A DNA stretch of 52,254 bases, taken from contig CAYVNU010000001.1 in NCBI GenBank assembly GCA_964453265.1, positions 52,022 to 104,275 on the forward strand, in the 5' to 3' direction. The position numbers and the translations under genes were made by a program. The notes below the pieces were generated by a model. That model saw nothing but the letters and a program-made list of their open reading frames with translations. It was not told the origin of the DNA and did not search any database. This document shows positions 1-52,254 of this stretch, piece after piece. Position 1 is the stretch's first letter. Each line of letters opens with the position of its first letter. The DNA is from an uncultured Candidatus Saccharibacteria bacterium (GTDB lineage: Bacteria > Patescibacteriota > Doudnabacteria > UBA920).

Positions 1-330
1 TATGCTGCTAGGTACATTGCCAAAAATATTGTTGCCGCAGGGTTTGCAAAAAAAGTTTTGGTACAACTAGCTTACGCAATTGGCGTGGCTAAACCAGTTT
101 CTATTTTTATAGATACCTACGGAACCGGAAAAATTGCGGACGAAAAATTACAGACAATCTGTGAACAAATTTTCCCGGTAAAGCCGGCGGACATAATTAA
201 AGAGCTTCAATTAGAAAAACCAATTTACGAACAAACCGCAGCCTACGGCCACTTTGGCAGGACAGATGTTCGCTTCCCGTGGGAGAAGACGGATAAAGTA
301 AGAATGATCAGAAAGCTTGCTAAAAGGTAA
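1..330 (+). CDS. metK: S-adenosylmethionine synthetase, C-terminal part (5' end outside window)
   Basis: Frame 1 is open from base 1. Translation [14 protein letters not shown]...AAYGHFGR...FPWEKTD matches the conserved MetK C-terminal domain. Stop TAA at 328-330. Confidence 0.9.
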
Positions 331-368
331 GTTTCCATGCTTGCCCGCCATAGCTTTAGCGACGGCGG
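331..368. repeat. GC-rich repeat module directly after the metK stop
   Basis: The reverse complement of 341-361 is cgctaaagctatggcgggcaa, which matches 2085-2105 at 20/21. It is a GC-rich island in AT-rich context. Confidence 0.6.
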
Positions 369-421
369 GGGAGAAGACAGATAAAGTAAATGCAATTAGG
401 AAATTGGCAAAGAAAAAATAG
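369..421 (+). other. vestigial second copy of the metK 3' coding end
   Basis: 369-389 gggagaagacagataaagtaa matches 281-301 at 20/21. It reads EKTDKVNAIRKLAKKK-stop, versus [15 protein letters not shown]-stop in the live gene. Confidence 0.6.
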
Positions 422-459
422 TTATTGACTTTAGTGTTTTTTGGGTTTACCATAAGGCT

Positions 460-708
460 ATGGAGTATGAGTTAACAAAGCATGCTAGACTTCGGCTTTT
501 AGAAAGAAAAATTTCTAAAAGTATGCTTAAAGAGGCTTTGGAAAATCCGACAAAAATTGGTTACGATAGCTACGGTAATACCTTGTTTAAAAAACTATAT
601 GTTAAATCGGGCAAACAGCGTTTGCTTTTAGTTGCCGGAAGAAAGTTTAAAAATAAACTTAAAATTTTTACTATTATTGAAACATCTAAGACTTCTAAAT
701 ATTTATGA
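460..708 (+). CDS. DUF4258-like small protein (toxin-like partner of a two-gene module)
   Basis: 82 aa. The N-terminal HARLRLLERKIS motif and a C-terminal beta-rich part are typical of DUF4258. It has a 4-nt ATGA overlap with the next ORF. Confidence 0.6.
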   Translation: MEYELTKHARLRLLERKISKSMLKEALENPTKIGYDSYGNTLFKKLYVKSGKQRLLLVAGRKFKNKLKIFTIIETSKTSKYL

Positions 709-923
709 AAGCAGTATATGACAAGCAGAGCCAGGTGCTTTCCTGGCAGTTAAAAAAAGGCCCGAGTGTTGACAGCGACATTCAAGGCAATGTTGTTATT
801 GACTATGACAAAGCTGGAAAAATTGTTTCGATTAATTTTTACGAAGTTAACTTTGAAGATTTTAAAGAACACAAAAAGACCTTTTCTCGTTTTGTGTCTA
901 GAAAACAATTAGTTGTAGTATAA
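705..923 (+). CDS. DUF2283-like small protein (antitoxin-like partner)
   Basis: 72 aa. MKAVYDKQSQVLSWQL...VVIDYDKAGKIVSINFYEV fits the DUF2283 pattern YD...D.L...D.d..G.ivgIe. It is translationally coupled to 460-708. Confidence 0.6.
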   Translation: MKAVYDKQSQVLSWQLKKGPSVDSDIQGNVVIDYDKAGKIVSINFYEVNFEDFKEHKKTFSRFVSRKQLVVV

Positions 924-929
924 AAATTT

Positions 930-1814
930 ATGCCATATATTATTTTAATCATCGTCATCTTACTAATTCTTTCCAGTGTTCGCGTGGTGCAACAAAACAC
1001 AGTGTACGTAATTGAAATGGTTGGACGTTTTAACCGCATTATGACCGCGGGGCTTAATTTTAAAGTGCCACTTTTTGAACGAGTGGCGGAAAAAGTTACA
1101 TTGCGTCAGCAAAACTTTACTTTAAAGAATATTTACCCTTCTAAAGACAAAGTTATAGTAGATATTGCTACTAACCTTATTTATAGCGTGGAAGCTACGG
1201 TAGAAGGCGTAAAAAAATATACATACTCTTTGCAGAACAGAAGTGCATCTATTGGGGCTATTATTGAAAATTCACTTCGTACATATGTTGCTAAAGAAAC
1301 TCACGAAGGCATTTTGGAAAAGAAAGAAGAATTAGCCGCGCATATTCGAATAGATTTAGAAAAACAGTTTTCTGAATGGGGTATGTTAATAAGCTCTTTC
1401 CAAATTACCGAAGTTTCTTTCCCGCCAACTATTACGCAGGCTATGAGTGAAGTCGTAGCCAGCCAGCAGCTTATGAAGGCTGCCGCAAACCAAGGTGAGG
1501 CGACTAAAATTAGAGCGGTTAAAGAAGCAGAAGCGGAAAAAGAAAGAAAGCGCTTACAAGGCGAGGGTATTGCACTTGAGCGCGAAGCTATTGCTTCAGG
1601 ACTTAGGCAGTCAGTAGAAATTATAAAGTTAGCTACCGGCCAAAGTAATACAGAAATTATGGCCATATTAACTTTAAACCAATACTTAGACACTATGAAG
1701 AGCATTGGCGTAACTCCCAATACTAAAGTTTTGTTCTTAGACTCCAGTGCCGGCAAAACCGGTGACCTAATGAAGCAGTTTATGGCAGCGTTTGAGAGTA
1801 GCGACAAAAGGTAG
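930..1814 (+). CDS. SPFH/band-7 (stomatin/prohibitin-like) membrane protein
   Basis: N-terminal TM helix, then VVQQNTVYVIEMVGRFNRIMTAGLNFKVPLFERV and a coiled Ala/Glu-rich C-terminus typical of SPFH proteins. Confidence 0.85.
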   Translation: MPYIILIIVILLILSSVRVVQQNTVYVIEMVGRFNRIMTAGLNFKVPLFERVAEKVTLRQQNFTLKNIYPSKDKVIVDIATNLIYSVEATVEGVKKYTYSLQNRSASIGAIIENSLRTYVAKETHEGILEKKEELAAHIRIDLEKQFSEWGMLISSFQITEVSFPPTITQAMSEVVASQQLMKAAANQGEATKIRAVKEAEAEKERKRLQGEGIALEREAIASGLRQSVEIIKLATGQSNTEIMAILTLNQYLDTMKSIGVTPNTKVLFLDSSAGKTGDLMKQFMAAFESSDKR

Positions 1815-1853
1815 GGCGTAACTTATAACAAATAATCTATAATTTATAACTAT

Positions 1854-1879
1854 AAAACCCAAGAGCATTCTTGGGTTTT
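1854..1879 (+). terminator. rho-independent terminator
   Basis: aaaacccaaga-gcat-tcttgggtttt: perfect 11-bp stem, 4-nt loop, T-run. Confidence 0.7.
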
Positions 1880-1899
1880 ATGTATGTTAGAATATATAA

Positions 1900-3768
1900 A
1901 TGAAACAAAAGTTGTTATTGGTTATAAATTTTTTAGTTATTAGTTTGCTTTTAGTTTACTACGGCGTATTTTTGGCTAAGAAGGTAGATTTAACTACGGC
2001 GGATTTGGGCAGGCATATTGAAAACGGAAAAATTATTGTAAATTCTATTTTGTACCCTCACCCAACCTTTCCCTCATCCACCGACGCTAAAGCTATGGCG
2101 GACAAGGAGGGAGAGGAGGGGGAGCAGCGTGGTACTAGTATATTCACTACCAACCCCAGTAGCAGAGCCGATAAATCGGCACGCTACGGGGCAAGCTATA
2201 AATTACTTATAACCAACTATTATTCTTACACTTTACCTGATCAACCTTTTGTTAATCACCACTGGCTTTCGGGTGTGGTATTTTATTTGATTTATCAAAT
2301 AACTGGGTTTGTCGGATTGTCGTGGTTTTATATTTTACTTGGTTGCGCTACGCTGTGGTTGTTTTTTGATGTTGCAAGAAGGAAGTCTAATTTGTTTATT
2401 GCCAGCGTAATAACCATAGCACTCATGCCTTTACTTGCTTCGCGTACGGAAGTCAGGCCGGAAATGATAACTTACTTTTTTACAGGCGTATTTTTGTGGG
2501 TGTTGTTGGGCTTTAGATTATTCAATAAAAATATTTTGACCTCTCCTGCCCCTTTGGGGCATCCTCCCCACGCCTGGGGAGGAGGGGTAATGTTATTACC
2601 TTTGGTAATGCTGCTTTGGGTTAATTTGCACATAGGGTTTGTGTTTGGGTTTTTGGTTTTGGGGGCGTTTTGGGTGGAGGAGTTAGTAATGTCATTCCGA
2701 GTGCATCCGACTTGTCCGACGAAGTCCGCCTCAGGCGGACGAAGTTGGAGGAATCCCTTTTTTGTAATTAAAACTATATTTAAGGGATCCTTCGCTAGCG
2801 CTCTGGATGGTTATCACAGGCTTAGAAATTTAACTTTAATAGGGTTTTTATGTATAGTTGCCGCTCTTATTAACCCCAACTTTCTAAAAGGATTTTTGTA
2901 CCCTTTAAATATATTTAAAAACTATGGCTATTTAATTGTAGAAAATCAGTCAATTAAATTTTTGGAAAATATAAATTTCTCAAACGGCCAGCACTTTTTA
3001 ATTTTTAAAGCAGTATTTTTGTTAGTTTGCATTAGTTTTCTGGCAGTGGCTGTTAAAAACTGGAAACAACTAAAAATTTCTTTGTTATTGCTTAGTTTGT
3101 TTACAGGCTTGCTCGCATACTATGGCATTAGGCATTTTCCCAGCTTTGCTTTTTTTGCTTTGGTAGCCTTAGCTTATAATGTGAATATTTTATTGGGTAG
3201 CAAGTTATCTTTAAACAAAGGTGGTAACGCGGGAAGAGTTTTTTCCGCTGTAATAATTCCGGTAGGCATATTTTTTGTTTTTATTAATATTTTTTCTAGT
3301 TATGGGGAACTAAAAGCGCGGGCGGATTTTGGCTTAGGGCTTTTGCCTGGGGTTAACGCGTCTGCGGAATTTTTTAAAGAGCAAAACATAAAAGGTCCTA
3401 TATTTAATGACTACGACATAGGTGGGTATTTAATTTACAATATTTATCCGGAAAAGGTTTTTGTAGACAACAGGCCGGAAGCCTATACAGTAGATTTTTT
3501 TGAAAATTATAAATTAATGCAAACAGACCCTTTAAAATGGAAGGAAATGGACGAAAAGTATAATTTTAATTCTATTTTCTTTTCTCACCGTGATTATACG
3601 CCGTGGGCGCAGGCGTTTTTAATATCGCGCATACAAGACCCAGTCTGGGCACCGGTATTTGTGGATGGTTTTAATATAATATTTTTAAAACGTAACGAGC
3701 AGAATAAAGAAATCATTAAGAAATTTGAAATCCCAAAAAGCCGTTTTGGAATAACAACTAGTAAGTAG
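1900..3768 (+). CDS. polytopic membrane protein, possibly GT-C-type glycosyltransferase, carrying three GC-rich in-frame insertions
   Basis: 622 aa with many predicted TM helices and a soluble C-terminal domain. It lies directly upstream of a Dpm1-like GT2. The function is not recognisable with certainty. Confidence 0.45.
   Translation: MKQKLLLVINFLVISLLLVYYGVFLAKKVDLTTADLGRHIENGKIIVNSILYPHPTFPSSTDAKAMADKEGEEGEQRGTSIFTTNPSSRADKSARYGASYKLLITNYYSYTLPDQPFVNHHWLSGVVFYLIYQITGFVGLSWFYILLGCATLWLFFDVARRKSNLFIASVITIALMPLLASRTEVRPEMITYFFTGVFLWVLLGFRLFNKNILTSPAPLGHPPHAWGGGVMLLPLVMLLWVNLHIGFVFGFLVLGAFWVEELVMSFRVHPTCPTKSASGGRSWRNPFFVIKTIFKGSFASALDGYHRLRNLTLIGFLCIVAALINPNFLKGFLYPLNIFKNYGYLIVENQSIKFLENINFSNGQHFLIFKAVFLLVCISFLAVAVKNWKQLKISLLLLSLFTGLLAYYGIRHFPSFAFFALVALAYNVNILLGSKLSLNKGGNAGRVFSAVIIPVGIFFVFINIFSSYGELKARADFGLGLLPGVNASAEFFKEQNIKGPIFNDYDIGGYLIYNIYPEKVFVDNRPEAYTVDFFENYKLMQTDPLKWKEMDEKYNFNSIFFSHRDYTPWAQAFLISRIQDPVWAPVFVDGFNIIFLKRNEQNKEIIKKFEIPKSRFGITTSK
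2054..2196. repeat. GC-rich hairpin repeat element inside a CDS
   Basis: 2081-2105 ccgacgctaaagctatggcggacaa recurs in reverse at 4196-4220 (22/25) and 341-361. A nested hairpin spans 2154-2191 (CCCCaGTAGC..GCCGAT-aa-ATCGGC..GCTACGGGG). It encodes a Pro/Ser/Gly/Glu-rich segment. Confidence 0.65.
2540..2592. repeat. GC-rich hairpin repeat element inside a CDS
   Basis: Hairpins TGCCCC-ttt-GGGGCA (2547-2561) and CCTCCCCA-cgcc-TGGGGAGG (2563-2582). The architecture matches 4118-4157. Confidence 0.6.
2691..2812. repeat. GC-rich repeat element inside a CDS (MITE-like size)
   Basis: 2707-2726 ccgacttgtccgacgaagtc is identical (20/20) to 5938-5957. Hairpin TCCGCC-tca-GGCGGA lies at 2725-2739, flanked by direct gacgaagt. 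The ends gtcattccgag / ctctggatgg are roughly inverted. Confidence 0.6.
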
Positions 3769-3788
3769 CAAGTAGTAGGTAGTAAGTA
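3761..3788. repeat. 4 x 7-nt tandem repeat (gtaagta gcaagta gtaggta gtaagta)
   Basis: Read directly from the sequence. It spans the stop codon of 1900-3768 and the spacer before 3795. Confidence 0.7.
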
Positions 3789-3794
3789 GCCAAA

Positions 3795-4598
3795 ATGATA
3801 CTTTCAATAATCATCCCAGCACATAACGAAGAAAAAACTATTGTCCAAGTTTTGGACAGTGTTTTTAGCGTGCCTTTAGGCGAGTGGGAGAGGGAAGTAG
3901 TTGTGGTTAACGACGGATCGAGTGATGGAACAAAAGACATCTTAGATAAATACACTAGTAATAAAATTATTAAAATTCATCACGCCCAAAATTTAGGCAA
4001 AGGCGCTTCCATCCAAACAGGTTTAAAAGCGGCTACAGGCAATTATGTAATTATTCAGGACGCGGATTTGGAATATGAGCCGGGGGATATTCCTAATCTT
4101 TTATCACAGTTAGGCAACCTCTCTGCCCTAAAGGGCATCTCTCCTCAACAGGAGAGAGAACTGCAGACTGCAGCTGCAGGTTTCCCTCCCTTTTCTTGTC
4201 CGCCAAAGCCTTGGCGTCGGAGGATGAGGGGAGGGATTAAGGGGGAGGTTGCTGTCTTTGGCAACCGCGGCACAAAAAGTTACCCGGAGCGAGGCTTCCA
4301 TTATGTGTTAGGCGCAAAACTCCTAACTTGGACGTTTAATATTTTATTTTGGCAAAATATTAAAGACTTATATACAGGGTATAAACTCATTCCTACTGCT
4401 ATATTTAAAGAACTTGGCATAACATCAACTGGCTTTGAATTTGAAGCTGAGGTAGCTTGTAAACTAGCTTGTAGGGGTGTTAATATAAAAGAAGTTTCTA
4501 TAAACTATAGGCCTAGAAGTAAGGAACAGGGCAAGCATATTGGATGGAAAGATGCGTTTATAGGTTTTAAAAAGATTTTAGAATTAAGAATAAAATAA
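3795..4598 (+). CDS. family 2 glycosyltransferase (Dpm1/polyprenyl-phosphate sugar synthase-like) with a large in-frame GC-rich insertion
   Basis: LSIIIPAHNEEKTI...VVVVNDGSSDGT...IIQDADLEYEPGDIP are GT2 signatures. The segment GNLSALKG...RRRMRGGIKGEV interrupts the conserved core. Confidence 0.85.
   Translation: MILSIIIPAHNEEKTIVQVLDSVFSVPLGEWEREVVVVNDGSSDGTKDILDKYTSNKIIKIHHAQNLGKGASIQTGLKAATGNYVIIQDADLEYEPGDIPNLLSQLGNLSALKGISPQQERELQTAAAGFPPFSCPPKPWRRRMRGGIKGEVAVFGNRGTKSYPERGFHYVLGAKLLTWTFNILFWQNIKDLYTGYKLIPTAIFKELGITSTGFEFEAEVACKLACRGVNIKEVSINYRPRSKEQGKHIGWKDAFIGFKKILELRIK
4116..4250. repeat. composite GC-rich hairpin repeat element inside a CDS
   Basis: Hairpins at 4124-4137 and at 4138-4157 (TCTCTCCT-caac-AGGAGAGA). 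CTGCAG occurs three times at 4161-4179. An outer stem pairs TCCCTCCC (4183-4190) with GGGAGGGA (4229-4236). The reverse complement of 4225-4250 matches 7512-7537 at 25/26, and 4196-4220 matches the reverse complement of 2081-2105 at 22/25. Confidence 0.7.
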
Positions 4599-4600
4599 AA

Positions 4601-4963
4601 ATGGATTCTGAAGCAGGATATCTTACTGACAATGAATTAAGCGAGTTAAATAGGAGGTATGAGGTTTTAGCTAACTATTTTCAAACATTGAGAATTGCAA
4701 ACCAAAAATATGGACGCTCGGTTTTATTTCATGTAACTGGCAATCTACTTCAAACTTTTAAATCTCAATTTTCTTTAACAAGGGATACCGATGAAAGAAT
4801 TCAATCTATAACTAAATTAAGAGTTTTAATAGATGATATTGATTTTTATGCAAAAAAACTGATTGATCCTGAATTTTTAAAGAGAGAGTTAAGACATGAT
4901 GATGTGAAAATTTGTGAAGAATATATAAATAAATTAAAAGCAGAAACAAATGATCCAAAATAA
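4601..4963 (+). CDS. hypothetical protein (ORFan, helical)
   Basis: 120-aa ORF in operon context with a 14-nt overlap with tkt. No recognisable family. Confidence 0.4.
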   Translation: MDSEAGYLTDNELSELNRRYEVLANYFQTLRIANQKYGRSVLFHVTGNLLQTFKSQFSLTRDTDERIQSITKLRVLIDDIDFYAKKLIDPEFLKRELRHDDVKICEEYINKLKAETNDPK

Positions 4964-6956
4964 TTTACCAGAGTTAGCAAAATTAGTTAGGTATTACTCG
5001 CTTGTTTCTACTACTGAGGCGGGGAGCGGGCATCCTTCTTCATCGCTTTCTGCCACCGATGTTATGGTGGGGTTGATGTTCGGAGGACATTTTAAAGCTG
5101 ATTTAGACAATCCACAGAATCCAAATAACGACCGATTAATTTTTAGCAAAGGCCATGCCTCGCCTTTGTTTTATAGTTTGTACGCGGTGGCGGGGCAGAA
5201 ATCAGGTTCCTCCCCTCATGAGGGGAGGTTAGGTGGGGTCATTGAAAAGGAAGTTAAATCACTAGAGTCTGCTACGACCTCCCCCAGCCCCTCCTCACGA
5301 GGAGGGGAGTTAAAACGGGCAATGGTTCCGGAGGAGATGTTATTGCTTAGAAAATTTGGAAGCCGACTTGAAGGACATCCTACTTTAGAATTTAAATATA
5401 CAGAAGTTCCGACCGGGAGTTTAGGACAAGGTCTTAGTGCAGGGCTTGGTATGGCTTTAAATGCCAAACTTGATAAGTTAAGCTATAACACTTTTGTTTT
5501 AATGGGCGACAGCGAAATTGCGGAAGGTAGCGTGTGGGAGGCGGTGCAAGTTGCGGCGCATTATGAATTAAATAATTTGTATGCAATTGTAGATGTAAAC
5601 CGTTTGGGGCAAAGGGGGCAAACTATGTCAGGGCACGATGTAGAAAGAATTGCAGCAATGTTTACCTCTTTTGGCTGGAACACGAGCATAATTTATAAAG
5701 ACGAGGGTTTTGACAAAATAAATGAAGTTTTTACGGACGCGCTAAATAAGAAACATGGGCAAGTCGGGCCTACGGCTATTATTGTCCAGACTTTAAAAGG
5801 TAAAGGCGTGAGTTTTATGGAAGACAAAGACGGCTGGCATGGCAAGGCTTTGACGAAGGACGAGCTAGTGAAGGCATTAGAAGAATTAGGTGAGATAGAT
5901 AAAACTTTAGTTGGAGTAATTTCAAAGCCCGAGTCCTCCGACTTGTCCGACGAAGTCTTGGCGAAGTCGGAAGCTTTAGCGAAGGCGGAAAAATCAGTTG
6001 GTGATTTAAAATTTACAGCTTACGATGTTTCAAAATCCGTGGCCACTCGTAAAGCCTACGGTAATGCCTTGGTAAATATTTTAGAAACATATCCAAATGC
6101 TGTGGTGTTAGATGCAGAAACTAGTAATTCTACCTATTCCGAATTTGTTAAAAAAACTCATCCAGAAAGCTTTTTTGAAATGTATATTGCAGAGCAAAAT
6201 ATGGTAGGTACGGCTTTAGGTTTTAGTAGAAGAGGAAAAATTCCGTTTGTTTCTACTTTCGCGGCATTTTTAAGCCGCGCTTTTGACCAAATTCGTATGT
6301 CGCAGTATGCAGACAGTAATATTAAATTTGTGGGTTCGCACGCGGGCGTAAGTATAGGCGAAGACGGCGCCAGTCAAATGGCGCTCGAAGACATTGCAAT
6401 GTTTAGAACGGTGTTTGGTGGAGTTGTTTTATATCCTTCCGACGCAGTAAGCACTGAAAAATTAGTCGCAGAAGCAGCTAAACACCACGGCAATGTATAT
6501 ATTCGAACAACCCGTAAAGAAACTCCTGTTTTGTATGGCGCAGATGATGAATTTAAAATTGGGGGTTCAAAGGTACTTAAATCATCAGCTACCGATGTTG
6601 CAACTGTAATTGGTGCGGGCGTTACTTTACACGAAGCTTTAGCTGCATATGAGGAATTAAAGAAAGAAGGGATAAATATTCGGGTAATAGATTTATATAG
6701 TATTAAGCCAATAGATACAGAAACGCTTAAAAAAGCAGCTATGGAAACAAAAAATATAATTACGGTTGAAGACCATTTTGCGGAAGGGGGCTTAGGGGAA
6801 GCGGTGGCAAGCGCACTTGCAATTCAGAATGTAGAATTCAGAATGCAGAATTTAGCAGTCATGAAAATGCCAAAGTCAGGAAAACCGGATGAACTTTTGG
6901 CATATGAAGAAATAAATAGCCAGTCCATTATAAATAAAATTAAAGACTTGGTATAA
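4950..6956 (+). CDS. tkt: transketolase, N- and C-terminal halves fused in one ORF
   Basis: AGSGHPSSSLSATDVM, GDSEIAEGSVWEA, ATRKAYGNAL and EDGASQMALEDIAMFR are transketolase motifs. Two GC-rich in-frame insertions are present. Confidence 0.9.
   Translation: MIQNNLPELAKLVRYYSLVSTTEAGSGHPSSSLSATDVMVGLMFGGHFKADLDNPQNPNNDRLIFSKGHASPLFYSLYAVAGQKSGSSPHEGRLGGVIEKEVKSLESATTSPSPSSRGGELKRAMVPEEMLLLRKFGSRLEGHPTLEFKYTEVPTGSLGQGLSAGLGMALNAKLDKLSYNTFVLMGDSEIAEGSVWEAVQVAAHYELNNLYAIVDVNRLGQRGQTMSGHDVERIAAMFTSFGWNTSIIYKDEGFDKINEVFTDALNKKHGQVGPTAIIVQTLKGKGVSFMEDKDGWHGKALTKDELVKALEELGEIDKTLVGVISKPESSDLSDEVLAKSEALAKAEKSVGDLKFTAYDVSKSVATRKAYGNALVNILETYPNAVVLDAETSNSTYSEFVKKTHPESFFEMYIAEQNMVGTALGFSRRGKIPFVSTFAAFLSRAFDQIRMSQYADSNIKFVGSHAGVSIGEDGASQMALEDIAMFRTVFGGVVLYPSDAVSTEKLVAEAAKHHGNVYIRTTRKETPVLYGADDEFKIGGSKVLKSSATDVATVIGAGVTLHEALAAYEELKKEGINIRVIDLYSIKPIDTETLKKAAMETKNIITVEDHFAEGGLGEAVASALAIQNVEFRMQNLAVMKMPKSGKPDELLAYEEINSQSIINKIKDLV
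5197..5310. repeat. GC-rich hairpin repeat pair inside tkt
   Basis: Perfect 20-nt palindrome cctcccctcatgaggggagg at 5209-5228 and near-palindrome cccctcctcacgaggagggg at 5288-5307. They interrupt the conserved PLFYSLYAVAG / LRKFGSRLEGHP region. Confidence 0.65.
5929..5988. repeat. GC-rich repeat element at the junction of the two transketolase halves
   Basis: 5938-5957 is identical to 2707-2726. 5938-5966 matches 46401-46429 at 27/29. It encodes ESSDLSDEVLAKSEALAKAEKS. Confidence 0.65.
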
Positions 6957-6963
6957 TATATAT

Positions 6964-7272
6964 ATGGTATTTGATCCAGAGAGGAATAATTTAACACCTG
7001 ACAATGCTGGCTCATTTAGTGTAAATGAGAAAAACTTTGTTCGCAGTGAGGTTTTACAAGGTGTGACTTATGTATATATTAAATTTCAGATGCCCAGAGC
7101 GGATCTACGAGAATTTTTATTACTGGAGGGAAATAGATATGATCTATCTATAGATCTAAAGGAAAAACAAGGTCCCGCAAAAGTAGAATTAGTTTCTCAT
7201 ACCATGATAGAGGATACGGATAAAACTTTAGGACCTATTTACGAGTTAAGATTAAAAGTTTTGCCAGATTAA
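6964..7272 (+). CDS. hypothetical protein (ORFan)
   Basis: 102-aa ORF filling the tkt-glpX spacer. No recognisable family. Confidence 0.4.
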   Translation: MVFDPERNNLTPDNAGSFSVNEKNFVRSEVLQGVTYVYIKFQMPRADLREFLLLEGNRYDLSIDLKEKQGPAKVELVSHTMIEDTDKTLGPIYELRLKVLPD

Positions 7273-7286
7273 TTTTAGTAAATCTT

Positions 7287-8261
7287 ATGGATAGAAATTT
7301 AGCTTTAGAATTTGTTAGGGTTACCGAGGCGGCGGCTATTGCTGCTGCTAAATGGGTGGGGAAGGGCGAGGGAAAAAAGGCAGATGGCGCTGCGGTAGAC
7401 GAAATGCGTGACAGGTTTAACCAAATAGACTTTGCCGGCACGGTAGTTATTGGCGAAGGCAGCAAAGACGAAGCCCCGGAACTTTATAATGGGGAAAAAG
7501 TAGGAAAATACAACCTCTCCCTTAATCCCTCCCCTCAGAAGGGGAGGGAAACTGTGCACTTAGATTTGGCTATAGACCCGCTAGAATGCACAGACAGCGT
7601 TGCATATGGGCGTTACAATGCCATTTCTGTTATTGCAGCTGGAGCCAAAGGCTCTTTACTTAATGCGCCAGACACCTATATGGAAAAGTTGGCGGCTGGG
7701 CCAAAGGCGGCTAAGGTTATAAAAATGGGTTTACCGGTTAAAACTAATATTGAAAGAGTGGCAAAGGCACTTGGTAAAAAGGTCAGGGACGTAACTGTGG
7801 TAGTAATGGAACGCGAACGCCATAAAGATTTAATTGCTCAAATTAGAAAAGCCGGGGCTCGCGTGCGCCTAATAACCGACGGTGATGTTGCGGCAGGTAT
7901 TGCGCCGTGTCTTCCGGAATCTGGAATAGATCTTTTAATGGGGATAGGTGCTTCGGCCGAGTCTGTTTTAGCCGGAGTAGCAGTTAAAATTTTAGGCGGC
8001 CAGCTTTACGCCCGCTTTAACCCGCTTAAAGATTCGCATAGGGAGCTTTTAAAAAAAGCAGGTCTTAACGACAAAAAAGTTTATGGCGTGGAAGAGTTGT
8101 GTAAAGGCAAAATTCTTACTTTCACCGCAACTGGCATAATAGATGGTCCATTATTACAAGGGGTTCGTTACGTTGAAAATACAATAATTACCCATTCGGT
8201 AGTAATTAGGGGACAGAGTGGAACTATACGCTATATTACTACGCATCATAAGGAAAAATAA
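7287..8261 (+). CDS. glpX: class II fructose-1,6-bisphosphatase (GlpX type)
   Basis: LALEFVRVTEAAAIAAAKWVGKGEGKKADGAAVDEMR, DLAIDPLECT and TDGDVAAGI are GlpX hallmarks. Confidence 0.9.
   Translation: MDRNLALEFVRVTEAAAIAAAKWVGKGEGKKADGAAVDEMRDRFNQIDFAGTVVIGEGSKDEAPELYNGEKVGKYNLSLNPSPQKGRETVHLDLAIDPLECTDSVAYGRYNAISVIAAGAKGSLLNAPDTYMEKLAAGPKAAKVIKMGLPVKTNIERVAKALGKKVRDVTVVVMERERHKDLIAQIRKAGARVRLITDGDVAAGIAPCLPESGIDLLMGIGASAESVLAGVAVKILGGQLYARFNPLKDSHRELLKKAGLNDKKVYGVEELCKGKILTFTATGIIDGPLLQGVRYVENTIITHSVVIRGQSGTIRYITTHHKEK
7511..7553. repeat. GC-rich hairpin repeat inside glpX
   Basis: 10-bp stem tccctcccct-caga-aggggaggga at 7526-7549. 7512-7537 matches the reverse complement of 4225-4250 at 25/26. 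It inserts about 15 aa (YNLSLNPSPQKGRET) before the conserved DxxxDPLE motif. Confidence 0.7.
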
Positions 8262-8264
8262 TTA

Positions 8265-8699
8265 ATGTCTGAATCACCTAAATATGAAGAATATGTTGCC
8301 GCCGGATTGACACCCAGTTTTCATGACGATGGATCTGGCGAAGGAGTTGATAGGCTTTCTGGGTTAATTGCGAATAACAATACGCCTGGTATTCTTAAAT
8401 TTGTCACTGGTGAAAGGAGTCAATATAAGAGGCTTGATAACGAGCCAAGCTCTGAAGAGATTTTGGCAATTTATAATTTAGCTGTAGGTAAAAAAATTGA
8501 GCCAATAATAAAAAGTTTAATGGAAAATAACAATAGTCCTTTATTGTTTAAAAATTATCCACATATCTCAGGAAATGATGGCTTGGCGGTTGTTAATGGT
8601 TTTTTTACACACAATAAGCTTATGTACCGTTTGGGAGCAACAGAAAGAAATCGCCCAGGAAAACGATCTGAATCTTTTAAATTGTATTGCATTGGTTAA
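8265..8699 (+). CDS. hypothetical protein (ORFan)
   Basis: 144-aa ORF between glpX and fba. No recognisable family. Confidence 0.4.
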   Translation: MSESPKYEEYVAAGLTPSFHDDGSGEGVDRLSGLIANNNTPGILKFVTGERSQYKRLDNEPSSEEILAIYNLAVGKKIEPIIKSLMENNNSPLLFKNYPHISGNDGLAVVNGFFTHNKLMYRLGATERNRPGKRSESFKLYCIG

Positions 8700-8721
8700 A
8701 TCATTAAATGAATTTTTTTGT

Positions 8722-9774
8722 ATGAACAAAGATGAACTTTCAAAAATAGCAAAACAAATGGTAGCGGAGGGGAAGGGGATTTTGGCTGCGGACGAGAGTA
8801 TGAATACTGTAGGCAAAAGGTTTTCATCCATTAACTTAGAAAATACCGAAGACAATCGTAGAGCTTTTAGAGAAATGCTTTTAACCGCGCCTGGGGAAGG
8901 GGAGTATGTTAGCGGAGTAATACTTTTTGACGAAACCATTAAACAGAAGACATCTAGTGGTAAAAGTTTTGTAGAAGTTTTAAACAGTGAAGGTATATTG
9001 CCGGGTATAAAAGTTGACCAAGGTTTAGCTGATTTTAATGGATCATCAATAGAGAAAGTTACTAAAGGTTTAGATGGTTTAGCATCACGTTTACAGGAAT
9101 ATGTTTCATTGGGGGCCAAATTTTGCAAATGGCGAAGTGTTATTACTATTGGTGACGGTGCTCCAACAGATGCCAATATCCGTCAGAATGCAAAGGATTT
9201 AGCGGCTTATGCGCTAGAGTGCCAAAAGGTAGGGCTTGTGCCTATGGTTGAGCCGGAAGTTTTGCTGGAAGGTTCACACAGTATAGAGCAGGCAGAAGAA
9301 GCGAGTACTAAAATTTTGAAAGCTTTGTTTGAAGAATTAGAAAATGCAGGAGTAATACTAGAAGGATTAATACTAAAAACTAGTATGGTTTTGCCGGGTA
9401 AAAATTTAGGTAAAAAAGCAGCACCGAGTGAAATAGCTAAAGCAACTTTAGAAGTTTTTAATCAAGTTTTGCCTAAAAATTTACCTGGTGTGGTATTTTT
9501 GTCAGGCGGGCAAGGGGATATAGAAGCAACGGAAAACCTAGACGCTATTAACAAACTGGGCAAGCAGCCGTGGCCTTTAACTTTTTCTTATGCTCGTGCG
9601 CTGCAAGATGCGGCAACAAAAACCTGGGCCGGCAAACAAGAGAATATGGAAAAAGCCCAAAAAACTTTTATGCATAGGGCTAAAATGAACTCTTTGGCAT
9701 CACAAGGCAAATATTCGTCCGATATGGAAGCAGGTTTTGAAGTATCGACAGGCGGGACAGCGACACAAGACTAA
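8722..9774 (+). CDS. fba: class I fructose-bisphosphate aldolase
   Basis: MNKDELSKIAKQMVAEGKGILAADES..., LEGLILKTSMV and VVFLSGGQ are class I aldolase motifs. The start was moved to ATG 8722, because the track start at 8575 overlaps the upstream ORF and adds non-homologous sequence. Confidence 0.88.
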   Translation: MNKDELSKIAKQMVAEGKGILAADESMNTVGKRFSSINLENTEDNRRAFREMLLTAPGEGEYVSGVILFDETIKQKTSSGKSFVEVLNSEGILPGIKVDQGLADFNGSSIEKVTKGLDGLASRLQEYVSLGAKFCKWRSVITIGDGAPTDANIRQNAKDLAAYALECQKVGLVPMVEPEVLLEGSHSIEQAEEASTKILKALFEELENAGVILEGLILKTSMVLPGKNLGKKAAPSEIAKATLEVFNQVLPKNLPGVVFLSGGQGDIEATENLDAINKLGKQPWPLTFSYARALQDAATKTWAGKQENMEKAQKTFMHRAKMNSLASQGKYSSDMEAGFEVSTGGTATQD

Positions 9775-9823
9775 ATTAATTGACCAAAATTAAATAAAAT
9801 TGAACAAAAATTAATAAAAAAAC

Positions 9824-10588
9824 ATGTTTGGAAAAATAAAACCACCACAACACAATCATCCGGACGACGTAGTATGTTTTACCTCTCAAGGTAGAGAAAT
9901 ATGTATTCCAGCAGACCAGCTTGAGCATATTTTTAAAAAAGGCAACACGCGAGAGGTTTCAAGTTGGACAATTATGAAAATATTGTCTGAGTTTATTGCG
10001 GGTTTTGATTTTTTAAAAAAGTTTAAAAAATCTGTTTCTATAATGGGCAGCGCGCGCGTGGGTTTAAAAAATGGAGTTTATAAGGACGCGGAAGATTTAG
10101 CCTTTAAGCTTTCTAAATCTGGTTTTACAATTATTACAGGCGGGGGACCGGGGATTATGGAAGCGGGTAACAAGGGTGCGTTTCAAGCGGGCGGTAGAAG
10201 CGTAGGTATAAATATAAAACTTCCGTTTGAGCAACGAACAAACCAATACGTAAAAGAATACGAAAGTTTTTCCTTCTTTTTTACTCGAAAAGTAATGCTG
10301 GAAACCGCTTCCTCTATATACATATTCTTTCCAGGAGGTTTTGGTACGCTAGACGAACTGTTTGAAATGGTTACACTTATTCAAACTAGGAAAATTCGTC
10401 CCGTCCCAGTTATTTTAATTAACAAAGAATTTTGGACCCCGCTGCTTAAGTGGATAGAAGAGTATGTTTATAAGCAAAATAATGCCATAAACAAAGAAGA
10501 TATGAATATTTACCATTTGGTAGACAATGCCGAAGAAGCGTTTGAAGTTATTAAAGAACTTTCAAAAAATAAGCACCTTTTTAATTAG
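9824..10588 (+). CDS. LOG family / TIGR00730 Rossmann-fold nucleotide-binding protein
   Basis: SIMGSARV..., [16 protein letters not shown] and [12 protein letters not shown] are signatures of the LOG/lysine-decarboxylase-like family. Confidence 0.8.
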
Positions 10589-10600
10589 TTTTTCTGGCTT

Positions 10601-10628
10601 TACTAATTACTAATTTTTACAAATATAC
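10601..10628. repeat. left arm of a 28-bp inverted repeat bracketing the GxxExxY gene
   Basis: tactaattactaatttttacaaatatac matches the reverse complement of 11047-11074 at 25/28. It ends 2 nt before the GTG start. Confidence 0.75.
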
Positions 10629-10630
10629 GA

Positions 10631-11047
10631 GTGGATGAATCGCTAGATAAAAATTTAACTATAAGGAAACGTGAAGATTTGATTTACGCCGGGGAATGTT
10701 ATAAGATCGTTGGTATTTTGATGTCTGTTTTTAACGAACTAGGACATGGATATGAAGAAAAAACTTATCAGAAAGCCGTGGCAATTGCACTACAAAAGGC
10801 AGGTTGGAAATTTGTTGAACAGCTTTACAGTCCGGTTGTTTATGAAGGTAAAGTGATAGATAGAAATTTTTTCGATTTTTTGATAAACGATATAATAGTT
10901 TTGGAAATAAAGCGCGGTGACCATTTTTCCTCAGTTCATATTAAGCAAGTTTATGAGTATTTAAAGTCAAAAAAATTAAAATTAGGGATTTTGGCTTATT
11001 TTGCTCCTAGAGGCGTGCATTATAAGAGGATAGTGAATTTAAATTAG
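10631..11047 (+). CDS. GxxExxY family protein (PD-(D/E)XK-like fold family)
   Basis: YAGECYKIVGILMSVFNELGHGYEEKTYQKAVAIALQKAG carries the name-giving G..E..Y motif and family architecture. GTG start. Confidence 0.8.
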   Translation: MDESLDKNLTIRKREDLIYAGECYKIVGILMSVFNELGHGYEEKTYQKAVAIALQKAGWKFVEQLYSPVVYEGKVIDRNFFDFLINDIIVLEIKRGDHFSSVHIKQVYEYLKSKKLKLGILAYFAPRGVHYKRIVNLN

Positions 11048-11074
11048 TATATTTGTACTAATTAGTAGTTAGTA
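11047..11074. repeat. right arm of the 28-bp inverted repeat bracketing the GxxExxY gene
   Basis: gtatatttgtactaattagtagttagta overlaps the last base of the stop codon. Confidence 0.75.
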
Positions 11075-11095
11075 AATAAAATAAGTAATTATAAA

Positions 11096-11917
11096 ATGAC
11101 TAAATTTTTTTTAGACAGCGGAGATCCGAACGAGACCAAACAAGCTTTGGAAGTTTTAGGCTTTTTAGATGGTCAAACAACTAATCCTTCACTTATAGCT
11201 AAAAATCCTGAAACAGCCGGGAAAAAGTTTTCTTCCCAGGAACTCTCGGAATTTTATAAAAAAGTCGTACAGGAAGTTTCCGGTTTAATCCCTAAAGGCA
11301 GCGTGTCTATTGAAGTTTATGCAGACAGTAAAACATTAGCAGAAGAAATGTTAAAACAGGCTAGAGAATTTAATACTTGGATACCCAACGCTCATATTAA
11401 ATATCCAACTACAGTGGAAGGGTTAAAAGCTGCGGAAATAAGTATAAAAGAGGGAATGCGCGTAAATATGACTTTGGTTTTTTCACAAGAGCAGGCCGCT
11501 GCTGTTTATGCTGCAACCAAAGGCGCAAAAAAAGGCGATGTATTTTTATCGCCGTTTATTGGTAGGCTTGAAGACAGGGGAGAGAAGGGTTTAGATTTAA
11601 TAAAAAATATTTTAGAAATGTATAAGCAGGGTGACGGCCATGTTGAGGTTTTGTCTGCAAGTCTTAGAAATTTAACCCATGTTAAGCAATGCTTGGATTT
11701 AGGCAGTCATGTTATAACCGCTCCGCTAAGTGTCTTAAAACAATGGAAGGAAAATTCAAATGCAAAAATCGAACCACAAACAATGAATTTAACGCCTATA
11801 ACTTATAAAAGTATTGATTTAAATAAACATTGGAAGGAATACAATTTGTACCATGATTTGACTGATAAAGGCATTGAAAAGTTTGCTAGCGATTGGAATA
11901 ATTTAATAGTTAGTTAA
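11096..11917 (+). CDS. tal: transaldolase (short/Fsa-related family)
   Basis: FFLDSGDPNETKQALEVLGFLDGQTTNPSL, KYPTT.EGLKA and SPFIGRLED are transaldolase motifs. Confidence 0.88.
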   Translation: MTKFFLDSGDPNETKQALEVLGFLDGQTTNPSLIAKNPETAGKKFSSQELSEFYKKVVQEVSGLIPKGSVSIEVYADSKTLAEEMLKQAREFNTWIPNAHIKYPTTVEGLKAAEISIKEGMRVNMTLVFSQEQAAAVYAATKGAKKGDVFLSPFIGRLEDRGEKGLDLIKNILEMYKQGDGHVEVLSASLRNLTHVKQCLDLGSHVITAPLSVLKQWKENSNAKIEPQTMNLTPITYKSIDLNKHWKEYNLYHDLTDKGIEKFASDWNNLIVS

Positions 11918-11968
11918 GGGCATTGCCCTATATTTAATTTAATGATAGACTTGTTAAAGTCTTAAATA

Positions 11969-12042
11969 CGGGCTGTCGTATACCGGTAGTACGTCTGCTT
12001 TGGGAGCAGATAGACTGGGTTCAATTCCCAGCAGCCCGACCA
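11969..12042 (+). tRNA. tRNA-Pro (anticodon UGG), CCA encoded
   Basis: Acceptor CGGGCTG/CAGCCCG. Anticodon stem TCTGC/GCAGA with loop TTTGGGA (TGG followed by G37). T-arm CTGGG-TTCAATT-CCCAG. Discriminator A plus CCA. Confidence 0.85.
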
Positions 12043-12128
12043 AAAAATATAGTAAAGTCTTGTCCTTTTATTTCAGTCATAATTTAGGAATCTGTATTTT
12101 CAGAGCTGATTTTGAACAGAGAGTGTAA

Positions 12129-12157
12129 TTGACAAAATATATAATATATTTTATAAT
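12129..12157 (+). promoter_or_regulatory. perfect sigma70-type consensus promoter (TTGACA-17-TATAAT) within a very AT-rich tract
   Basis: TTGACA at 12129-12134, a 17-nt spacer, and TATAAT at 12152-12157. Confidence 0.5.
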
Positions 12158-12183
12158 ACAGAAGTAAAAGTGGTTTTTCTAGA

Positions 12184-12244
12184 TTATCCACAGATGTTAA
12201 TTTATCCACAAAATATTTAGTTTGAAAGTCAGGGGATATCCACA
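12184..12244 (+). promoter_or_regulatory. cluster of three co-oriented DnaA boxes
   Basis: TTATCCACA at 12184-12192 and 12202-12210 (both perfect consensus). ATATCCACA at 12236-12244 (8/9). Confidence 0.6.
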
Positions 12245-12736
12245 AGCATTTTTTACCTTAAATAAGGTATAAATTGTGAATATTCCCTGGCTTTTTGTAT
12301 TTTAATACATTACAGTCAGCGACTATAAATTCTTGTAACATATAAGAGTTATAGCCGTCTAACAACATACGCTTCAATAAAACAGCATATTTGGGTAGGT
12401 ATTTTCTTATTAAATGATTGTCATGTGCTTGCTGTTATTATAAAGCGCTTAACCTTAATTATTGAGCCTATTTTAGGCCAGCTTTCTTTAGGCTAAAATT
12501 GCACTAAATTAACCTGTTGGGGAATTTGTGAAATTTTAGACCTATGGTCGATAAGTCAGCGTTAAAGTTTAAAACTGGTTTCAATAATCATCCATTTTTA
12601 AAATGTGGCTAAGTGATCTCTAGAGCTCTTAGTAAACACTTTAAAACCGGGATGTAAAATTAATTAAAAATTTAAGCACAAGATTGATTGTCTCAATTGA
12701 ATAATCAATAGGCTTAAATGGAGTAAAATTTAACAA

Positions 12737-15700
12737 ATGCAAAATTCTGTCGCAAAGAAACTCTTTGCTGTAGGATCCGCGGTTGCAATGACCATGTCCT
12801 TGGCAGCTCCGTTGGTAGCACAAGCTGCTGCCCACACTGCCGGTACTAACGTTATTTCTTCAGACGGTACTGTTTGGATGATTACATCTAACAATACTCG
12901 CCGCGCCTACACTTCCGGCGGCGCTTTCTTGTCTTACGGTTTCAACTCGTTTGCAAACGTACAGACTGCTAACGCCGACGACTTAGCCTTGCCAGTTGAT
13001 GGCTTAGGCTTTATACCTCCTCAGGATGGTTCAATTATTTGTTCCGACAGAGGATCTGACAAAGGTACTTGCTACTTTATTACCAATGGTAAAAAAGCTG
13101 GCTTCGTATCTCAACAGGTTTTCACTGGTTTAGGCTTTAGTTTTACTAACGCTATGAACGGTGATGTTTCTTTCTTGGCATCTGATGCCAATATTGAAAA
13201 TACTACCGCCGCTTTAAAGACCGGCGCTATTACCTTCTTTACTTACAACGGTAATAAAACCTACTTCTTGGTAGGAGCTTCTAGTTTGTTAGGTATTCCT
13301 AGCAACGAAGTCTTTAACTCTTGGGGATATTCCTTCAAGAAAGCAGTACCAGCTAACGCTGCAACTCAGGCTTGGCCTGTTGCTGGCGTAATGGTTGCTC
13401 GCCAACTTGGACAATTGTCTCCTTCCTGGACTTCTACCCCTGGCAACCCGGCACCAGTGCCTGGAACTGTTAGTGTTAGCACAGCTCCTGGTTTAGCTCC
13501 TTCCGCCACTGTACCTAAGAGCGCAACTAACGTTCCGTTCTTAAAGTTTATGATTAGCAACAATGGCAGCAGCGCTGCTACTGTTGATCAGATAACTGTA
13601 CACAGAAGCGGAAGCGGTGCTACAACCGACTTCTCTAACGTTTACGTATACCAGGGTAACATGAGATTAACAACCGGTAGAACCATTAACAGCTCTACAA
13701 ATGATGCTGTATTCTCCGGTCTTAGCCTCAACATCCCTGCTATGTCTAGCGTTACCTTAGATGTATTAGGCAGCATTGCTTCCACTGCTTCAGCTGGAAA
13801 CGTACATGCTTTGTCTATTACTTCAGTTATGCTTGGTTCAACCCAGGCCACCGGCACTGCTATGGGCAATTACATGACCTTAGCTGGCGTAACCGGCGGT
13901 ACAGTTACCGTTACTAAGAACGGTACCATGGCTAACCCAAAAGTTGGTCAAACCAACGTAAGGGTTGCTGCTTTCCAATTAGCCGCTTCTTCTTCTGAAG
14001 ATTTGGTTGTAAAGCGCATTACTGTTTACCAGGCTGGTTCTACAGCCCGCGGTAACTTGTCTAACTTCAAATTAACTCAAGCTGGCAACACTCTTGCCAC
14101 TGTCGCTTCCTTAGACAACAAAGATCACGCCAACTTTGACGTAAACTTTGCTTTAGCTAAAGGCGATACAAAAGTATTTGAAGTTTGGGCCGATGTTTCT
14201 GGTTCTGCCAGAGCTGGTTCTACCGAAACTGTTAAGTTTTATATAGAAGAAACTGCCGACATCTACGCAGTTGGCCAGACCTATGGTTTTGGTTCAGCTG
14301 TTGATACCGGTACTTCTGGAACTTACGACGGTACTTCCTGTACTTCCTCCTCCGGCAATTGTTCTTACAGCTACATTGAAGGCGGTCAATTGACCATGAC
14401 CTTTAATGGTCCTGCTGCTAAAGACATTGCTAAGAATGGGAAAGCTGTTGAATTATTCAACTTTACTGTAGCTGCCCAAAATTCTTTGGAAATGCGCGGT
14501 ATTAAGTTTACCTTCAACAACGGTGGTAGCGGAACTGCAAACTTTAACGATGCAACAACTCCTAACTACACCAACATCAAGATTGTAGACACCACTACCG
14601 GTCAGGTAGTTTGGGGTCCTCAAGACTTATCCGGCACTGGTAGCGCAACCTCTCAGGACGTTACCTTTACCGAATACGTAAACTTTGCAGCAGGTACTTC
14701 CAAAACTTACAAAATGGTTGCTGACGTTGCTAACAACTCTGATGTTGCTGCCAACGACAAAATCGGTGTAACTATGGTTACCAGCTACTTAACTTCCAGC
14801 AAAGTTAAGAACATTGACAACAACACCTTCTTGTCTTCAACTGACATTGTTCCAACCTCTAGCTTGGTTGGTAACCAAATGACTGTTAAGACTGCTACTT
14901 TGGCCGTTGCTTTGTCTTCTACTCCGACTTCCAAGTCCTACGTAAAAGGCACTAGCATGGTTGATGCAGCCGGTATTGTGTTTACCGCTTCCACTGCAAA
15001 AGATGTAAAAGTTACCGACCTTACCTTAACTGGTATGATTGCTACTTCTACTTCCAGCACTTTGGCTGATGGTGTACAATCCAGCGTCAATGTATCTGAC
15101 GATATAGTAACTGTCGCTCTTTATGACGGCGCTACTCAAATCGGCCAGACAAAGTCTCCGGCTGTTACCACAGGTACAGTTACATTCAATAGCTTGAATT
15201 GGACTATTCCTGCCGGTTCCTCCAAGACTTTAACTGTTAAGATGAGCATCAGCTCTGCTGCTACTTCATCTGACAAAATTAAGTGGAAAGTAGCCGCTGG
15301 CGGCGTTACTGCTGTTGATATGGAAGGTAACTCAGTAGTTGATGCTACTGGTCTTACAACCACCATCCCAGCATCTGCTGTTAACGGTTCTACTTCTACT
15401 TCTTCCGGTACAACCATCACCATTTCCGGTGCTGGTACTGTTTCTGTAGCCACTTCTGGCAACAACGAACAGGATGTAACTGACGCTCGTGTCGTTACTG
15501 CCGGTGCTATGGGCGTTACTATGGGCAAAGTTAACTTTACTGCTTCTAACGAAGACTTAAAGTTAAACAAAGTCCGTATTAATGTTCAATCCGCAAGCTC
15601 CAGCGGTACTGGTTCAAATATCGGTGACGAAATTAACGCCTTGTACTTGTACGATGGCGCTACTAAAGTTGCCGGTCCAGTCAGCTTAACTCCTTCCGGT

Positions 15701-16555
15701 TCTACCGAAGGTTATGCTGATTTCACCAGTCTCGCTCCGGATTTTGTAGTTACCAAAGATAACACTAAGACTCTAACTGTTAAAGCCGACTTAAATACTA
15801 TTTCTGGCGGTGCTGACAGTGGTGCTCAGTTTAATATTGCTCTCGACGGCACTAACAACTTCGAAGTTCGCGGTGTAGTCGGCAATACTTTGTTAACTGC
15901 TCCTTCCAGCGGAACTTACGCAGGCAGCTTGTATGTCTTGCGCAAGTCTCAGCCTAGAGTTGCGGTTGTTGCGTTACCAAGCGGCACAAAATTGTCCACT
16001 GGTACCAATACATTATTCCGCTTCTCCATTACTGCTGTTGACGGTCCTGTTGCTGTAAAGCACATTACCTTCACCAGCTCCACCTCTACCGGCGTAACTT
16101 TGTCCAACCCGGCCATTGCTCGCCAAGGTGGCAGTAATATTACCGTAACCTCTGCCAGCACTTATAGCGCAGGCAGTGCAGCTTTCGATGTTACCTTTAA
16201 CTCTGAAGAGTTAATTGACACCGGCAGCTCGGTAACTTATGACTTTAAAGCCGATGCATCTTTGAGCGGCCAAACCAATTACTCAGTTAGTACCAGAATT
16301 GCTTCCAGCGACACCGCTGTAGTAACTGGTTACTTAACTTCAGCATTGGCTGCTGCTCAGCAAGTTACTGACGATGATGCAGCTCTTGGTGTCGGTAACG
16401 CCACCTCTGCTGCTTCAGCCGCCTATAACTTCATCTGGTCTGATAAGTCTGCTGTTCCTCACAATGACACTGTAGGTTCAGGCGGTTCACACGACTGGAC
16501 TAACGGTCTTGGCGTGAAGACCCTTCCGACTGACTCACAAGGTTTGTCCTTCTAA
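12737..16555 (+). CDS. large secreted cell-surface protein (S-layer-like) with N-terminal triple repeat and multiple beta-sandwich-like modules
   Basis: Signal peptide MQNSVAKKLFAVGSAVAMTMSLAAPLVAQA-AA. 1272 aa, rich in Thr/Ser/Ala/Gly/Val and almost Cys-free. Modules of about 110-130 aa recur. Strong preference for AAC/GAC/TAC/TTC/GGT/GCT/ACT codons, unlike the neighbouring genes. GGAG lies 13 nt upstream of the ATG. Confidence 0.7.
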   Translation: MQNSVAKKLFAVGSAVAMTMSLAAPLVAQAAAHTAGTNVISSDGTVWMITSNNTRRAYTSGGAFLSYGFNSFANVQTANADDLALPVDGLGFIPPQDGSIICSDRGSDKGTCYFITNGKKAGFVSQQVFTGLGFSFTNAMNGDVSFLASDANIENTTAALKTGAITFFTYNGNKTYFLVGASSLLGIPSNEVFNSWGYSFKKAVPANAATQAWPVAGVMVARQLGQLSPSWTSTPGNPAPVPGTVSVSTAPGLAPSATVPKSATNVPFLKFMISNNGSSAATVDQITVHRSGSGATTDFSNVYVYQGNMRLTTGRTINSSTNDAVFSGLSLNIPAMSSVTLDVLGSIASTASAGNVHALSITSVMLGSTQATGTAMGNYMTLAGVTGGTVTVTKNGTMANPKVGQTNVRVAAFQLAASSSEDLVVKRITVYQAGSTARGNLSNFKLTQAGNTLATVASLDNKDHANFDVNFALAKGDTKVFEVWADVSGSARAGSTETVKFYIEETADIYAVGQTYGFGSAVDTGTSGTYDGTSCTSSSGNCSYSYIEGGQLTMTFNGPAAKDIAKNGKAVELFNFTVAAQNSLEMRGIKFTFNNGGSGTANFNDATTPNYTNIKIVDTTTGQVVWGPQDLSGTGSATSQDVTFTEYVNFAAGTSKTYKMVADVANNSDVAANDKIGVTMVTSYLTSSKVKNIDNNTFLSSTDIVPTSSLVGNQMTVKTATLAVALSSTPTSKSYVKGTSMVDAAGIVFTASTAKDVKVTDLTLTGMIATSTSSTLADGVQSSVNVSDDIVTVALYDGATQIGQTKSPAVTTGTVTFNSLNWTIPAGSSKTLTVKMSISSAATSSDKIKWKVAAGGVTAVDMEGNSVVDATGLTTTIPASAVNGSTSTSSGTTITISGAGTVSVATSGNNEQDVTDARVVTAGAMGVTMGKVNFTASNEDLKLNKVRINVQSASSSGTGSNIGDEINALYLYDGATKVAGPVSLTPSGSTEGYADFTSLAPDFVVTKDNTKTLTVKADLNTISGGADSGAQFNIALDGTNNFEVRGVVGNTLLTAPSSGTYAGSLYVLRKSQPRVAVVALPSGTKLSTGTNTLFRFSITAVDGPVAVKHITFTSSTSTGVTLSNPAIARQGGSNITVTSASTYSAGSAAFDVTFNSEELIDTGSSVTYDFKADASLSGQTNYSVSTRIASSDTAVVTGYLTSALAAAQQVTDDDAALGVGNATSAASAAYNFIWSDKSAVPHNDTVGSGGSHDWTNGLGVKTLPTDSQGLSF

Positions 16556-16611
16556 CTTAGCTTTTAGCTAACGTAAGAAAGCCCGCTTTAGGCCTTGGAA
16601 AAATAAAGCAA

Positions 16612-16641
16612 CCCCCTTGCCTTTATAGGCAAGGGGGTTTT
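16612..16641 (+). terminator. strong rho-independent terminator after the surface-protein gene
   Basis: cccccttgcc-tttata-ggcaaggggg followed by tttt. Confidence 0.85.
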
Positions 16642-16672
16642 AAATTGTCTTTAAAAAATGCTAAAATAGGTT

Positions 16673-17683
16673 ATGATTAGACTTTTGGTTTATAAGAAAT
16701 ATTTATTTATTGGTTTTGGCGGTCTCATTGTAGGCTTAGTTTTAGGCTATTTTTTTACTAGTAGGTATTTTGGCAGGACAGGTAAAGACTTGTATAGTTT
16801 TGCTATTAGAGAGCAGGCAAATAACTATAAATTAATTAGTCCGCTTTTGGCATTTGATGACGGTAAGGAATTTTATGAATTTTTACCCCTAAAGCAAAAA
16901 GTCGGGGAGGTAATAGAACAATTAAAAAAGGAAAATAAAGTCTCAGACGTGGGATTTTATTTTAGAGAAGGCAGCCATTGGGTGGGTTTAAACGAAAATA
17001 AAAAATTTACTCCGGCGAGTTTAATGAAAGTGCCTTTAATGATAGCTTATTTTAAATTGGCTGAAACTGATCCGGGAATTTTGCAAAAAAAATATTTATA
17101 TGATGGCAAGAATGATTTTAATGCCATAGAAAACAGAAAATCTGTAAATGTAATTAAGACTGGTCAGTGGTATAGCGTAGATGAATTAATTAAACATATG
17201 GTGGAAAATTCCGATAATAACGCAACAGCTATTTTGCAGGACAAAATTGATTATCAAGCTTTTAAAGAAGTATATAGCGATTTGGGAATGGAATTACCGT
17301 CTGATGATGCTACGAAGGATATAGACTATCTTTCCCCGAAACAATATTCTTTGTTTTTAAGAATACTTCGTAACGCTACATATTTAAATAAGGAATACTC
17401 TGAGAGAGCTATGGAATACTTAACGCAGACAGATTTTCAGCAGGGCATTGTCAGCTCTCTGCCAAAAAATATTATTGTCGCTCATAAGTTCGGGGAAAAT
17501 TATTATAAAAATTCAGATGGCCAAGCATTTTATGAGTTCCATGATTGTGGAATTATTTTATACCCCAATACCCCTTACTTATTATGTTTAATGACAAAAG
17601 CAGAAAAACAGGATAATTTACAGGAAGCTGTTGAAAAAATATCAGGCGTTGTTTTTAATCAAGTTATAAATAATTATAAATAA
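16673..17683 (+). CDS. membrane-anchored serine hydrolase, class A beta-lactamase/PBP-like
   Basis: N-terminal TM helix. SxxK (ASLMK), SDN (ENSDNNA) and a KTG-like HKFGE motif occur in the expected order. Confidence 0.65.
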   Translation: MIRLLVYKKYLFIGFGGLIVGLVLGYFFTSRYFGRTGKDLYSFAIREQANNYKLISPLLAFDDGKEFYEFLPLKQKVGEVIEQLKKENKVSDVGFYFREGSHWVGLNENKKFTPASLMKVPLMIAYFKLAETDPGILQKKYLYDGKNDFNAIENRKSVNVIKTGQWYSVDELIKHMVENSDNNATAILQDKIDYQAFKEVYSDLGMELPSDDATKDIDYLSPKQYSLFLRILRNATYLNKEYSERAMEYLTQTDFQQGIVSSLPKNIIVAHKFGENYYKNSDGQAFYEFHDCGIILYPNTPYLLCLMTKAEKQDNLQEAVEKISGVVFNQVINNYK

Positions 17684-17687
17684 ATAT

Positions 17688-18266
17688 ATGAGCAAAAAAA
17701 AGATTTTAATTTTAGGTTTATTGGTAGTTATTTTGGTTGCAGGTTTTGTTTTAATAGCCTGGCCTAAATACAAAAAATATTCGGAAGAAAAAAAAGCCCA
17801 ACAACAAGTTGTTGATGATCTTAAAGCACATAATCCTCAGCTGTATGGCAAAATCAGCAAGGCCATGCAAGAGAATTTAGATAAACTTAAGAAGAATCCT
17901 AAAGATTTTGAAGCACTTAGAGATTTAGCAGCACAGTACCAAACTTTGTTATTAATTGACAAAGCTGAAGAGACATACAAAAAGGCATTAGAAATTTCTC
18001 CTGACAGCGGTCTTATTTGGAATAATTTAGCGGTTTTATATGAACGGTCGGAGAATTGGTCAAAAGCGAAGGAGGCGTATTTAAAAATAATTAGTTTAGA
18101 CCCTAAAACTTACTCGGCTTATATTAGTTTAGCGCAAATGTATTTAAATAATCATGAAGGCAATAAAGAAGATGCCGTAAAACTGCTTCAACAGGGTATA
18201 CTAAACACCGGCAGCAAAACTTTAAAAGACGCTTTAGACAGGTTTAATAAGCAGGGGAGTTTGTAA
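17688..18266 (+). CDS. membrane-anchored TPR repeat protein
   Basis: N-terminal TM helix followed by TPR-like repeats (ALEISPDSGLIWNNLAVLYERSENWSKAKEAYLKIISLDP). Confidence 0.7.
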   Translation: MSKKKILILGLLVVILVAGFVLIAWPKYKKYSEEKKAQQQVVDDLKAHNPQLYGKISKAMQENLDKLKKNPKDFEALRDLAAQYQTLLLIDKAEETYKKALEISPDSGLIWNNLAVLYERSENWSKAKEAYLKIISLDPKTYSAYISLAQMYLNNHEGNKEDAVKLLQQGILNTGSKTLKDALDRFNKQGSL

Positions 18267-18267
18267 A

Positions 18268-20508
18268 ATGAAAAATTCGAATCAAACGCAGCCAAATTAT
18301 AAATCTGGCGGGGTTTTATTCCAGATGTTTTTTGTTTTGGTTGGTCTTTCGGTTTTAGTGCCACTGTTAACTTTTAAGAGTTTGTTGTATCCGTTTGTTA
18401 CTGGAAAAACTTTTTTGTTTAGAATACTTATTGAAGCTGCTTTTCCTTTATATGTTTATTTTCTTTCAAAAGAAAAGAAACTAAGGCCAAGTTTAAAAGA
18501 TTATTTAAATTTTAGCCTTTTAGTTTTTCTATTTTTAAGTTTAATATCAACAGTTTTTGGCTTAAATGCTGGTAAGAGCATGTGGGGGAATTTTGAAAGA
18601 ATGGGCGGTTTTTTTACCCTCATCCATTATTTTGCGTTATACTTTTATTTGCTTCTAATTGTTCGTCAAAATCAAAAGTATTTTGATTTATTTTTTAAAT
18701 TTTTAGTTTTTGTAAGTTTTGCAGTTTCACTCAATGCAATTTCTTCTAAGTTTGGCGGACCTTCATTAGTTTTTGATTTGTGGCTGGAGGGTGGGCGTGT
18801 ATCATCGACTTTAGGTAATCCGATTTATCTGGGTAGTTTTTTAATTTTGCCAATGGCCTTAGGATTGGTGTACATGGAAAGAGCGACAAATTTTAAAATT
18901 AAATTGCTTTATGCGGTTAGCGTGTTTTTTATGCTTTGGGCGATTTTTTTAAGCGCGACTCGCGGAGCGTTATTGGGAGTATTTGTCGGTCTTGTTGTGG
19001 GGATTTTCATTTTTTTATTTTTTGGCAAAAAGAATTTGGCAAAAAGAATTATTTTGCCTGGCGCTATTATTTTTTTATTAGCAATTGCTAGCTTGTTCTT
19101 TTTTAAAAACAATTTACCCGAGACTTTCGTGCTTAGGCGTGCTTTGGAATTTAACGATCAGAATACGCAATCTAGGTTGCTGCAATGGAAATTGGTTTTG
19201 CACGGATTTAAAGAGCATTTTTTACTTGGCACCGGACCTGAAAATTATAATATCCTCGCTAATAAACATTATGAGCCGAAACAATACAGCTTAGATAAAA
19301 GCTGGTTTGATAAACCTCATAATTACTTTTTGGAGATTTTAGCCACCCAAGGGATTTTGGGAATTATTTCTTATTTGGCAGTGATGGTATTGGCATTTTG
19401 GTCATTATTTCAAGCTTTTAAATCTCAGTATTTGAGTTTATTTAGTTTTGCCGTTCTTGTTTCCGGCTTTGTCGCTTATCAGGCCCAGAATTTTTTTGTA
19501 TTCGAAACTATTTGCGCAAGCATAGTTTTTTATGCTTATTTAGCTTTTATGCATAGTCAGAATTTTGAAAGCGGCAACGCACCAACATCTGCGAAGAAAA
19601 CTTTTTCTTATGGCAATATCGTACTTGCTATTTTTGCGATAATTGCTTTTTATTTTATATACGCATTCAATATTTTGCCATGGAAAATGGCCAAGTTGCT
19701 TAATTCCGGATTGACTGCTTATGCAAAACTAAGTCCACCAAATTATGATTTGGCTAAAACTTTGTTTGACCGGGCTGATGGAATGAATCTAGGTTTTGAT
19801 ACCACTGAATTATTTTATAAATATTCAGATATGGCTTTGGCAGCCGCACAAAGCAGCGGGGAAGTAAAACAGGAATTTGTTAAAGGGGTTTTATCTGACG
19901 GTGTTCATATTGGCCAAAAAGCCATTTTAGAAAACCCAACTAATCCTGTTAATTTATATTATTTAGCCACTTTAAAATATTTTTCTGAATTAGCTAGTAA
20001 AGGGCAAAATTTTCAAGAAACAATTGATGGTTTGAATAAGGCTTATAACTTAGCACCAAAAAGACCGGAAATTTACTATATGTTGGTTGCTGCGAATGTA
20101 GCTGCAAAAAATTATAGTCAGGCGGAAAATTTCGCCAGGGAATATTATAAAAATTATCCTTGGCTTAGCCAGGGCGTTTGGCAAATGGCCTGGGTAAATT
20201 ATAAAAAAAATAATCTACCGGAAGCAGGTAAATATGCTTTGGATGCTGTTAGTAAAGGCTATAAAGTAGAAACATTTTCAGAAGGCAAATTGTTTGCGGA
20301 TTATTTTTATTCTATAAACCAGCCTGAACAAGTTGTAAAAATTTATGAGCAGCTGGTTAAGACTGATGAGCATAATTTGCAGGTTTATTTAGGTTTGACC
20401 GAGGCATATTATTTAAATAGGCAGTTTAATGAAGCAAAAAATTTAGCCAATGAAATTATTACAGCGGACCCGTCTCAAAAAATGAGTTTAGAAAAATATT
20501 TAAAATAA
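18268..20508 (+). CDS. O-antigen ligase-like (Wzy_C) polytopic membrane protein with C-terminal TPR domain
   Basis: GNPIYLGSFLILP, SATRGALLG and RLLQWKLVLHGFKEHFLLGTGPENY match the Wzy_C/O-antigen-ligase pattern, followed by C-terminal TPR repeats. Paralog of 22291-24549. Confidence 0.75.
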   Translation: MKNSNQTQPNYKSGGVLFQMFFVLVGLSVLVPLLTFKSLLYPFVTGKTFLFRILIEAAFPLYVYFLSKEKKLRPSLKDYLNFSLLVFLFLSLISTVFGLNAGKSMWGNFERMGGFFTLIHYFALYFYLLLIVRQNQKYFDLFFKFLVFVSFAVSLNAISSKFGGPSLVFDLWLEGGRVSSTLGNPIYLGSFLILPMALGLVYMERATNFKIKLLYAVSVFFMLWAIFLSATRGALLGVFVGLVVGIFIFLFFGKKNLAKRIILPGAIIFLLAIASLFFFKNNLPETFVLRRALEFNDQNTQSRLLQWKLVLHGFKEHFLLGTGPENYNILANKHYEPKQYSLDKSWFDKPHNYFLEILATQGILGIISYLAVMVLAFWSLFQAFKSQYLSLFSFAVLVSGFVAYQAQNFFVFETICASIVFYAYLAFMHSQNFESGNAPTSAKKTFSYGNIVLAIFAIIAFYFIYAFNILPWKMAKLLNSGLTAYAKLSPPNYDLAKTLFDRADGMNLGFDTTELFYKYSDMALAAAQSSGEVKQEFVKGVLSDGVHIGQKAILENPTNPVNLYYLATLKYFSELASKGQNFQETIDGLNKAYNLAPKRPEIYYMLVAANVAAKNYSQAENFAREYYKNYPWLSQGVWQMAWVNYKKNNLPEAGKYALDAVSKGYKVETFSEGKLFADYFYSINQPEQVVKIYEQLVKTDEHNLQVYLGLTEAYYLNRQFNEAKNLANEIITADPSQKMSLEKYLK

Positions 20509-20514
20509 TTTTCA

Positions 20515-20543
20515 TTGACAATAGTTAAAAAAACTGCTATAAT
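20515..20543 (+). promoter_or_regulatory. perfect consensus promoter TTGACA-17-TATAAT upstream of the HlyD-like gene
   Basis: TTGACA at 20515-20520 and TATAAT at 20538-20543. Confidence 0.55.
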
Positions 20544-20578
20544 TAAGTGTCTATTCATTAAATGAATTCAATAAAATT

Positions 20579-22105
20579 ATGAGTAAATTGTGGAATTTTT
20601 TAAAGCAAAAGAAAGTGATTGCTGGAATTGTGGTTATTCTAGTGGTTATATTTTTTATTGCCAGAAGCGGAAATAAAAGTGCGGGCGATATTCAAACAGA
20701 TAAGATAAAAAAACAGGATTTAAAACAGACAGTTTTAGCTACCGGACAGGTTACCAGTAAAACAGATTTATCATTGACTTTTAAATCTAGTGGAATTATT
20801 GACAGGGTTAATGTCAAAGTTGGCGATATAGTTAAGTCCGGACAAATTTTGGCTAACCTTGATCAAAAAGATCAAGTTGCTAGACTTACTCAGGCTAGGG
20901 GATCCCTTAAACAGGCTGAGGCTAATTATCAGAAAGTTATTGACGGAGCTTCAAATGAAGAAGTTGCTGTTGCAAGAGTAACTTTAGAAAACGCAAAAAA
21001 AACTTTAGAAGATACAAAAAAACAACAACAAGTTTTAGTTGATAATGCATATAAGACATTATTAAATTCTGGTTTAGAAGCGGTGTCTGCTTCTGGTAAT
21101 TTTAATGCCACAGCGCCGACTATAAGCGGTTTATACAACAGTACTCAGCAAGGTCAGTATACAATTATTCAGGAAGGCCAGAGTTTTTATGTTACTGGTC
21201 TTGAAAATGTTGGCAATCAATCTATAAATACAAGTGTGCCGGTACCGCTGTCTTTGGGCAGCAGAGGTTTATATATTCAATTTCCTGCAAATTTAGGTAG
21301 TAGTAAAGATCAGTGGGTTGTAAGTATACCTAATACTAAGAGTTCTTATTATGTTGCAAATTATAACGCGTATCAATCGGCTTTGGAGACTCAGAGAGCA
21401 CAGAATCAAACAGCGGAAAATACCGTAGCTTCTGCTCAGGCATCTTTGGAGTTAAAGATGGCAAAAGCCAGGCCGGCCGAACTTGATGGTGCTAACGCAC
21501 AAATTTTAAGCGCGCAGGGTCAGGTACAGCAAGCTGCTGCAGATTATGAAAATACTTTAATGCGGGCTCCGGGCGACGGAACTATTACAAAAGTTGACGC
21601 AAAAGTAGGGCAACAGGCAGTTGGTTCACAGCCTTTGGTTGTGCTTCAGGATGTGGGGAATTTACATGTTGAAGCCAATATTAGCGAAGCAAACATAGCT
21701 TTAGTGAAAATAAATCAGCCTGTAGAAATTACTTTTGATGCATTGGGGTCTGACAGGAAATTTAAAGGCACTGTGCAGCAAATCGATCCGGCATCGACTG
21801 TTGTTTCCGGAGTGGTTAATTATAAGGTTACAGTTGGACTCGATAAATTAGATGAAATTAAGCCCGGTATGACAGCTAACTTAAACATTTTGGCTGCGGA
21901 AAAAAATGGCGTGCTGTCAATTCCTTCTAGGGCAATAATTACCGATGGCGGGAAAAAATACGCTAGAGTTATAACCGATGCAAAAAAGAAAACTTATAAG
22001 CAAGTTGAGGTTTCTACCGGTCTTGAAGCAGACGGCGGACTGGTTGAGATTACGAGCGGTTTGGAAGACGGACAGGAAGTCGTAACGTTTATTAAGACAA
22101 AATAA
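20579..22105 (+). CDS. HlyD/MacA-type periplasmic adaptor (membrane fusion) protein, no cognate transporter adjacent
   Basis: N-terminal TM helix, a lipoyl-like motif (GIIDRVNVKVGDIVKSGQILANLD), a long coiled-coil and a C-terminal beta-barrel (GTITKVDAKVGQ). Confidence 0.8.
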   Translation: MSKLWNFLKQKKVIAGIVVILVVIFFIARSGNKSAGDIQTDKIKKQDLKQTVLATGQVTSKTDLSLTFKSSGIIDRVNVKVGDIVKSGQILANLDQKDQVARLTQARGSLKQAEANYQKVIDGASNEEVAVARVTLENAKKTLEDTKKQQQVLVDNAYKTLLNSGLEAVSASGNFNATAPTISGLYNSTQQGQYTIIQEGQSFYVTGLENVGNQSINTSVPVPLSLGSRGLYIQFPANLGSSKDQWVVSIPNTKSSYYVANYNAYQSALETQRAQNQTAENTVASAQASLELKMAKARPAELDGANAQILSAQGQVQQAAADYENTLMRAPGDGTITKVDAKVGQQAVGSQPLVVLQDVGNLHVEANISEANIALVKINQPVEITFDALGSDRKFKGTVQQIDPASTVVSGVVNYKVTVGLDKLDEIKPGMTANLNILAAEKNGVLSIPSRAIITDGGKKYARVITDAKKKTYKQVEVSTGLEADGGLVEITSGLEDGQEVVTFIKTK

Positions 22106-22119
22106 TTTTTTTAAAAAAA

Positions 22120-22146
22120 CCTGCGTGTTTTACGCAGGTTTTTTTT
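22120..22146 (+). terminator. rho-independent terminator
   Basis: CCTGCGT-gtttt-ACGCAGG followed by a T-run. Confidence 0.8.
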
Positions 22147-22218
22147 GTTTATTCACGTTTAGAGCGAGACAAACTATTTATCTTTTTTAATTGTTAAGAC
22201 AATAATTTAACCAAATAT

Positions 22219-22248
22219 TTGCTTAAATGTTAGTAATTGCGATATAAT
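22219..22248 (+). promoter_or_regulatory. candidate promoter TTGCTT-18-TATAAT
   Basis: Read directly from the sequence, 43 nt upstream of ATG 22291. Confidence 0.4.
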
Positions 22249-22290
22249 CCATAAAGCAACAATAAAAATTTATAAGCATATAATAAAATT

Positions 22291-24549
22291 ATGGGACTTC
22301 AAAAAGTATCAGCTTGGGTGCTAAAAATTTTAATCTTTTTATCTTTATTAACTCCGGTTTTGGTAAGCAAAGATTTGCTTTTTCCTTTTGTAACCACAAA
22401 AGCTTTTTATTTTAGGGTAATAGTTGAACTTGGATTGCCCTTTTATATTTATTTGTTGCTAACCCGCAAAGATTTGAGGCCGGATTTAAAACAACCGCTT
22501 AACTTGTCTGTGATATTATTTTTAGTTATAAATTTAATATCAGCTTTTTTTGGTGTTAATCTTATAAAAAGTTTGTGGGGAAATTTTGAAAGAATGGGTG
22601 GGGTTTTTTATCTTGCTCATTTAACTTTGCTGTATTTTTACTTGCTAGCAATGGCAAAAATTTCTGGAAATTGGCTGGCTTCGTTTTTAAAAACAGCGAT
22701 TAACTTAAGTGTGGGTTTGGTTTTATATGGCATGTTGGTAAGGTTTTTAGCTGAATATGGAAAACTTGCGCCATTAACAGAATATTTGAGGAAAATTAGC
22801 TTAGATTTTTTAATTGTTCCAGACCCATCTTTGCCGGTGAGGTCTTCTATTACTTTTGGTAATCCGATATATGTCGGTAGTTTTTTGATTTTGCCTTTTT
22901 TTCTCTCTATATTTTTTGCTTTCCAGGCAGAAAGCTTAAAAGCGAAAGTTTGGTGGTGGCTAACGGCTTTTTTGGAACTCTTGGGTATATATTATAGCGG
23001 TACGCGTGGCGCCATGGTTGGTTTGGTTATAGGTTCATTTATTTCAGCTTTAGTATATTTATTTTTTGAAAAAAAACACAAAAATCAAATTACAATGTCA
23101 GTGATTATTTCAGTATTTTTGGCCTGTGGATTTGCTTTATTTGCCGTAGGTAATAGATTACCCCATAATCTTAATTTCAGCAGATTAATAAAGTTAAATG
23201 ACAGCAATAGCCAAGCTCGAATTATTCAATGGAAAGTGGCATTAAGGGGGTATGTGGACAGACCGATTTTAGGTACAGGCCCGGAAAATTATTATGTAAT
23301 TTCGAGCAAATACCATAATCCGGAAATTTATAAGTACGATAGAAGTTGGTTTGATAAGCCTCATAATTTTTTATTGGAAATTTTAGTCACAACTGGGATT
23401 TTCGGTTTTGTGGCGTACCTAGGTATTATATTTTTTAGCGCTTACGGATTATTTTTAGCCTACAAAAATGAAATTTTAGCATTGCCGGAGTTTTGCGTTT
23501 TGTTGGCCGGAGTTTTGGTTTACCAAATACAAAATCTATTTGTATTTGACAACATTGCCGCTAGTATGATGTTTTTTGTTTATTTAGGCTTTGTTTCGTT
23601 TCTTTTTCCAAAACAAAAAATTACTCAACCAGCAAAAAAAAATCTTGTGGTTTTCGAGCCTTGGCAAGCATGGGTTTTTGGCGTAAGTCTTGTGGTGATT
23701 TCTTATATTAATTATGTCGGTAATATTTCGTCGGCCAAGGCATCAAAAAATACTAATTACGGCTATGCTTATTCATCGGTAGATCCGCAAATTGCCCAAG
23801 ATTATTTTAATCAGGCTATAAATAGTCCGTTTAATTTTGACAAAGGCGAGACTGCCATGAAGTACGCTGAATTTGCTTCTAATATTGTTAATTCAAATGT
23901 TAAGCCCGAATTGATTAAAAGTGTTTTAAATAATTCCGCTAAATTGCTTGAACAAATAACTCAAAGCCAAGCCGGTAATTATCCGGTTTATTGGCAAAAA
24001 CTTGCTCAAATATATTTAATTCAAAGTTTTTACAACAAGACGCAAGTAAATCCGGATGCAGAAGAGGCCTTAAAGAAAGCTGTTGAGCTTTCCCCAAATC
24101 GTATTGAGGCAAAAACCTATTATGCGGAAATGAAATTATGGCAGGGCAGGGTAGGCGAGGCGGTGGAAATGTTTAAAGAAGTTTCAGAAATTGATCCGAC
24201 CAATTCTGATGTGGTCTGGGAATTGGCCGTGGCTGAAAATTCCGCCGGCCAGACTCAAAGTGCTCTGAAGAGAGTGGCGGAATTATTTGAACAAAAAAAG
24301 GAGCCAAGGAGTTTTCAATTTATTGCTTGGGTGCTTGATTACTATAAAAAGACCAATAATGCCAACAGTTTGTTTGCGCTTTATGAACATGTGGCAAATT
24401 TAGGTTTGCTTGACGTAAATGCTTATAAAGACTTGCTTCAGTTATATGTAAATACTAAGCAAGCAGACAAAGCGCAGTCTTTAGCTGAATATTTAATTAA
24501 ACAAAATCCAAAACTTGCGCCGGAAGTACAAAAAATATTAAAACCATAA
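22291..24549 (+). CDS. O-antigen ligase-like (Wzy_C) polytopic membrane protein with C-terminal TPR domain (paralog 2)
   Basis: Collinear similarity to 18268-20508 (LLFPFVTTKAFYFRV..., WGNFERMGG, GNPIYVGSFLILP, SGTRGAMVG, RIIQWKVALRGY...GTGPENY). Confidence 0.75.
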   Translation: MGLQKVSAWVLKILIFLSLLTPVLVSKDLLFPFVTTKAFYFRVIVELGLPFYIYLLLTRKDLRPDLKQPLNLSVILFLVINLISAFFGVNLIKSLWGNFERMGGVFYLAHLTLLYFYLLAMAKISGNWLASFLKTAINLSVGLVLYGMLVRFLAEYGKLAPLTEYLRKISLDFLIVPDPSLPVRSSITFGNPIYVGSFLILPFFLSIFFAFQAESLKAKVWWWLTAFLELLGIYYSGTRGAMVGLVIGSFISALVYLFFEKKHKNQITMSVIISVFLACGFALFAVGNRLPHNLNFSRLIKLNDSNSQARIIQWKVALRGYVDRPILGTGPENYYVISSKYHNPEIYKYDRSWFDKPHNFLLEILVTTGIFGFVAYLGIIFFSAYGLFLAYKNEILALPEFCVLLAGVLVYQIQNLFVFDNIAASMMFFVYLGFVSFLFPKQKITQPAKKNLVVFEPWQAWVFGVSLVVISYINYVGNISSAKASKNTNYGYAYSSVDPQIAQDYFNQAINSPFNFDKGETAMKYAEFASNIVNSNVKPELIKSVLNNSAKLLEQITQSQAGNYPVYWQKLAQIYLIQSFYNKTQVNPDAEEALKKAVELSPNRIEAKTYYAEMKLWQGRVGEAVEMFKEVSEIDPTNSDVVWELAVAENSAGQTQSALKRVAELFEQKKEPRSFQFIAWVLDYYKKTNNANSLFALYEHVANLGLLDVNAYKDLLQLYVNTKQADKAQSLAEYLIKQNPKLAPEVQKILKP

Positions 24550-24553
24550 ATAT

Positions 24554-24577
24554 AAAAACTCCCGCAAGGGAGTTTTT
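24554..24577. terminator. bidirectional terminator between convergent genes
   Basis: aaaaACTCCC-gcaa-GGGAGTtttt has an A-run on one side and a T-run on the other. It overlaps the stop codon of the minus-strand gene. Confidence 0.75.
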
Positions 24578-25703
24578 ATATTAGTGAGCCATAAACTTTT
24601 TTTGTTTCGCTCAGCATTTTTTCTTCAGAAAATAGTTTGGAACGCTCTAGCGCTTTTTTTGACAAACTACTCATAACATCTGGATGTTCTAGTAAATATT
24701 CAAGGGCATCAGCCAGAGCCTTAGGGTTGTTTGGTTCTATTAAAATTCCTGCATCTCCCAGAGCCTCAGGAATCCCTCCTACATTAGTTGCGATAATAGG
24801 TAGCCCAGCCTGCATGGCTTCTAAAAGTACAAAAGGAAAACCTTCTTTAATTGATGGTAATACAAAAATATCGAAAGCTTTTAGTAATGTTGCTGCATTG
24901 ATTTTTGGGCCTATTAACTGAAAAGTTCCATCATCGGTGACACTTTTTCTTCCGAATGTTTGGCCTATGACTATGACTAAAAAATTGTTTCTAGAGTTGA
25001 TTAAGTGTGATGCTTCTTCTAAAATCTCGACGCCTTTGGTTATATAATTGTTTGCTATTGTGCCGATTACTTTGGTTTGACTGTCTAATTTTAAATCAAG
25101 TTTTGTTCGTGCATCTTCTTTGGAATTAAAATCTATTGGAGGTAAGCCGTTGTGGATAGTTTGGATTTTACCTTCGCTTATTAGTTTATTTTGCAATGCG
25201 GCTTTTCTGTCGAAATCAGATACGGTTATAATAAAATCGCGATAAGAAGAGGCGACCTTTTCTAAGGCCAAATAAAAATTTTTTGCGGACAAAGACAGTG
25301 GTTCTAAAAATCTAAAACCATGGGCGGTAAAGACAACCTGCGTATCAGGCCAGCATGGTTTGCCGGTACGGGGTGCTGCCTTGGTTTTTAAGAATGCGCA
25401 CGCGACGCTGCCTAAAAAGCCGGCTTTGGTAGAATTTAAATGAACAATATCGGGGCGCACTAGTCTGATTAATTGCCGAATTTCCCACAAAGCCCATATG
25501 TCGTGGTATAAACTTATGTTGCGTTTTAAATGACGTAATTTATAAGTGGGGATTTTTAAGTTTCGGGCAGTTTTAAAAAGCTCATCAGCTTCGTCGCCGG
25601 CTGCAATTATCCCGCCAAAATGCTTAGCTAGGGTTAAAACGTATTTTTGCGCTCCGCCGCCGTCTGCTTGAGTAATAATATAAAGAATTTTAGGGACCGG
25701 CAT
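24576..25703 (-). CDS. family 4 (GT-B) glycosyltransferase
   Basis: GGAQKYVLTLAK and EGFPFVLLEAMQAGLPIIATNVGGIPE (E-x7-E region). This is the only minus-strand gene in the window. Confidence 0.85.
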   Translation of the reverse strand: MPVPKILYIITQADGGGAQKYVLTLAKHFGGIIAAGDEADELFKTARNLKIPTYKLRHLKRNISLYHDIWALWEIRQLIRLVRPDIVHLNSTKAGFLGSVACAFLKTKAAPRTGKPCWPDTQVVFTAHGFRFLEPLSLSAKNFYLALEKVASSYRDFIITVSDFDRKAALQNKLISEGKIQTIHNGLPPIDFNSKEDARTKLDLKLDSQTKVIGTIANNYITKGVEILEEASHLINSRNNFLVIVIGQTFGRKSVTDDGTFQLIGPKINAATLLKAFDIFVLPSIKEGFPFVLLEAMQAGLPIIATNVGGIPEALGDAGILIEPNNPKALADALEYLLEHPDVMSSLSKKALERSKLFSEEKMLSETKKVYGSLI

Positions 25704-25807
25704 AAATGTAGAAATTGTTAAATCGTTAAAATCTGTTTAAAATAGCTAATTACATTCTATCTGATTTTTCGTTGATTTAAAAGGGTTTTTATGGTAAATT
25801 ATTAATT

Positions 25808-26836
25808 ATGGAACAAAAGAACAAAATAGCTTTAATTACCGGCGTTACCGGCCAAGATGGGTCATATTTAGCTGAATTACTTTTATCTAAGGGTTATGAA
25901 GTGCACGGCATAATTAGACGCGCAAGTACCTTTAATACTGAGCGAATAGATCAAATTTATTCAGACCCTCATGGAGAAAAATCTCAGGGTCAAAAGTTTA
26001 CTTTGCATTATGGCGATTTGGCCGATGCTTCAAATATTAATTTTCTTTTAAGAAAAATTCAACCAACGGAAATATATAATTTAGGCGCGCAGAGCCATGT
26101 GCGCGTAAGTTTTGATATTCCTGAATACACGGCAAATATTGTTGGTTTGGGGGCTTTGCGTTTTTTAGACGCAATCCGCGAAAATAACATTAAGACAAAA
26201 TTTTATCAAGCAGGCAGCAGCGAAATGTTTGGCGATGTTTTAGAAACTCCGCAAAAGGAAACTACTCCGTTTAATCCGGCTTCTCCTTACGGAGCCGCTA
26301 AAGTATTCGCGCATTATATTTGTAAAAATTACCGTACCGCTTATAACATGTTTATTTGCAACGGAATTTTATTTAACCATGAAAGTCCGAGGCGCGGAAA
26401 AACTTTTGTGACCAGAAAAATTACCAGAGGCGTGGCAAGTATTTTAGCTAAGCAGATAGATAAAATTTATTTGGGCAATTTGGACGCTAAGAGAGACTGG
26501 GGTTTTGCGCCTGAGTACGTAGAAGCCATGTGGCTTATGATGCAAGCGGAAGAGCCAGATGATTATGTCATTGCAACCGGGGAAATGAGAACTGTTAGGG
26601 AATTTGTGGCTGAGGCCTTTAAGTTGGTTGGTATAGATAATTGGCAGGATTATATTGGCGTTGATCCGCGTTATTTCAGGCCGCAGGAGGTTAATTTGCT
26701 TAAAGGGGATTATTCTAAGGCTAAGAAAAAATTAGGCTGGGAACCGAAAGTTAAATTTAAAGAGTTGGTAAAAATAATGCTCGAGTCGGATATAAAAGCC
26801 GCCGGCCTTGATCCAAAACAATATATTAAGCTTTAG
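25808..26836 (+). CDS. gmd: GDP-mannose 4,6-dehydratase
   Basis: [50 protein letters not shown] and [11 protein letters not shown]. Confidence 0.92.
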
Positions 26837-26844
26837 CTTTGGTT

Positions 26845-27627
26845 ATGAAATTAATTAGTTTAAATATTCAAGGGGGTTCTCAGGGCAAAGCTTTTTTTGA
26901 TTATATAAAAAAACAGAAAAAAACCGCTGATATTATATGTTTTCAGGAAGTGTTTAAGTCTAAGCTTTCTGACAAAGTAATGCAAGGGCATGATTTAAAT
27001 ATTCATGAAAAATTAGAAAATTTGCTTAAAAATTTTGAAGGCAGATTTTTCCCGGCATACAATAAAATGGGCACTTTTTTGAAATTAAAGGGCAAGGTTG
27101 AATTTGGTTATTCCATATACGTTAAAAGGGGTTTTGTAATTGAAGATTATTTTTGCCAACATATAATAGGTTCTTTAAAGAATGAGATTAATTTTCAAGA
27201 AGAAAAAGAAAGCAACGGTGTACAGTGCGCTAAAATCCAAGATGGCCAAAAAACTTTTTGGGTAGTAAATGTTCATGGTGTTGCTCATCCGGGCGATAAA
27301 TTGGATACCCCCAAAAGAGTTTTACAATCAAAAAAAATAGTCGCTATTTTAAAAAAACTTAAAGGTCCAAAAATTCTTTGCGGAGATTTTAATTTGCTGC
27401 CGAATACAAAAAGCATTCTGCTTATCGAGCAAGCCGGCATGAAAAATTTAATTAAGACTTATAAAATAAAAAATACCCGTAACAGCATTTCTTGGAAGAA
27501 ATATAATAATAAACAGTATTTTGCCGATTTTACTTTTGTCTCCCAGAAGATTCAAGTTAAAAGTTTTAAGGTACCGTACAATTTAGTTTCCGACCATTTG
27601 CCTATGGTTTTAGAGTTTGAAGTTTAA
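26845..27627 (+). CDS. endonuclease/exonuclease/phosphatase (EEP) family protein
   Basis: LNIQGG, VVNVHG, GDFNLLPNT and SDHLPMVLEF are EEP catalytic motifs. ATG 26845 is preferred over the TTG at 26839. Confidence 0.7.
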   Translation: MKLISLNIQGGSQGKAFFDYIKKQKKTADIICFQEVFKSKLSDKVMQGHDLNIHEKLENLLKNFEGRFFPAYNKMGTFLKLKGKVEFGYSIYVKRGFVIEDYFCQHIIGSLKNEINFQEEKESNGVQCAKIQDGQKTFWVVNVHGVAHPGDKLDTPKRVLQSKKIVAILKKLKGPKILCGDFNLLPNTKSILLIEQAGMKNLIKTYKIKNTRNSISWKKYNNKQYFADFTFVSQKIQVKSFKVPYNLVSDHLPMVLEFEV

Positions 27628-27642
27628 TTTTTAAGTTTTTAT

Positions 27643-28710
27643 ATGAAAGTTTTGTTTTGCGGTTTAAAATATGAATATGGTAAGCCCCATAGGGGATTGT
27701 CTTTTGAGTACCAAAATTTTTATGAGGTTTTAAAGCAAATGCCGGGCGTGGAAACAGAGGGCTTTTTTATAGATGAAAAAATTCTGGAAGCCGGCCGCGA
27801 TGTAATGAATCCGCTTTTAATTAAGACCGTAGAAGACCAAAAACCGGACCTTTTATTTACTTTTTTATTTACCGAAGAAATTAAGAAAGAAACCATAGCT
27901 TATATTACTCGCAAGACAAATACAAAAACCTTTAACTGGTTTGCCGACGACCACTGGAGATTTCCTGTTTATTCTAAATATTGGGCGCCTTTATTTACCG
28001 CTGTTTCTACTACAGATTCAAAAGCAGTAGAAAAATATAGAAGAATCGGAGTTAAAGCAATCAAAACTCAGTGGGCGGCAAACACGAGGTTGTACAAACC
28101 CGCAAGTCTACCCACTACCCATTACCCACTACCCACTGTTGCTTTTGTGGGCAAAAATTACGGTAACCGTTCTGGCTATTTGAATGCATTAAAATCAGCA
28201 GGATTGCCTGCGGTTGGTTATGGCAGTGGGTGGCAGAACGGAAGAGTTGAATTTGAAAAAATGTTTGAAATTTTTAGCCATTCAAAAATTAATTTGAATT
28301 TTACCGAAAGTCCTTATACGACTTTTAAAGAAAGAATGAAATTTTTAGTTAAATTCTTTGTCAAAAAAGAATTTGGAAAATTCAAACCTAATTTTCAATC
28401 GCCAATTTCTAACTTGCAGTCTTTTTTTGGCGCCCAGCGCAGGCAAATAAAAGGGCGGATTTTTGAAGTGCCGGCCTGCGGAGGATTTTTATTAACCGGC
28501 CACGCGGATAATTTAAGCGACTATTATGTGGACGGTAAAGAAATTGTTGTTTTTAAAAATGTTAATGAATTAATAGAAAAAACTAAATATTATTTGGAAC
28601 ACGAATCTGAACGCGAGGCGATTGCTAAAGCCGGATATGAAAGAACCATAAGAGAACACACCTATGAACAGAGATTTCGTGAGATTTTTAAAGCTTTGGA
28701 TTTAAATTAA
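27643..28710 (+). CDS. CgeB-family/DUF3880-type glycosyltransferase
   Basis: The C-terminal RIFEVPACGGFLLT...VVFKNVNELIEKTKYYLEHESEREAIAKAGYERTIREHTYEQR is typical of the CgeB / Glyco_trans_1_2 family. Confidence 0.65.
   Translation: MKVLFCGLKYEYGKPHRGLSFEYQNFYEVLKQMPGVETEGFFIDEKILEAGRDVMNPLLIKTVEDQKPDLLFTFLFTEEIKKETIAYITRKTNTKTFNWFADDHWRFPVYSKYWAPLFTAVSTTDSKAVEKYRRIGVKAIKTQWAANTRLYKPASLPTTHYPLPTVAFVGKNYGNRSGYLNALKSAGLPAVGYGSGWQNGRVEFEKMFEIFSHSKINLNFTESPYTTFKERMKFLVKFFVKKEFGKFKPNFQSPISNLQSFFGAQRRQIKGRIFEVPACGGFLLTGHADNLSDYYVDGKEIVVFKNVNELIEKTKYYLEHESEREAIAKAGYERTIREHTYEQRFREIFKALDLN
28108..28135. repeat. 4 x 7-nt tandem repeat (ctaccca ctaccca ttaccca ctaccca) inside a CDS
   Basis: Read directly from the sequence. 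It encodes part of PTTHYPLPT. Confidence 0.7.
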
Positions 28711-29654
28711 TGCTTAATTTAAAAAATTCTAAAATTTTATTAACTGGCGGTTATGGCTTTTTAGGTCAAAGAGTTTTTTTAGAATTGTTAAAAGCAGGTG
28801 CGAATGAAAGACAAATTCAAATGCCAAGAAGTAAAAGTTTGGATTTAAGGATTCAGAAAAATTGCCAAAGGGCTGTCAAAGGTAAAGATTTGATTATTCA
28901 TTTGGCTGCCAATGTGGGTGGCATAGGTTACAACAAAGAAAATCCCGGCAAACTTTTTTACGACAATGCCACTATGGGCATAAATTTAATTGAAGCTGCC
29001 AGAGAGGCGAGGGTAAAAAAATTCGTACAAGTCGGCACGGTTTGCGCGTATCCGAAATTTCCCGAGCACATTCCTTTTAAAGAAGAAGATTTGTGGAAAG
29101 GTTATCCGGAAGAAACCAACGCGCCTTACGGTATAGCTAAATTAGCTTTGCTTGAAATGCTTCAATCTTATCGCAAACAGTACGGATTTAATGGCATTTA
29201 TTTGCTGCCTACCAATTTGTACGGTCCGGGCGATAATTTCGACCCTAAATCTTCCCATGTAATACCCGCCTTAATAAAAAAATTTGTTGAAGCCAAACAG
29301 CAGGGTTTGTCTGAAGTGGTAGTCTGGGGGACAGGTAAGGCTAGCCGGGAATTTTTATATGTAGATGACGCGGCCAGAGCAATTGTTGCGGCTGCGCAAA
29401 AGTACGACAAAGCAGAACCGGTAAATATTGGCTCTAACAATGAAATAAAAATCAAGCAATTAGTGGAAATAATAAGCAAAATTACCGACTATACCGGCAA
29501 AATAGTCTGGGATAAAACCAAGCCCGACGGCCAGCCCAGAAGAAAGCTTGACGTTAGCCGCGCGAAAAAAGAATTAGGTTTTACTTCCAAAATTACTTTC
29601 TCAGTGGGACTTAAGAAAACAATCGAATGGTACATAAAGAATAAAAAAGTTTAA
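28710..29654 (+). CDS. fcl: GDP-L-fucose synthase (GDP-4-keto-6-deoxymannose 3,5-epimerase/4-reductase)
   Basis: ILLTGGYGFLG, NAPYGIAKLALLEM, LPTNLYGPGDNF and SHVIPALIKKF. It has a TAATG overlap with the upstream gene. Confidence 0.88.
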   Translation: MLNLKNSKILLTGGYGFLGQRVFLELLKAGANERQIQMPRSKSLDLRIQKNCQRAVKGKDLIIHLAANVGGIGYNKENPGKLFYDNATMGINLIEAAREARVKKFVQVGTVCAYPKFPEHIPFKEEDLWKGYPEETNAPYGIAKLALLEMLQSYRKQYGFNGIYLLPTNLYGPGDNFDPKSSHVIPALIKKFVEAKQQGLSEVVVWGTGKASREFLYVDDAARAIVAAAQKYDKAEPVNIGSNNEIKIKQLVEIISKITDYTGKIVWDKTKPDGQPRRKLDVSRAKKELGFTSKITFSVGLKKTIEWYIKNKKV

Positions 29655-29663
29655 TAAATCATT

Positions 29664-29701
29664 TCAATCTTTTAAATTATGTCAATTTTGTCAATGAATT
29701 T
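29664..29701 (+). repeat. AT-rich TGTCAAT-containing leader repeat abutting a start codon
   Basis: Matches 40198-40235 at 32/38. Both copies end exactly at an ATG. Confidence 0.6.
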
Positions 29702-30532
29702 ATGAGCAACATAACATTTATTATTTTTACTTATAACGAAGAAAAACGTCTGCCTTTTGTTTTGCGCAATCTTTCTAAATATGGACAAGTATGCTTAATG
29801 GATGACGGCAGTACCGATAAAACTAAGGAAATTGCTGAAACTAACGGCGCTTTGTATTTTAGGCGACCACCGAGCACGACAGCCAATGTTGAAACGCCGG
29901 CCAATTTTGAATTTATAAAATCTTTTTTAAAAACCGATTGGATATACTGGGGTTATGTCGACAATATTGCGCCAAAAAGTCTGCTAGAAAAGTTAAAAGA
30001 AGTTTCCAAGCAAAACCATTACAAACAGGTTATGATCCCGCTCTATACTTATTTGTGGGGGAATACAAAAAATTATACTTTAAAAGCTTATGCTCCGTTC
30101 TTTTTCCATAAAGATTTTATAGATTTTCACAACAATCATATTCACGGTATTGGAAATTTTTTGGGGACAAAAGAAGAGGTTTTAACTTTGCCGAGCAAGG
30201 AAGAATATGCTTTAAGACATTTTAGTACTTATAACTTAGAAAAATTTGTCAGGAATCATTTAAAGTATAGCGAGACGGAAGCGGCGGAAAAATTTAAATC
30301 CGGACAAAAATTTAGTTTGCTTCGGTTATTCCGCGCTCTTTTAGCTTATACTTGGTATTTTACCAAGAACAATTATAAAAACGGCAAACTTGGGGTTTTG
30401 GTTATGCTAAATTATCTTTTTTATCGGGTAATGACTTACACGCGTCTTTATGAATTGGAAAATAATTTGACTATAGAAAATATAGAGAATAATTACAGCA
30501 AAAAGAAAGAAGAGATGCTTAAAGATTTTTAA
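29702..30532 (+). CDS. family 2 glycosyltransferase
   Basis: ITFIIFTYNEEKRLPFVLRNL...MDDGSTDKTKEIAE. Confidence 0.75.
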   Translation: MSNITFIIFTYNEEKRLPFVLRNLSKYGQVCLMDDGSTDKTKEIAETNGALYFRRPPSTTANVETPANFEFIKSFLKTDWIYWGYVDNIAPKSLLEKLKEVSKQNHYKQVMIPLYTYLWGNTKNYTLKAYAPFFFHKDFIDFHNNHIHGIGNFLGTKEEVLTLPSKEEYALRHFSTYNLEKFVRNHLKYSETEAAEKFKSGQKFSLLRLFRALLAYTWYFTKNNYKNGKLGVLVMLNYLFYRVMTYTRLYELENNLTIENIENNYSKKKEEMLKDF

Positions 30533-31470
30533 TGAAAAATTTTTTTAGAAAAATTATTCAAACCATTCGCCAGCATACGCCGCTTTGGCTGAGGTGGAAG
30601 TTTGGACCCATAGTAGCTTATATTGCTTATTTTTTTAGAATTTATATTTTTGGCAATAAGAACGCGCCTAAAGTTTTATCTATAGAAGACACCTTGGATT
30701 TAATAGAAAAACAGAATTTATCTTTTGTGCGTTTTGGCGACGGAGAAATTACTTTAATCCAGAAAAACGACTTGCTTTTTCAAAAATCAGATCCGGAATT
30801 AGTTAGGCGACTGAGAGAAATTTTAAATTCCAACTTGCCCGGTTTGCTTATTTGCCTGCCAGATTTGTTTGGTAAATTAGACGGCTTTGCAAAAGATGCT
30901 TATAAATTCGCTTTGCATCACCAGTTTCGGTATTGGCATGAATGGACAGAGCTTTTAAATCTTTCGCAGACTTACGGCAATACTTTTATAACCCGGCCAT
31001 ATTTAGGTTTTACCAAAACTGTAAGACAGAAGAGTGGAAATGCTTTCAAAAAACTTTTTAATTTGTGGAAAGGCAAACATGTTTTGTTAGTAGAAGGTTC
31101 TAAGAGTCGTTTGGGAGTGGGTAATAATATGTTTAGCGAAGCTGCTTCGGTTACTAGAATTTTGTGTCCTCCGGAAAACGCATATGCTAAATATAAAGAA
31201 ATTTTGGCAGAAGTTTTGAAAAATTCTAAAGAAAAGCTTGTACTGTTGTCGCTTGGGCCGGCTGCAAAAGTTTTAGGTTACGATCTGTTTATAAAAGGTT
31301 ATCGAGTTTTAGATATTGGACATTTGGATATGGAGTACGAAATGTTTTTAAGACAGGCAGAGGTTTTGGCCAAAGTTAAGTATAAATATTTTAATGAAAT
31401 AAATGAGCGCACTCCTGAGGATTGTGTTGATCCAAAATATTTGAGTGAAATTATAAGCCGAATCGAATGA
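30532..31470 (+). CDS. GT-D fold (DUF1792 / SP_1767-family) glycosyltransferase
   Basis: SFVRFGDGEITLI and LGPAAKVLGYDL motifs. It has a TAATG overlap with the upstream gene. Confidence 0.65.
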   Translation: MKNFFRKIIQTIRQHTPLWLRWKFGPIVAYIAYFFRIYIFGNKNAPKVLSIEDTLDLIEKQNLSFVRFGDGEITLIQKNDLLFQKSDPELVRRLREILNSNLPGLLICLPDLFGKLDGFAKDAYKFALHHQFRYWHEWTELLNLSQTYGNTFITRPYLGFTKTVRQKSGNAFKKLFNLWKGKHVLLVEGSKSRLGVGNNMFSEAASVTRILCPPENAYAKYKEILAEVLKNSKEKLVLLSLGPAAKVLGYDLFIKGYRVLDIGHLDMEYEMFLRQAEVLAKVKYKYFNEINERTPEDCVDPKYLSEIISRIE

Positions 31471-32525
31471 AGACAATCAAACTTAAAATTTGCGACCCCA
31501 ACTTGGGGCAAAAGTTTTCTTACGGTACTTTTTTTTATAATATTTTAAAACAATATTATGAAATTGAATTGTCGGAAAATCCCGATTACGTAATTTATAA
31601 TGAATCAACGTACGAATATTTAAAGTATGGGGGCATTCGAATTTTGTTTGTGGGGGAAAACATTTCACCTAATTTTAATCTTTGCGACTATGCCGTGGGT
31701 TTTGACTATTTAACTTTTCAGGACCGATTCTACCGCATGCCGCTTTATTTGGTTGCCCAATTTTATTCTGACGAAGAATTGGAATTGGCAGGAGGTATGG
31801 ATTTTACCAAGCAAAAAGTTTTTACCAGGGACGAGTTATGTAAAAAAAACGGTTTTTGCAGTTTTGTATATAGTAATTATTTGGCTGGTGGCCAGCGCGA
31901 GGAGATGTTTAATAAACTTTCTGCGTATAAAAAGGTTGACGCCGGAGGCGGGTATTTAAACAATGTCGGAGGCAGGGTAAAAAATAAGTTAGCATTTGAA
32001 ATGCAGTATAAGTTTGCGATTGCTTTTGAAAATTCTTCTCGCAGCGGTTATACGACCGAAAAGTTGCCAAATGCTATTTCTGCCAGGACAATTCCAATTT
32101 ATTGGGGCAATCCGGATGTGGCTTTGGAGTTTAACCACAAGCGGTTTATTAATTGTCATGCTTATAAAAATTTTGACGAAGTAATAGAAAAAGTTAAGGA
32201 GCTGGATAAAAACGATGAACTGTATTTAAAAACCATCAACGAGCCCGTGGCGGCGCTCGGTATGGACTTTAATTTAGTAAAAAGCGGTTTTGAAAAATTT
32301 TTACTAAATATTTTTGACCAGCCTTTAGCTTCGGCCAAACGCAGGACTATAAACGCGGTAAGAGCGGCAAATGCGGAAAAAGGGGAAGTTTTAGCGGCCA
32401 AGGCCATGGCCAGAGAATTAAATTTTAGAAAAATATTAGCTCCTCTATACCGGCCTTTTAAAAGAATTATTTTTTTAGAAAAATTTAAACAAAAGTTTTT
32501 GGCAAAAAAATTAAATATCAAATAA
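31467..32525 (+). CDS. family 10 glycosyltransferase (alpha-1,3/4-fucosyltransferase-like)
   Basis: FCSFVYSN...REEMFNKLS.YKKVD.GG and KFAIAFENSSRSGYTTEKL...IPIYWG are GT10 motifs. It has an ATGA overlap with the upstream gene. Confidence 0.75.
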   Translation: MKTIKLKICDPNLGQKFSYGTFFYNILKQYYEIELSENPDYVIYNESTYEYLKYGGIRILFVGENISPNFNLCDYAVGFDYLTFQDRFYRMPLYLVAQFYSDEELELAGGMDFTKQKVFTRDELCKKNGFCSFVYSNYLAGGQREEMFNKLSAYKKVDAGGGYLNNVGGRVKNKLAFEMQYKFAIAFENSSRSGYTTEKLPNAISARTIPIYWGNPDVALEFNHKRFINCHAYKNFDEVIEKVKELDKNDELYLKTINEPVAALGMDFNLVKSGFEKFLLNIFDQPLASAKRRTINAVRAANAEKGEVLAAKAMARELNFRKILAPLYRPFKRIIFLEKFKQKFLAKKLNIK

Positions 32526-32529
32526 ATTT

Positions 32530-33357
32530 ATGAGCGAAATATCAAGAGAGGTGCAAAAAGAAAAATTTCAATTTAAGCCTACGGATGCGATTATTACATT
32601 CGGCAGGGGAATTGAGCAAGTTAATACTTCGTCAGCAGTTTTGGGGGAAAGAGAACAAGTCTGGAAAGGCACAAGGCTAATCCAAGAGTTAGTAAGAGAC
32701 AGAGAAACAGGCCGGCATATTCGAACCGGCTTGCGAAAAGCTGGCAAACCACTTCAGTCTTTTGCAGAAACTGACGAGTTAAATGAGATGGCTGCCGGTG
32801 CTAATGCTAATATTTTTGCGGTTTTAGAATGGATAAAATTGGCTGAAAAAAATAACAGTTTGCCTAAACAAATAATTTTTTCCGGCGGTAGGCCGAAGTA
32901 TTTAGATAAAGCTGAGCCGGGAATAACCGAAGCTTCTGTTATGAGCTCAGAATTTCAAAGACGTCTTAAACTTACGCATAAAAACAAAAATTTAAATTTA
33001 CCTCCTGCTTTGGTTTTAACAGAGAGTAAAAATACACAAGATGATTTGGTAAATTCATTAACAGAAGCGAAAAATCAAGGCTGTAAGTCGGTTACCATTG
33101 TCAATGTTTCTTGGGCTATGGAAAGAACCAAGGCATTTTATCAAAATGATGTCTTAAAACATTACCCGCAACTTGTAGATATTAAAGTAAATTTTGTTAC
33201 GAGTGACGAACTCTTGCTTTCTAGATTTGGCCAGAGAGCAGAAAGAATTTTAGCAGATTTAAAAAGCTCATTTGCTCATACAGATACTTTAAAAAATGAA
33301 GCAATTGGCATAAAAAAAATAATTGAAGGACAATATAAGAACAAAGGTAACTACTAA
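32530..33357 (+). CDS. possible DUF218/YdcF-family protein
   Basis: IIFSGGRPKY...ITEASVM and a later SWAMERTKAF resemble the DUF218 pattern. The match is weak. Confidence 0.4.
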   Translation: MSEISREVQKEKFQFKPTDAIITFGRGIEQVNTSSAVLGEREQVWKGTRLIQELVRDRETGRHIRTGLRKAGKPLQSFAETDELNEMAAGANANIFAVLEWIKLAEKNNSLPKQIIFSGGRPKYLDKAEPGITEASVMSSEFQRRLKLTHKNKNLNLPPALVLTESKNTQDDLVNSLTEAKNQGCKSVTIVNVSWAMERTKAFYQNDVLKHYPQLVDIKVNFVTSDELLLSRFGQRAERILADLKSSFAHTDTLKNEAIGIKKIIEGQYKNKGNY

Positions 33358-33416
33358 TTTTTAGAGATATTATTGGGCAAATTTCTGTAATGTTGTGGAT
33401 ATAACGAAAATAACAG

Positions 33417-33478
33417 CTATATTGAGCCTTTATGAACCTTATTGACACCAAAAGAAACCATTGCTATGCTCAATATAG
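33417..33478 (+). promoter_or_regulatory. candidate promoter flanked by a perfect 11-bp inverted repeat (operator-like)
   Basis: ctatattgagc (33417-33427) pairs with gctcaatatag (33468-33478). Between them lie TTGACA (33442-33447), a 17-nt spacer and TATGCT (33465-33470). An AGGAAGG ribosome-binding site precedes ATG 33507. Confidence 0.5.
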
Positions 33479-33506
33479 AGTATTAAGAGTTAGGAAGGTT
33501 TAAAGT

Positions 33507-33752
33507 ATGTCAGAAATACAGCCTAATGAAGTCTACACGACGGGGGAAACCCAAAAGCTATTAAAAGTAAGCAATAGCACTATTAAGCGTATGCTTAAAA
33601 ATGGCCTTTTGCGCGCCAATAAGATAGGTAAGCAATATCGTATAATGGGTCATGAAATTTTGCGTCTTGTTTCTCCGGTTTTAGAGGAAAAAACTGTATT
33701 AACTTATCAAAAAATTAAAACCAAAGCCCGTGAGAAGGTTAAAGATTGGTAA
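33507..33752 (+). CDS. excisionase-family (MerR-like, HTH_17) DNA-binding protein
   Basis: YTTGETQKLLKVSNSTIKRMLKNGLLRANKIGKQYRI matches the excisionase/helix-turn-helix family. Confidence 0.7.
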   Translation: MSEIQPNEVYTTGETQKLLKVSNSTIKRMLKNGLLRANKIGKQYRIMGHEILRLVSPVLEEKTVLTYQKIKTKAREKVKDW

Positions 33753-33760
33753 CTTTTTTT

Positions 33761-34567
33761 ATGAATGTTGAATTTTCTTGGGATGAGAAGCAATTTTATA
33801 ATATGGTTGCTTCAACTGTCCATAATCCTACGTTGCCTTTTATTCAAAAGTATTTGCCAAAGACCGAGCCAGTGCTAGAAGCAGGCTGCGGGCTTGGCCA
33901 TATTGTGAAGTATTTGGGCGATTTGGGTTATGACGCATACGGTATAGAAATTGGCTCAGAGGCAGTAAAGGCAGTAAAGCAGATTGAACCAAATTTGAGA
34001 GTAGAATGTGCGAGCGTGGAGTACGTGCCTTTTCCCGATAATTTTTTTGGCGGCTTAATTTGTTTAGGCGTGGTAGAACATATAACCCAAGGGCCGGAAA
34101 AAGCACTTAAAGAATTATACCGAGTTATGAAACCCGGTTCAATTGGTGTTATTTCCGTGCCGGTTTTTGGCACCCTGAGAAAAATTAAGCACTATTTGGG
34201 GATTAGCTATTTGGATTATCATTTGCGAAATTTTTATCATAAATTATTTCGCAATGGAGAAAACTGGACACAAACCGGTATAGATAAAACTATGTTATTG
34301 CCGTATCACAGATGGCCATATGCTGGCGATTTTTTTGAGTACCGCTATACTCGCAAGCAGTTTGCCAGCAAACTTACTAGAGCAGGTTTTCAAATTGAGA
34401 GCGAATATTCTTTAGAAGGTATGCAGGGACTATATCACGAGCTGGGCGGAATGTTTGTAAACCTTTCCAATCCTAGCTGGTTTGTTAAAATGCTAGATAA
34501 AATTTTTTCTAAGTTTGATTTTTTTCATCATCATACTTATTTAGCTATAGTTAAAAAACCTTTATGA
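33761..34567 (+). CDS. class I SAM-dependent methyltransferase
   Basis: VLEAGCGLGHIVKYLGDLGYDAYGIE (motif I) and LKPGSIGVISVP. ATG 33761 is preferred over the TTG at 33746. Confidence 0.75.
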   Translation: MNVEFSWDEKQFYNMVASTVHNPTLPFIQKYLPKTEPVLEAGCGLGHIVKYLGDLGYDAYGIEIGSEAVKAVKQIEPNLRVECASVEYVPFPDNFFGGLICLGVVEHITQGPEKALKELYRVMKPGSIGVISVPVFGTLRKIKHYLGISYLDYHLRNFYHKLFRNGENWTQTGIDKTMLLPYHRWPYAGDFFEYRYTRKQFASKLTRAGFQIESEYSLEGMQGLYHELGGMFVNLSNPSWFVKMLDKIFSKFDFFHHHTYLAIVKKPL

Positions 34568-35547
34568 ACACAGAAAAAAAATGCGTGGTTTTAACCACGA
34601 TCAATCCTGCTGAAAATAATGCTTTAACAGATTTTGCTAAATTGGAAGACTTTGATTTAATAATTGCCGGAGATAAAAAAACTCCTTCTAGCTATGATTT
34701 AAATTGCGCGTATGTTTCTATTTCAGAACAGCAAAAAAGTTTTCCGTCTTTTTTTGACTTGATTCCTTTTAACCATTATTCCCGCAAAAATTTTGGGTAT
34801 TTGCATGCTATTCGCGAGGGTTACAATATAATTGCTGACTCTGATGATGATAATTATTATTACGGTCAGTGGTTTGTCGTGCCACCAAAAGACGCTTTGC
34901 AGCAAACAATAGTTGCTCCTAAGTACCCGAATATTTATTCGGTTTTTTCCAAGGAACATATTTGGCCGCGCGGCTATCCTTTAGATTTGATTTTAAAAAA
35001 CGACGAAATTAAATATTCGTCCCAGCAGTCTAATGTTTTGGTATGGCAAGGGCTGGTTAATGGCGACACGGACGTTGATGCAATTTATCGTTTGGTAAAC
35101 GGTAAGGAAATTACTTTTGAAGAAAATAAATTTGTAGTTTTAGAGCAAGGAGTTATTTCGCCTTTTAATTCCCAAAATACTCTCTGGCAGAAACCAGCTT
35201 TTTATTTGTTGTATTTGCCAGTTACCGTAACCTTTCGGTTTACTGATATTCTGCGCTCTTTTGTTGCGCAGTTTGGCTTATGGGCTTTGGGAGGCAGACT
35301 GGGTTTTATGTCTCCAAACGCGATTCAAAAAAGAAACGTTCATAATTTAATGAGAGATTTTGCGGACGAAATCCCGGTTTATAATTCCTTTTATTCGGTT
35401 ATGCAAAGTTTGGAAAAATGTCAGTTAAAAGGCGAGCCGGAAGATCTATATACAATGTATTCGGAACTTAATAAAGCGGGGATAGTTAAAGAAAGCGAAC
35501 TTTCTTCTGTAAGGGAATGGCTTAAATTGTATAATCAATTCAAGTAA
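34564..35547 (+). CDS. STELLO-like (DUF288) putative glycosyltransferase
   Basis: VVLTTINP...IIAGDKKTP...FNHYSRKNFGYLHAIREGYNIIADSDDDN matches the DUF288 pattern. Confidence 0.6.
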   Translation: MNTEKKCVVLTTINPAENNALTDFAKLEDFDLIIAGDKKTPSSYDLNCAYVSISEQQKSFPSFFDLIPFNHYSRKNFGYLHAIREGYNIIADSDDDNYYYGQWFVVPPKDALQQTIVAPKYPNIYSVFSKEHIWPRGYPLDLILKNDEIKYSSQQSNVLVWQGLVNGDTDVDAIYRLVNGKEITFEENKFVVLEQGVISPFNSQNTLWQKPAFYLLYLPVTVTFRFTDILRSFVAQFGLWALGGRLGFMSPNAIQKRNVHNLMRDFADEIPVYNSFYSVMQSLEKCQLKGEPEDLYTMYSELNKAGIVKESELSSVREWLKLYNQFK

Positions 35548-35550
35548 AAA

Positions 35551-36609
35551 ATGAAAAATATTTTATCCGTCCAAACTTTTATCATGTCAGGCCCGGAAAC
35601 TTACTGGGACTATAGGGATTATGTGTTTTGTCTTTGTTCCAGCAAATTTTTGAAAAACCAAGTTATTAGATTTAATGTAGAGCGAGGTACTGAATGGCTA
35701 GATGAGCTTAAATTGGCCGCTGGCAGCCAAGGCTTTGAAGATTTCAAAATTACCGGTATAAAGCCGGAAAGCTGGTCAAGTTATATGCTTGAGCAAATTG
35801 GGCAAAATCCCTCTACTTGGGTTTTTCCTTTTCCCGGAGATCATATTTACGTACATCCCGATACGGAGTATTTAACTAAGTGTCTAAAAGCCGCGGAACA
35901 ATATCAAGTTCAGGCGGTCAGTTTTGGCCATAACCAAGACTGGGATTATTTTTTAGATTGGCGTCGTATAAAAATTATTGAAAATAATTCCGATTTTGTA
36001 ATTATTGAGTGGGGGAATAAACACAGGTTTTGTAAAAATCGCAATATAATACAACAAGTGCAGGATAAAATAGGAAAATTTGTTACTATGCCGCCGGTGC
36101 CTGGTTTTATGATTTTAAAAAGTGATTTTTTTAGCGAAATTTTAAAGTCTGTTCCGAAAGCTAAGCGTTGGCAAGATATGGAATATGCTTCCTGTCGCGC
36201 TGCCTGGAGTTATCGAGTTTTAATACCTAAACAATATTTATACAGGCATGTTCATGGCTATTGGCTGGAATATTATTTTGAAGTTTTAAATGGCAGAAGG
36301 CAACTTTTGCCTACAGACAGGGAAATTTTGGATTCCATGTATATTAAAACGAATTATGATTGGAAGACAGACTCTCCAAAGAGCTCCGAGTATTTTGAAA
36401 AGTGCTTGCAAGCATGGCCTTTAATTGCAAAATATACAGCCAAAGCCCAACTCGATGAATGGGAAAACTTTTCTCCTTTTAACAATGGTTTTAAACAAGA
36501 CTTGGATTTTTTACAAAAATTTTTAAATACTTTCAATCTTAATATTACCGATAATATTAGAAGAATTATTGGTTTAACCGTAAGTAATTTAAAAAGAATT
36601 TGGAAGTAA
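35551..36609 (+). CDS. hypothetical protein (in glycan operon)
   Basis: 352-aa ORF with no recognisable family. Confidence 0.4.
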   Translation: MKNILSVQTFIMSGPETYWDYRDYVFCLCSSKFLKNQVIRFNVERGTEWLDELKLAAGSQGFEDFKITGIKPESWSSYMLEQIGQNPSTWVFPFPGDHIYVHPDTEYLTKCLKAAEQYQVQAVSFGHNQDWDYFLDWRRIKIIENNSDFVIIEWGNKHRFCKNRNIIQQVQDKIGKFVTMPPVPGFMILKSDFFSEILKSVPKAKRWQDMEYASCRAAWSYRVLIPKQYLYRHVHGYWLEYYFEVLNGRRQLLPTDREILDSMYIKTNYDWKTDSPKSSEYFEKCLQAWPLIAKYTAKAQLDEWENFSPFNNGFKQDLDFLQKFLNTFNLNITDNIRRIIGLTVSNLKRIWK

Positions 36610-36679
36610 AATGCTAAGGGATATTTTTGTTAGTGTGCTGTAAAAAATTTTTGTTTAATTTTATTTAAGGCTTTCAGCT

Positions 36680-38212
36680 ATGGATACCAATTCTCTATCT
36701 TTTAAAACTTTAAGAAATTCCGCCTATTTTTTTACGGGCTATGTTTTGCCAATTCTGGTGGGGATTGTTGTTACTCCTTATGTAATACACAGGCTTGGAG
36801 TGGCGGAATTTGGAATTGTTATTTTGGTCGGCACTATAATGTCTTTTTTGGGTTATTTGGACTTAGGTTTGGGTTTGGCTTTGACTAAGTACGCGGCGGA
36901 ATATAAAGCCCAGGGAAACATTTCAGGCTTTGCTGTTTTGCTCGGTTCGGTTAGGTCTTTGGTTTATATTAACGGAGTTTTAGGTTTGCTAATTTTTTTA
37001 GCCATTGGACAATGGTTATTGCCGGTTTTTCATATTCCAGAACAAAGCCGCGGGCATATGTTTATAGTTTTTTTGCTCGGCGGACTAACTTTTTTATTTA
37101 ATAGTATGAATAGCGCGGCGGTTGGGGTTGTAACAGCTACTCAGCGCTTTGATTTAATAACTAAAATTAATATTGCTAATTTAGTTTTGACTAACATTCT
37201 AACAGTCTTGGCTGTTTACGCCGGCTACCAAGTTAAAGCCATAATGGCAATTAATTTGTTAATTTCAATTTTTGTTTTTGTTTTATATAACATTCTTGAA
37301 CGCAAACTTTTTAACAACGAGGTTTTGAATTTTAACTGGGACTGGGCTGAAATAAAAAAGGCTTATAGGTTTGGTATATTAAGTTTTATAACCAGTTTGT
37401 CAGCCGGTGCTTTGGTATTTTTAGACAGGCTGATTATTCCAATATTTATAAATCCAACTTTTCTTTCTTATTATAGTTTGCCTGGCAACGTAGCTTTAAA
37501 GACCACGGGAATTACCAATAGTTTGTCGGCTATGTTATTTCCAATGGCTAGCGCGCTGCAGGGTGCGGGAGAGAATGAGCGCATGCAGCAAATTTATGCG
37601 CGGGCTTTTAGAAATTTAAGCATAATCGCAGCCGGCATTACAACCGGCATAATATTATTTTCCAGGCATATTTTGACTTTTTGGCTGGGCAGTGACTTTG
37701 CCGACCGAGGTACAGGTATTTTAGTAATTTTAGCTTTAACAAATTATTTAGTCAGTCTATATATTCCGCTGCAAAGCATGCTTATGGGTTTGGGAGAGTT
37801 AAAATTTTTAGTAAAACAGTCGGTGGTTATGGCTTTGTTAAATTTAGTTTTGCTTTTATTTTTTGTTCCAAAAATGGGTATTATTGGAGCTGCCTGGGCG
37901 TATTTGGCCGCAATATTGCCTGTGGTTTATGCTTTTTATTGGGTAGAGAAAAAACTTTTTAAGCTGACAGAGCGCGCAAGTTATTATACAAAATTTTATT
38001 TTGGTCTGCTGGTAACTGCTTTAGCCGTGGCTGCTGTTGTTAAATTTGCTGTTTTACCTTTTGTTAATTCAGTCTATTTGTTGGTATTTGCCGGTCCATT
38101 AACTGTCTTGCTTTATTATTTAGCCTATTATTTATTCGGGTTTATGGATCAGTCGGATGTTGAAATTTTTAAAAGTTTTATTTTTAAAGTAATTAGGCTA
38201 AAGTTTAAATAA
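36680..38212 (+). CDS. Wzx-like oligosaccharide flippase (MOP superfamily)
   Basis: 510 aa with about 12-14 TM helices. The N-terminal NS.YFF.GY...I...V.TPY pattern is typical of polysaccharide biosynthesis flippases. Confidence 0.75.
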   Translation: MDTNSLSFKTLRNSAYFFTGYVLPILVGIVVTPYVIHRLGVAEFGIVILVGTIMSFLGYLDLGLGLALTKYAAEYKAQGNISGFAVLLGSVRSLVYINGVLGLLIFLAIGQWLLPVFHIPEQSRGHMFIVFLLGGLTFLFNSMNSAAVGVVTATQRFDLITKINIANLVLTNILTVLAVYAGYQVKAIMAINLLISIFVFVLYNILERKLFNNEVLNFNWDWAEIKKAYRFGILSFITSLSAGALVFLDRLIIPIFINPTFLSYYSLPGNVALKTTGITNSLSAMLFPMASALQGAGENERMQQIYARAFRNLSIIAAGITTGIILFSRHILTFWLGSDFADRGTGILVILALTNYLVSLYIPLQSMLMGLGELKFLVKQSVVMALLNLVLLLFFVPKMGIIGAAWAYLAAILPVVYAFYWVEKKLFKLTERASYYTKFYFGLLVTALAVAAVVKFAVLPFVNSVYLLVFAGPLTVLLYYLAYYLFGFMDQSDVEIFKSFIFKVIRLKFK

Positions 38213-38217
38213 TTTTT

Positions 38218-39090
38218 ATGTCAGACAGAGCTTTAATTACCAGCGCTTCAAATAAATATTTTCCTTCGCTAGTTAATTTGCTTGGATCTATTAAAGCAAA
38301 TTATCCCAAGCATCCGAAAATTTATATTTACGACTTGGGGCTTTTTTGGACTTTTAGGAAAGAATTAGAATTGCTAGAGAATGTGCAAGTTGTGAAAATG
38401 CCTAAGTTTTGTGCTTTTTGGCGCAGCTGTTATACCTGGAAAACTTATATTTTTAATAATCCTTTTGCTGCTCTAAATTTTTATTTAGATGCCGGCTGCC
38501 AAGTCTTGCGTCCTCTTGATGAGATTTTTGAAAAAATTGACCAGGATGAATTATTTGTCATTGGTCAGGGTGTAAAGTTTAAAGATATTGTGCCACAAGA
38601 GTATAAGTCGGTTTTTGAACTTTCTGAGGAATATAACGACAAAGAAGCATTGCATGCCGGAGAGTTTGGTTTTAAAAATTCAGCTCTAACTAAAAGTCTT
38701 TTACAAAAAGTTTTTGATTGCGGTTTGGCCGGTTTGGCTTTAGGATTTTCTCCGGGCGACGCATGGCGCAATAAGGGTAAAGACAAAAACATTTTTGTCA
38801 GGCAGTGTAAAATTTTTAGGCACGATTTAACTCTTTTAAATATTATTTTAAGAAAATATTTTGGAAATAATTTAAATGTTCATTCTGTAGAGCAATATGC
38901 CGGAGGTTTTAAAGCACATCATAATCAGTACATTTGGCATTTGAGAATGAATTTTAAAAAGCTTGATTTTACAGCTTTAAATTTTTTACACACCGGTTTT
39001 GTCTGGCAAGCTAGGTTTAATAGGGTGGTTATTGGCGCAATGCTTTTAGTTAAAAATTTTAAAGCCATGTTAAGACAGCTTAAACAATAG
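38218..39090 (+). CDS. hypothetical protein, possibly a GT-A-type nucleotide-sugar transferase
   Basis: The LITSASNKYFPSLVNLLGSI start resembles GT8/GT77-like transferases. The match is weak. Confidence 0.35.
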   Translation: MSDRALITSASNKYFPSLVNLLGSIKANYPKHPKIYIYDLGLFWTFRKELELLENVQVVKMPKFCAFWRSCYTWKTYIFNNPFAALNFYLDAGCQVLRPLDEIFEKIDQDELFVIGQGVKFKDIVPQEYKSVFELSEEYNDKEALHAGEFGFKNSALTKSLLQKVFDCGLAGLALGFSPGDAWRNKGKDKNIFVRQCKIFRHDLTLLNIILRKYFGNNLNVHSVEQYAGGFKAHHNQYIWHLRMNFKKLDFTALNFLHTGFVWQARFNRVVIGAMLLVKNFKAMLRQLKQ

Positions 39091-39092
39091 CT

Positions 39093-39121
39093 TTGACCCT
39101 AACAGGCTATTATTGTATAGT
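39093..39121 (+). promoter_or_regulatory. candidate promoter TTGACC-17-TATAGT upstream of rfbF
   Basis: TTGACC at 39093-39098 and TATAGT at 39116-39121. Confidence 0.45.
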
Positions 39122-39154
39122 TTATAATGATTAATCTAAAATAAATAAATCCAT

Positions 39155-39946
39155 ATGAAAGTTGTTATTTTTTGCGGCGGGGAAGGTACCCGCATGAAAG
39201 AAGAGACAGAATTTAAGCCTAAGCCTTTAGTCGAGGTGGGTGGCAAGCCTATACTTTGGCACATTATGAAAATTTACGCTCATTATGGCTATAATGAATT
39301 TATATTGGCTTTAGGCTATAAAGCCAATATGATAAAAGAATATTTTTTAAATTGGCGCACTTTAGCCAATGATTTTACTTTGGAAACCAAAGAACACGAA
39401 ATTATATTTCGGACAAAAAATCACGACGATTTTAAAATAACTTTTGTGGATACCGGCTTAAAGAGTTTAACTGGCGAGCGTTTAAGAAGGCTGGAAAGTT
39501 ATATTGGCGGGGAGGATTTTATGCTTACTTACGGGGACGGTGTTGCCGATATTGATGTGAAAAAATTACACGAATTTCACAATACTCAAAATACCATAGG
39601 GACAATTACCGGCGTAAGGCCACTAACTAAATACGGCATAGTCCACCATAGTAAAGACAGTGGTAAAGTCATTGGGTTTAGTCAAAATTTAGTCGGGGAT
39701 TTTGTAGATAAAGAAAATTATCATGACTTTTTAATTAACGGCGGCTTTATGGTTTTCAAAAATGAAGTCTTTAAACTTTTAAAGCCAAATAGCATGGTAG
39801 AAGAGATTTTTATTCCTATGGCTAAAGATGGACAACTGTCTTTATATCACCATAAAGGCAAATGGAAAGCCATGGATACTTATAAAGATATGGAAGAAAT
39901 GAATAGTTATTGGCAAGAGGATCCTTTTTGGAAAGTCTGGCAGTAA
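39155..39946 (+). CDS. rfbF: glucose-1-phosphate cytidylyltransferase
   Basis: MKVVIFCGGEGTRMKEETEFKPKPLVEVGGKPILWHIMKIYAHYGYNEFILALGYK is near-canonical RfbF/DdhA. Confidence 0.9.
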   Translation: MKVVIFCGGEGTRMKEETEFKPKPLVEVGGKPILWHIMKIYAHYGYNEFILALGYKANMIKEYFLNWRTLANDFTLETKEHEIIFRTKNHDDFKITFVDTGLKSLTGERLRRLESYIGGEDFMLTYGDGVADIDVKKLHEFHNTQNTIGTITGVRPLTKYGIVHHSKDSGKVIGFSQNLVGDFVDKENYHDFLINGGFMVFKNEVFKLLKPNSMVEEIFIPMAKDGQLSLYHHKGKWKAMDTYKDMEEMNSYWQEDPFWKVWQ

Positions 39947-39992
39947 GTAATTGACAAGATTTAAAAGATTGACATAATTTAAATGATTATGG
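39947..39992. repeat. AT-rich ATTGACA repeat block (inverted relative to 40185-40235), contains a promoter-like TTGACA-16-CATAAT
   Basis: The sequence is gtaattgacaagatttaaaagattgacataatttaaatgatt. Its reverse complement shares tgtcaatcttttaaatc (17/17) with 40196-40212. TTGACA lies at 39951-39956 and CATAAT at 39973-39978. Confidence 0.55.
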
Positions 39993-40149
39993 ATTTGGAA
40001 GAAAAATACAGAATCAAATGCTAAGATCCGGAACCGGGATATACATAAATTATAGAGCGGCTTGTAGGTGTAAATCTGCTAAGGAGTTTATTTCCTAGAT
40101 GGGCACTATAATTGAGGAATCCGATGTAGCTTTAGAAACACTCCTATAA
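39989..40149 (+). pseudogene. decayed four-helix-bundle protein gene (23S rRNA intervening-sequence protein family)
   Basis: 40018-40149 reads MLRSGTGIYINYRAACRCKSAKEFIS-stop(TAG 40096)-MGTIIEESDVALETLL. This matches the central LLRSGTSIGANv.EA...sk.dFi.K..I..eE..Et..WLell core of the family. The N-terminal helix is missing or frameshifted. Confidence 0.6.
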
Positions 40150-40184
40150 AAAACCATCCGGTAAAATTGTCTTAAATTAAGTCA

Positions 40185-40235
40185 ATTATTAATCTTGTCA
40201 ATCTTTTAAATCATTTAAATCTTGTCAATCAATCT
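40185..40235. repeat. AT-rich TGTCAAT repeat block abutting ATG 40236
   Basis: aatcttgtcaatc occurs twice. 40198-40235 matches 29664-29701 at 32/38. Confidence 0.6.
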
Positions 40236-41201
40236 ATGAATCATGAATTATCTGGAAAGAACGTGTTGGTTACCGGTGGCGCCGGATTGGTAGGCTCTCA
40301 CGTGGTAGAGAAGCTTTTATCGGTTGGTGCTAAAGTTTTTGTTATGGACTTAAAAGTTCTGCCTGACAGTTATTTTGCGCGCGAGAAATTAAATGAAAAA
40401 TCAGAAATAATTATTCAGGATGTGCGCAATACGCAGGAAGTTATTAATGTAGTAAATAAAAACAACATTGCTTATATTTTTCATTTAGCCGCCCAGCCTT
40501 TAGTTGGGGAAGCTTTGTTAAGTCCGGAACTAACTTTAGATACAAATATAATGGGTACAGTCTCGGTGCTTGAGGCAGCCAGACTTTGCTTAAAGATAAA
40601 AGGCTTAATTGCAGCTTCTTCAGACAAAGCTTATGGAAAAAATTCGTATAATGTTGCAGAAGACCAGCCTATGAGCGGGGATCACCCTTACGATGTCTCA
40701 AAATCCGCGGCTGATTTGATTTGTTTTGCCTATCAGCATACCTACAATTTGCCTATAACAGTCAGCCGGTTTGGTAATATTTTTGGGCCGGGAGATTTGA
40801 ATTTCAGCCGCATTGTGCCGGGGTTTATGGATAGTTTAATAAACGCCAAAAATTTAGAAATACGCAGCGACGGCAGTTTTGTGCGCGATTATGTTTATGT
40901 TAAAGACGTAGCGGACGGTTATGTGGTTTTGGCTGAACAAATTTCCAAAGCCACGGGCCACGCCTTTAATTTTTCCAGCGGGCATAATTTTTCGGTTTTA
41001 GATTTAATTAAAAAAATGGAAGACGTTTTGCAAAAAAAAGTTGGTTATACAATTTTAAATAATCAACAGAATGAAATTCCCGCTCAAAGCTTAAATTTTC
41101 AAAAGGTTAAAGAGCAGCTTGGTTGGCAGCCCAAATATTCATTTGAAGATGGGGTAAAAGAAACTTATGAGTGGTATAAAAAACTTTTACAAAAAAGCTA
41201 A
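40236..41201 (+). CDS. extended SDR, NDP-sugar 4,6-dehydratase/epimerase (CDP-glucose 4,6-dehydratase-like)
   Basis: VLVTGGAGLVGSHV, SSDKAYG and PYDVSKSAADL (YxxxK). It sits directly after rfbF. Confidence 0.6.
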   Translation: MNHELSGKNVLVTGGAGLVGSHVVEKLLSVGAKVFVMDLKVLPDSYFAREKLNEKSEIIIQDVRNTQEVINVVNKNNIAYIFHLAAQPLVGEALLSPELTLDTNIMGTVSVLEAARLCLKIKGLIAASSDKAYGKNSYNVAEDQPMSGDHPYDVSKSAADLICFAYQHTYNLPITVSRFGNIFGPGDLNFSRIVPGFMDSLINAKNLEIRSDGSFVRDYVYVKDVADGYVVLAEQISKATGHAFNFSSGHNFSVLDLIKKMEDVLQKKVGYTILNNQQNEIPAQSLNFQKVKEQLGWQPKYSFEDGVKETYEWYKKLLQKS

Positions 41202-41227
41202 ATTATAAATAAATTAATTTTACGCTT

Positions 41228-42406
41228 ATGAAATATCGTCTAACCAAAGCCGCTAACAATTTAGAAGGCCAGCCAATGTTTAAGGTTTTGGCTCAGGTTA
41301 AAGATTTAGAAAGGCAGGGCGAGGATATTGTTCACTTTGAAATTGGGGATCCGGATTTTAACACCCCGGAAAATATTACTAATGCTGCCATAGAATCTTT
41401 AAAGCGGGGAGAAACCCATTATCAAAGTTCTTACGGTATGACTGAATTTAGAGAACTCGTCAGGGAGACGACTTTGCGCTCTCGCGGTTTTAAGCCTGAC
41501 TTAGACCAGGTACTTATTGCTCCATCTGCTAACATAATTATTTATTACGCTGTAGCATGTTTAGTCGAAGCTGGCGATGAAGTTATTGTGCCAGACCCTT
41601 GTTTTCCGACTTATACAGCAGTTTTAAAATATTTGGGAGTAAAAGCCGTGGGTGTGCCGCTTTTGGAAAAAAATCAGTTTAGAATGAACCCAAAAGACGT
41701 AGAAAGTGCCATTACCGAAAAAACCAGAATGATAATTATGAATTCTCCGCATAATCCCACAGGCGCGGTAATGACTGAGCAGGAAGTTGCGGAAATGGCA
41801 GAAATTGCGGAAAAGCATGACTTATATTTGTATACCGATGAAATTTATTCGCGCATGATTTTTGATGAGCAAAATAGTTTTTATACGCCCGCGAAAAGAG
41901 ATCAATGTAAGCAGCGCACTATTTTAGCTAACGGATTTTCAAAAGCTTATGCTATGACTGGCTGGCGTTTGGGCGTCTGCATTGCTCCGGCAGACGTAAT
42001 TGAAAAGATGGCTTTACTCCTTCAGACTACTTCTTCCTGTACTGCGCCTTTTGTTCAAAGGGCAGGCATGGAGGCAATTTCCGGCAGCCAGGATGCGGTT
42101 AACGCAATGATGGCAGAATATAAACAAAGAAGAAATTTGTTAGTCGAGGGTTTAAATAAAATACCAGGCATTTCTTGTTTAACTCCGGGTGGAGCCTTTT
42201 ACGCGGTACCGAATATTTCTAAAACCGGCATGACTTCTGAGGAATTTGCGAAATTCGCTTTGGAAAAAGCTAAAGTCGCTCTTTTGCCTTTAACCAATTT
42301 CGGCCCAAGCGGAGAAGGTTATGTGCGTTTGTGCTACGCTACTTCCCGCGAAAGGATTTTGGAAGGTTTAAGTCGTTTAGAAAAAGCATTAAAAGAAAGG
42401 AGTTAA
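41228..42406 (+). CDS. class I/II PLP-dependent aminotransferase (AspC-like)
   Basis: NSPHNPTG, YTDEIYSRM and NGFSKAYAMTGWRLG (Lys of SK) are fold-type I class I aminotransferase motifs. Confidence 0.85.
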   Translation: MKYRLTKAANNLEGQPMFKVLAQVKDLERQGEDIVHFEIGDPDFNTPENITNAAIESLKRGETHYQSSYGMTEFRELVRETTLRSRGFKPDLDQVLIAPSANIIIYYAVACLVEAGDEVIVPDPCFPTYTAVLKYLGVKAVGVPLLEKNQFRMNPKDVESAITEKTRMIIMNSPHNPTGAVMTEQEVAEMAEIAEKHDLYLYTDEIYSRMIFDEQNSFYTPAKRDQCKQRTILANGFSKAYAMTGWRLGVCIAPADVIEKMALLLQTTSSCTAPFVQRAGMEAISGSQDAVNAMMAEYKQRRNLLVEGLNKIPGISCLTPGGAFYAVPNISKTGMTSEEFAKFALEKAKVALLPLTNFGPSGEGYVRLCYATSRERILEGLSRLEKALKERS

Positions 42407-42407
42407 T

Positions 42408-44204
42408 ATGCGTGTTGCAGATTATATTACAAAATTTATTGAAGATCTTGGGGTAAAAGATATTTTTACTTTAACCGGCGGCGGTGCAATGTTTTTAAAC
42501 GACGCTGCCGCTCAAAATAAAAATATCCGCAGCGTTTTTAACCATCATGAACAATCTAGTGCCATGGCCGCGTTTGCTTACAGCAAATATACCGGTACTT
42601 GGGGTGCTACTTATGTTACAACAGGTTGCGGAGGAACTAACGCCATAACCGGTTTGCTGGATGCTTGGCAAGATAACGTTCCGGTTTTTTTCATTTCCGG
42701 CCAAGTTAAGCGCGCTGATACAATTTGGAAAATGCAGCAGCCGCTTAGGCAATATGGCGTTCAGGAGGCGGATATTATCCCGGTTGTGCAGTCTTTATGT
42801 AAGTATGCTGTTATGGTTACAGACCCGCAGCAAATTCGCTATCATTTGGAAAAAGCAGCTTATTTGGGAAGTCATGGTAGGCCCGGACCGGTTTGGCTTG
42901 ATATTCCTTCCGATGTACAAGGCGCCATAGTAAATGAAAATGAGTTAGTTGGTTTTAATCCGGAAGAATTAAAATTAGATTACACCACCGAGTGTAGTAG
43001 TCAAGATTTAAAAGAGTTGGAAGAAATGCTAAAAAAAGCCAAGCGGCCGGTAATCGTGGCCGGACATGGAGTCAGACTTTCTCACGCCATACCGGAATTT
43101 AAAAAATTTATTGAAAAATACAATATACCTTTTGTTGGGACTTATTTGGCTACAGATTTTGTGCCAGGCGATCACCCTTTGTTTATTGGCAGGACCGGCC
43201 TTAAAGGTGACAGGGCCGGTAATTTTGCTATGCAAAATTCCGATTTAATTTTATCTATTGGTAGCCGTTTGAGTGTAACAATTATTGGTTATAGTCCTAA
43301 AGATTTTGCTCGCGCGGCAAAAATTGCAGTAGTGGATATTGACCCGCATGAGCATAAGAAAAAAACTATTAACATAGATTTGTTTTTAAATGCTGATGCG
43401 AAATGGTTCTTGGAAAATTTTCAACCCCAAGACTTAAGTGATTTTAAAGAGTGGAGAGAAAAATGTTTGCACTGGAAAAATACTTATCCGGTGTGTTTGC
43501 CGGAGTATGTAAAAAGTAAAGAGGGGATTAATTTGTACCATTTTGTAGATGAACTAAATAAAGTCTTGCCTGAAAACGGGGTTGTGGTGGCGGACGCGGG
43601 TTCTGCCATTTATGTGCCTGCACAAGCCTTTAAGGCTAAAACAAATCAGAGATTAATTCTTTCCGGGGCTCAGGCAGAAATGGGTTTTACTTTGCCGGCA
43701 TGTATAGGTATAAGCGCAGCCAAAAATAAAGGGGAAGTGGTGGGTATAACCGGGGACGGCTCTTTTCAGTTAAATATTCAAGAATTGCAGGTGTTGGTCG
43801 AATATAAATTTCCGGTCAAATTATTTATTTGGAATAATGACGGTTATTTGTCCATTCGTTCGACTCAAACCAGAATTTTTGAAGGAAGGCTTTACGGCAC
43901 TGATCGAACCAACGGCGTTTCTTTGCCGGATACAAAGAAAATTGCCGAGGCCTATGGCTTGCCTTATGTTAAAATTGAAAATCCGGAAAATTTAGCAGAA
44001 AAAATTAACGAGGTTTTAAAAATGCAAGGCCCGGTAGTTTGCGAAGTTATGTGTATTCGCGACCAGGAAATTATCCCGACAGTTTCTTCAAAAAAATTGC
44101 CTGACGGACGCATGGTTTCTAAACCACTCGAAGATTTGTATCCATTTTTAGACCGCCAAATTTTTAAACAGGAAATGATTATAGAACCTTTAGCAGAGGA
44201 ATAA
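42408..44204 (+). CDS. thiamine-diphosphate-dependent enzyme, acetolactate-synthase/YerE-like
   Basis: Three-domain ALS-like layout with the ThDP motif GDGSFQLNIQELQ...WNNDGY. Confidence 0.8.
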   Translation: MRVADYITKFIEDLGVKDIFTLTGGGAMFLNDAAAQNKNIRSVFNHHEQSSAMAAFAYSKYTGTWGATYVTTGCGGTNAITGLLDAWQDNVPVFFISGQVKRADTIWKMQQPLRQYGVQEADIIPVVQSLCKYAVMVTDPQQIRYHLEKAAYLGSHGRPGPVWLDIPSDVQGAIVNENELVGFNPEELKLDYTTECSSQDLKELEEMLKKAKRPVIVAGHGVRLSHAIPEFKKFIEKYNIPFVGTYLATDFVPGDHPLFIGRTGLKGDRAGNFAMQNSDLILSIGSRLSVTIIGYSPKDFARAAKIAVVDIDPHEHKKKTINIDLFLNADAKWFLENFQPQDLSDFKEWREKCLHWKNTYPVCLPEYVKSKEGINLYHFVDELNKVLPENGVVVADAGSAIYVPAQAFKAKTNQRLILSGAQAEMGFTLPACIGISAAKNKGEVVGITGDGSFQLNIQELQVLVEYKFPVKLFIWNNDGYLSIRSTQTRIFEGRLYGTDRTNGVSLPDTKKIAEAYGLPYVKIENPENLAEKINEVLKMQGPVVCEVMCIRDQEIIPTVSSKKLPDGRMVSKPLEDLYPFLDRQIFKQEMIIEPLAEE

Positions 44205-44205
44205 T

Positions 44206-45090
44206 ATGAATATATTGCTTACCGGCGGTTTTGGGTTCATTGGCAGGCATTTGTCTTCGCACTTAGCCTCAAAATTTACTGTTTTTGCTCCGGCGCATTC
44301 GGAACTGGATGTTTTAGATTCGGCAAAAGTTTTGTCGTATGCAAAAGCTAATTCCATTGATGCAGTTGTGCACGCGGCAAATGTAGGGGGCAGCAGAAAA
44401 GATGAAAATAATTCTGAAGTATACTCCAAAAATCTACAAATGTTTTTAAACATAGCTGCGCTGGAACCTTTGGTTGGAAAAATAATTTTTTACGGTACCG
44501 GAGCTGAGTACGATAAATCAGCCAGCATTAGTATGGTTTTGGAATCAGATTTTGGAAAAAATTTGCCTAAGGACGAATACGGCAAAGCTAAGTTCGCATG
44601 TTCTCAGGAAATTGCTAAAATGCATAAAGCTATAAATTTGCGTTGCTTCGGCGTGTATGGAATTTATGAAGATTACGAACTTCGGTTTATTTCTTACGCC
44701 ATACTGCGGGCTTTGCTTGGACTGCCCATTATTTTAAAACAAGATACTCTATTTGAATATACCTATGTAAAAGATGTTTGCCGTTTAACCGAATATTTTT
44801 TAGAAAATGATGCTAAAGAAAAGTTTTATAATTTAGGCAGCGGCCGCCCGGTTAGTTTACTTTTTTTAGCCAAAATAGTTCAAAGCTTAACTAAAAGCTC
44901 TTTGCCTATAACTGTTTTAAAACCGGGTATGGGAAAAGAATATACCTGCAATTCGGATAGATTGAAGTTGGAAGTTAAAAATTTTATTTTTACCCCTTAT
45001 GAACAGGCGATACAAGAAATGATTGATTGGTATAAAGCGAATTTGAATTTATTAAATTTAGAAAAAATTAAAGCCGAAATGCCTGTATAA
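44206..45090 (+). CDS. NAD(P)-dependent sugar epimerase/reductase (extended SDR)
   Basis: MNILLTGGFGFIGRHL and YGKAKFACS (YxxxK). Confidence 0.7.
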   Translation: MNILLTGGFGFIGRHLSSHLASKFTVFAPAHSELDVLDSAKVLSYAKANSIDAVVHAANVGGSRKDENNSEVYSKNLQMFLNIAALEPLVGKIIFYGTGAEYDKSASISMVLESDFGKNLPKDEYGKAKFACSQEIAKMHKAINLRCFGVYGIYEDYELRFISYAILRALLGLPIILKQDTLFEYTYVKDVCRLTEYFLENDAKEKFYNLGSGRPVSLLFLAKIVQSLTKSSLPITVLKPGMGKEYTCNSDRLKLEVKNFIFTPYEQAIQEMIDWYKANLNLLNLEKIKAEMPV

Positions 45091-45132
45091 GGTAATTTGG
45101 TTTAAACATTAATTTTTGTTAAAATAACAAAT

Positions 45133-45285
45133 ATGCATTACATATGTACAGGTGGTTGCAAGGGTGTTAGTCAAGTGCCCGGCACCTGCCAAGCCGCAAG
45201 CTGCCCGTTAGTTGGACACGACCTTGAGCCGTGCGACTGTAAAGACGGAAAGCATTATGGCAAATTAGATCACCAGGAAAAGTAA
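45133..45285 (+). CDS. small Cys/His-rich protein (50 aa), not in the ORF track
   Basis: ATG 45133 to TAA 45285 reads MHYICTGGCKGVSQVPGTCQAASCPLVGHDLEPCDCKDGKHYGKLDHQEK, with 7 Cys and 5 His. It is locally GC-rich compared with its AT-rich flanks. Confidence 0.5.
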   Translation: MHYICTGGCKGVSQVPGTCQAASCPLVGHDLEPCDCKDGKHYGKLDHQEK

Positions 45286-45346
45286 TTAGGTTTTAAGGTG
45301 ATGTTAATTTGCAGAGCATCTAAGCAGGGTGCGTTCTTAATTTTGT

Positions 45347-46261
45347 ATGAGCGGTCAAAATCACAAAAAAACTATTTTGCTAACCGGTGCTACCGGATAT
45401 TTGGGTAGTAATCTGTTAAAAAAGCTGTTAGCAGAAGGCGAGTTTAATATAGTAGTCTTAAAAAGGTCTTTTTCCAATACTTTTAGAATTACGGATTGGT
45501 TAAGCAAGGTTCAAATTTACGACGCGGATAAAATTAATTTTGAGAGCATATTCAAGCTGCAGCAAATTGATATAATTTTACACTGCGCTACGGATTATGG
45601 CAGAAAGAACACGCCTATGCTTCAAACCATTGAAGCTAATTTACTTTTGCCTGTGCGTTTGCTGGAATTAGGCAAGCAGTACGGGGTTAAAGCTTTTATT
45701 AATACCGATACAATTTTAGACAAACGGATAAATGCTTATTCACTTTCCAAAAAACAGTTTAAAGAGTGGTTGTTTTTTTCCAAAGATTCGCTTGCCTGTA
45801 TTAATGCTTCGCTAGAACATTTTTTTGGCCCGGGCGATGACAAGACTAAATTTGCTTCTTTTATTATAAATGCGTTTTTAGTAAAACAACCGGCAATCGA
45901 TTTAACCTTAGGCGAGCAAAAAAGGGATTTTATATATATAGATGATTGCGTAAGAGCTTTCTTGGCTATTATTAGCCATGCGGCAAATTTAAATTCCGGC
46001 TTTTATGAGTTTGAAATTGGTACTAACCAGCCAATTAGTATAAAAGAATTTGTTTTGCTAATAAAAAAATTGACGGCAAGTTCTGAAACTATTTTAAATT
46101 TTGGCGCTTTGCCTTACCGGCAAAATGAAGTTATGGAATGTAAAACCGATACCGGTCCGATAAAAAAGTTAGGCTGGCAGGCAAAATATTCTTTAGAGGA
46201 AGGCTTATTAAAAACAATCACGGAAGAAAGAAAATTAATTAGCTTGACAACACAAAAATGA
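45347..46261 (+). CDS. NAD(P)-dependent sugar reductase/epimerase (extended SDR; CDP-sugar 4-reductase-like)
   Basis: ILLTGATGYLGSNLLKKLL and YSLSKKQFK (YxxxK). Confidence 0.65.
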   Translation: MSGQNHKKTILLTGATGYLGSNLLKKLLAEGEFNIVVLKRSFSNTFRITDWLSKVQIYDADKINFESIFKLQQIDIILHCATDYGRKNTPMLQTIEANLLLPVRLLELGKQYGVKAFINTDTILDKRINAYSLSKKQFKEWLFFSKDSLACINASLEHFFGPGDDKTKFASFIINAFLVKQPAIDLTLGEQKRDFIYIDDCVRAFLAIISHAANLNSGFYEFEIGTNQPISIKEFVLLIKKLTASSETILNFGALPYRQNEVMECKTDTGPIKKLGWQAKYSLEEGLLKTITEERKLISLTTQK

Positions 46262-46335
46262 ATCCCGTTAGAGTTAAAGTGATATTTAGTAATACTATTT
46301 TAGTTCTTCTTTCAGCTAAAAAATAACTATTATTT

Positions 46336-46436
46336 CCGTCGTAACTTTCGAGCCTGCCTGCCAGTACCTGTCTACCGATAGGCGGAGGCAGGAAGTGCGC
46401 CCGACCTGTCCTACGAAGTCTTGGCGAAGGGGGAAT
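46336..46436. repeat. intergenic copy of the GC-rich repeat family
   Basis: 46401-46429 ccgacctgtcctacgaagtcttggcgaag matches 5938-5966 at 27/29. Stem CCTGCCT (46353-46359) pairs with AGGCAGG (46386-46392). Confidence 0.65.
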
Positions 46437-46761
46437 CAATCTATATTTTTACTAGATCGCCCTTACCTTATATGCTATTTAAAGCTTATAATGACAATCT
46501 ATTCAATGCATTATATCGACTTGTTATAAATTTCTAAATAAGTTAATTTATAAACACGTTGTTACAAGGACTTATGAAAGCATTTTAGGCAATATTATGA
46601 AAAATTATTTTAATTAACTAAAGGTCGTGATTCGTTTATATTATTTTTATCGCGAAGCATTTTAAACAAATATGAGACTTTTGCCCGAAAACGCTACATA
46701 AAAGCGGTATGGGTAAACGCTGAATAAAGAATTGTTTAAAAAGTTTCTTAACTCTAACGGG

Positions 46762-47784
46762 ATGAAATATTTAATTACCGGGGGTGCGGGTTTTTTAGGT
46801 TCTAATTTGGCTAAAGAAGTATTAGAGAGGGGAGATGAATTGGCCATTTTTGACAACTTGTCGCGTTTGGGCGCGCAAGAGAATTTAGATTGGTTAAAAG
46901 GATTTGGTCAGTTTTTATTTACGCAAGGCAATGTGGCTAATGCGGCTGAAATTGAATCGGTTATTAAAACACAAAAACCGGATGTTATTTTTCACTTAGC
47001 CGGTCAAGTGGCAATGACAACTTCAATTTCAGACCCGAGAAAAGATTTTGAAACCAACGCGCTTGGCACTTTTAATGTTTTAAACGCTGTTCGGCAACAC
47101 TGCTTGGGTTGCGCGGTTTTGTATTCTTCAACCAACAAAGTTTATGGGGATTTAGAATATTTAAAATACAATGAAAGACCGACTCGATATGAATTGGCAG
47201 ACTTTTCGGCCGGACTTTCGGAAAATATTTCCTTAGAATTTGCTTCTCCATACGGCTGCTCAAAAGGCGCCGCTGACCAGTATTGTTTAGATTTTCATAA
47301 AACTTTTGGTTTGAAAACCGCGGTCTTTAGGCATTCTTCTATGTACGGAGGTAGGCAATTTTCCAGCTATGACCAAGGTTGGCTGGGTTGGTTTTGCGAG
47401 CAAGCAGTTTTAACCAAACAAGGCAAGTTAGAAAAACCTTTTACTATTTCCGGCAACGGCAAACAGGTACGGGATGTGCTGCACGCGGAAGATATGGTTA
47501 ATTTATATTTTTTAGCGGCCAAAGAAATTAATTCTATTGCCGGCCAGGTATTTAATATTGGCGGCGGGATGCAAAATAGTTTATCTTTGCTGGAATTGTT
47601 AAATTTTTTGGAAAAAGAATTAGATGTTAAACTTAACTATGAGCAATTGCCGCCGCGCGCTAGCGACCAAAAGGTTTTTGTGGCAGATATAGCAAAAATT
47701 CACAAGTTAATCGGCTGGCAACCAAAGGTAAGTAAAGAAGCGGGGATAAAAAAGATGTTAGAGTGGGTGAAAAGCAAAAACTAG
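46762..47784 (+). CDS. tyv: CDP-paratose (tyvelose) 2-epimerase family protein
   Basis: [108 protein letters not shown] and [10 protein letters not shown] closely track Salmonella Tyv/RfbE. ATG 46762 is preferred over the TTG at 46732. Confidence 0.88.
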
Positions 47785-47819
47785 ATTTTATAAATAATTG
47801 TTAAATTTAAAAAAATACA

Positions 47820-48524
47820 ATGAATGTAAATAAAAAGTTAACCGTATTTATCCCGGCCTATAAAGAAGCGGAAAATTTAAAAGTCCTTTTGCCAAGGCTG
47901 GTTCAGACTCTTTCGGAGGTAGAACCGGATTATGAAGTTTTAGTGGTGGATACCATGCAGCCCATGGACGCGGCCAAAGAAGTTTGTAAAAACACGGCTG
48001 GCAATATTGTTTATTTAAACAGAACAGGTGGTAATAATTTTGGCGACGCGGTTAGAACCGGAATTTATGCGGCAGCCGGGCAATTTTTTATTGCAATGGA
48101 CGGCGACGGCTCCCACGCGCCGGAATTTATAAAAAACCTTTACGCGGAAAAAGACGCAAACGATGTAGTTATTGCTTCTCGCTACGTAGAGGGCGGGGAT
48201 ACGGAGAATCCTAAAGTTCTAATTTTAATGAGTAGGATTGTCAACATTATTTATTCGCTTGTTTTGAATTTAAACTGCAAAGATGTTTCTAACAGTTTTA
48301 AACTTTACAAAACCGCTGCTTTAAAAAGTTTAAATTTGAAATGCGATAACTTTGATATTGTGGAAGAAATTTTATTTAAGCTAAAAAAAGCCAATAAAAA
48401 TTTAAAAATAAAAGAATTGCCGTTTACTTTTAAAACTAGAATGTTCGGAGAGACTAAACGGAATTTGCTGGTTTTTATAGTTACTTATATTTTTACATTG
48501 TTAAAACTTAGGTTTAGCAAATAA
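47820..48524 (+). CDS. family 2 glycosyltransferase, polyprenyl-phosphate sugar synthase (Dpm1/GtrB-like)
   Basis: LTVFIPAYKEAENL, LVVDT and AMDGDGSHAPEFI. Confidence 0.8.
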   Translation: MNVNKKLTVFIPAYKEAENLKVLLPRLVQTLSEVEPDYEVLVVDTMQPMDAAKEVCKNTAGNIVYLNRTGGNNFGDAVRTGIYAAAGQFFIAMDGDGSHAPEFIKNLYAEKDANDVVIASRYVEGGDTENPKVLILMSRIVNIIYSLVLNLNCKDVSNSFKLYKTAALKSLNLKCDNFDIVEEILFKLKKANKNLKIKELPFTFKTRMFGETKRNLLVFIVTYIFTLLKLRFSK

Positions 48525-48531
48525 GCAGATT

Positions 48532-51500
48532 ATGAAAAGAATTTTGAGTTTATGGCGTTTTTTTACGGGCAATAAATTTTTTCGTTTTTGTTTAGTCGGC
48601 TCTTCGGGGATGGTTAGCAATCTTGCGGTTTTTTTTATTTTTAGAAAATATTTTCATGCCGACATAAACACTTCAGCTATTGCGGCCTTTACTTTTGCAG
48701 TAACGCAGAATTATTATTTTAATCAAAAATGGACGTTTAAGCATTCAGCCGGTAGCGACCTGAATTTTACCGGCTATGTTAAGTATGTAGGCGTAAATAT
48801 ATTTAGCTTAAGCGTAAATTTGCTGGCAGTTAATTTTATTGTCCGTAGCGGAGTGTTTAGGCTGCCGGAATTAGTTGCCCAGGCTGTGGGAATAGTCTTA
48901 GGTTTTTTAATTACCTATTTTGGTTCTGCTTTGCTGGTCTTTGCAAAAAAAGACCAGCAAGCCGCGCTTTTGGAGAGTAAAGAAGAGGTTTTAGGAATTG
49001 AGTTTACTAAAAAAAAATTTAAAACAGCCTTAGTAGCTGAACTCAAAAGCAGTTTTAAATACTGGCTTTTTATTTTTCTAGCGGCGTTTTTGGTGATTTA
49101 TTTAGGTCAACTTGCCGCGGTTATTGGTAGTAAGAGTATTTTAAAGCCGGTAACTATTTGGGCTACAACCGAGAACGGACAAGTTCCGCCTTCTTTGGAA
49201 AGATTTATGCAGTTAGCTAGAGCTGGTAATTATACTCTGCTAAAGCCGTCCTTAAACGCGGGCAAAGAATGGACAGTTGAGGGCGTATTTTTTAAAAAAG
49301 TTTTGCTAGCTATGTCTATAGAGGATTTGGCTAAGTTAAAAAATGTCCGAGTAGAAATTGGAGAAAAAACTTTTATTTACAATAAAGAGCAGTTTTTAAA
49401 AACTTGGCAGGAAGTAAGCCCGGTAATTTTAACCGGCAATTTGTCCGGCGCGGAAACCGGCAATTATAAATTTTTTCAATCGCCCGAGGACATGCGTTTT
49501 GCTGTTTCGCGCATTCCGATTTATAAAAGTTTTTTTAGCAGTATTATTAATTGGGCAGGGGACAGCCTGTTGTTTAGAAACCCGCTTCTAAACAGTTTTG
49601 GACCGGCTTTTTTAATGCTATTTTGGTTTATTTTTATTCGTATTTGTTTGGGAGTTATGCCGCCTCAAACAATCAACGAAGCTTTGGATCAGAGGCGCCG
49701 CGGTTATATAATTTTTTCTGGGGTTGTTTATGCGGCCATAGCCGGTTTGATTTTAATAAATTTTTGTTTGTCGATTTTTTACAAGCCCAATATTGCAAGT
49801 TTGCTTAGCCAGGCAGAGAGCAGTTTTGTGCCATATATTTTTAAATCTATTAGACCCAAACCTCTGGAAAGATTGCAGTTTATGCTGAGCGCGGCTGTTT
49901 TGCCTTTTTTGCTTTTTTTCCTTCATGGCTGGTTAAAAAAAGTAAAAATAATTTCTTTGGAATTTTGGTACAAGTTATGCGCGCTGCTTAACATTTTTTT
50001 ATTAGGCTCATTAATTTATTTAGGCTTGTCGGTTAGCGGTTTTTTCTTTATTTCGGATAGCGTCTTTTCAGGGGAGTTGTTAAAATATTTTTACGCGTTT
50101 TTAGTTTTTCCGCTGTGTTTTATTTTCTTTTTAACCCGGCCTTTACCGGAAAAAATTTTAAAGCTTCTTAAGCTTTTTGGCATATTAGCGGTGTTTATTG
50201 CCTTTGCACTAAGTATTGTAAATGTGTTTGACGGCTATATGCCGGTTGATTTAGATCCAGTGCTTTTTCCAGTGGTTTCTGTTTTGGCGGGCAAAAGTTT
50301 GCTGGCGCCTATTACCAGTTTTTACGGGCTGTATCCTTTTTTTATTGCGCCGATTTTTTATGTAATTGGTTTTTCTGTCTTAAAGTTTTCTTTTGTCATG
50401 GCCGCTTTAATGCTTATAAGTTTTGCCGCTTTATACCGAGCTTTGGGTTTGCTTATAAAAAATAAAACAATTTATTTATTGGGCTTTTTGTCTTTAGTAT
50501 TTTATACGGTCTTGGCAACGCGCGTTTTGCCGGAATATTATTTCCAGTATTGGCCACTGCGTTTTGTTTTTCCCTGTTTAGGTTTTTTATGTGTTGCCGC
50601 GTATTTAAAATATGAAAATAAATTATATTATTTTTTGAGTTTTATAGTCTGCGCTTTGGCGGTGTTGTGGAATTTGGAAACCGGAGCGGTTTTGTTTATA
50701 TCTTTTTTAGTCAGTCTCTTTTTTTCCCACCTGGCTAATTGGCAGGGTATACAGAAATTTATAGCAAAGAATTTTCAGCATTTGGTTGTGAGTAGTTTAG
50801 CTTTAGGTTTGGTATTTGGACTGTTTTCGGTTATAACTAAAATTCAGAGTAGTCACTGGCCGGATTTTACTTTGCTTTTCCGCTATCAGAAATTATTTGT
50901 GGCCGGCTATTTAAATATTGCTCTGGTGCCGCCTCCGCATACTTGGGTGGTGGTGGCTGTTATTTATTTACTAGGGCTTTTGTCGGCAATTGCGGCTTTA
51001 CAAAAACAGGCTGTTAATTTTACGGACAAAGTAGTTTTCTTTTTATCTATTTTAGGTGTGGGCCTGTTTGCGTACTATGAAGGCCAATCCAGCGATATAA
51101 CTTTATTCCGCACTTCCTACCCGGCAATTGTTATTGCGATAATTTTTGCAGACAGGCTGTGGGAGGAAATAAAAAGTTTTAAAGGCAGGCTTTATGGTAA
51201 TTTTTTCGCTTTTGCTTTTATTATGTTTGTTTTAATTTCCGTACCGTTTAGTTTGCTGTATAATTTAGCTACTTATTATAGTTTTGGTAAATTGGCTATA
51301 AAAAATATCAGGCTTGAAACTTCAGAAATTTTAAGTGATGCTGAATTTATAAAAACTCAAACAAAGCCCAAAGAAGCGGTGTTTATTTTAGCCAGTCCTT
51401 TGCAGGCCGAACTTTACGCAGAAAGTAATACCGTGCCAAATTTAAACATTCCTTCGGTGGCTGATATTGTTTTTCCATCTGACTTGGAAATTTTAATTAA

Positions 51501-51654
51501 TTTTTTGCAAACCAATAAAACTGTAAAAGTTTTTGTAAAACAGCCGCTTGAGTCATACGACAAATTCGACATAAAAATAAGACAAATACTGAGCGAAAAA
51601 TACACACAAGTTTCAAAAAGTAAAAATGGTATGGTTTTTTATATCTTAAAATAA
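48532..51654 (+). CDS. GtrA-like domain fused to a very large polytopic membrane protein (probable GT-C glycosyltransferase)
   Basis: The N-terminal 130 aa (FFRFCLVGSSGMVSNLAVFFIF...QNYYFNQKWTFK) form a GtrA domain. They are followed by about 900 aa with many TM helices and a soluble C-terminal domain. Confidence 0.65.
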   Translation: MKRILSLWRFFTGNKFFRFCLVGSSGMVSNLAVFFIFRKYFHADINTSAIAAFTFAVTQNYYFNQKWTFKHSAGSDLNFTGYVKYVGVNIFSLSVNLLAVNFIVRSGVFRLPELVAQAVGIVLGFLITYFGSALLVFAKKDQQAALLESKEEVLGIEFTKKKFKTALVAELKSSFKYWLFIFLAAFLVIYLGQLAAVIGSKSILKPVTIWATTENGQVPPSLERFMQLARAGNYTLLKPSLNAGKEWTVEGVFFKKVLLAMSIEDLAKLKNVRVEIGEKTFIYNKEQFLKTWQEVSPVILTGNLSGAETGNYKFFQSPEDMRFAVSRIPIYKSFFSSIINWAGDSLLFRNPLLNSFGPAFLMLFWFIFIRICLGVMPPQTINEALDQRRRGYIIFSGVVYAAIAGLILINFCLSIFYKPNIASLLSQAESSFVPYIFKSIRPKPLERLQFMLSAAVLPFLLFFLHGWLKKVKIISLEFWYKLCALLNIFLLGSLIYLGLSVSGFFFISDSVFSGELLKYFYAFLVFPLCFIFFLTRPLPEKILKLLKLFGILAVFIAFALSIVNVFDGYMPVDLDPVLFPVVSVLAGKSLLAPITSFYGLYPFFIAPIFYVIGFSVLKFSFVMAALMLISFAALYRALGLLIKNKTIYLLGFLSLVFYTVLATRVLPEYYFQYWPLRFVFPCLGFLCVAAYLKYENKLYYFLSFIVCALAVLWNLETGAVLFISFLVSLFFSHLANWQGIQKFIAKNFQHLVVSSLALGLVFGLFSVITKIQSSHWPDFTLLFRYQKLFVAGYLNIALVPPPHTWVVVAVIYLLGLLSAIAALQKQAVNFTDKVVFFLSILGVGLFAYYEGQSSDITLFRTSYPAIVIAIIFADRLWEEIKSFKGRLYGNFFAFAFIMFVLISVPFSLLYNLATYYSFGKLAIKNIRLETSEILSDAEFIKTQTKPKEAVFILASPLQAELYAESNTVPNLNIPSVADIVFPSDLEILINFLQTNKTVKVFVKQPLESYDKFDIKIRQILSEKYTQVSKSKNGMVFYILK

Positions 51655-51763
51655 ATAACTGGTTTACGAAATGCGAATTTTTTACAATTTACAAATTCAA
51701 AGTCAAACCGATAACTATGGTTAGTATATTCGTACCCATTGGTACTTCGTAAAATAAAAAAAT

Positions 51764-52254
51764 ATGAAAACTCTTTTAGCTTTTTTGTTAAAGTATATAA
51801 ATCCGCATAAACCTTTAGGTACGGCTTTGTTTAATGCTGTAGCCCGAGTAAGCGTTTCAGTGGCTTTTGAAGCTGTGGCGTTTAGGCGCGCTGTAAACGG
51901 AGAAAGAGAAATATATTTAACCAAGAGAGCGGACAATGATCCAGCTTACGGCGGACAGTGGCATGTGCCGGGTTCTATTTTAAGGCCGCAGGAAAAAGAC
52001 GAGCATATTTTAGCCCGTTTAGGCAGGCAAGAATTTGGCGCGAAAATTATAAAAGCTAAATTTGTGGCTATGCTTTCTAACCCGGGCGAGGCGCGGGGGC
52101 ATGTTTTGTCTTTAGTTTATTTAGTAAAGCTGGAAGCTGCGCCGAGCAGCGGGGGACAATGGTTTTTACTTAACAAACTTCCTCCAAACACAATTACTTT
52201 TCATAAAAAATACTTAATTCCGCTGGCCGCCAAAGACCATAAATTCGAAGACAT
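51764..52254 (+). CDS. NUDIX-hydrolase-like protein, 3' end outside window
   Basis: The frame is open from ATG 51764 to the window end. YGGQWHVPGSILRPQEKDEHILARLGRQEFG approximates the Nudix box Gx5Ex7REUxEExGU. The ORF is not in the track because no stop lies inside the window. Confidence 0.55.
   Translation, partial: MKTLLAFLLKYINPHKPLGTALFNAVARVSVSVAFEAVAFRRAVNGEREIYLTKRADNDPAYGGQWHVPGSILRPQEKDEHILARLGRQEFGAKIIKAKFVAMLSNPGEARGHVLSLVYLVKLEAAPSSGGQWFLLNKLPPNTITFHKKYLIPLAAKDHKFED

Follow-up and report, generated by a model that had tools for sequence, protein, structure and literature searches.

In a 52,254-nucleotide stretch of DNA (hereafter the window), four protein genes, encoding transketolase, GlpX, a GT2 glycosyltransferase and a 622-residue membrane protein, carry GC-rich segments that are insertions. 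These inserts are made of at least four families of palindromic repeats (X, Z/Y, W and V) that are nested into composites of 45-140 nt. Seven inserts are found in the four genes; all keep the frame, contain no stop and leave the host open reading frames (ORFs) intact. The inserts are quite probably selfish, non-autonomous palindromic DNA of the REP/RPE/MITE kind, retained only where a copy is in frame and tolerated. Copy counts refer to the 52-kb window, where seven of nine copies lie within ORFs and the remaining two in spacers (331-373 and 46345-46438).

The X family has the consensus AACCTCTCCCTTAA-TCCCTCCCCT-loop-AGGGGAGGGA-AAC, Z/Y reads CTTGTCCG(C/A)C(G/A)AAG(C/T)CTTGGCG..GGCGGA, W reads (C/T)GTCATT(G/C)CGAG...GAATCC-loop-GGATTC... 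and V reads GCCGATAAATCGGCACGCTAC. Single units measure 20-50 nt, and the composites end in terminal inverted repeats. Z is found inside the loop of X in the window (4180-4251 and 2066-2116) and at two other loci (L047 and L095), and it is found inside W in the window (2691-2812), in the related contig L003 and in metagenome loci.

In GlpX, a plus-strand X element (7511-7553) reads AACCTCTCCCTTAA-TCCCTCCCCT-CAGA-AGGGGAGGGA-AAC, adds the peptide NLSLNPSPQKGRE in frame and folds at -20.4 kcal/mol with a 10-bp stem. Transketolase holds a 45-codon insert (5197-5330) containing a pair of perfect pyrimidine/purine hairpins, at 5209-5228 and 5288-5307, as well as an in-frame, plus-strand Y/Z element (5929-5990; peptide SSDLSDEVLAKSEALAKAE) that matches 2707-2726 and was found by a Z-core scan. 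The 135-nt composite in the GT2 gene (4116-4251) is bounded by a terminal inverted repeat, in which AACCTCTCT at 4116 pairs with GGGGGAGGTT at 4242-4251. Inside it lie three small hairpins and a minus-strand X (4180-4251) with a Z (4191-4225) in its loop.

The membrane protein has three segments. In the first, a composite at 2054-2196, a pyrimidine/purine outer stem (2066-2075 with 2106-2116) surrounds a minus-strand Z (2081-2105), and a second hairpin, of family V, lies at about 2153-2192. The second is a double hairpin (2540-2592; GCCCC..GGGGC and TCCTCCCCA..TGGGGAGGA, closed by CCTCTCC/GGAGGGG), which includes a perfect hairpin at 2562-2583. The third is an in-frame W palindrome (2691-2812; TGTCATTCCGAG ... 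GAATCCCTT-loop-AAGGGATCC ... CTCTGGATGG) closed by an outer stem in which 2692-2705 pairs with 2797-2810; it encloses a Y/Z element (2707-2750), itself enclosing the hairpin GTCCGCC-TCA-GGCGGAC.

Of the two spacer copies, one is a Z-family element just 3' of the metK stop (331-373; core 340-361, plus orientation), which was also recovered by a fuzzy Z-core scan and folds at -19.6 kcal/mol (z = -2.3). The other, on the plus strand (46345-46438), has a Y/Z unit at 46401-46435, 3' of another GC-rich palindrome (CCTGCCTGCC..GGCGGAGGCAGG); no ORF spans it, and its flanking genes lie at 45347-46261 and 46732-47784. This ninth copy lies in an intergenic spacer within the 35-kb glycan island, a stretch that the first-pass annotation of this DNA had described as free of copies.

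The nucleotide cross-matches claimed in that annotation were all reproduced, and the three that were compared with 100 dinucleotide shuffles each had no match there. Positions 7512-7537 differ from the reverse complement of 4225-4250 by 1 mismatch in 26, 2707-2726 equals 5938-5957 (20/20) and has a third copy at 46401-46420 with 2 mismatches, and 2081-2105 matches the reverse complements of 341-365 (2 mismatches) and 4196-4220 (3 mismatches). A repeat search pairs 2066-2116 with the reverse complement of 4185-4235 (51 nt at 80%) and lengthens other matches to 40 nt at 83% and 27 nt at 96%. The hairpins held up as well: the palindrome at 5209-5228 and the 10-bp stem at 7526-7549 were verified, along with a second perfect palindrome at 5288-5307. 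The composite inserts fold more stably than shuffles (z = -4.9 for 2054-2196, -5.2 for 2691-2812 and -4.1 for 4116-4255), and the double hairpin folds at -29.5 kcal/mol (z = -2.6). Perfect GC-rich hairpins with a stem of at least 8 bp number seven in the window versus about 0.5 in shuffles; four of the seven are of the CCTCCCC/GGGGAGG type, all within genes in the first 8 kb.

Structures and orthologs support the earlier claim that conserved genes (GT2, transketolase and GlpX) are interrupted. Transketolase residues ~83-127 are lacking in human TKT structures. GlpX has ~12 additional residues relative to 6ayy, and these 12 codons have no equivalent in L002 or L003 or in solved structures of GlpX. 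In the GT2 protein, Pfam and PDB matches end at residues ~103-110 (the Pfam GT2 match at residue 107). The closest relatives, L002 and L003, have 73-87% protein identity, with loop flanks that differ from those in the window, and their orthologous sites are either empty or hold a different element instead of sharing the peptide segments. At this distance the comparison with them revealed no target-site duplication and no insertion event resolved to the nucleotide. Differences between the membrane protein and its L002 ortholog fall exactly at the three segments: 2054-2196 has no counterpart and a different insert occupies the site of 2540-2592. The L002 protein also carries a GlpX-type X module at a position where the window has no element, and the X element of GlpX itself is present in neither relative. 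At the first transketolase site the window has a composite, L002 a Z-type element and L003 nothing; at the second, the window has the Z/Y element and both relatives an unrelated AT-rich repeat. Part of the V hairpin (2167-2187) equals L002 8435-8455, at another site of the membrane-protein ortholog, and 2780-2810 and 2723-2762 match intergenic W elements (L002 6832-6861 and L003 8933-8972). This pattern of presence and absence suggests that the elements move.

Such inserts recur across CPR bacteria (Patescibacteria). Among the 120 closest CPR transketolases, 60 have at least one insert of at least 8 aa, with up to five per protein, at ~8 recurrent positions, and the recurring peptides are translations of these repeats. 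The recurrent positions, the enrichment in Pro, Gln, Ser, Arg, Asn and Gly and a preferred frame of intragenic X (see below) would suit ordinary lineage-specific low-complexity loops that protein-level selection or gene conversion keeps alike. However, identical nucleotide strings recur in either orientation, are read in up to five frames, and are also found between genes and in other phyla, and orthologous sites are empty or hold unrelated elements, leaving such loops a very improbable explanation. The earlier preference for repeat DNA over a protein motif is borne out on the same grounds, i.e., both orientations, several frames, copies in genes and spacers, and variable occupancy of orthologous sites.

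Short-read assemblies break at these repeats, which could favor a view of the inserts as repeats mis-joined into genes during assembly or binning. An independent Logan contig (L001) begins inside the repeat at 2691-2812 (position 2720) and ends inside the X element of GlpX, but over the 4.8 kb between (2720-7536) it is identical to the window and covers three inserts whole and parts of two others. The host ORFs are intact, the repeats behave alike across many MAGs and metagenome contigs that are independent of one another, and cultured bacteria too have X-like hairpins in their genomes and replicons. An artefact of this sort is extremely unlikely.

The first-pass annotation also held that each insert keeps its ORF open whichever way it is oriented. 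This is not the case: 25 of 54 frames are open across the nine segments versus 20.6 in shuffles. Two of the inserts (4116-4251 and 5197-5330) have just one open frame of six each. Because open frames show no excess, selection acting once a copy has inserted best accounts for the copies being in frame. In the AlphaFold model of transketolase (mean pLDDT 86), residues 90-117 fall below 50 between flanks above 90, and the second insert (5929-5990) scores 63-67; the main insert is apparently translated as a floppy surface loop. We infer that the elements are translated and that selection acts as the filter.

A different outcome would be removal of the inserts before they reach the protein, either by excision from the mRNA in the style of rRNA intervening sequences or by ribosome skipping in the style of byp elements. 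GC-rich hairpins inside AT-rich mitochondrial genes are bypassed, and ribosome skipping is known from the GC-rich byp elements of Magnusiomyces mitochondria and from T4 gene 60. The insert hairpins are very stable (-20 to -70 kcal/mol by folding), and stem-loop cassettes resembling rRNA intervening sequences exist in these genomes: the one in the window (10599-11076) has a PDDEXK_3 ORF, and the one in L002 a PF05635 ORF. Removal nevertheless seems highly doubtful given the frames. An excised or bypassed element would be unconstrained in frame, so the kept frames count against it; none of the intragenic copies interrupts its frame as byps and intervening sequences do, and all seven intragenic inserts in the window, as well as 15 of 15 verified intragenic X/Z copies elsewhere, are in frame and free of stops. 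As the frames are not open by design, seven of seven would arise by chance with a probability roughly estimated at 1e-5 or less. In addition, RNase III-type excision without ligation would sever the mRNA.

Sequence matches show that families X and Z extend well beyond this lineage and are widespread in Bacteria. A 17-mer of X from the GlpX element matched at least 118 DNA stretches in more than 10 phyla, and a complementary X arm lies no more than 70 nt away in 101 of 124 copies (all fetched loci) versus 107 of 2500 random windows. A Z 22-mer gave at least 120 matches, in metagenome contigs of GC 0.32-0.71. X lies within Pfam-recognized genes at 7 of ~20 CPR loci that have it, and on other CPR or low-GC contigs it is found within genes for MnmA, GuaA, DUF218, YmdB, RarA, GrpE and GT2 proteins. 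Z is found on other contigs within genes for RecJ, GyrA, an AlkD-like protein, a hydrolase and a glycosyltransferase, in at least four frames; by frame, the Z peptides are LSAEALAKAE, LVRRSLGEGG, CPPKPWRRR, SAFAKASADK and RLRQGFGGQ. The families thus occupy housekeeping genes in other CPR lineages as well, and these genes are unrelated to one another. Across Bacteria at large, X lies for the most part in short open frames or in DNA without annotation, and X-like hairpins also turn up in unannotated parts of replicons of cultured bacteria. In metagenome loci, W copies read CGTC-ATTGCGAG...GCAAT-CCAG; the copy in the window opens with TGTC-ATTCCGAG.

The conservation of these modules bears on whether they have been domesticated for a role in the host's RNA or DNA, such as translation pausing, mRNA half-life, factor binding, or a recombination or uptake signal. 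Cores of 17-30 nt in X and Z are conserved across phyla and across GC 0.32-0.71, something that junk DNA drifting neutrally would hardly show. The Z core shows no significant excess stability over shuffles (z = -0.7), so a simple hairpin model does not explain its strong conservation across GC contents. REPs elsewhere have been proposed to influence mRNA stability and termination (PMC3733652). On the other hand, site occupancy varies even among close relatives, the host genes are unrelated, a search of Rfam gave no family matches and no associated gene was found near the X loci listed; domestication is therefore improbable. The nine intragenic X copies in plus orientation are all read in the frame ..SLNPSP.., even though a second frame is also open, a hint of selection on the peptide or of some non-random process beyond a purely neutral picture.

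Selfish palindromic DNA filtered by selection would account for the inserts as follows. The GC-rich segments are copies of several short non-coding palindromic repeat families, nested in each other's loops, whose gain, loss and replacement probably outpace the divergence of the host genes. In gene-dense CPR genomes many copies would fall in coding sequence. Survivors would be those with a length that is a multiple of three, stop-free in the frame used and situated in tolerant surface loops. Transcription and translation of the host gene would carry these copies into the protein as disordered loops with much Pro, Ser, Gly, Arg and Gln. By analogy with the RAYT/IS200-type enzymes of REPs, a candidate mobilizer is a trans-acting enzyme that recognizes hairpin DNA. 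No transposase or other recurrent gene was found within 8 kb of genome X loci among the matches listed (at least 118), and no parent insertion sequence with the ends of the composites was seen in ~0.9 Mb of loci around X copies. Alternatively, the elements may spread when foreign DNA is taken up and then integrated by homology-facilitated illegitimate recombination. The Z element behind metK is flanked by a duplication of the 3' end of that gene (283-421, plus strand), with a translated copy at 283-330 and a displaced, out-of-frame copy at 371-421; with the Z element they make up an 88-nt inserted block. The two copies differ chiefly at synonymous sites, and in an alignment with the metK ends of the relatives the first resembles L003 and the second L002. 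This duplication looks like a footprint of homology-facilitated illegitimate recombination.

The annotation had proposed mobile or recombining repeat DNA like that of Rickettsia, and considered in-frame palindromes well known only there. The mobile, RPE-like part of this proposal is supported; the comparison is too narrow, as X and Z are widespread in Bacteria and intragenic REPs have been reported in several species (PMC3733652). Intragenic elements of the REP/RPE/MITE kind are thus already known outside Rickettsia, and their occurrence in CPR bacteria is apparently unreported, with no account of palindromic elements behaving this way in CPR found in the searchable literature.

RPE-1 to RPE-10 (Ogata et al. 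2000, summarized in PMC10969869) are Rickettsia families of ~100-150 bp, each encoding a conserved peptide. The elements in the window resemble them as palindromic repeats present in several copies and both orientations in a small-genome bacterium, with many in-frame copies in unrelated housekeeping genes (seven inserts in four genes, compatible with the fold), intergenic copies too, and no known transposase. In contrast to RPEs, which are families of the genus Rickettsia, they are nested, GC-rich units of 20-50 nt in an AT-rich genome, read in several frames, and at least two families are common to many phyla. With a Doudnabacteria-like CPR host and units of 20-50 nt, they are not filed as RPEs.

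REPs follow a rule of a GTAG or CGTC (TGTC/CCTC) tag, an 8-9 bp stem starting with AT, a 4-5 nt loop and a CCA tail; their CGTC-tagged superfamily, which lacks a dedicated transposase, includes RPE-4, RPE-6 and dRS3 of Neisseria (Di Nocera et al. 2013, PMC3733652). Like REPs and BIMEs, the elements are short imperfect palindromes with family consensuses (a 10-bp stem for X; 30 nt for Z) that are spread across phyla and at times lie in genes or inside other palindromes. W copies read CGTC-ATTGC...GCAAT-CCA, which supplies the tag, AT stem start and CCA tail (the window copy starts TGTC-ATTCC). Stem and loop sizes depart from the rule, and neither X nor Z shows a clear GTAG or CGTC tag. REPs are also mostly extragenic by definition, whereas seven of the nine copies here lie in genes, and no RAYT was found near X loci among the matches listed (at least 118).

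Bacterial MITEs offer a further parallel, as QMITE1 of Coxiella makes in-frame fusions (PMC5896051), and Anabaena MITEs, ERIC and BOX are also listed as in-frame-fusion elements (PMC10969869). The composites of 45-140 nt share with MITEs their terminal inverted repeats, their lack of coding capacity when alone, their location both in and between genes and the peptides they add to host proteins. They differ in being modular and in having units shorter than typical MITEs. Yeast mitochondria contain GC clusters and byp elements, which are mobile GC-rich hairpins. Here too GC-rich hairpins populate an AT-rich, compact genome, with copies inside protein genes, but byps belong to another domain of life and break the frame, and the ribosome skips them, whereas the copies described here keep it.

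The GC-rich repeats seen in the first 8.3 kb of the window are real. This region carries the 3′ end of metK and genes for a DUF4258 protein, a Band-7 protein, a 622-aa membrane protein, a GT2 glycosyltransferase, transketolase (Tkt), and the class II fructose-1,6-bisphosphatase GlpX. The window is AT-rich, with a GC content of ~35–38% over most of its length, and its Tkt is nearest to proteins from Candidatus Doudnabacteria, Magasanikbacteria, and other Patescibacteria, with top matches at 73–74% identity. The nucleotide cross-matches that the first-pass annotation listed between segments were all reproduced, with 0 matches in 100 dinucleotide shuffles, and a repeat search lengthens them to 51 nt at 80%, 40 nt at 83%, and 27 nt at 96%. 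Seven perfect GC-rich hairpins with a stem of at least 8 bp are found in the window versus ~0.5 in shuffles; four are of the CCTCCCC/GGGGAGG type already described, all within genes in the first 8 kb. Folding of the long segments gives closed multi-hairpin structures that are much more stable than shuffles (z −4.1 to −5.2). The segments also prove to be insertions in the enzymes that carry them. Relative to solved structures, Tkt has 45 extra residues following residue 82 and another, smaller insert near residue 331, and GlpX has a 12-residue insert; the GT2 domain match stops at ~residue 107, where a 135-nt segment starts. Window 2720–7536 is reproduced without a difference in an independent Logan assembly (SRR12487046), whose contig stops inside a different repeat at each end; multi-copy sequences in the sample would be expected to cause such breaks.

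The segments are mosaics of at least four families, not one element. Family X, with the organization AACCTCTCCCTTAA-TCCCTCCCCT-loop-AGGGGAGGGA-AAC, is found at 7511–7553 in GlpX and, on the opposite strand, at 4180–4251 in GT2. Z and Y are a single family with the core CTTGTCCG(C/A)C(G/A)AAG(C/T)CTTGGCG. A fuzzy scan places Z copies at 340, 2085 (minus strand), 4195, 5942, and 46405; a sixth, at 2711, has had its centre swapped for another hairpin and is recognised through a 20/20 match of 2707–2726 to 5938–5957. W forms the outer palindrome at 2691–2812 and is also found between metK and the Band-7 gene in the syntenic loci of the two closest relatives, L002 and L003. V (GCCGATAAATCGGCACGCTAC, 2167–2187) also occurs in the orthologous membrane protein of L002, but not at the corresponding site.

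Nesting of these families is the rule. Z sits in the X loop twice in the window and also in a Doudnabacteria MAG (L047) and a Saccharibacteria MAG (L095), and W encloses a Z-type unit in the window as well as in L003 and several metagenome contigs. Terminal inverted repeats close the composites. Among the metagenome loci L172, L207, L227, and L158, some GC-rich contigs have the two Z halves each tandemly amplified, e.g., (GTCTTGTCCGCC)n ... (GAAGCCTTGGCGAAGGCG)n, and in others Z is embedded in heptamer tandem repeats, (ATTGCGG)n.

L002 and L003, with GlpX identities to the window of 87% and 73%, depart from it exactly at the insert sites. The X element of the window GlpX is missing in both relatives, and the same X module (21/21 nt) is found in the L002 membrane protein, where the corresponding window position is empty. 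At the first Tkt site, the window has a 45-codon composite, L002 has a different Z-type element (PSFAKASEGESAHGGS), and L003 is empty. At the second, the window has a Y/Z element and both relatives have an unrelated AT-rich repeat. The flanks of the insert sites are too diverged between orthologs to place exact boundaries or a target duplication. The AT-rich repeat at the second site is itself in frame (L002 10907–10960, L003 10859–10912; GAAATAAATCCGAAATCCGAAATCCGAAA..., peptide EINPKSEIRNPKQIPNP), and peptides of the NSKFQIPN type recur in many CPR transketolases.

The nearest 120 Tkt proteins range in length from 606 to 739 aa, and inserts of 8 aa or longer occur in 60 of them, up to five in one protein. 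These inserts cluster at about eight recurrent positions and are rich in Pro, Gln, Ser, Arg, Asn, and Gly. The recurring peptides, PSFAKA.EGESA, GRRSPEALAKGE, NPLPKGEG, TPPLLEKEG, and PSLNPSP..GGG, are the window repeat families translated in various frames.

All seven intragenic copies in the window (7/7) are in frame. The first-pass annotation held that each element keeps the host ORF open whichever way it is oriented. Arms made only of pyrimidines or only of purines cannot encode stops, but whole inserts have 25 of 54 frames open against 20.6 in shuffles; with no excess of open frames, that claim fails, as does a stop-free design as a general property. Since open frames are not enriched, the perfect in-frame record is a sign of selection acting once the elements were in place, and of inserts that are probably translated. 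RNA excision or ribosomal bypass would impose no in-frame constraint. An example of the peptide predicted across an insert junction is GEKVGKYNLSLNPSPQK. A confident AlphaFold model of Tkt (mean pLDDT 86.4, pTM 0.88) gives residues 90–117 a pLDDT below 50 between flanks above 90, and the second insert scores 63–67; the model indicates that the first Tkt insert is probably a disordered excursion out of the fold. Plus-strand intragenic X copies all use the ..SLNPSP.. frame (9/9), although another frame is open, which suggests that the properties of the peptide matter.

The families are found well beyond this lineage. The X 17-mer has at least 118 matching stretches in species-representative genomes, against an estimated ~70 chance matches for a random 17-mer in a collection of that size. 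The complementary arm, AGGGGAGGGA, lies within 70 nt of 101 of the 124 X copies from all fetched loci, versus 107 of 2500 random windows, and 78 of the 124 have the 5′ flank ACC(C/T)C in common. Given this sharing of arm and flank, the X matches represent a real element. Hosts among the matches listed include Alphaproteobacteria, Nitrospirota, Zixibacteria (10 contigs of one MAG), WOR-3, Bacteroidota, Ignavibacteria, Chloroflexi, Cyanobacteria/Melainabacteria, and many CPR lineages. X-like hairpins are also found in unannotated replicon DNA of cultured Shinella, Aminobacter, Sphingomonas, Rhizobium, and Photobacterium. The 22-nt Z pattern has at least 120 metagenome matches, with an estimated ~1 expected by chance, on contigs with a GC content of 0.32–0.71 (median 0.59) that have a 30-nt consensus in common, CTTGTCCGCCGAAGCCTTGGCGAAGGCGGA. 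Element subfamilies correlate only partially with GC content. A search for phage vectors in IMG/VR gave four matching stretches for X and two for Z, numbers too small to inform.

On low-GC contigs, those of CPR bacteria among them, the elements often lie deep within recognisable genes. X is found in those for MnmA, GuaA, DUF218, YmdB, RarA/MgsA, GrpE, and GT2, and Z in those for RecJ, GyrA, an AlkD-like protein, an alpha/beta hydrolase, and glycosyltransferases, as well as, by translation alone, an RHS-type toxin and an intein-bearing surface protein. The frame and strand in use decide whether Z reads LSAEALAKAE, LVRRSLGEGG, CPPKPWRRR, SAFAKASADK, or RLRQGFGGQ. Five different peptides from one repeat exclude a protein motif and bear out the earlier proposal of a DNA or RNA element.

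Candidate mobilisers were sought at 118 X-holding genome loci. All-against-all BLASTP of their ORFs found no recurrent transposase or other gene near X, only common housekeeping families. L002 carries a PF05635 gene, of the 23S-rRNA-IVS-type four-helix-bundle group, and phmmer found no homolog of its product at the 118 loci, so such genes were rejected as a general X partner. An Rfam search of the window and 12 loci at gathering thresholds returned solely tRNAs and one riboswitch, and a known RNA family for the elements was set aside.

At the sequence level, a duplication in metK suggests that imported DNA may have brought an element along. Around a Z element (window 283–421), the final 16 codons of the gene are present in two copies, 88 nt apart. 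The copy at 283–330 is translated and is an L003-like allele; the copy at 371–421 is displaced and out of frame and is an L002-like allele. Foreign DNA carrying the metK end plus Z could have entered by homologous recombination on one side, with the other side joined illegitimately at GGGAG microhomology. In L002, a chimeric ORF (12718–13480) consists of a diverged, foreign-looking glpX 5′ part and a tkt 3′ end, with the break exactly at the insertion site and an intact glpX just downstream. The chimeric ORF is followed by the PF05635 (23S rRNA IVS/bAvd-like) gene, which lies between inverted repeats GCAAGTTGTAGGGTTGTAAGTT and AACTTACAACATACAACTTGC. The elements are most likely selfish, non-autonomous palindromic DNA that a host would tolerate wherever it falls, in frame, within a permissive loop.

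Repeats of other kinds are also present. An AT-rich repeat, AGTAAGTAGCAAGTAGTAGGTAGTAAGTAGC, at window 3761–3792, the end of the membrane-protein gene, resembles in kind those beside the PF05635 gene of L002; peptides such as NQQSVDSKQ and SEYQVAGSKQ in other CPR transketolases look like its translations. Between the LOG-family and transaldolase genes, a 138-aa PD-(D/E)XK ORF (PF13366, PDDEXK_3; 10631–11047) is exactly bounded by 30-nt AT-rich inverted repeats (10599–10628 and 11047–11076) that are 90% complementary. The architecture of 10599–11076 is similar to that of an rRNA intervening-sequence cassette, and a relative of its repeat is found at 51721–51764. Further AT-rich repeats (…AATCTTTTAAAT…TTGTCAAT…) at 29645–29705, 39949–39989, and 40179–40239, direct and inverted and 83–88% identical, could be copies of one regulatory or promoter-like motif. 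Downstream of a tRNA gene (11969–12039), the 12700–16600 stretch has raised GC content (0.42–0.46) and a GC skew reversed from the rest, which suggests one or more genes that are on the opposite strand or foreign. The stretches at 18808–19361 and 22852–23405, 4044 nt apart and 70–89% identical, are probably tandem paralogous genes.

A broader reading, which we put forward tentatively and at somewhat short of an even chance, is that X, Z, and W make up a pan-bacterial, host-independent mobile hairpin system, with cores of 17–30 nt each in genomes of 32–71% GC, that is shared by most phyla, prefers the loops of its own members, and has colonised essential CPR genes proteome-wide. If true, a sizeable share of the extra loops in CPR proteins would be translated selfish DNA, spread between lineages would occur with imported DNA, of which the metK footprint is one example, and the system would be a mobile one without a known enzyme. 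The finding as a whole would carry the idea of selfish DNA inside proteins beyond Rickettsia into the CPR radiation, with half of the nearest transketolases affected. It would also help account for the odd low-complexity loops of CPR proteins, which upset phylogenies and alignments as well as domain calls and short-read assemblies. X and Z cores are conserved between phyla and over the GC range and have no associated gene, which raises the question of what makes and moves such hairpins. The elements also provide a natural map of the loops that tolerate insertion in essential enzymes.

Intragenic REPs were described in Opitutus, Thauera, Xanthomonas, and Rickettsia by Di Nocera et al. (PMC3733652; PMC10969869), who also reported REPs nested in other palindromes and CGTC-tagged REPs, including RPE-4 and RPE-6, without a dedicated transposase. 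W is a candidate member of the CGTC-REP superfamily: it shows the tag (CGTC/TGTC), a stem that opens with AT, and the CCA tail, but its stem and loop sizes do not fit. None of the REP consensus strings in the PMC3733652 supplements matches the elements. Within a literature coverage that is incomplete, no paper was found that ties such repeats to Patescibacteria/CPR or reports these sequences, which is weak evidence of novelty. The window elements depart from the extragenic placement that defines REPs, and a MITE would have a target duplication or a parent IS, neither of which is demonstrable here. In behaviour, the elements are like the Rickettsia palindromic elements (RPEs) and the intragenic REPs of Di Nocera et al. 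(PMC3733652). The RPE-like reading of the first-pass annotation was essentially right about this behaviour and too narrow in its scope: these short, GC-rich palindromic repeats, modular and nested, belong to families found widely in Bacteria, and their frequency within essential genes of CPR bacteria is unusually high.

Follow-up and report, generated by a model that had tools for sequence, protein, structure and literature searches.

The locus and its surface-protein gene

The window, the whole 52,254-nucleotide stretch of DNA analysed here, derives from a Doudnabacteria-like CPR bacterium, as judged from the relatives of its proteins, which are CPR/Patescibacteria and mostly Ca. Doudnabacteria. 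This agrees with the CPR-type host supposed in a first-pass annotation, which had described a Thr/Ser-rich secreted protein and about 35 kb of same-strand glycosylation genes at 12737-51654. Every ORF named in that annotation is present where it had been placed. The surface-protein gene, here termed SURF, lies among the following elements.

12129-12157, plus strand: predicted sigma-70-like promoter (TTGACA-17-TATAAT, 12/12 consensus match), ahead of the leader
12158-12736, plus strand: putative SURF leader, ~580 nt, with blocks conserved in the relatives L001, L005 and L008
12737-16555, plus strand: SURF, a 1272-aa secreted surface protein with a putative anchoring N-domain, an Ig-like array and a conserved tail
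16610-16639, no strand assigned: 13-bp, G+C-rich, terminator-like hairpin directly 3′ of the SURF stop codon

Because the hairpin follows right behind the stop codon, SURF is probably monocistronic. The perfect promoter match, the conserved leader, the strong hairpin and an Nc of 41.0, the lowest among the long genes (a few short genes are lower), together suggest that SURF is highly expressed and its product abundant, as far as gene features can indicate. Rfam and tandem-repeat scans of the window returned tRNA-Pro and trivial repeats only.

The SURF protein begins with a predicted Sec signal peptide (residues 1-30, cleaved after residue 30 between A-Q-A and A), and the mature form is acidic (pI 5.2) with a mass of 127 kDa. 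Serine and threonine make up 25.1% of SURF, compared with 10.8% in the window's other 40 proteins, which bears out its earlier description as Thr/Ser-rich and secreted. The N-domain (residues 31-232, nt 12827-13432) consists of three tandem repeats of ~55-70 aa and is followed by a Pro/Ser/Thr linker (~233-243), an array of Ig-like beta-sandwich domains and a conserved C-terminal tail (residues ~1229-1272) with the pattern F[IV]WSDxS...H...DWxN[GD]..V..LP[TS]. A fold search with residues 1-620 matched generic Ig-like arrays only (integrin legs, PrgB, adhesins) and thus does not discriminate between an S-layer protein and an adhesin. The motifs D[ST][AILVMT], N-x-S/T and S/T-P and runs of S/T are not enriched over shuffles in SURF and five orthologues, and such counts are uninformative either way about SURF glycosylation. 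The signal peptide, acidic pI, only four Cys residues, high Ser+Thr content, N-domain and strong promoter, leader and terminator are all S-layer traits, and they make SURF a candidate major cell-surface protein that may serve in an S-layer.

The N-domain matches nothing in Pfam or the PDB in single-sequence or profile searches. The same triple repeat occurs in 848 protein clusters, at the N- or C-terminus, and we suggest that it is a previously undescribed portable anchoring domain. Like the anchors of the SLH-SCWP and CWB2-PSII systems, it is repeated and common to hundreds of secreted proteins at either terminus, but it differs from them in that its sequence resembles nothing in Pfam or the PDB; moreover, CPR are reported to have lost SLH and CsaB. 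This distribution is typical of wall-binding modules and favours an alternative in which the neighbouring genes make a cell-wall or lipid-linked glycopolymer, the Wzy_C proteins attach it, by ligation or polymerisation, to an acceptor other than protein, and SURF and other N-domain proteins bind it non-covalently. There are models for such an arrangement: SLH binds pyruvylated SCWP, CWB2 binds PSII, Caulobacter RsaA binds O-antigen, and both Firmicutes and Caulobacter offer well-known cases of S-layer genes that adjoin genes for an anchor polymer. We nevertheless regard this alternative as unlikely in view of the ligases and their linkage to SURF, described below.

Two Wzy_C proteins with TPR domains

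Six genes, including two that encode Wzy_C membrane proteins, directly follow SURF.

16673-17683, plus strand: membrane-anchored beta-lactamase/PBP-fold protein (Beta-lactamase2), recurring in the cassette of relatives
17688-18266, plus strand: N-terminally anchored 192-aa TPR protein, a WsaA analogue by position
18268-20508, plus strand: Wzy_C ligase 1, with 13 TM helices, a C-terminal TPR domain (residues 493-745) and catalytic R232/R303/H351
20579-22105, plus strand: membrane-anchored MFP/HlyD-YknX-like adaptor
22291-24549, plus strand: Wzy_C ligase 2 with TPR, a paralogue long diverged from ligase 1 (33% identity) and with the same invariant triad
24576-25703, minus strand: GT4 glycosyltransferase, a conserved partner whose gene converges on the last Wzy_C gene

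Ligases 1 and 2 score 93.0 and 80.7 bits against Pfam PF04932 (Wzy_C; gathering cutoff 31.7), as the first-pass annotation had proposed. All 31 family members compared, both window paralogues among them, keep R232/R303/H351 (ligase 1 numbering) without exception. In the alignment these residues fall on R191/R265/H313 of the Cupriavidus metallidurans WaaL sequence (PDB 7TPG), which we take to be the catalytic residues of that enzyme, and match PglL R224/R298/H349 by spacing. In E. coli WaaL (R215/R288/H338) and PglL, the conserved Arg/Arg/His residues lie on the periplasmic face.

The AF2 model of ligase 1 (pLDDT 89.7) combines a TPR domain with 13 TM helices and contains the 12-TM WaaL-like fold with its large external TM9-TM10 loop. 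Its best membrane-protein match in Foldseek is WaaL 7tpg_B (TM-score on the target 0.64, 459 columns). Consistently, 7TPG is the only hit left (hmmsearch E=7e-12) when the PDB is searched with a profile of the Wzy_C membrane domain alone, a query chosen because the full Wzy_C-TPR alignment was swamped by TPR proteins. From the 13th helix and the positively charged loops 69-78, 253-260 and 435-448 (positive-inside rule), the TPR domain of ligase 1 is predicted to face outward, which together with the WsaA-like TPR protein suggests a protein partner rather than a polymer acceptor. In addition, the known wall-polymer-to-peptidoglycan ligases are LCP proteins and not Wzy_C enzymes.

Kinship with WaaL and PglL therefore holds for the triad and for the WaaL-like fold of the modelled copy, but it does not extend to the PglL_A (PF15864) and Wzy_C_2 marker domains, neither of which matches the Wzy_C proteins even at E<=10. 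TfpO and TfpM likewise lack both domains. NCBIfam gave weak sub-threshold matches only, such as IctB and, at 42.9 bits where the cutoff is 188, TIGR03097 ('putative O-glycosylation ligase, exosortase A-associated'), which do not discriminate between ligase types, and protein-directed and lipid- or polymer-directed Wzy_C enzymes are not separable by sequence.

Sugar and glycan genes

The remainder of the island comprises a conserved proximal sugar block (25808-29654) with a predicted role in GDP-L-fucose supply, a glycan assembly block, a CDP-hexose branch and a terminal gene pair, and a further pair lies upstream of SURF.

25808-26836, plus strand: Gmd (NCBIfam 523 bits, above cutoff)
26839-27627, plus strand: Exo_endo_phos (EEP) protein
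27643-28710, plus strand: Glyco_trans_1_2
28710-29654, plus strand: Fcl-like (best NCBIfam match, yet below cutoff)
29702-39090, plus strand: glycan assembly block with GT2, GT-D, GT10 fucosyltransferase, ORF 32530, methyltransferase (start 33746), STELLO-like GT, ORF 35551, Wzx flippase (36680-38212, Polysacc_synt_3) and ORF 38218
39155-47784, plus strand: CDP-hexose branch with glucose-1-phosphate cytidylyltransferase, CDP-glucose 4,6-dehydratase, class I/II aminotransferase, ALS-like ThDP enzyme and three SDR epimerase/reductases
47820-48524, plus strand: polyprenyl-phosphate-sugar-synthase-like GT2
48532-51654, plus strand: 1040-aa protein with an N-terminal GtrA domain and a polytopic membrane part
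1900-4598, plus strand, outside 12737-51654: 622-aa polytopic membrane protein and a GT2, a pair conserved upstream in relatives

The flippase and the methyltransferase are as first annotated, while other parts of that description change. Instead of at least nine glycosyltransferases, seven pass Pfam thresholds (GT4, Glyco_trans_1_2, two GT2, GT-D, GT10 and STELLO-like), and ORFs 32530, 35551 and 38218 match no family. The GDP-fucose and CDP-hexose pathways stand as predictions, with Gmd above its cutoff but Fcl, the cytidylyltransferase and the dehydratase recognised by best NCBIfam matches below their cutoffs, and no enzymes specific to a 3,6-dideoxyhexose, the sugar class previously suggested, were found. 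Most genes lie on the plus strand as described, but the GT4 gene does not, and among the glycosylation genes the range also holds the beta-lactamase-fold, MFP/HlyD-like and Exo_endo_phos proteins.

At the distal end, the GT2 and GtrA domains of the supposed polyprenyl-phosphate-sugar synthase and GtrA-GT-C fusion are present, but the part called GT-C matches nothing in Pfam or the PDB. A homologue, P0385, fuses GT2, GtrA and membrane domain in one chain, which supports functional coupling of the two genes, and the pair is a candidate Gtr-type extracytoplasmic single-sugar transferase. It resembles GtrA/GtrB/GtrC, CsbB/GtcA/YfhO and PgfS/PgfM in placing such a GT2 beside GtrA and a large polytopic domain, and differs in that this domain has no GT-C family match. 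The 622-aa upstream protein also matches no family in Pfam or the PDB, and its pair adjoins a SURF paralogue in L012 and L014.

A priming phosphoglycosyltransferase was sought with PF02397 (Bac_transf-type) in six-frame ORFs of the window and with PF02397 and PF00953 among its annotated ORFs, with no match; the islands of L032 and L094-L101 do carry a primer. An origin of the island by horizontal transfer was considered and rejected, since its G+C content and skew match those of the flanks. No lpx, kds or waa genes occur in the window or in the examined flanks of related loci. The host probably makes no LPS, a view that draws on the CPR literature: CPR are placed in a monoderm clade without SLH and CsaB, and one sequenced CPR genome has no lipid A genes (lpxC and kdsA are absent).

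Linkage of SURF and Wzy_C in related loci

The linkage expected between the surface-protein gene and the island is borne out in relatives. SURF is followed by Wzy_C in the same orientation in 66 of 82 related loci (80%) belonging to two SURF clades, and 16 loci lack the pairing. Wzy_C lies downstream on the same strand in 28 of 36 Doudnabacteria-type SURF loci, and in a second clade, which carries a PG_binding_1 anchor, it is paired with SURF in 38 of 46 loci at a median gap of 110 bp. The pair persists despite different upstream synteny (L093), occurs in Uhrbacteria (L004), and is kept in L094 with PG_binding_1 in place of the N-domain and with PglF/DegT/Bac_transf-like sugar genes. It is thus seen with two kinds of anchor, in three or more upstream contexts and next to differing sets of sugar genes. 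In contrast, Wzy_C is missing from ~28 loci of paralogs whose likeness to SURF is confined to the anchor domain.

These patterns bear on the glycopolymer alternative in both directions. The recurrence of GT4, Gmd, Fcl, Glyco_trans_1_2 and EEP genes in many Doudnabacteria loci is what a common anchor polymer would predict, and distant Wzy_C-TPR homologues (25-28% identity) occur in pure glycan clusters without an adjoining surface-protein gene. However, a polymer bound by the N-domain does not explain why the pairing survives a peptidoglycan-binding anchor and other sugar genes, nor why other N-domain proteins never have Wzy_C nearby.

It is also conceivable that SURF and the island have no functional tie. 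An ordinary capsule, EPS or glycan locus might by chance adjoin an abundant surface gene, or the ligases might O-glycosylate many proteins in general, pilins for instance, with no special place for SURF. The Wzy_C-TPR family is indeed widespread in CPR and sometimes unlinked from SURF, which has its own promoter and terminator. Against this, co-location within 10 kb would arise by chance in only 1-2% of cases (a rough estimate that assumes 1-3 copies in a genome of ~1 Mb), and the breadth of the pairing and the short second-clade gap make an incidental association very improbable.

A different question is whether the two Wzy_C paralogues share labour, one being a Wzy-type polymerase of repeat units and the other a ligase to protein or another acceptor. 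The positional copies fall in mostly separate old clades, the second copy in the PG_binding_1 clade is often ~450 aa and hence too short for a TPR domain, and apart from Wzx and the GtrA protein the island encodes nothing else that is polytopic and Wzy-like. However, both window paralogues retain the ligase-type triad and TPR, classical Wzy polymerases are not known to be defined by that triad, and a single Wzy_C copy suffices in many loci, so we consider this arrangement improbable.

Only the proximal ~17 kb, from SURF to Fcl, is conserved together with SURF. The tie between the surface gene and the ~35 kb island described earlier holds for this part, and the distal ~22 kb is assumed to belong to the same system.

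Discussion

Our analysis favours, as on balance the probable reading, en bloc O-glycosylation of SURF by the adjoining Wzy_C machinery, and we propose that the conserved cassette joins a surface-protein gene to a dedicated glycan-transfer machine. As the SURF gene is almost always followed by WaaL/PglL-type ligases and sugar genes, its product is probably sugar-coated like some Gram-positive S-layers. The GT4, Glyco_trans_1_2, GT2, GT-D, GT10 and STELLO-like enzymes and the methyltransferase would build an oligosaccharide on undecaprenyl pyrophosphate at the cytoplasmic side from GDP-fucose (Gmd/Fcl) and a CDP-glucose-derived sugar, and Wzx would move it to the outer membrane face. One or both ligases, helped by the small separate TPR protein, could then transfer the glycan en bloc to Ser/Thr/Tyr residues while SURF is leaving the Sec translocon, with the TPR domains recognising protein, possibly the conserved SURF tail. 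With a polyprenyl-phosphate sugar as donor, the GT2 and GtrA-membrane pair may attach individual sugars on the outer side of the membrane, and the triple-repeat N-domain would hold SURF on the wall. The roles of the MFP and beta-lactamase-fold proteins are left unexplained by the glycosylation reading.

The closest counterpart is the Geobacillus slg cluster (WsaB/WsfB), in which sgsE lies near wsaA, encoding a 168-aa TPR protein, and wsaB, encoding a predicted Wzy_C O-OTase. The likeness drawn earlier to this system extends to gene order, as the succession of surface gene, small TPR protein and Wzy_C ligase mirrors sgsE-wsaA-wsaB. Judged by gene order and domains, both loci combine Wzy_C and an associated or fused TPR near a surface gene with glycan genes, and they share a nearby monocistronic surface gene (Geobacillus-type S-layer genes are monocistronic), nucleotide-sugar, glycosyltransferase and methyltransferase genes in the same locus, and a monoderm host. 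WsfB and PglL also carry C-terminal TPR. The slg cluster differs in exporting by a Wzm/Wzt ABC transporter rather than Wzx, in using dTDP-rhamnose rather than the GDP-fucose and CDP-hexose predicted here, and in its SLH anchor in place of the triple repeat, whereas the island described here, known from genes alone, adds two TPR-fused paralogues, the MFP and the beta-lactamase-fold protein.

O-OTase genes commonly adjoin the target gene, as for TfpO/PilO, TfpM, PglS and ComP-specific PglL, and the same-orientation adjacency found here would fit SURF as the substrate. The Wzy_C core with its Arg/Arg/His triad is shared with these Gram-negative enzymes, en bloc transfer from an Und-PP-glycan is proposed by analogy with them, and the varying sugar genes beside SURF and its ligase are what relaxed glycan specificity would predict. 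In contrast to them, PglL_A and Wzy_C_2 are absent here, the candidate acceptor is a 127-kDa Ig-array surface protein of a monoderm host and not a pilin, and the ligase has one more TM helix, the 13th, and a TPR domain of ~250 residues predicted to be external. WaaL, although no other match comes closer to the membrane domain in structure and sequence, has 12 TM helices, no TPR and a gene in a core-LPS locus, and its acceptor is lipid A-core, while CPR are reported without lipid A genes.

A bolder version, which we find possible but rather doubtful, is that SURF and related proteins form the main S-layer-type envelope protein that has long escaped identification in several CPR classes. The 13-TM Wzy_C-TPR proteins would then be a new radiation-wide class of protein O-OTase, with the external TPR and the WsaA-like helper recognising SURF, perhaps via the F[IV]WSDxS...DWxN tail, and the N-domain a new wall anchor replacing SLH in this monoderm radiation. 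Full-text literature searches on S-layers, glycosylation or O-antigen ligases in CPR/Patescibacteria returned no paper that describes a SURF-Wzy_C locus. Since the ligases stand beside very different sugar gene sets, they may accept a range of glycans, a property that glycoengineering could use.

S-layer-type protein O-glycosylation has so far been characterised mainly in Bacillales and Bacteroidota, and the literature still calls it unclear how the CPR cell envelope is composed. The SURF cassette names testable genes for this envelope: a candidate envelope protein, a putative portable anchoring domain and a candidate monoderm O-OTase class. Because CPR are ultra-small episymbionts that live by surface contact with their hosts, their envelope genes matter, and if SURF is indeed glycosylated, S-layer-type protein O-glycosylation would extend to a large uncultivated radiation.

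Gene content of the locus

The window holds 41 substantial ORFs, on the plus strand nearly throughout, and its G+C content is even (0.33-0.45), with peak values within 12737-16555 (+), the ORF of the 1272-aa secreted Ser/Thr-rich surface protein, hereafter SURF.

Genes downstream of SURF (strand noted where minus)
16673-17683: membrane-anchored beta-lactamase/PBP-fold protein
17688: anchored TPR protein, 192 aa
18268-20508: Wzy_C+TPR protein 1, 746 aa
20579-22105: membrane-anchored MFP/HlyD-like adaptor
22291-24549: Wzy_C+TPR protein 2, 752 aa
24576, minus strand: GT4
After the GT4: Gmd, Exo_endo_phos protein, Glyco_trans_1_2, Fcl-like protein
After the Fcl-like protein: GT2, GT-D, GT10 fucosyltransferase, methyltransferase, STELLO-like GT
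36680: Wzx
39155-47784: CDP-glucose branch (glucose-1-phosphate cytidylyltransferase, CDP-glucose 4,6-dehydratase, class I/II aminotransferase, ALS-like ThDP enzyme, three SDR enzymes)
47820: GT2 similar to polyprenyl-phosphate sugar synthases
48532: 1040-aa protein with an N-terminal GtrA domain, then ~20 more TM segments

The genes described in the first-pass annotation are borne out by the ORFs and families in the window, apart from some corrections. Seven glycosyltransferases, rather than nine, pass family thresholds, and three ORFs of the range are without a family. The polytopic part of the 1040-aa protein has no family match to support its earlier label of "GT-C", and no enzymes specific to the dideoxyhexose that had been proposed were identified among the window genes. 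A search of the window for a priming phosphoglycosyltransferase found none.

In the CDP-glucose branch, an aspartate-type (class I/II) aminotransferase stands alongside an acetolactate-synthase-like ThDP enzyme and the three SDRs, and the product may be an unusual sugar, possibly branched-chain (yersiniose-like) or an amino deoxyhexose. The MFP/HlyD-like adaptor has no ABC or RND partner close by. In related loci from genome and metagenome collections (L001, L002, L008, L015, L028, L093), such an adaptor and the beta-lactamase/PBP-fold gene are found repeatedly between the two Wzy_C genes or next to them, and in L002 a Peptidase_S8 bearing the SURF N-domain is inserted at this position. Upstream of SURF, a tRNA-Pro(TGG) at 11969-12042 separates the transaldolase gene from the SURF promoter region, and a small PD-(D/E)XK_3 nuclease-family ORF (PF13366; 10631-11047) lies within the sugar-phosphate-metabolism block, as it does in several relatives. 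Further upstream, at 1900-4598, a family-less 622-aa polytopic membrane protein and a GT2 precede the transketolase-glpX-aldolase-LOG-transaldolase block. This arrangement is conserved (L006, L008, L013, L019, L025, L028). In L012 and L014 the two genes adjoin a SURF paralogue, and they may constitute another pair for extracytoplasmic glycosylation.

The surface protein and its gene

SURF carries a classical Sec signal peptide (...PLVAQA|AAH) and has no family in Pfam or NCBIfam. Serine and threonine make up 25.1% of its residues, compared to 10.8% for the rest of the window's proteins; charged residues are few, there are four cysteines, and the mature form is 127 kDa with a pI of 5.2. A perfect TTGACA-17-TATAAT promoter (12129-12157) precedes a ~580-nt leader, several blocks of which are kept in L001, L005 and L008, including ATTGATTGTCTCAATTGAATAATCAAT ~30 nt 5′ of the start codon; the leader region (12129-12736) matches no Rfam family. 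A 13-bp G+C-rich hairpin (16610-16639) lies 3′ of the stop codon, and the codon bias is the strongest among the long genes (Nc 41.0). The promoter, conserved leader, hairpin and codon bias suggest that SURF is expressed strongly and as a unit of its own.

In an AF2 model covering residues 1-620 (mean pLDDT 77), a mixed alpha/beta N-domain (31-229; pLDDT 80-90) leads through a short, disordered Pro/Ser/Thr linker into beta-sandwich domains. Foldseek with this model returned only generic Ig-like arrays (integrin legs, PrgB and Gram-positive adhesins), which is neutral with respect to a lattice. The most conserved portion of SURF is the N-domain (residues 31-232), which consists of three degenerate repeats of ~55-70 aa each (hhalign pairs, P=7e-7, 4e-5 and 6e-3) and has no relatives in Pfam or the PDB. 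It is present in 848 clusters at 50% identity, 530 of them at E<=1e-10, in proteins of 177-2584 aa, where it either follows the signal peptide directly or forms the very C-terminus. In this distribution the N-domain behaves as a portable module for wall anchoring would, on the principle of SLH and CWB2, and it is a candidate new anchoring module of CPR bacteria that had not been described before. In another SURF clade, PG_binding_1 takes the place of the N-domain. Both clades share, regardless of anchor, a C-terminal tail of ~44 residues (nt 16421-16552; F[IV]WSDxS...H...DWxN[GD]..V..LP[TS]) that resembles no sortase signal and no known sorting signal. Speculatively, this tail might be bound by external TPR domains.

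The Wzy_C-TPR ligases

The two Wzy_C proteins are members of a uniform CPR family of ~740-aa proteins, in which R232, R303 and H351 are invariant across 31 sequences, both window paralogues included. The sole PDB match of the membrane-domain profile is the WaaL structure 7TPG (E=7e-12), and the three residues align with R191, R265 and H313 of its sequence, which we take to be the catalytic residues of that enzyme. By spacing, they also match R215/R288/H338 of E. coli WaaL and R224/R298/H349 of PglL. The AF2 model of Wzy_C+TPR protein 1 (pLDDT 89.7, pTM 0.87) places a TPR domain (493-745) after 13 TM helices, and its best membrane-protein match is again WaaL (7tpg_B; target TM-score 0.64). Topology was assigned by helix counting and the positive-inside rule, by which three loops rich in Lys/Arg (69-78, 253-260 and 435-448) are predicted to be cytoplasmic; this would place the catalytic loop and the TPR domain on the outer face. 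The marker domains PglL_A and Wzy_C_2 are absent from the window Wzy_C proteins, as they are from TfpO and TfpM.

In a neighbour-joining tree, first- and second-position Wzy_C copies fall in mostly separate clades, indicating that the duplication is old and that both copies were retained. Where SURF is anchored by PG_binding_1 (L095-L164, e.g. L113, L124, L127, L148), the second Wzy_C often measures just ~450 aa, with no room for a TPR domain, a hint that the two copies may share the work as polymerase and ligase or as two ligases. A split of polymerase and ligase between the two paralogues, which could be combined with either protein glycosylation or synthesis of a non-protein polymer, strikes us as improbable for the locus. 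In several distant CPR lineages (L004, L086, L088; Uhrbacteria and others), secA lies ~5-10 kb or less from a Wzy_C-TPR gene, which may reflect an old synteny of the ligase with the Sec machinery.

Conservation of the surface protein-ligase pair

Of 36 Doudnabacteria-type loci of SURF orthologues whose downstream sequence spans 4 kb or more, 28 have a Wzy_C gene on the same strand within 10 kb, and 14 have two copies. The usual companions in these loci are the small TPR gene, the MFP and/or beta-lactamase-fold gene, GT4 (minus strand), Gmd, Fcl, Glyco_trans_1_2 and the EEP gene. Paralogue ORFs sharing the N-domain only (n=31) have a Wzy_C nearby in three cases, all frameshifted orthologue fragments, and in none of the other ~28. 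The SURF-ligase module travels as one block: it occurs in a different upstream context at L093, and also in Uhrbacteria (L004). The second SURF clade (mostly with a PG_binding_1 anchor) was examined in 46 metagenome loci that extend 2.5 kb or more past the SURF gene; Wzy_C lies directly 3′ in 38 of them (median gap 110 bp), and the sugar genes differ (PglF-like, DegT, small Bac_transf). Over both sets the pair is present in 66 of 82 loci, a result in favour of the first-pass annotation, which had proposed a test of this linkage. Because it is kept while anchor and sugar genes change, SURF body and ligase are the constant unit, and the anchor domain and glycan genes are variable. Very distant Wzy_C-TPR homologues (25-28% identity) sit in glycan clusters with Bac_transf and Wzx and no adjoining surface-protein gene, so the pairing is widespread, not universal.

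Given these linkage statistics, it is unlikely that the two genes are neighbours by chance or that the ligases serve glycosylation in general and nothing more. The island might instead make a glycopolymer, carried by a non-protein acceptor, that the SURF N-domain would bind. Such a polymer would fit the conservation of the triple-repeat N-domain and of the proximal sugar genes; however, the SURF-Wzy_C pair persists where anchor and sugar genes have both been replaced, and other N-domain proteins occur without a ligase, and we regard this alternative as rather unlikely.

Discussion

The best-supported reading of the gene content, catalytic residues, predicted fold and conserved linkage documented here is slg-like O-glycosylation of SURF. 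That SURF is the acceptor and has an S-layer role, what the glycan is made of and what the TPR domains do are inferred; en bloc O-glycosylation of SURF itself we consider somewhat probable. An oligosaccharide would be assembled on Und-PP from GDP-fucose and a CDP-glucose-derived sugar, flipped across the membrane by Wzx, and transferred en bloc to SURF outside the membrane by one or both Wzy_C-TPR ligases, with the TPR modules possibly serving protein recognition. The GT2 and GtrA-membrane pair would add sugars from polyprenyl-phosphate donors; all three parts (GT2, GtrA and membrane domain) are fused in a homologue (P0385).

The closest precedent is Geobacillus stearothermophilus, where the monocistronic S-layer gene sgsE lies near wsaA, whose product is a TPR protein of 168 aa, and near the Wzy_C O-OTase gene wsaB. 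In P. alvei WsfB, TPR is fused to the O-OTase, and for TfpO, TfpM, PglS and many PglL homologues an O-OTase gene beside its target gene is the rule.

Homologues of SURF and Wzy_C-TPR are named from Ca. Doudnabacteria, Uhrbacteria and the "Patescibacteria group", and in a scan of genome collections nearly all matches were Doudnabacteria-type MAGs. No LPS or outer-membrane genes were found in the window or in the examined flanks of related loci. One CPR genome has been reported to lack lpxC and kdsA, with the CPR envelope termed "unclear", and CPR have been assigned to a clade of monoderms from which SLH/CsaB were lost.

Wzy_C enzymes that O-glycosylate S-layers are already known from Bacillales. 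Full-text searches of the CPR/Patescibacteria literature on S-layers, glycosylation or O-antigen ligases turned up no account of the SURF-ligase locus, and a "glycosylated S-layer" in CPR is raised only as speculation in one paper. What is new here is the lineage (CPR), a 13-TM TPR-fused ligase family that is often duplicated, the accompanying MFP and beta-lactamase-fold genes, the candidate anchoring domain of SURF, and a conserved surface-protein/ligase pair spanning a large uncultivated radiation.

Follow-up and report, generated by a model that had tools for sequence, protein, structure and literature searches.

A gene cluster for a probable C-4-branched CDP-deoxyhexose of the YerE/JanthE type in a CPR bacterium with a tiny genome

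Which sugar is made by a CDP-hexose gene cluster in which a ThDP-dependent enzyme stands next to a class I aminotransferase (AT)? The question arises from a locus of a CPR bacterium, analysed here within a stretch of 52,254 bp (the window). The original prediction described a non-canonical CDP-hexose pathway, of which the CDP-hexose start, the YerE-like ThDP enzyme and the Tyv-type epimerase SDR4 were retained, whereas the proposed omission of 3-deoxygenation and the AT in place of a DegT-family enzyme were not. With a probability of about 0.6, positions 39155-51654 are read as a pathway of the JanthE/YerE type by which a C-4-branched CDP-deoxyhexose is made and delivered to the cell surface. 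This bacterium of tiny genome would thus carry a cluster of a known family whose product is a rare branched sugar of the surface.

Gene Content and Proposed Pathway

All the genes predicted at 39155-47784 are present in the order given and on the plus strand, namely NT, SDR1, AT, ThDP enzyme, SDR2, a Cys-rich ORF, SDR3 and SDR4, with genes for a GT2 and for a membrane protein fused to GtrA further downstream (table 1).

Table 1. Features of the cluster and its surroundings (coordinates of the window unless marked C1)
Feature	Position	Strand	Evidence or remark
Possible GT-A-like glycosyltransferase, 290 aa	38218..39090	+	Zero Pfam matches; lead only
NT, RfbF/DdhA-like glucose-1-phosphate cytidylyltransferase	39155..39946	+	TIGR02623 RfbF, E 8e-76, 254.9 bits (under the equivalog cut-off of 300.25 bits)
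Spacer, 289 bp	39947..40235	.	Edged by inverted AT-rich repeat blocks recurring genome-wide
SDR1, short-form CDP-glucose 4,6-dehydratase-like	40236..41201	+	TIGR02622 CDP_4_6_dhtase, 195 bits (under the equivalog cut-off of 278 bits)
AT, class I (AspC/ArAT-type) aminotransferase	41228..42406	+	PF00155 Aminotran_1_2, 224 bits
JanthE/YerE-like ThDP-dependent carboligase (C-branching)	42408..44204	+	All three TPP_enzyme domains
SDR2, RmlD-like reductase in side-chain ketoreductase position (YerF role)	44206..45090	+	PF01370, RmlD_sub_bind
Cys/His-rich small ORF, 50 aa	45133..45285	+	No Pfam or NCBIfam family
SDR3, extended SDR	45347..46261	+	PF01370; opens the SDR3-SDR4-GT2 triad
Spacer, 470 bp, dispersed repeat element	46262..46731	.	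blastn copies elsewhere in the genome
SDR4, CDP-tyvelose 2-epimerase homolog	46762..47784 (ORF listed from TTG 46732)	+	9RL0 510 bits, 1ORR 441 bits
GT2 polyprenyl-phosphate glycosyltransferase (GtrB/ArnC/Dpm1-like)	47820..48524	+	PF00535
GtrA-domain membrane protein, 1040 aa	48532..51654	+	PF04138 on residues 18-137 only
DdhC/ColD-like His-type dehydrase	C1:108607-109830		Outside the window; sole DegT-family gene of the genome

The chemistry of the proposed steps is deduced throughout from homology and gene context. NT would form CDP-glucose and SDR1 would convert it to CDP-4-keto-6-deoxyglucose, from which a single DegT-family dehydrase probably strips the 3-OH to give CDP-4-keto-3,6-dideoxyglucose. 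The AT would turn an amino acid into its 2-oxo acid, the ThDP enzyme would decarboxylate the latter and place the acyl anion on the C-4 ketone to give a tertiary alcohol, and SDR2 would reduce the side-chain ketone, which is the role of YerF. SDR3 and the Tyv-like SDR4 would tailor the sugar, SDR4 by C-2 epimerisation, before GT2 loads it onto polyprenyl phosphate (the use of a CDP-sugar is assumed) and the GtrA-fused protein flips and transfers it. The likely product is a CDP-3,6-dideoxy-4-C-(1-hydroxyalkyl)hexose with Gtr-like delivery.

The same logic of CDP-glucose, 4,6-dehydration, (3-deoxygenation), ThDP acyl addition at C-4 and side-chain reduction is found in the yersiniose A pathway of Yersinia pseudotuberculosis (DdhA-D, YerE, YerF) (PMC9306805, PMC12247030). 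In contrast to it, the cluster has an AT neighboring the ThDP gene and is extended by a Tyv-like epimerase and by an export module of the Gtr type; the Fe-S E1 and the E3 of Yersinia are both missing, and an Fe-S-less His-type E1/ColD-like gene is located at a distance.

A CDP-hexose as the starting point agrees with the close relative L106, in which NT and SDR1 form one fusion protein of 622 aa, its C-terminal half being 58% identical to SDR1; in relatives the two genes are overlapping or fused. SDR1 carries the SSDK and YxxxK (YDVSK) motifs, its PDB matches are ambiguous between epimerases and dehydratases, and in most loci this short form shares 27-34% identity with the RfbG-sized homologs. 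The end blocks of the 289-bp spacer between NT and SDR1 have blastn copies on contigs C2, C3, C6, C7, C9, C17, C23 and C25, and the best sigma-70-like promoter match of the region (11/12, at 39951-39978) is inside it. Upstream of NT, the 290-aa protein has glycosyltransferase-like clusters among its protein-atlas neighbors, and a 56% homolog is placed directly 5' of the NT gene in L106.

The ThDP Enzyme

The ThDP enzyme is YerE-like, as predicted, and not ALS-like. Its best solved relative is JanthE (8RPH, 402 bits, alignment spanning residues 2-591), followed by PpYerE with only 249 bits and by AHAS with 230 bits at most. The three-domain fold and the catalytic Glu are common to the cluster enzyme and JanthE of Janthinobacterium sp. 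HH01 (8RPH/8RPI/8RPJ), but the conserved ThDP motif is the canonical GDG...NN, whereas JanthE has an unusual CDG. JanthE is a characterised YerE-like carboligase that accepts ketones (PMC12188165, PMC12247030); its donors are 2-oxo acids ranging from C3 to branched C6, and non-activated ketones serve it as acceptors (PMC12188165).

A role of the ThDP enzyme and the AT in amino-acid metabolism (as acetolactate synthase and transaminase), with their genes placed in a glycan locus by chance, is extremely unlikely. The ALS large-subunit equivalog is the top NCBIfam match by name and homologs are labeled acetolactate synthase by JGI, but the score of 361.7 bits is far below the cut-off of 538 bits, and neither an ALS small subunit nor another ilv gene was found nearby. 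In the ThDP tree the enzyme belongs to a clade apart from the true ALS of the same genomes (support 99-100), with members among CDP-sugar genes. Relatives are found in more than 577 species, mostly beside rfbF, rfbG and rfbH, and synteny with CDP-sugar genes is kept across ~150 loci.

In at least 67 of ~125 loci, the gene immediately 3' of the ThDP gene encodes an SDR. Homologs of SDR2 (40-42%) are the next gene after the ThDP gene in L007 and L012, and in L019, L043 and L104 one other gene stands between the two. The 50-aa Cys-rich ORF behind SDR2 has no homolog in ~180 related loci; its atlas neighbors are clusters of hypothetical proteins of 52-60 aa, commonest in Minisyncoccota, and it is probably an independent small CPR gene rather than a pathway enzyme.

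The Aminotransferase and the Acyl Donor

The best PDB matches of the AT are archaeal Asp/aromatic ATs (1DJU/1GD9, 296 bits). The canonical PLP-Lys, Asn and carboxylate-Arg motifs are present, and a further AT encoded by the genome shares only 28% identity with it. In all its hallmarks the AT matches an alpha-amino-acid/2-oxo-acid transaminase, which makes an aminated product, as once proposed, unlikely.

Of 131 loci, 44 have an AT gene (40-67% identity) directly 5' of the ThDP gene, and the pair occurs in several phyla and one archaeon. Among the related AT-ThDP loci with enough flank, 23 out of 35 have RfbH/DdhC directly 5' of the AT, scoring 608-747 bits against a cut-off of 423 bits in the five loci scanned. 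The AT is therefore an addition to the DegT-family enzyme and does not stand in for it.

In many loci, other genes for 2-oxo-acid-forming enzymes directly flank the ThDP gene, that is, 8 HMGL-like and 18 HpcH/HpaI aldolases, 8 PanB-like and 2 Ldh_2 (summed over both sides of the gene); for instance, a PanB-like gene takes this place in L104, the closest AT-less relative. Since AT, aldolase, PanB-like and Ldh_2 alternate beside the ThDP gene and all make 2-oxo acids, the AT is most likely the supplier of the acyl donor, that is, of the 2-oxo acid which would serve as side-chain building block in the ThDP step.

Such a donor slot fits the published "unifying scheme" of aldolase, ThDP enzyme and reductase, in which the erwiniose and caryophyllose clusters (ErwE/ErwI/ErwJ/ErwF; MMAR_2331/2332) likewise place a donor-making enzyme beside the ThDP enzyme and the reductase (PMC9306805). 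There the slot is held by an aldolase, similarly to the many relatives with an HMGL-like or HpcH/HpaI aldolase, whereas here and in the 44 related loci it is held by a class I aminotransferase. In the branched-sugar literature searched, transamination appears solely as a means of synthesizing donors and not as a feature of natural clusters.

The immediate proximity of the AT and ThDP genes (1 nt apart here, directly adjacent in the 44 loci) is also consistent with an AT acting after the ThDP enzyme, on the side-chain ketone, to give an amine and thus a 4-C-(1-aminoalkyl) branched sugar; transaminases can further modify acetyl branches in secondary metabolites (PMC9306805). This order is quite improbable: the AT belongs to the ordinary amino-acid ATs of fold type I and has the carboxylate-binding Arg, an SDR of the side-chain-reductase type still follows the ThDP gene both in AT-bearing loci and here, and the aldolases, PanB-like and Ldh_2 enzymes that replace the AT can act only before the ThDP step.

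The 3-Deoxygenation Step

DdhC and DdhD are absent from the window, in agreement with the original prediction, which had also taken a nearby ddhC as evidence against a non-canonical route. The genome search revealed no DdhD-type reductase domain, but a DdhC/ColD-type gene is located 4.3 kb past the end of the window and 8.8 kb from SDR4, as part of the same co-directional array of glycan genes. The encoded dehydrase scores 231 bits with E1 (3BCX/3BB8) and 202 bits with ColD (2GMS, 3GR9). It has His at the position of H220 of E1 and is without the Fe-S CxC...C motif, so that it shares the active-site His for Lys with E1/DdhC (CDP-6-deoxy-L-threo-D-glycero-4-hexulose 3-dehydrase), and both this exchange and the lack of a cysteine cluster with ColD (GDP-4-keto-6-deoxymannose 3-dehydratase). 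Unlike ColD, its orthologs sit in CDP-sugar and not in GDP-sugar clusters; at 59-63% identity they adjoin the cluster in five CPR loci (L008, L009, L110, L113 and L019). The capacity for 3-deoxygenation is thus not missing, which tells in part against the non-canonical route, and the dehydrase probably removes the 3-OH of CDP-4-keto-6-deoxyglucose. The lack of DdhD is uninformative on this point, because nearly all related loci with E1 are also without DdhD (present in 1 of 98).

On the other hand, the dehydrase may serve another sugar, because it is distant, translationally coupled to a Gfo/Idh/MocA oxidoreductase and preceded by a sugar C-methyltransferase; dTDP-type (RmlA/RmlB-like) and GDP-type (Gmd) routes are also encoded in the genome and could feed it. 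Without 3-deoxygenation, the ThDP enzyme would branch CDP-4-keto-6-deoxyglucose directly and/or the AT would aminate, which would result in a new branched/aminated CDP-6-deoxyhexose. This is considered doubtful. The absence of E1/E3 genes from the window and of DdhD from the genome, as well as a short-form SDR1 unlike canonical RfbG, are in its favor. So is the gene order of L104, L105, L171 and L106, where SDR1 or AT directly precedes the ThDP gene; in the first three, which are the closest relatives, the order NT-SDR1-ThDP (on short contigs) has no dehydrase in between, which would allow the non-3-deoxy CDP-4-keto-6-deoxyglucose as the acceptor. On the contrary, a true RfbH precedes the AT in most AT-ThDP loci, the His-type dehydrase is nearby with its orthologs adjoining the cluster, and as regards amination of the sugar, the AT has retained the alpha-carboxylate Arg and is similar to amino-acid and not to sugar ATs.

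Tailoring and Export Genes

SDR4 matches CDP-tyvelose 2-epimerases (Salmonella Tyv 1ORR and TaTyvE 9RL0) over its full length, which bears out its assignment as a Tyv-type CDP-sugar 2-epimerase. In the TTG-started ORF homology sets in only at residue 11, so that ATG 46762, giving 340 aa, is the most likely start. Candidate substrates of SDR4 are the branched CDP-sugar, CDP-paratose and CDP-glucose. SDR3 has only weak PDB matches. The 470-bp spacer between the two genes has blastn copies on C5, C8, C23, C32, C33 and others and no Rfam match; in L055 and L208, SDR3 and SDR4 are contiguous without a spacer.

The SDR3-SDR4 order presumably mirrors rfbS-rfbE of the Salmonella rfb clusters, and it was counted in favor of two pathways that share only a CDP precursor. 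NT-SDR1-AT-ThDP-SDR2 would then make the branched sugar, and SDR3-SDR4-GT2-GtrA fusion an unbranched CDP-sugar, for example of the paratose/tyvelose type, or CDP-mannose from CDP-glucose. The two halves are parted by spacers of 256 and 470 bp, more distant Tyv-like genes occur without a ThDP gene in other CPR genomes, and TaTyvE of Thermodesulfatator atlanticus, the best match of SDR4, epimerises CDP-glucose to CDP-mannose (PMC13098431). However, the SDR3-SDR4-GT2 triad with the 60-62% SDR4 subgroup accompanies the ThDP gene on the same contig in L055 and G052 (L208), while G101 has both on separate short contigs, and SDR3 has no detectable match to paratose synthase models or structures. Such a division, which is compatible with the preferred reading, is a tentative possibility.

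The preferred reading ends with export. GT2 has sub-threshold NCBIfam matches to AglJ, ArnC, PgfS and PpgS, and homologs of 52-65% follow SDR4 in L055, L189, L190 and L208. The 1040-aa protein is presumed to be a flippase fused to a GT-C-like transferase; its body has homologs of 26-28% in the ThDP loci L018 (order ThDP-SDR-GtrA-GT2) and L137, and in L208 and L055 the place of the protein behind GT2 is taken by GT87 (GT-C) proteins. Three-component glycosylation of the Gtr type consists of GtrA, a GtrB GT2 and a GT-C, and here a GT2 is followed by a GtrA-domain protein with a large membrane body. GtrA is separate and the donor a UDP-sugar in the Gtr-type system, whereas here GtrA is fused and the donor presumably a CDP-sugar. 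In related loci, Gtr-like combinations are formed by GtrA with GT2 or by GT2 with GT87.

Gene Content and Genomic Setting

The cluster forms the last part of an extended, co-directional glycan locus, which contains Wzy_C-TPR proteins, GDP-fucose genes, several glycosyltransferases, and a Wzx-like flippase. The window spans C1:52022-104275 of the genome, which comprises 1.17 Mb in 40 contigs (99.97% complete, GC about 37%). The nearest homologs of the ThDP enzyme, with 73–84% identity, belong to Patescibacteria metagenome bins and therefore the organism is a CPR bacterium.

All genes named in the original prediction were found in the window, beginning with the order NT, SDR1, AT, ThDP, and SDR2. 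The interpretation given to them stood in part. The YerE-like character of the ThDP enzyme and the Tyv-type character of SDR4 hold, whereas the AT as a substitute for a DegT enzyme, the skipped 3-deoxygenation, and the amination of the sugar are not supported. An Rfam search of 38500-48500 gave no match at E values up to 1.

Features of the cluster and its surroundings (window coordinates unless contig C1 of the same genome is named)
Feature	Position	Assignment and evidence
290-aa protein	38218-39090	no Pfam family; protein-atlas neighbors hint at a GT-A-like glycosyltransferase
NT (cytidylyltransferase)	39155-39946	RfbF equivalog TIGR02623, full-length, E 8e-76, 254.9 bits, below the 300.25 cut-off
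NT-SDR1 spacer	39947-40235	289 bp
SDR1	40236-41201	best model CDP-glucose 4,6-dehydratase, 195 bits, below the 278 cut-off
AT	41228-42406	class I aminotransferase; PF00155, 224 bits
ThDP enzyme	42408-44204	three TPP domains (PF02776, PF00205, PF02775), all above cut-offs
SDR2	44206-45090	RmlD-like
Small ORF	45133-45285	50 aa, Cys/His-rich
SDR3	45347-46261	extended SDR, type ambiguous
SDR3-SDR4 spacer	46262-46731	470 bp
SDR4	ORF listed from 46732, probable ATG start 46762	CDP-tyvelose 2-epimerase homolog
Downstream of SDR4		GT2 of the polyprenyl-phosphate transferase type, then a 1040-aa protein with N-terminal GtrA domain
Second sub-cluster	C1:106325-110731 (L004:2826-7232)	sugar C-methyltransferase (Methyltransf_13/14), Gfo/Idh/MocA oxidoreductase, His-type Fe-S-less dehydrase, GT2
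DegT-family dehydrase	C1:108607-109830	RfbH model, 343 bits, below the 423 cut-off

Identity and Phylogeny of the ThDP Enzyme

The window enzyme has the three-domain ThDP fold (N/PYR, middle, and C/PP domains). Its ThDP motifs, that is, HHEQ with the catalytic Glu (E48) and G449-D450-G451...N476-N477 (GDG-X(24-27)-NN), were invariant in an alignment of 12 sequences and could be aligned to JanthE. JanthE (8RPH), a characterized YerE-like enzyme which couples C3 to branched C6 2-oxo acids to non-activated ketones, is the best solved relative with 402 bits. The ThDP motif is CDG in JanthE and the canonical GDG in the window enzyme. A study of JanthE was reportedly published by Lanza et al. in 2024. 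PpYerE (5AHK) scored 249 bits, plant and bacterial AHAS reached at most 230, and the ALS equivalog model gave 361.7 bits against a cut-off of 538. In this comparison PpYerE and JanthE stood in, by bit score only, for YpYerE, which is absent from the tree. Since PpYerE itself scores only 249 bits, "JanthE-type" is a more exact label than YerE-like.

Relatives of the enzyme occur in more than 577 species (one genome scanned per species). In the phylogenetic tree, the ThDP enzymes of sugar clusters form one clade with 99–100% support, apart from the outgroup of true ALS, which was taken from five genomes that also carry sugar-cluster enzymes. Because this clade is separate, the enzyme does not cluster with ALS of the amino acid pathway, and the YerE-like reading is retained. 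Synteny over about 150 loci places the ThDP gene among NDP-deoxyhexose genes (rfbF, rfbG, and rfbH), with a reductase following. In every sequence-level test the enzyme falls in the JanthE/YerE-like group, and it is predicted to join a 2-oxo acid donor to a keto-sugar or ketone by carboligation. A phosphonate pathway, as another reading of the AT, ThDP, and NT genes, was rejected: PEP mutase (TIGR02320) had no match in the genome, and the enzyme also possesses the middle domain, which phosphonopyruvate decarboxylases are not known to have.

Predicted Sugar Activation and the Putative 3-Dehydrase

SDR1 is short (321 aa) and its PDB matches are a mixture of epimerases and dehydratases. It carries the motifs SSDK and YDVSK (YxxxK); CDP-glucose 4,6-dehydratases typically have an Asp-Lys pair behind the Ser/Thr. 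In L106, a metagenomic close relative, NT and SDR1 are naturally fused into one protein of 622 aa (L106:1367-3235) with a linker of about 40 aa, which argues that the two act in sequence. The NT part of the fusion is 70% and the SDR1 part 58% identical to the window proteins. A homolog of the 290-aa protein, with 56% identity, precedes the NT gene in L106 as well, which makes this protein a candidate Leloir transferase for the CDP-sugar.

The canonical DdhABCD pathway fails in the window at two steps. DdhC (E1, a PMP enzyme with His and the [2Fe-2S] cysteine motif) is missing from the window, the sole homolog in the genome being without the Fe-S motif, and PF00175, searched for DdhD (E3, the partner of ferredoxin-NAD(P) reductase type), had no match in the nearly complete genome. 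The absence of DdhD is not peculiar to this cluster, because an E3-like ORF was found in only one of 98 related loci, a count from a crude regular-expression motif scan which is to be read as at least one. The proposed absence of both genes was thus borne out for DdhD and for an Fe-S-type DdhC, but a DdhC/ColD-like gene of the His type, the single DegT-family gene of the genome, lies 4.3 kb past the end of the window on the same strand.

This dehydrase carries His in the place of E1 His220, a position held by the PLP lysine in sugar aminotransferases, and it is devoid of the CxC...C iron-sulfur motif. It resembles E1 (231 bits) about as closely as ColD (202 bits). Five CPR loci (L008, L009, L110, L113, and L019) have orthologs with 59–63% identity beside their NT-SDR1-(AT)-ThDP genes. 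Behind the L113 ortholog come an RmlC-like epimerase and a reductase, an arrangement like those of ascarylose or colitose. With such a dehydrase close by, and its orthologs beside the cluster in these five loci, a pathway which skips 3-deoxygenation was not upheld. The dehydrase might, alternatively, serve another sugar, or both sugars, because its gene is translationally coupled to a Gfo/Idh/MocA oxidoreductase, after a sugar C-methyltransferase, and the genome also carries RmlA/RmlB-like genes and Gmd. The sub-cluster that contains it may make a second, C-methylated deoxysugar.

The Aminotransferase as an Additional Gene

The AT translation contains SKAY (PLP Lys), NSPHNPTG and DEIY (Asn and Asp/Tyr of the cofactor site), and VRLCYA (C-terminal Arg for the alpha-carboxylate), residue roles which we take over by analogy with AspAT-type enzymes. 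The closest solved relatives are Asp/aromatic aminotransferases of Pyrococcus and cyanobacteria. The AT shares 28% identity with another aminotransferase of the same genome and 47–67% with ThDP-linked ATs of other phyla and of a Methanobacteriaceae archaeon; thus, it belongs to a dedicated lineage which travels with the ThDP gene.

The window proteins were mapped onto some 150 related loci, taken from both genomes and metagenomes. An AT homolog (40–67% identity) was located directly upstream of the ThDP gene in 44 of the 131 loci with at least 1.4 kb of upstream sequence. Upstream sequence reached 2.9 kb or more in 35 AT-ThDP loci; in 23 of them a bona fide RfbH/DdhC immediately precedes the AT, and the common order is rfbF-rfbG-rfbH-AT-ThDP. 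Five of these RfbH/DdhC were scanned with NCBIfam and scored 608–747 bits against the 423-bit cut-off; the E1 cysteine motif was present in all four that were aligned. The AT is, hence, an additional gene and does not, as had been proposed, stand in place of the DegT-family enzyme.

AT-linked ThDP enzymes are spread over several clades, including deep-branching ones, and the tree shows at least 10 switches between presence and absence of the AT. A large Firmicutes-rich clade (60 rows) is without AT. Within the small clade of the window, the AT is present in L106 and absent from L105 and L171. SDR1 and the ThDP gene of L104, the closest relative without an AT, adjoin directly and leave no room for one.

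In other loci the positions flanking the ThDP gene are held by different enzymes. Directly upstream, eight HMGL-like and four HpcH/HpaI aldolases were found; directly downstream, there are 14 HpcH/HpaI aldolases, eight PanB-like enzymes, and two Ldh_2 dehydrogenases. An aldolase also lies in the ThDP neighborhood of the CPR genome G052. The aldolases, PanB-like enzymes, and Ldh_2 dehydrogenases all make 2-oxo acids. The PanB-like genes (ketopantoate hydroxymethyltransferase family), located in L104 (L104:2227-3186) and seven other loci, suggest that 2-oxo acids resembling ketopantoate serve as branch donors.

AT loci retain an SDR after the ThDP gene, as the window does with SDR2, and therefore the AT is no substitute for the side-chain reductase. 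The AT would make the 2-oxo acid donor of the ThDP enzyme from an amino acid. This supply is its most likely role, because the flanking slots elsewhere hold enzymes forming 2-oxo acids and the SDR is retained. An aminated sugar product was not upheld, given the amino-acid-type motifs of the AT and the 2-oxo-acid makers in its slot elsewhere. A more speculative extension is that the AT, in producing the donor, would restore the glutamate used by a ColD-type dehydrase. The AT, aldolase, and PanB-like genes beside ThDP agree with a scheme from the literature (PMC9306805), according to which long acyl branches are built by a ThDP enzyme, a reductase, and an aldolase that forms the donor (ErwI, MMAR_2331).

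An AT-ThDP pair was also found in a Methanobacteriaceae archaeon MAG (L014:8756-11836; AT 64% and ThDP 52% identical), and therefore the module crosses the domain boundary.

Probable Tailoring and Export of the Sugar

SDR4 is by sequence a Tyv-type homolog, as predicted, with full-length matches to TaTyvE (9RL0, 510 bits) and Salmonella Tyv (1ORR, 441 bits), the next SDRs scoring at most 128. Of the three components of a Gtr-type system (a GtrA-like flippase, a GT2 acting on polyprenyl phosphate, and a GT-C transferase), the GT2 and GtrA domains are present, and the 900-aa body of the 1040-aa protein has no family match. GT87 proteins occupy the position of this protein in L208 and in the Bacteroidota locus L055.

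L055 and the CPR genomes G052 and G101 also carry the SDR3-SDR4-GT2 triad, there lacking the 470-bp spacer. In G052 the triad is part of a single co-directional stretch, which further includes genes for a GT87 (GT-C) protein, an SDR2-like reductase, and an aldolase as well as a DHQS-like and a ThDP gene. The cultured Methylophilaceae isolate LSUCC0401 (L018) has the order rfbF-rfbG-rfbH-AT-ThDP-SDR-GtrA-GT2 and also a homolog of the 1040-aa protein. GtrA, GT2, and GT87 genes are common as direct neighbors of ThDP. Therefore, polyprenyl phosphate would probably carry the final sugar, which would be flipped and then transferred on the outer side of the membrane.

More distant Tyv-like genes (41–49% identity) were found in all three other CPR genomes checked, each without a ThDP gene, and because of this the triad may have a partly independent role. 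None of the 10 same-family genomes searched contains the Tyv-like gene, which suggests that the cluster is patchy and mobile.

Relation to Known Branched-Sugar Pathways

By analogy, the cluster would follow the same working logic as the pathways of yersiniose, erwiniose, and caryophyllose. It represents no new principle, the logic being the published one for acyl-branched sugars. It departs from the systems described in three features: an AT occupies the donor slot, the dehydrase is without Fe-S, and a Tyv-like/Gtr-type module is attached. Krug et al. reportedly surveyed more than 200 YerE-like clusters in silico in 2024. The AT-bearing clusters may be new, with the reservation that this survey, which is cited in PMC12247030, may already describe them.

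The AT-ThDP-SDR triad could mark a widespread and biochemically untouched class of branched-sugar pathways (at least 44 loci, many bacterial phyla, and one archaeon), in which the side chain of a 4-C-branched deoxyhexose derives from an amino acid by transamination. In CPR, the Fe-S-less ColD-type dehydrase would consume glutamate, the AT would regenerate it, and the ThDP enzyme would use the resulting 2-oxo acid, that is, a closed reductase-free cycle leading to sugars unseen in any glycan. This reading as a whole is tentative, with a probability of roughly 30%.

YerE-like C-branched sugars are rare surface antigens, and their enzymes are sought as catalysts that yield chiral tertiary alcohols. 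If there is a large subfamily coupled to an AT, it would point to new natural donors (2-oxo acids derived from amino acids) and to new sugars. About 12 kb of this 1.17-Mb genome would be devoted to one exotic surface sugar and its Gtr-like delivery. As LSUCC0401 is culturable, the product could be sought directly in the glycans of the isolate.

Spacers, Repeats, and the Small ORF

The NT-SDR1 spacer is bounded by inverted AT-rich blocks (TTGACA-rich), and copies of these end blocks (about 35–45 nt) are found on at least eight contigs of the genome. It looks like an inserted element, because NT and SDR1 overlap or are fused in relatives. Its left block contains the best sigma-70-like promoter match of the region, in a promoter and terminator scan which gave no more matches than the shuffled control.

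A dispersed repeat family, present also on C5, C8, C23, C32, C33, and other contigs of the genome, accounts for the first 250 bp or so of the SDR3-SDR4 spacer; SDR3 and SDR4 are contiguous in L055 and G052. About 180 related ThDP loci contained no counterpart of the small Cys/His-rich ORF. The ORF resembles clusters of hypothetical proteins of 52–60 aa in the protein atlas, commonest in Minisyncoccota, and is probably an independent small CPR gene.
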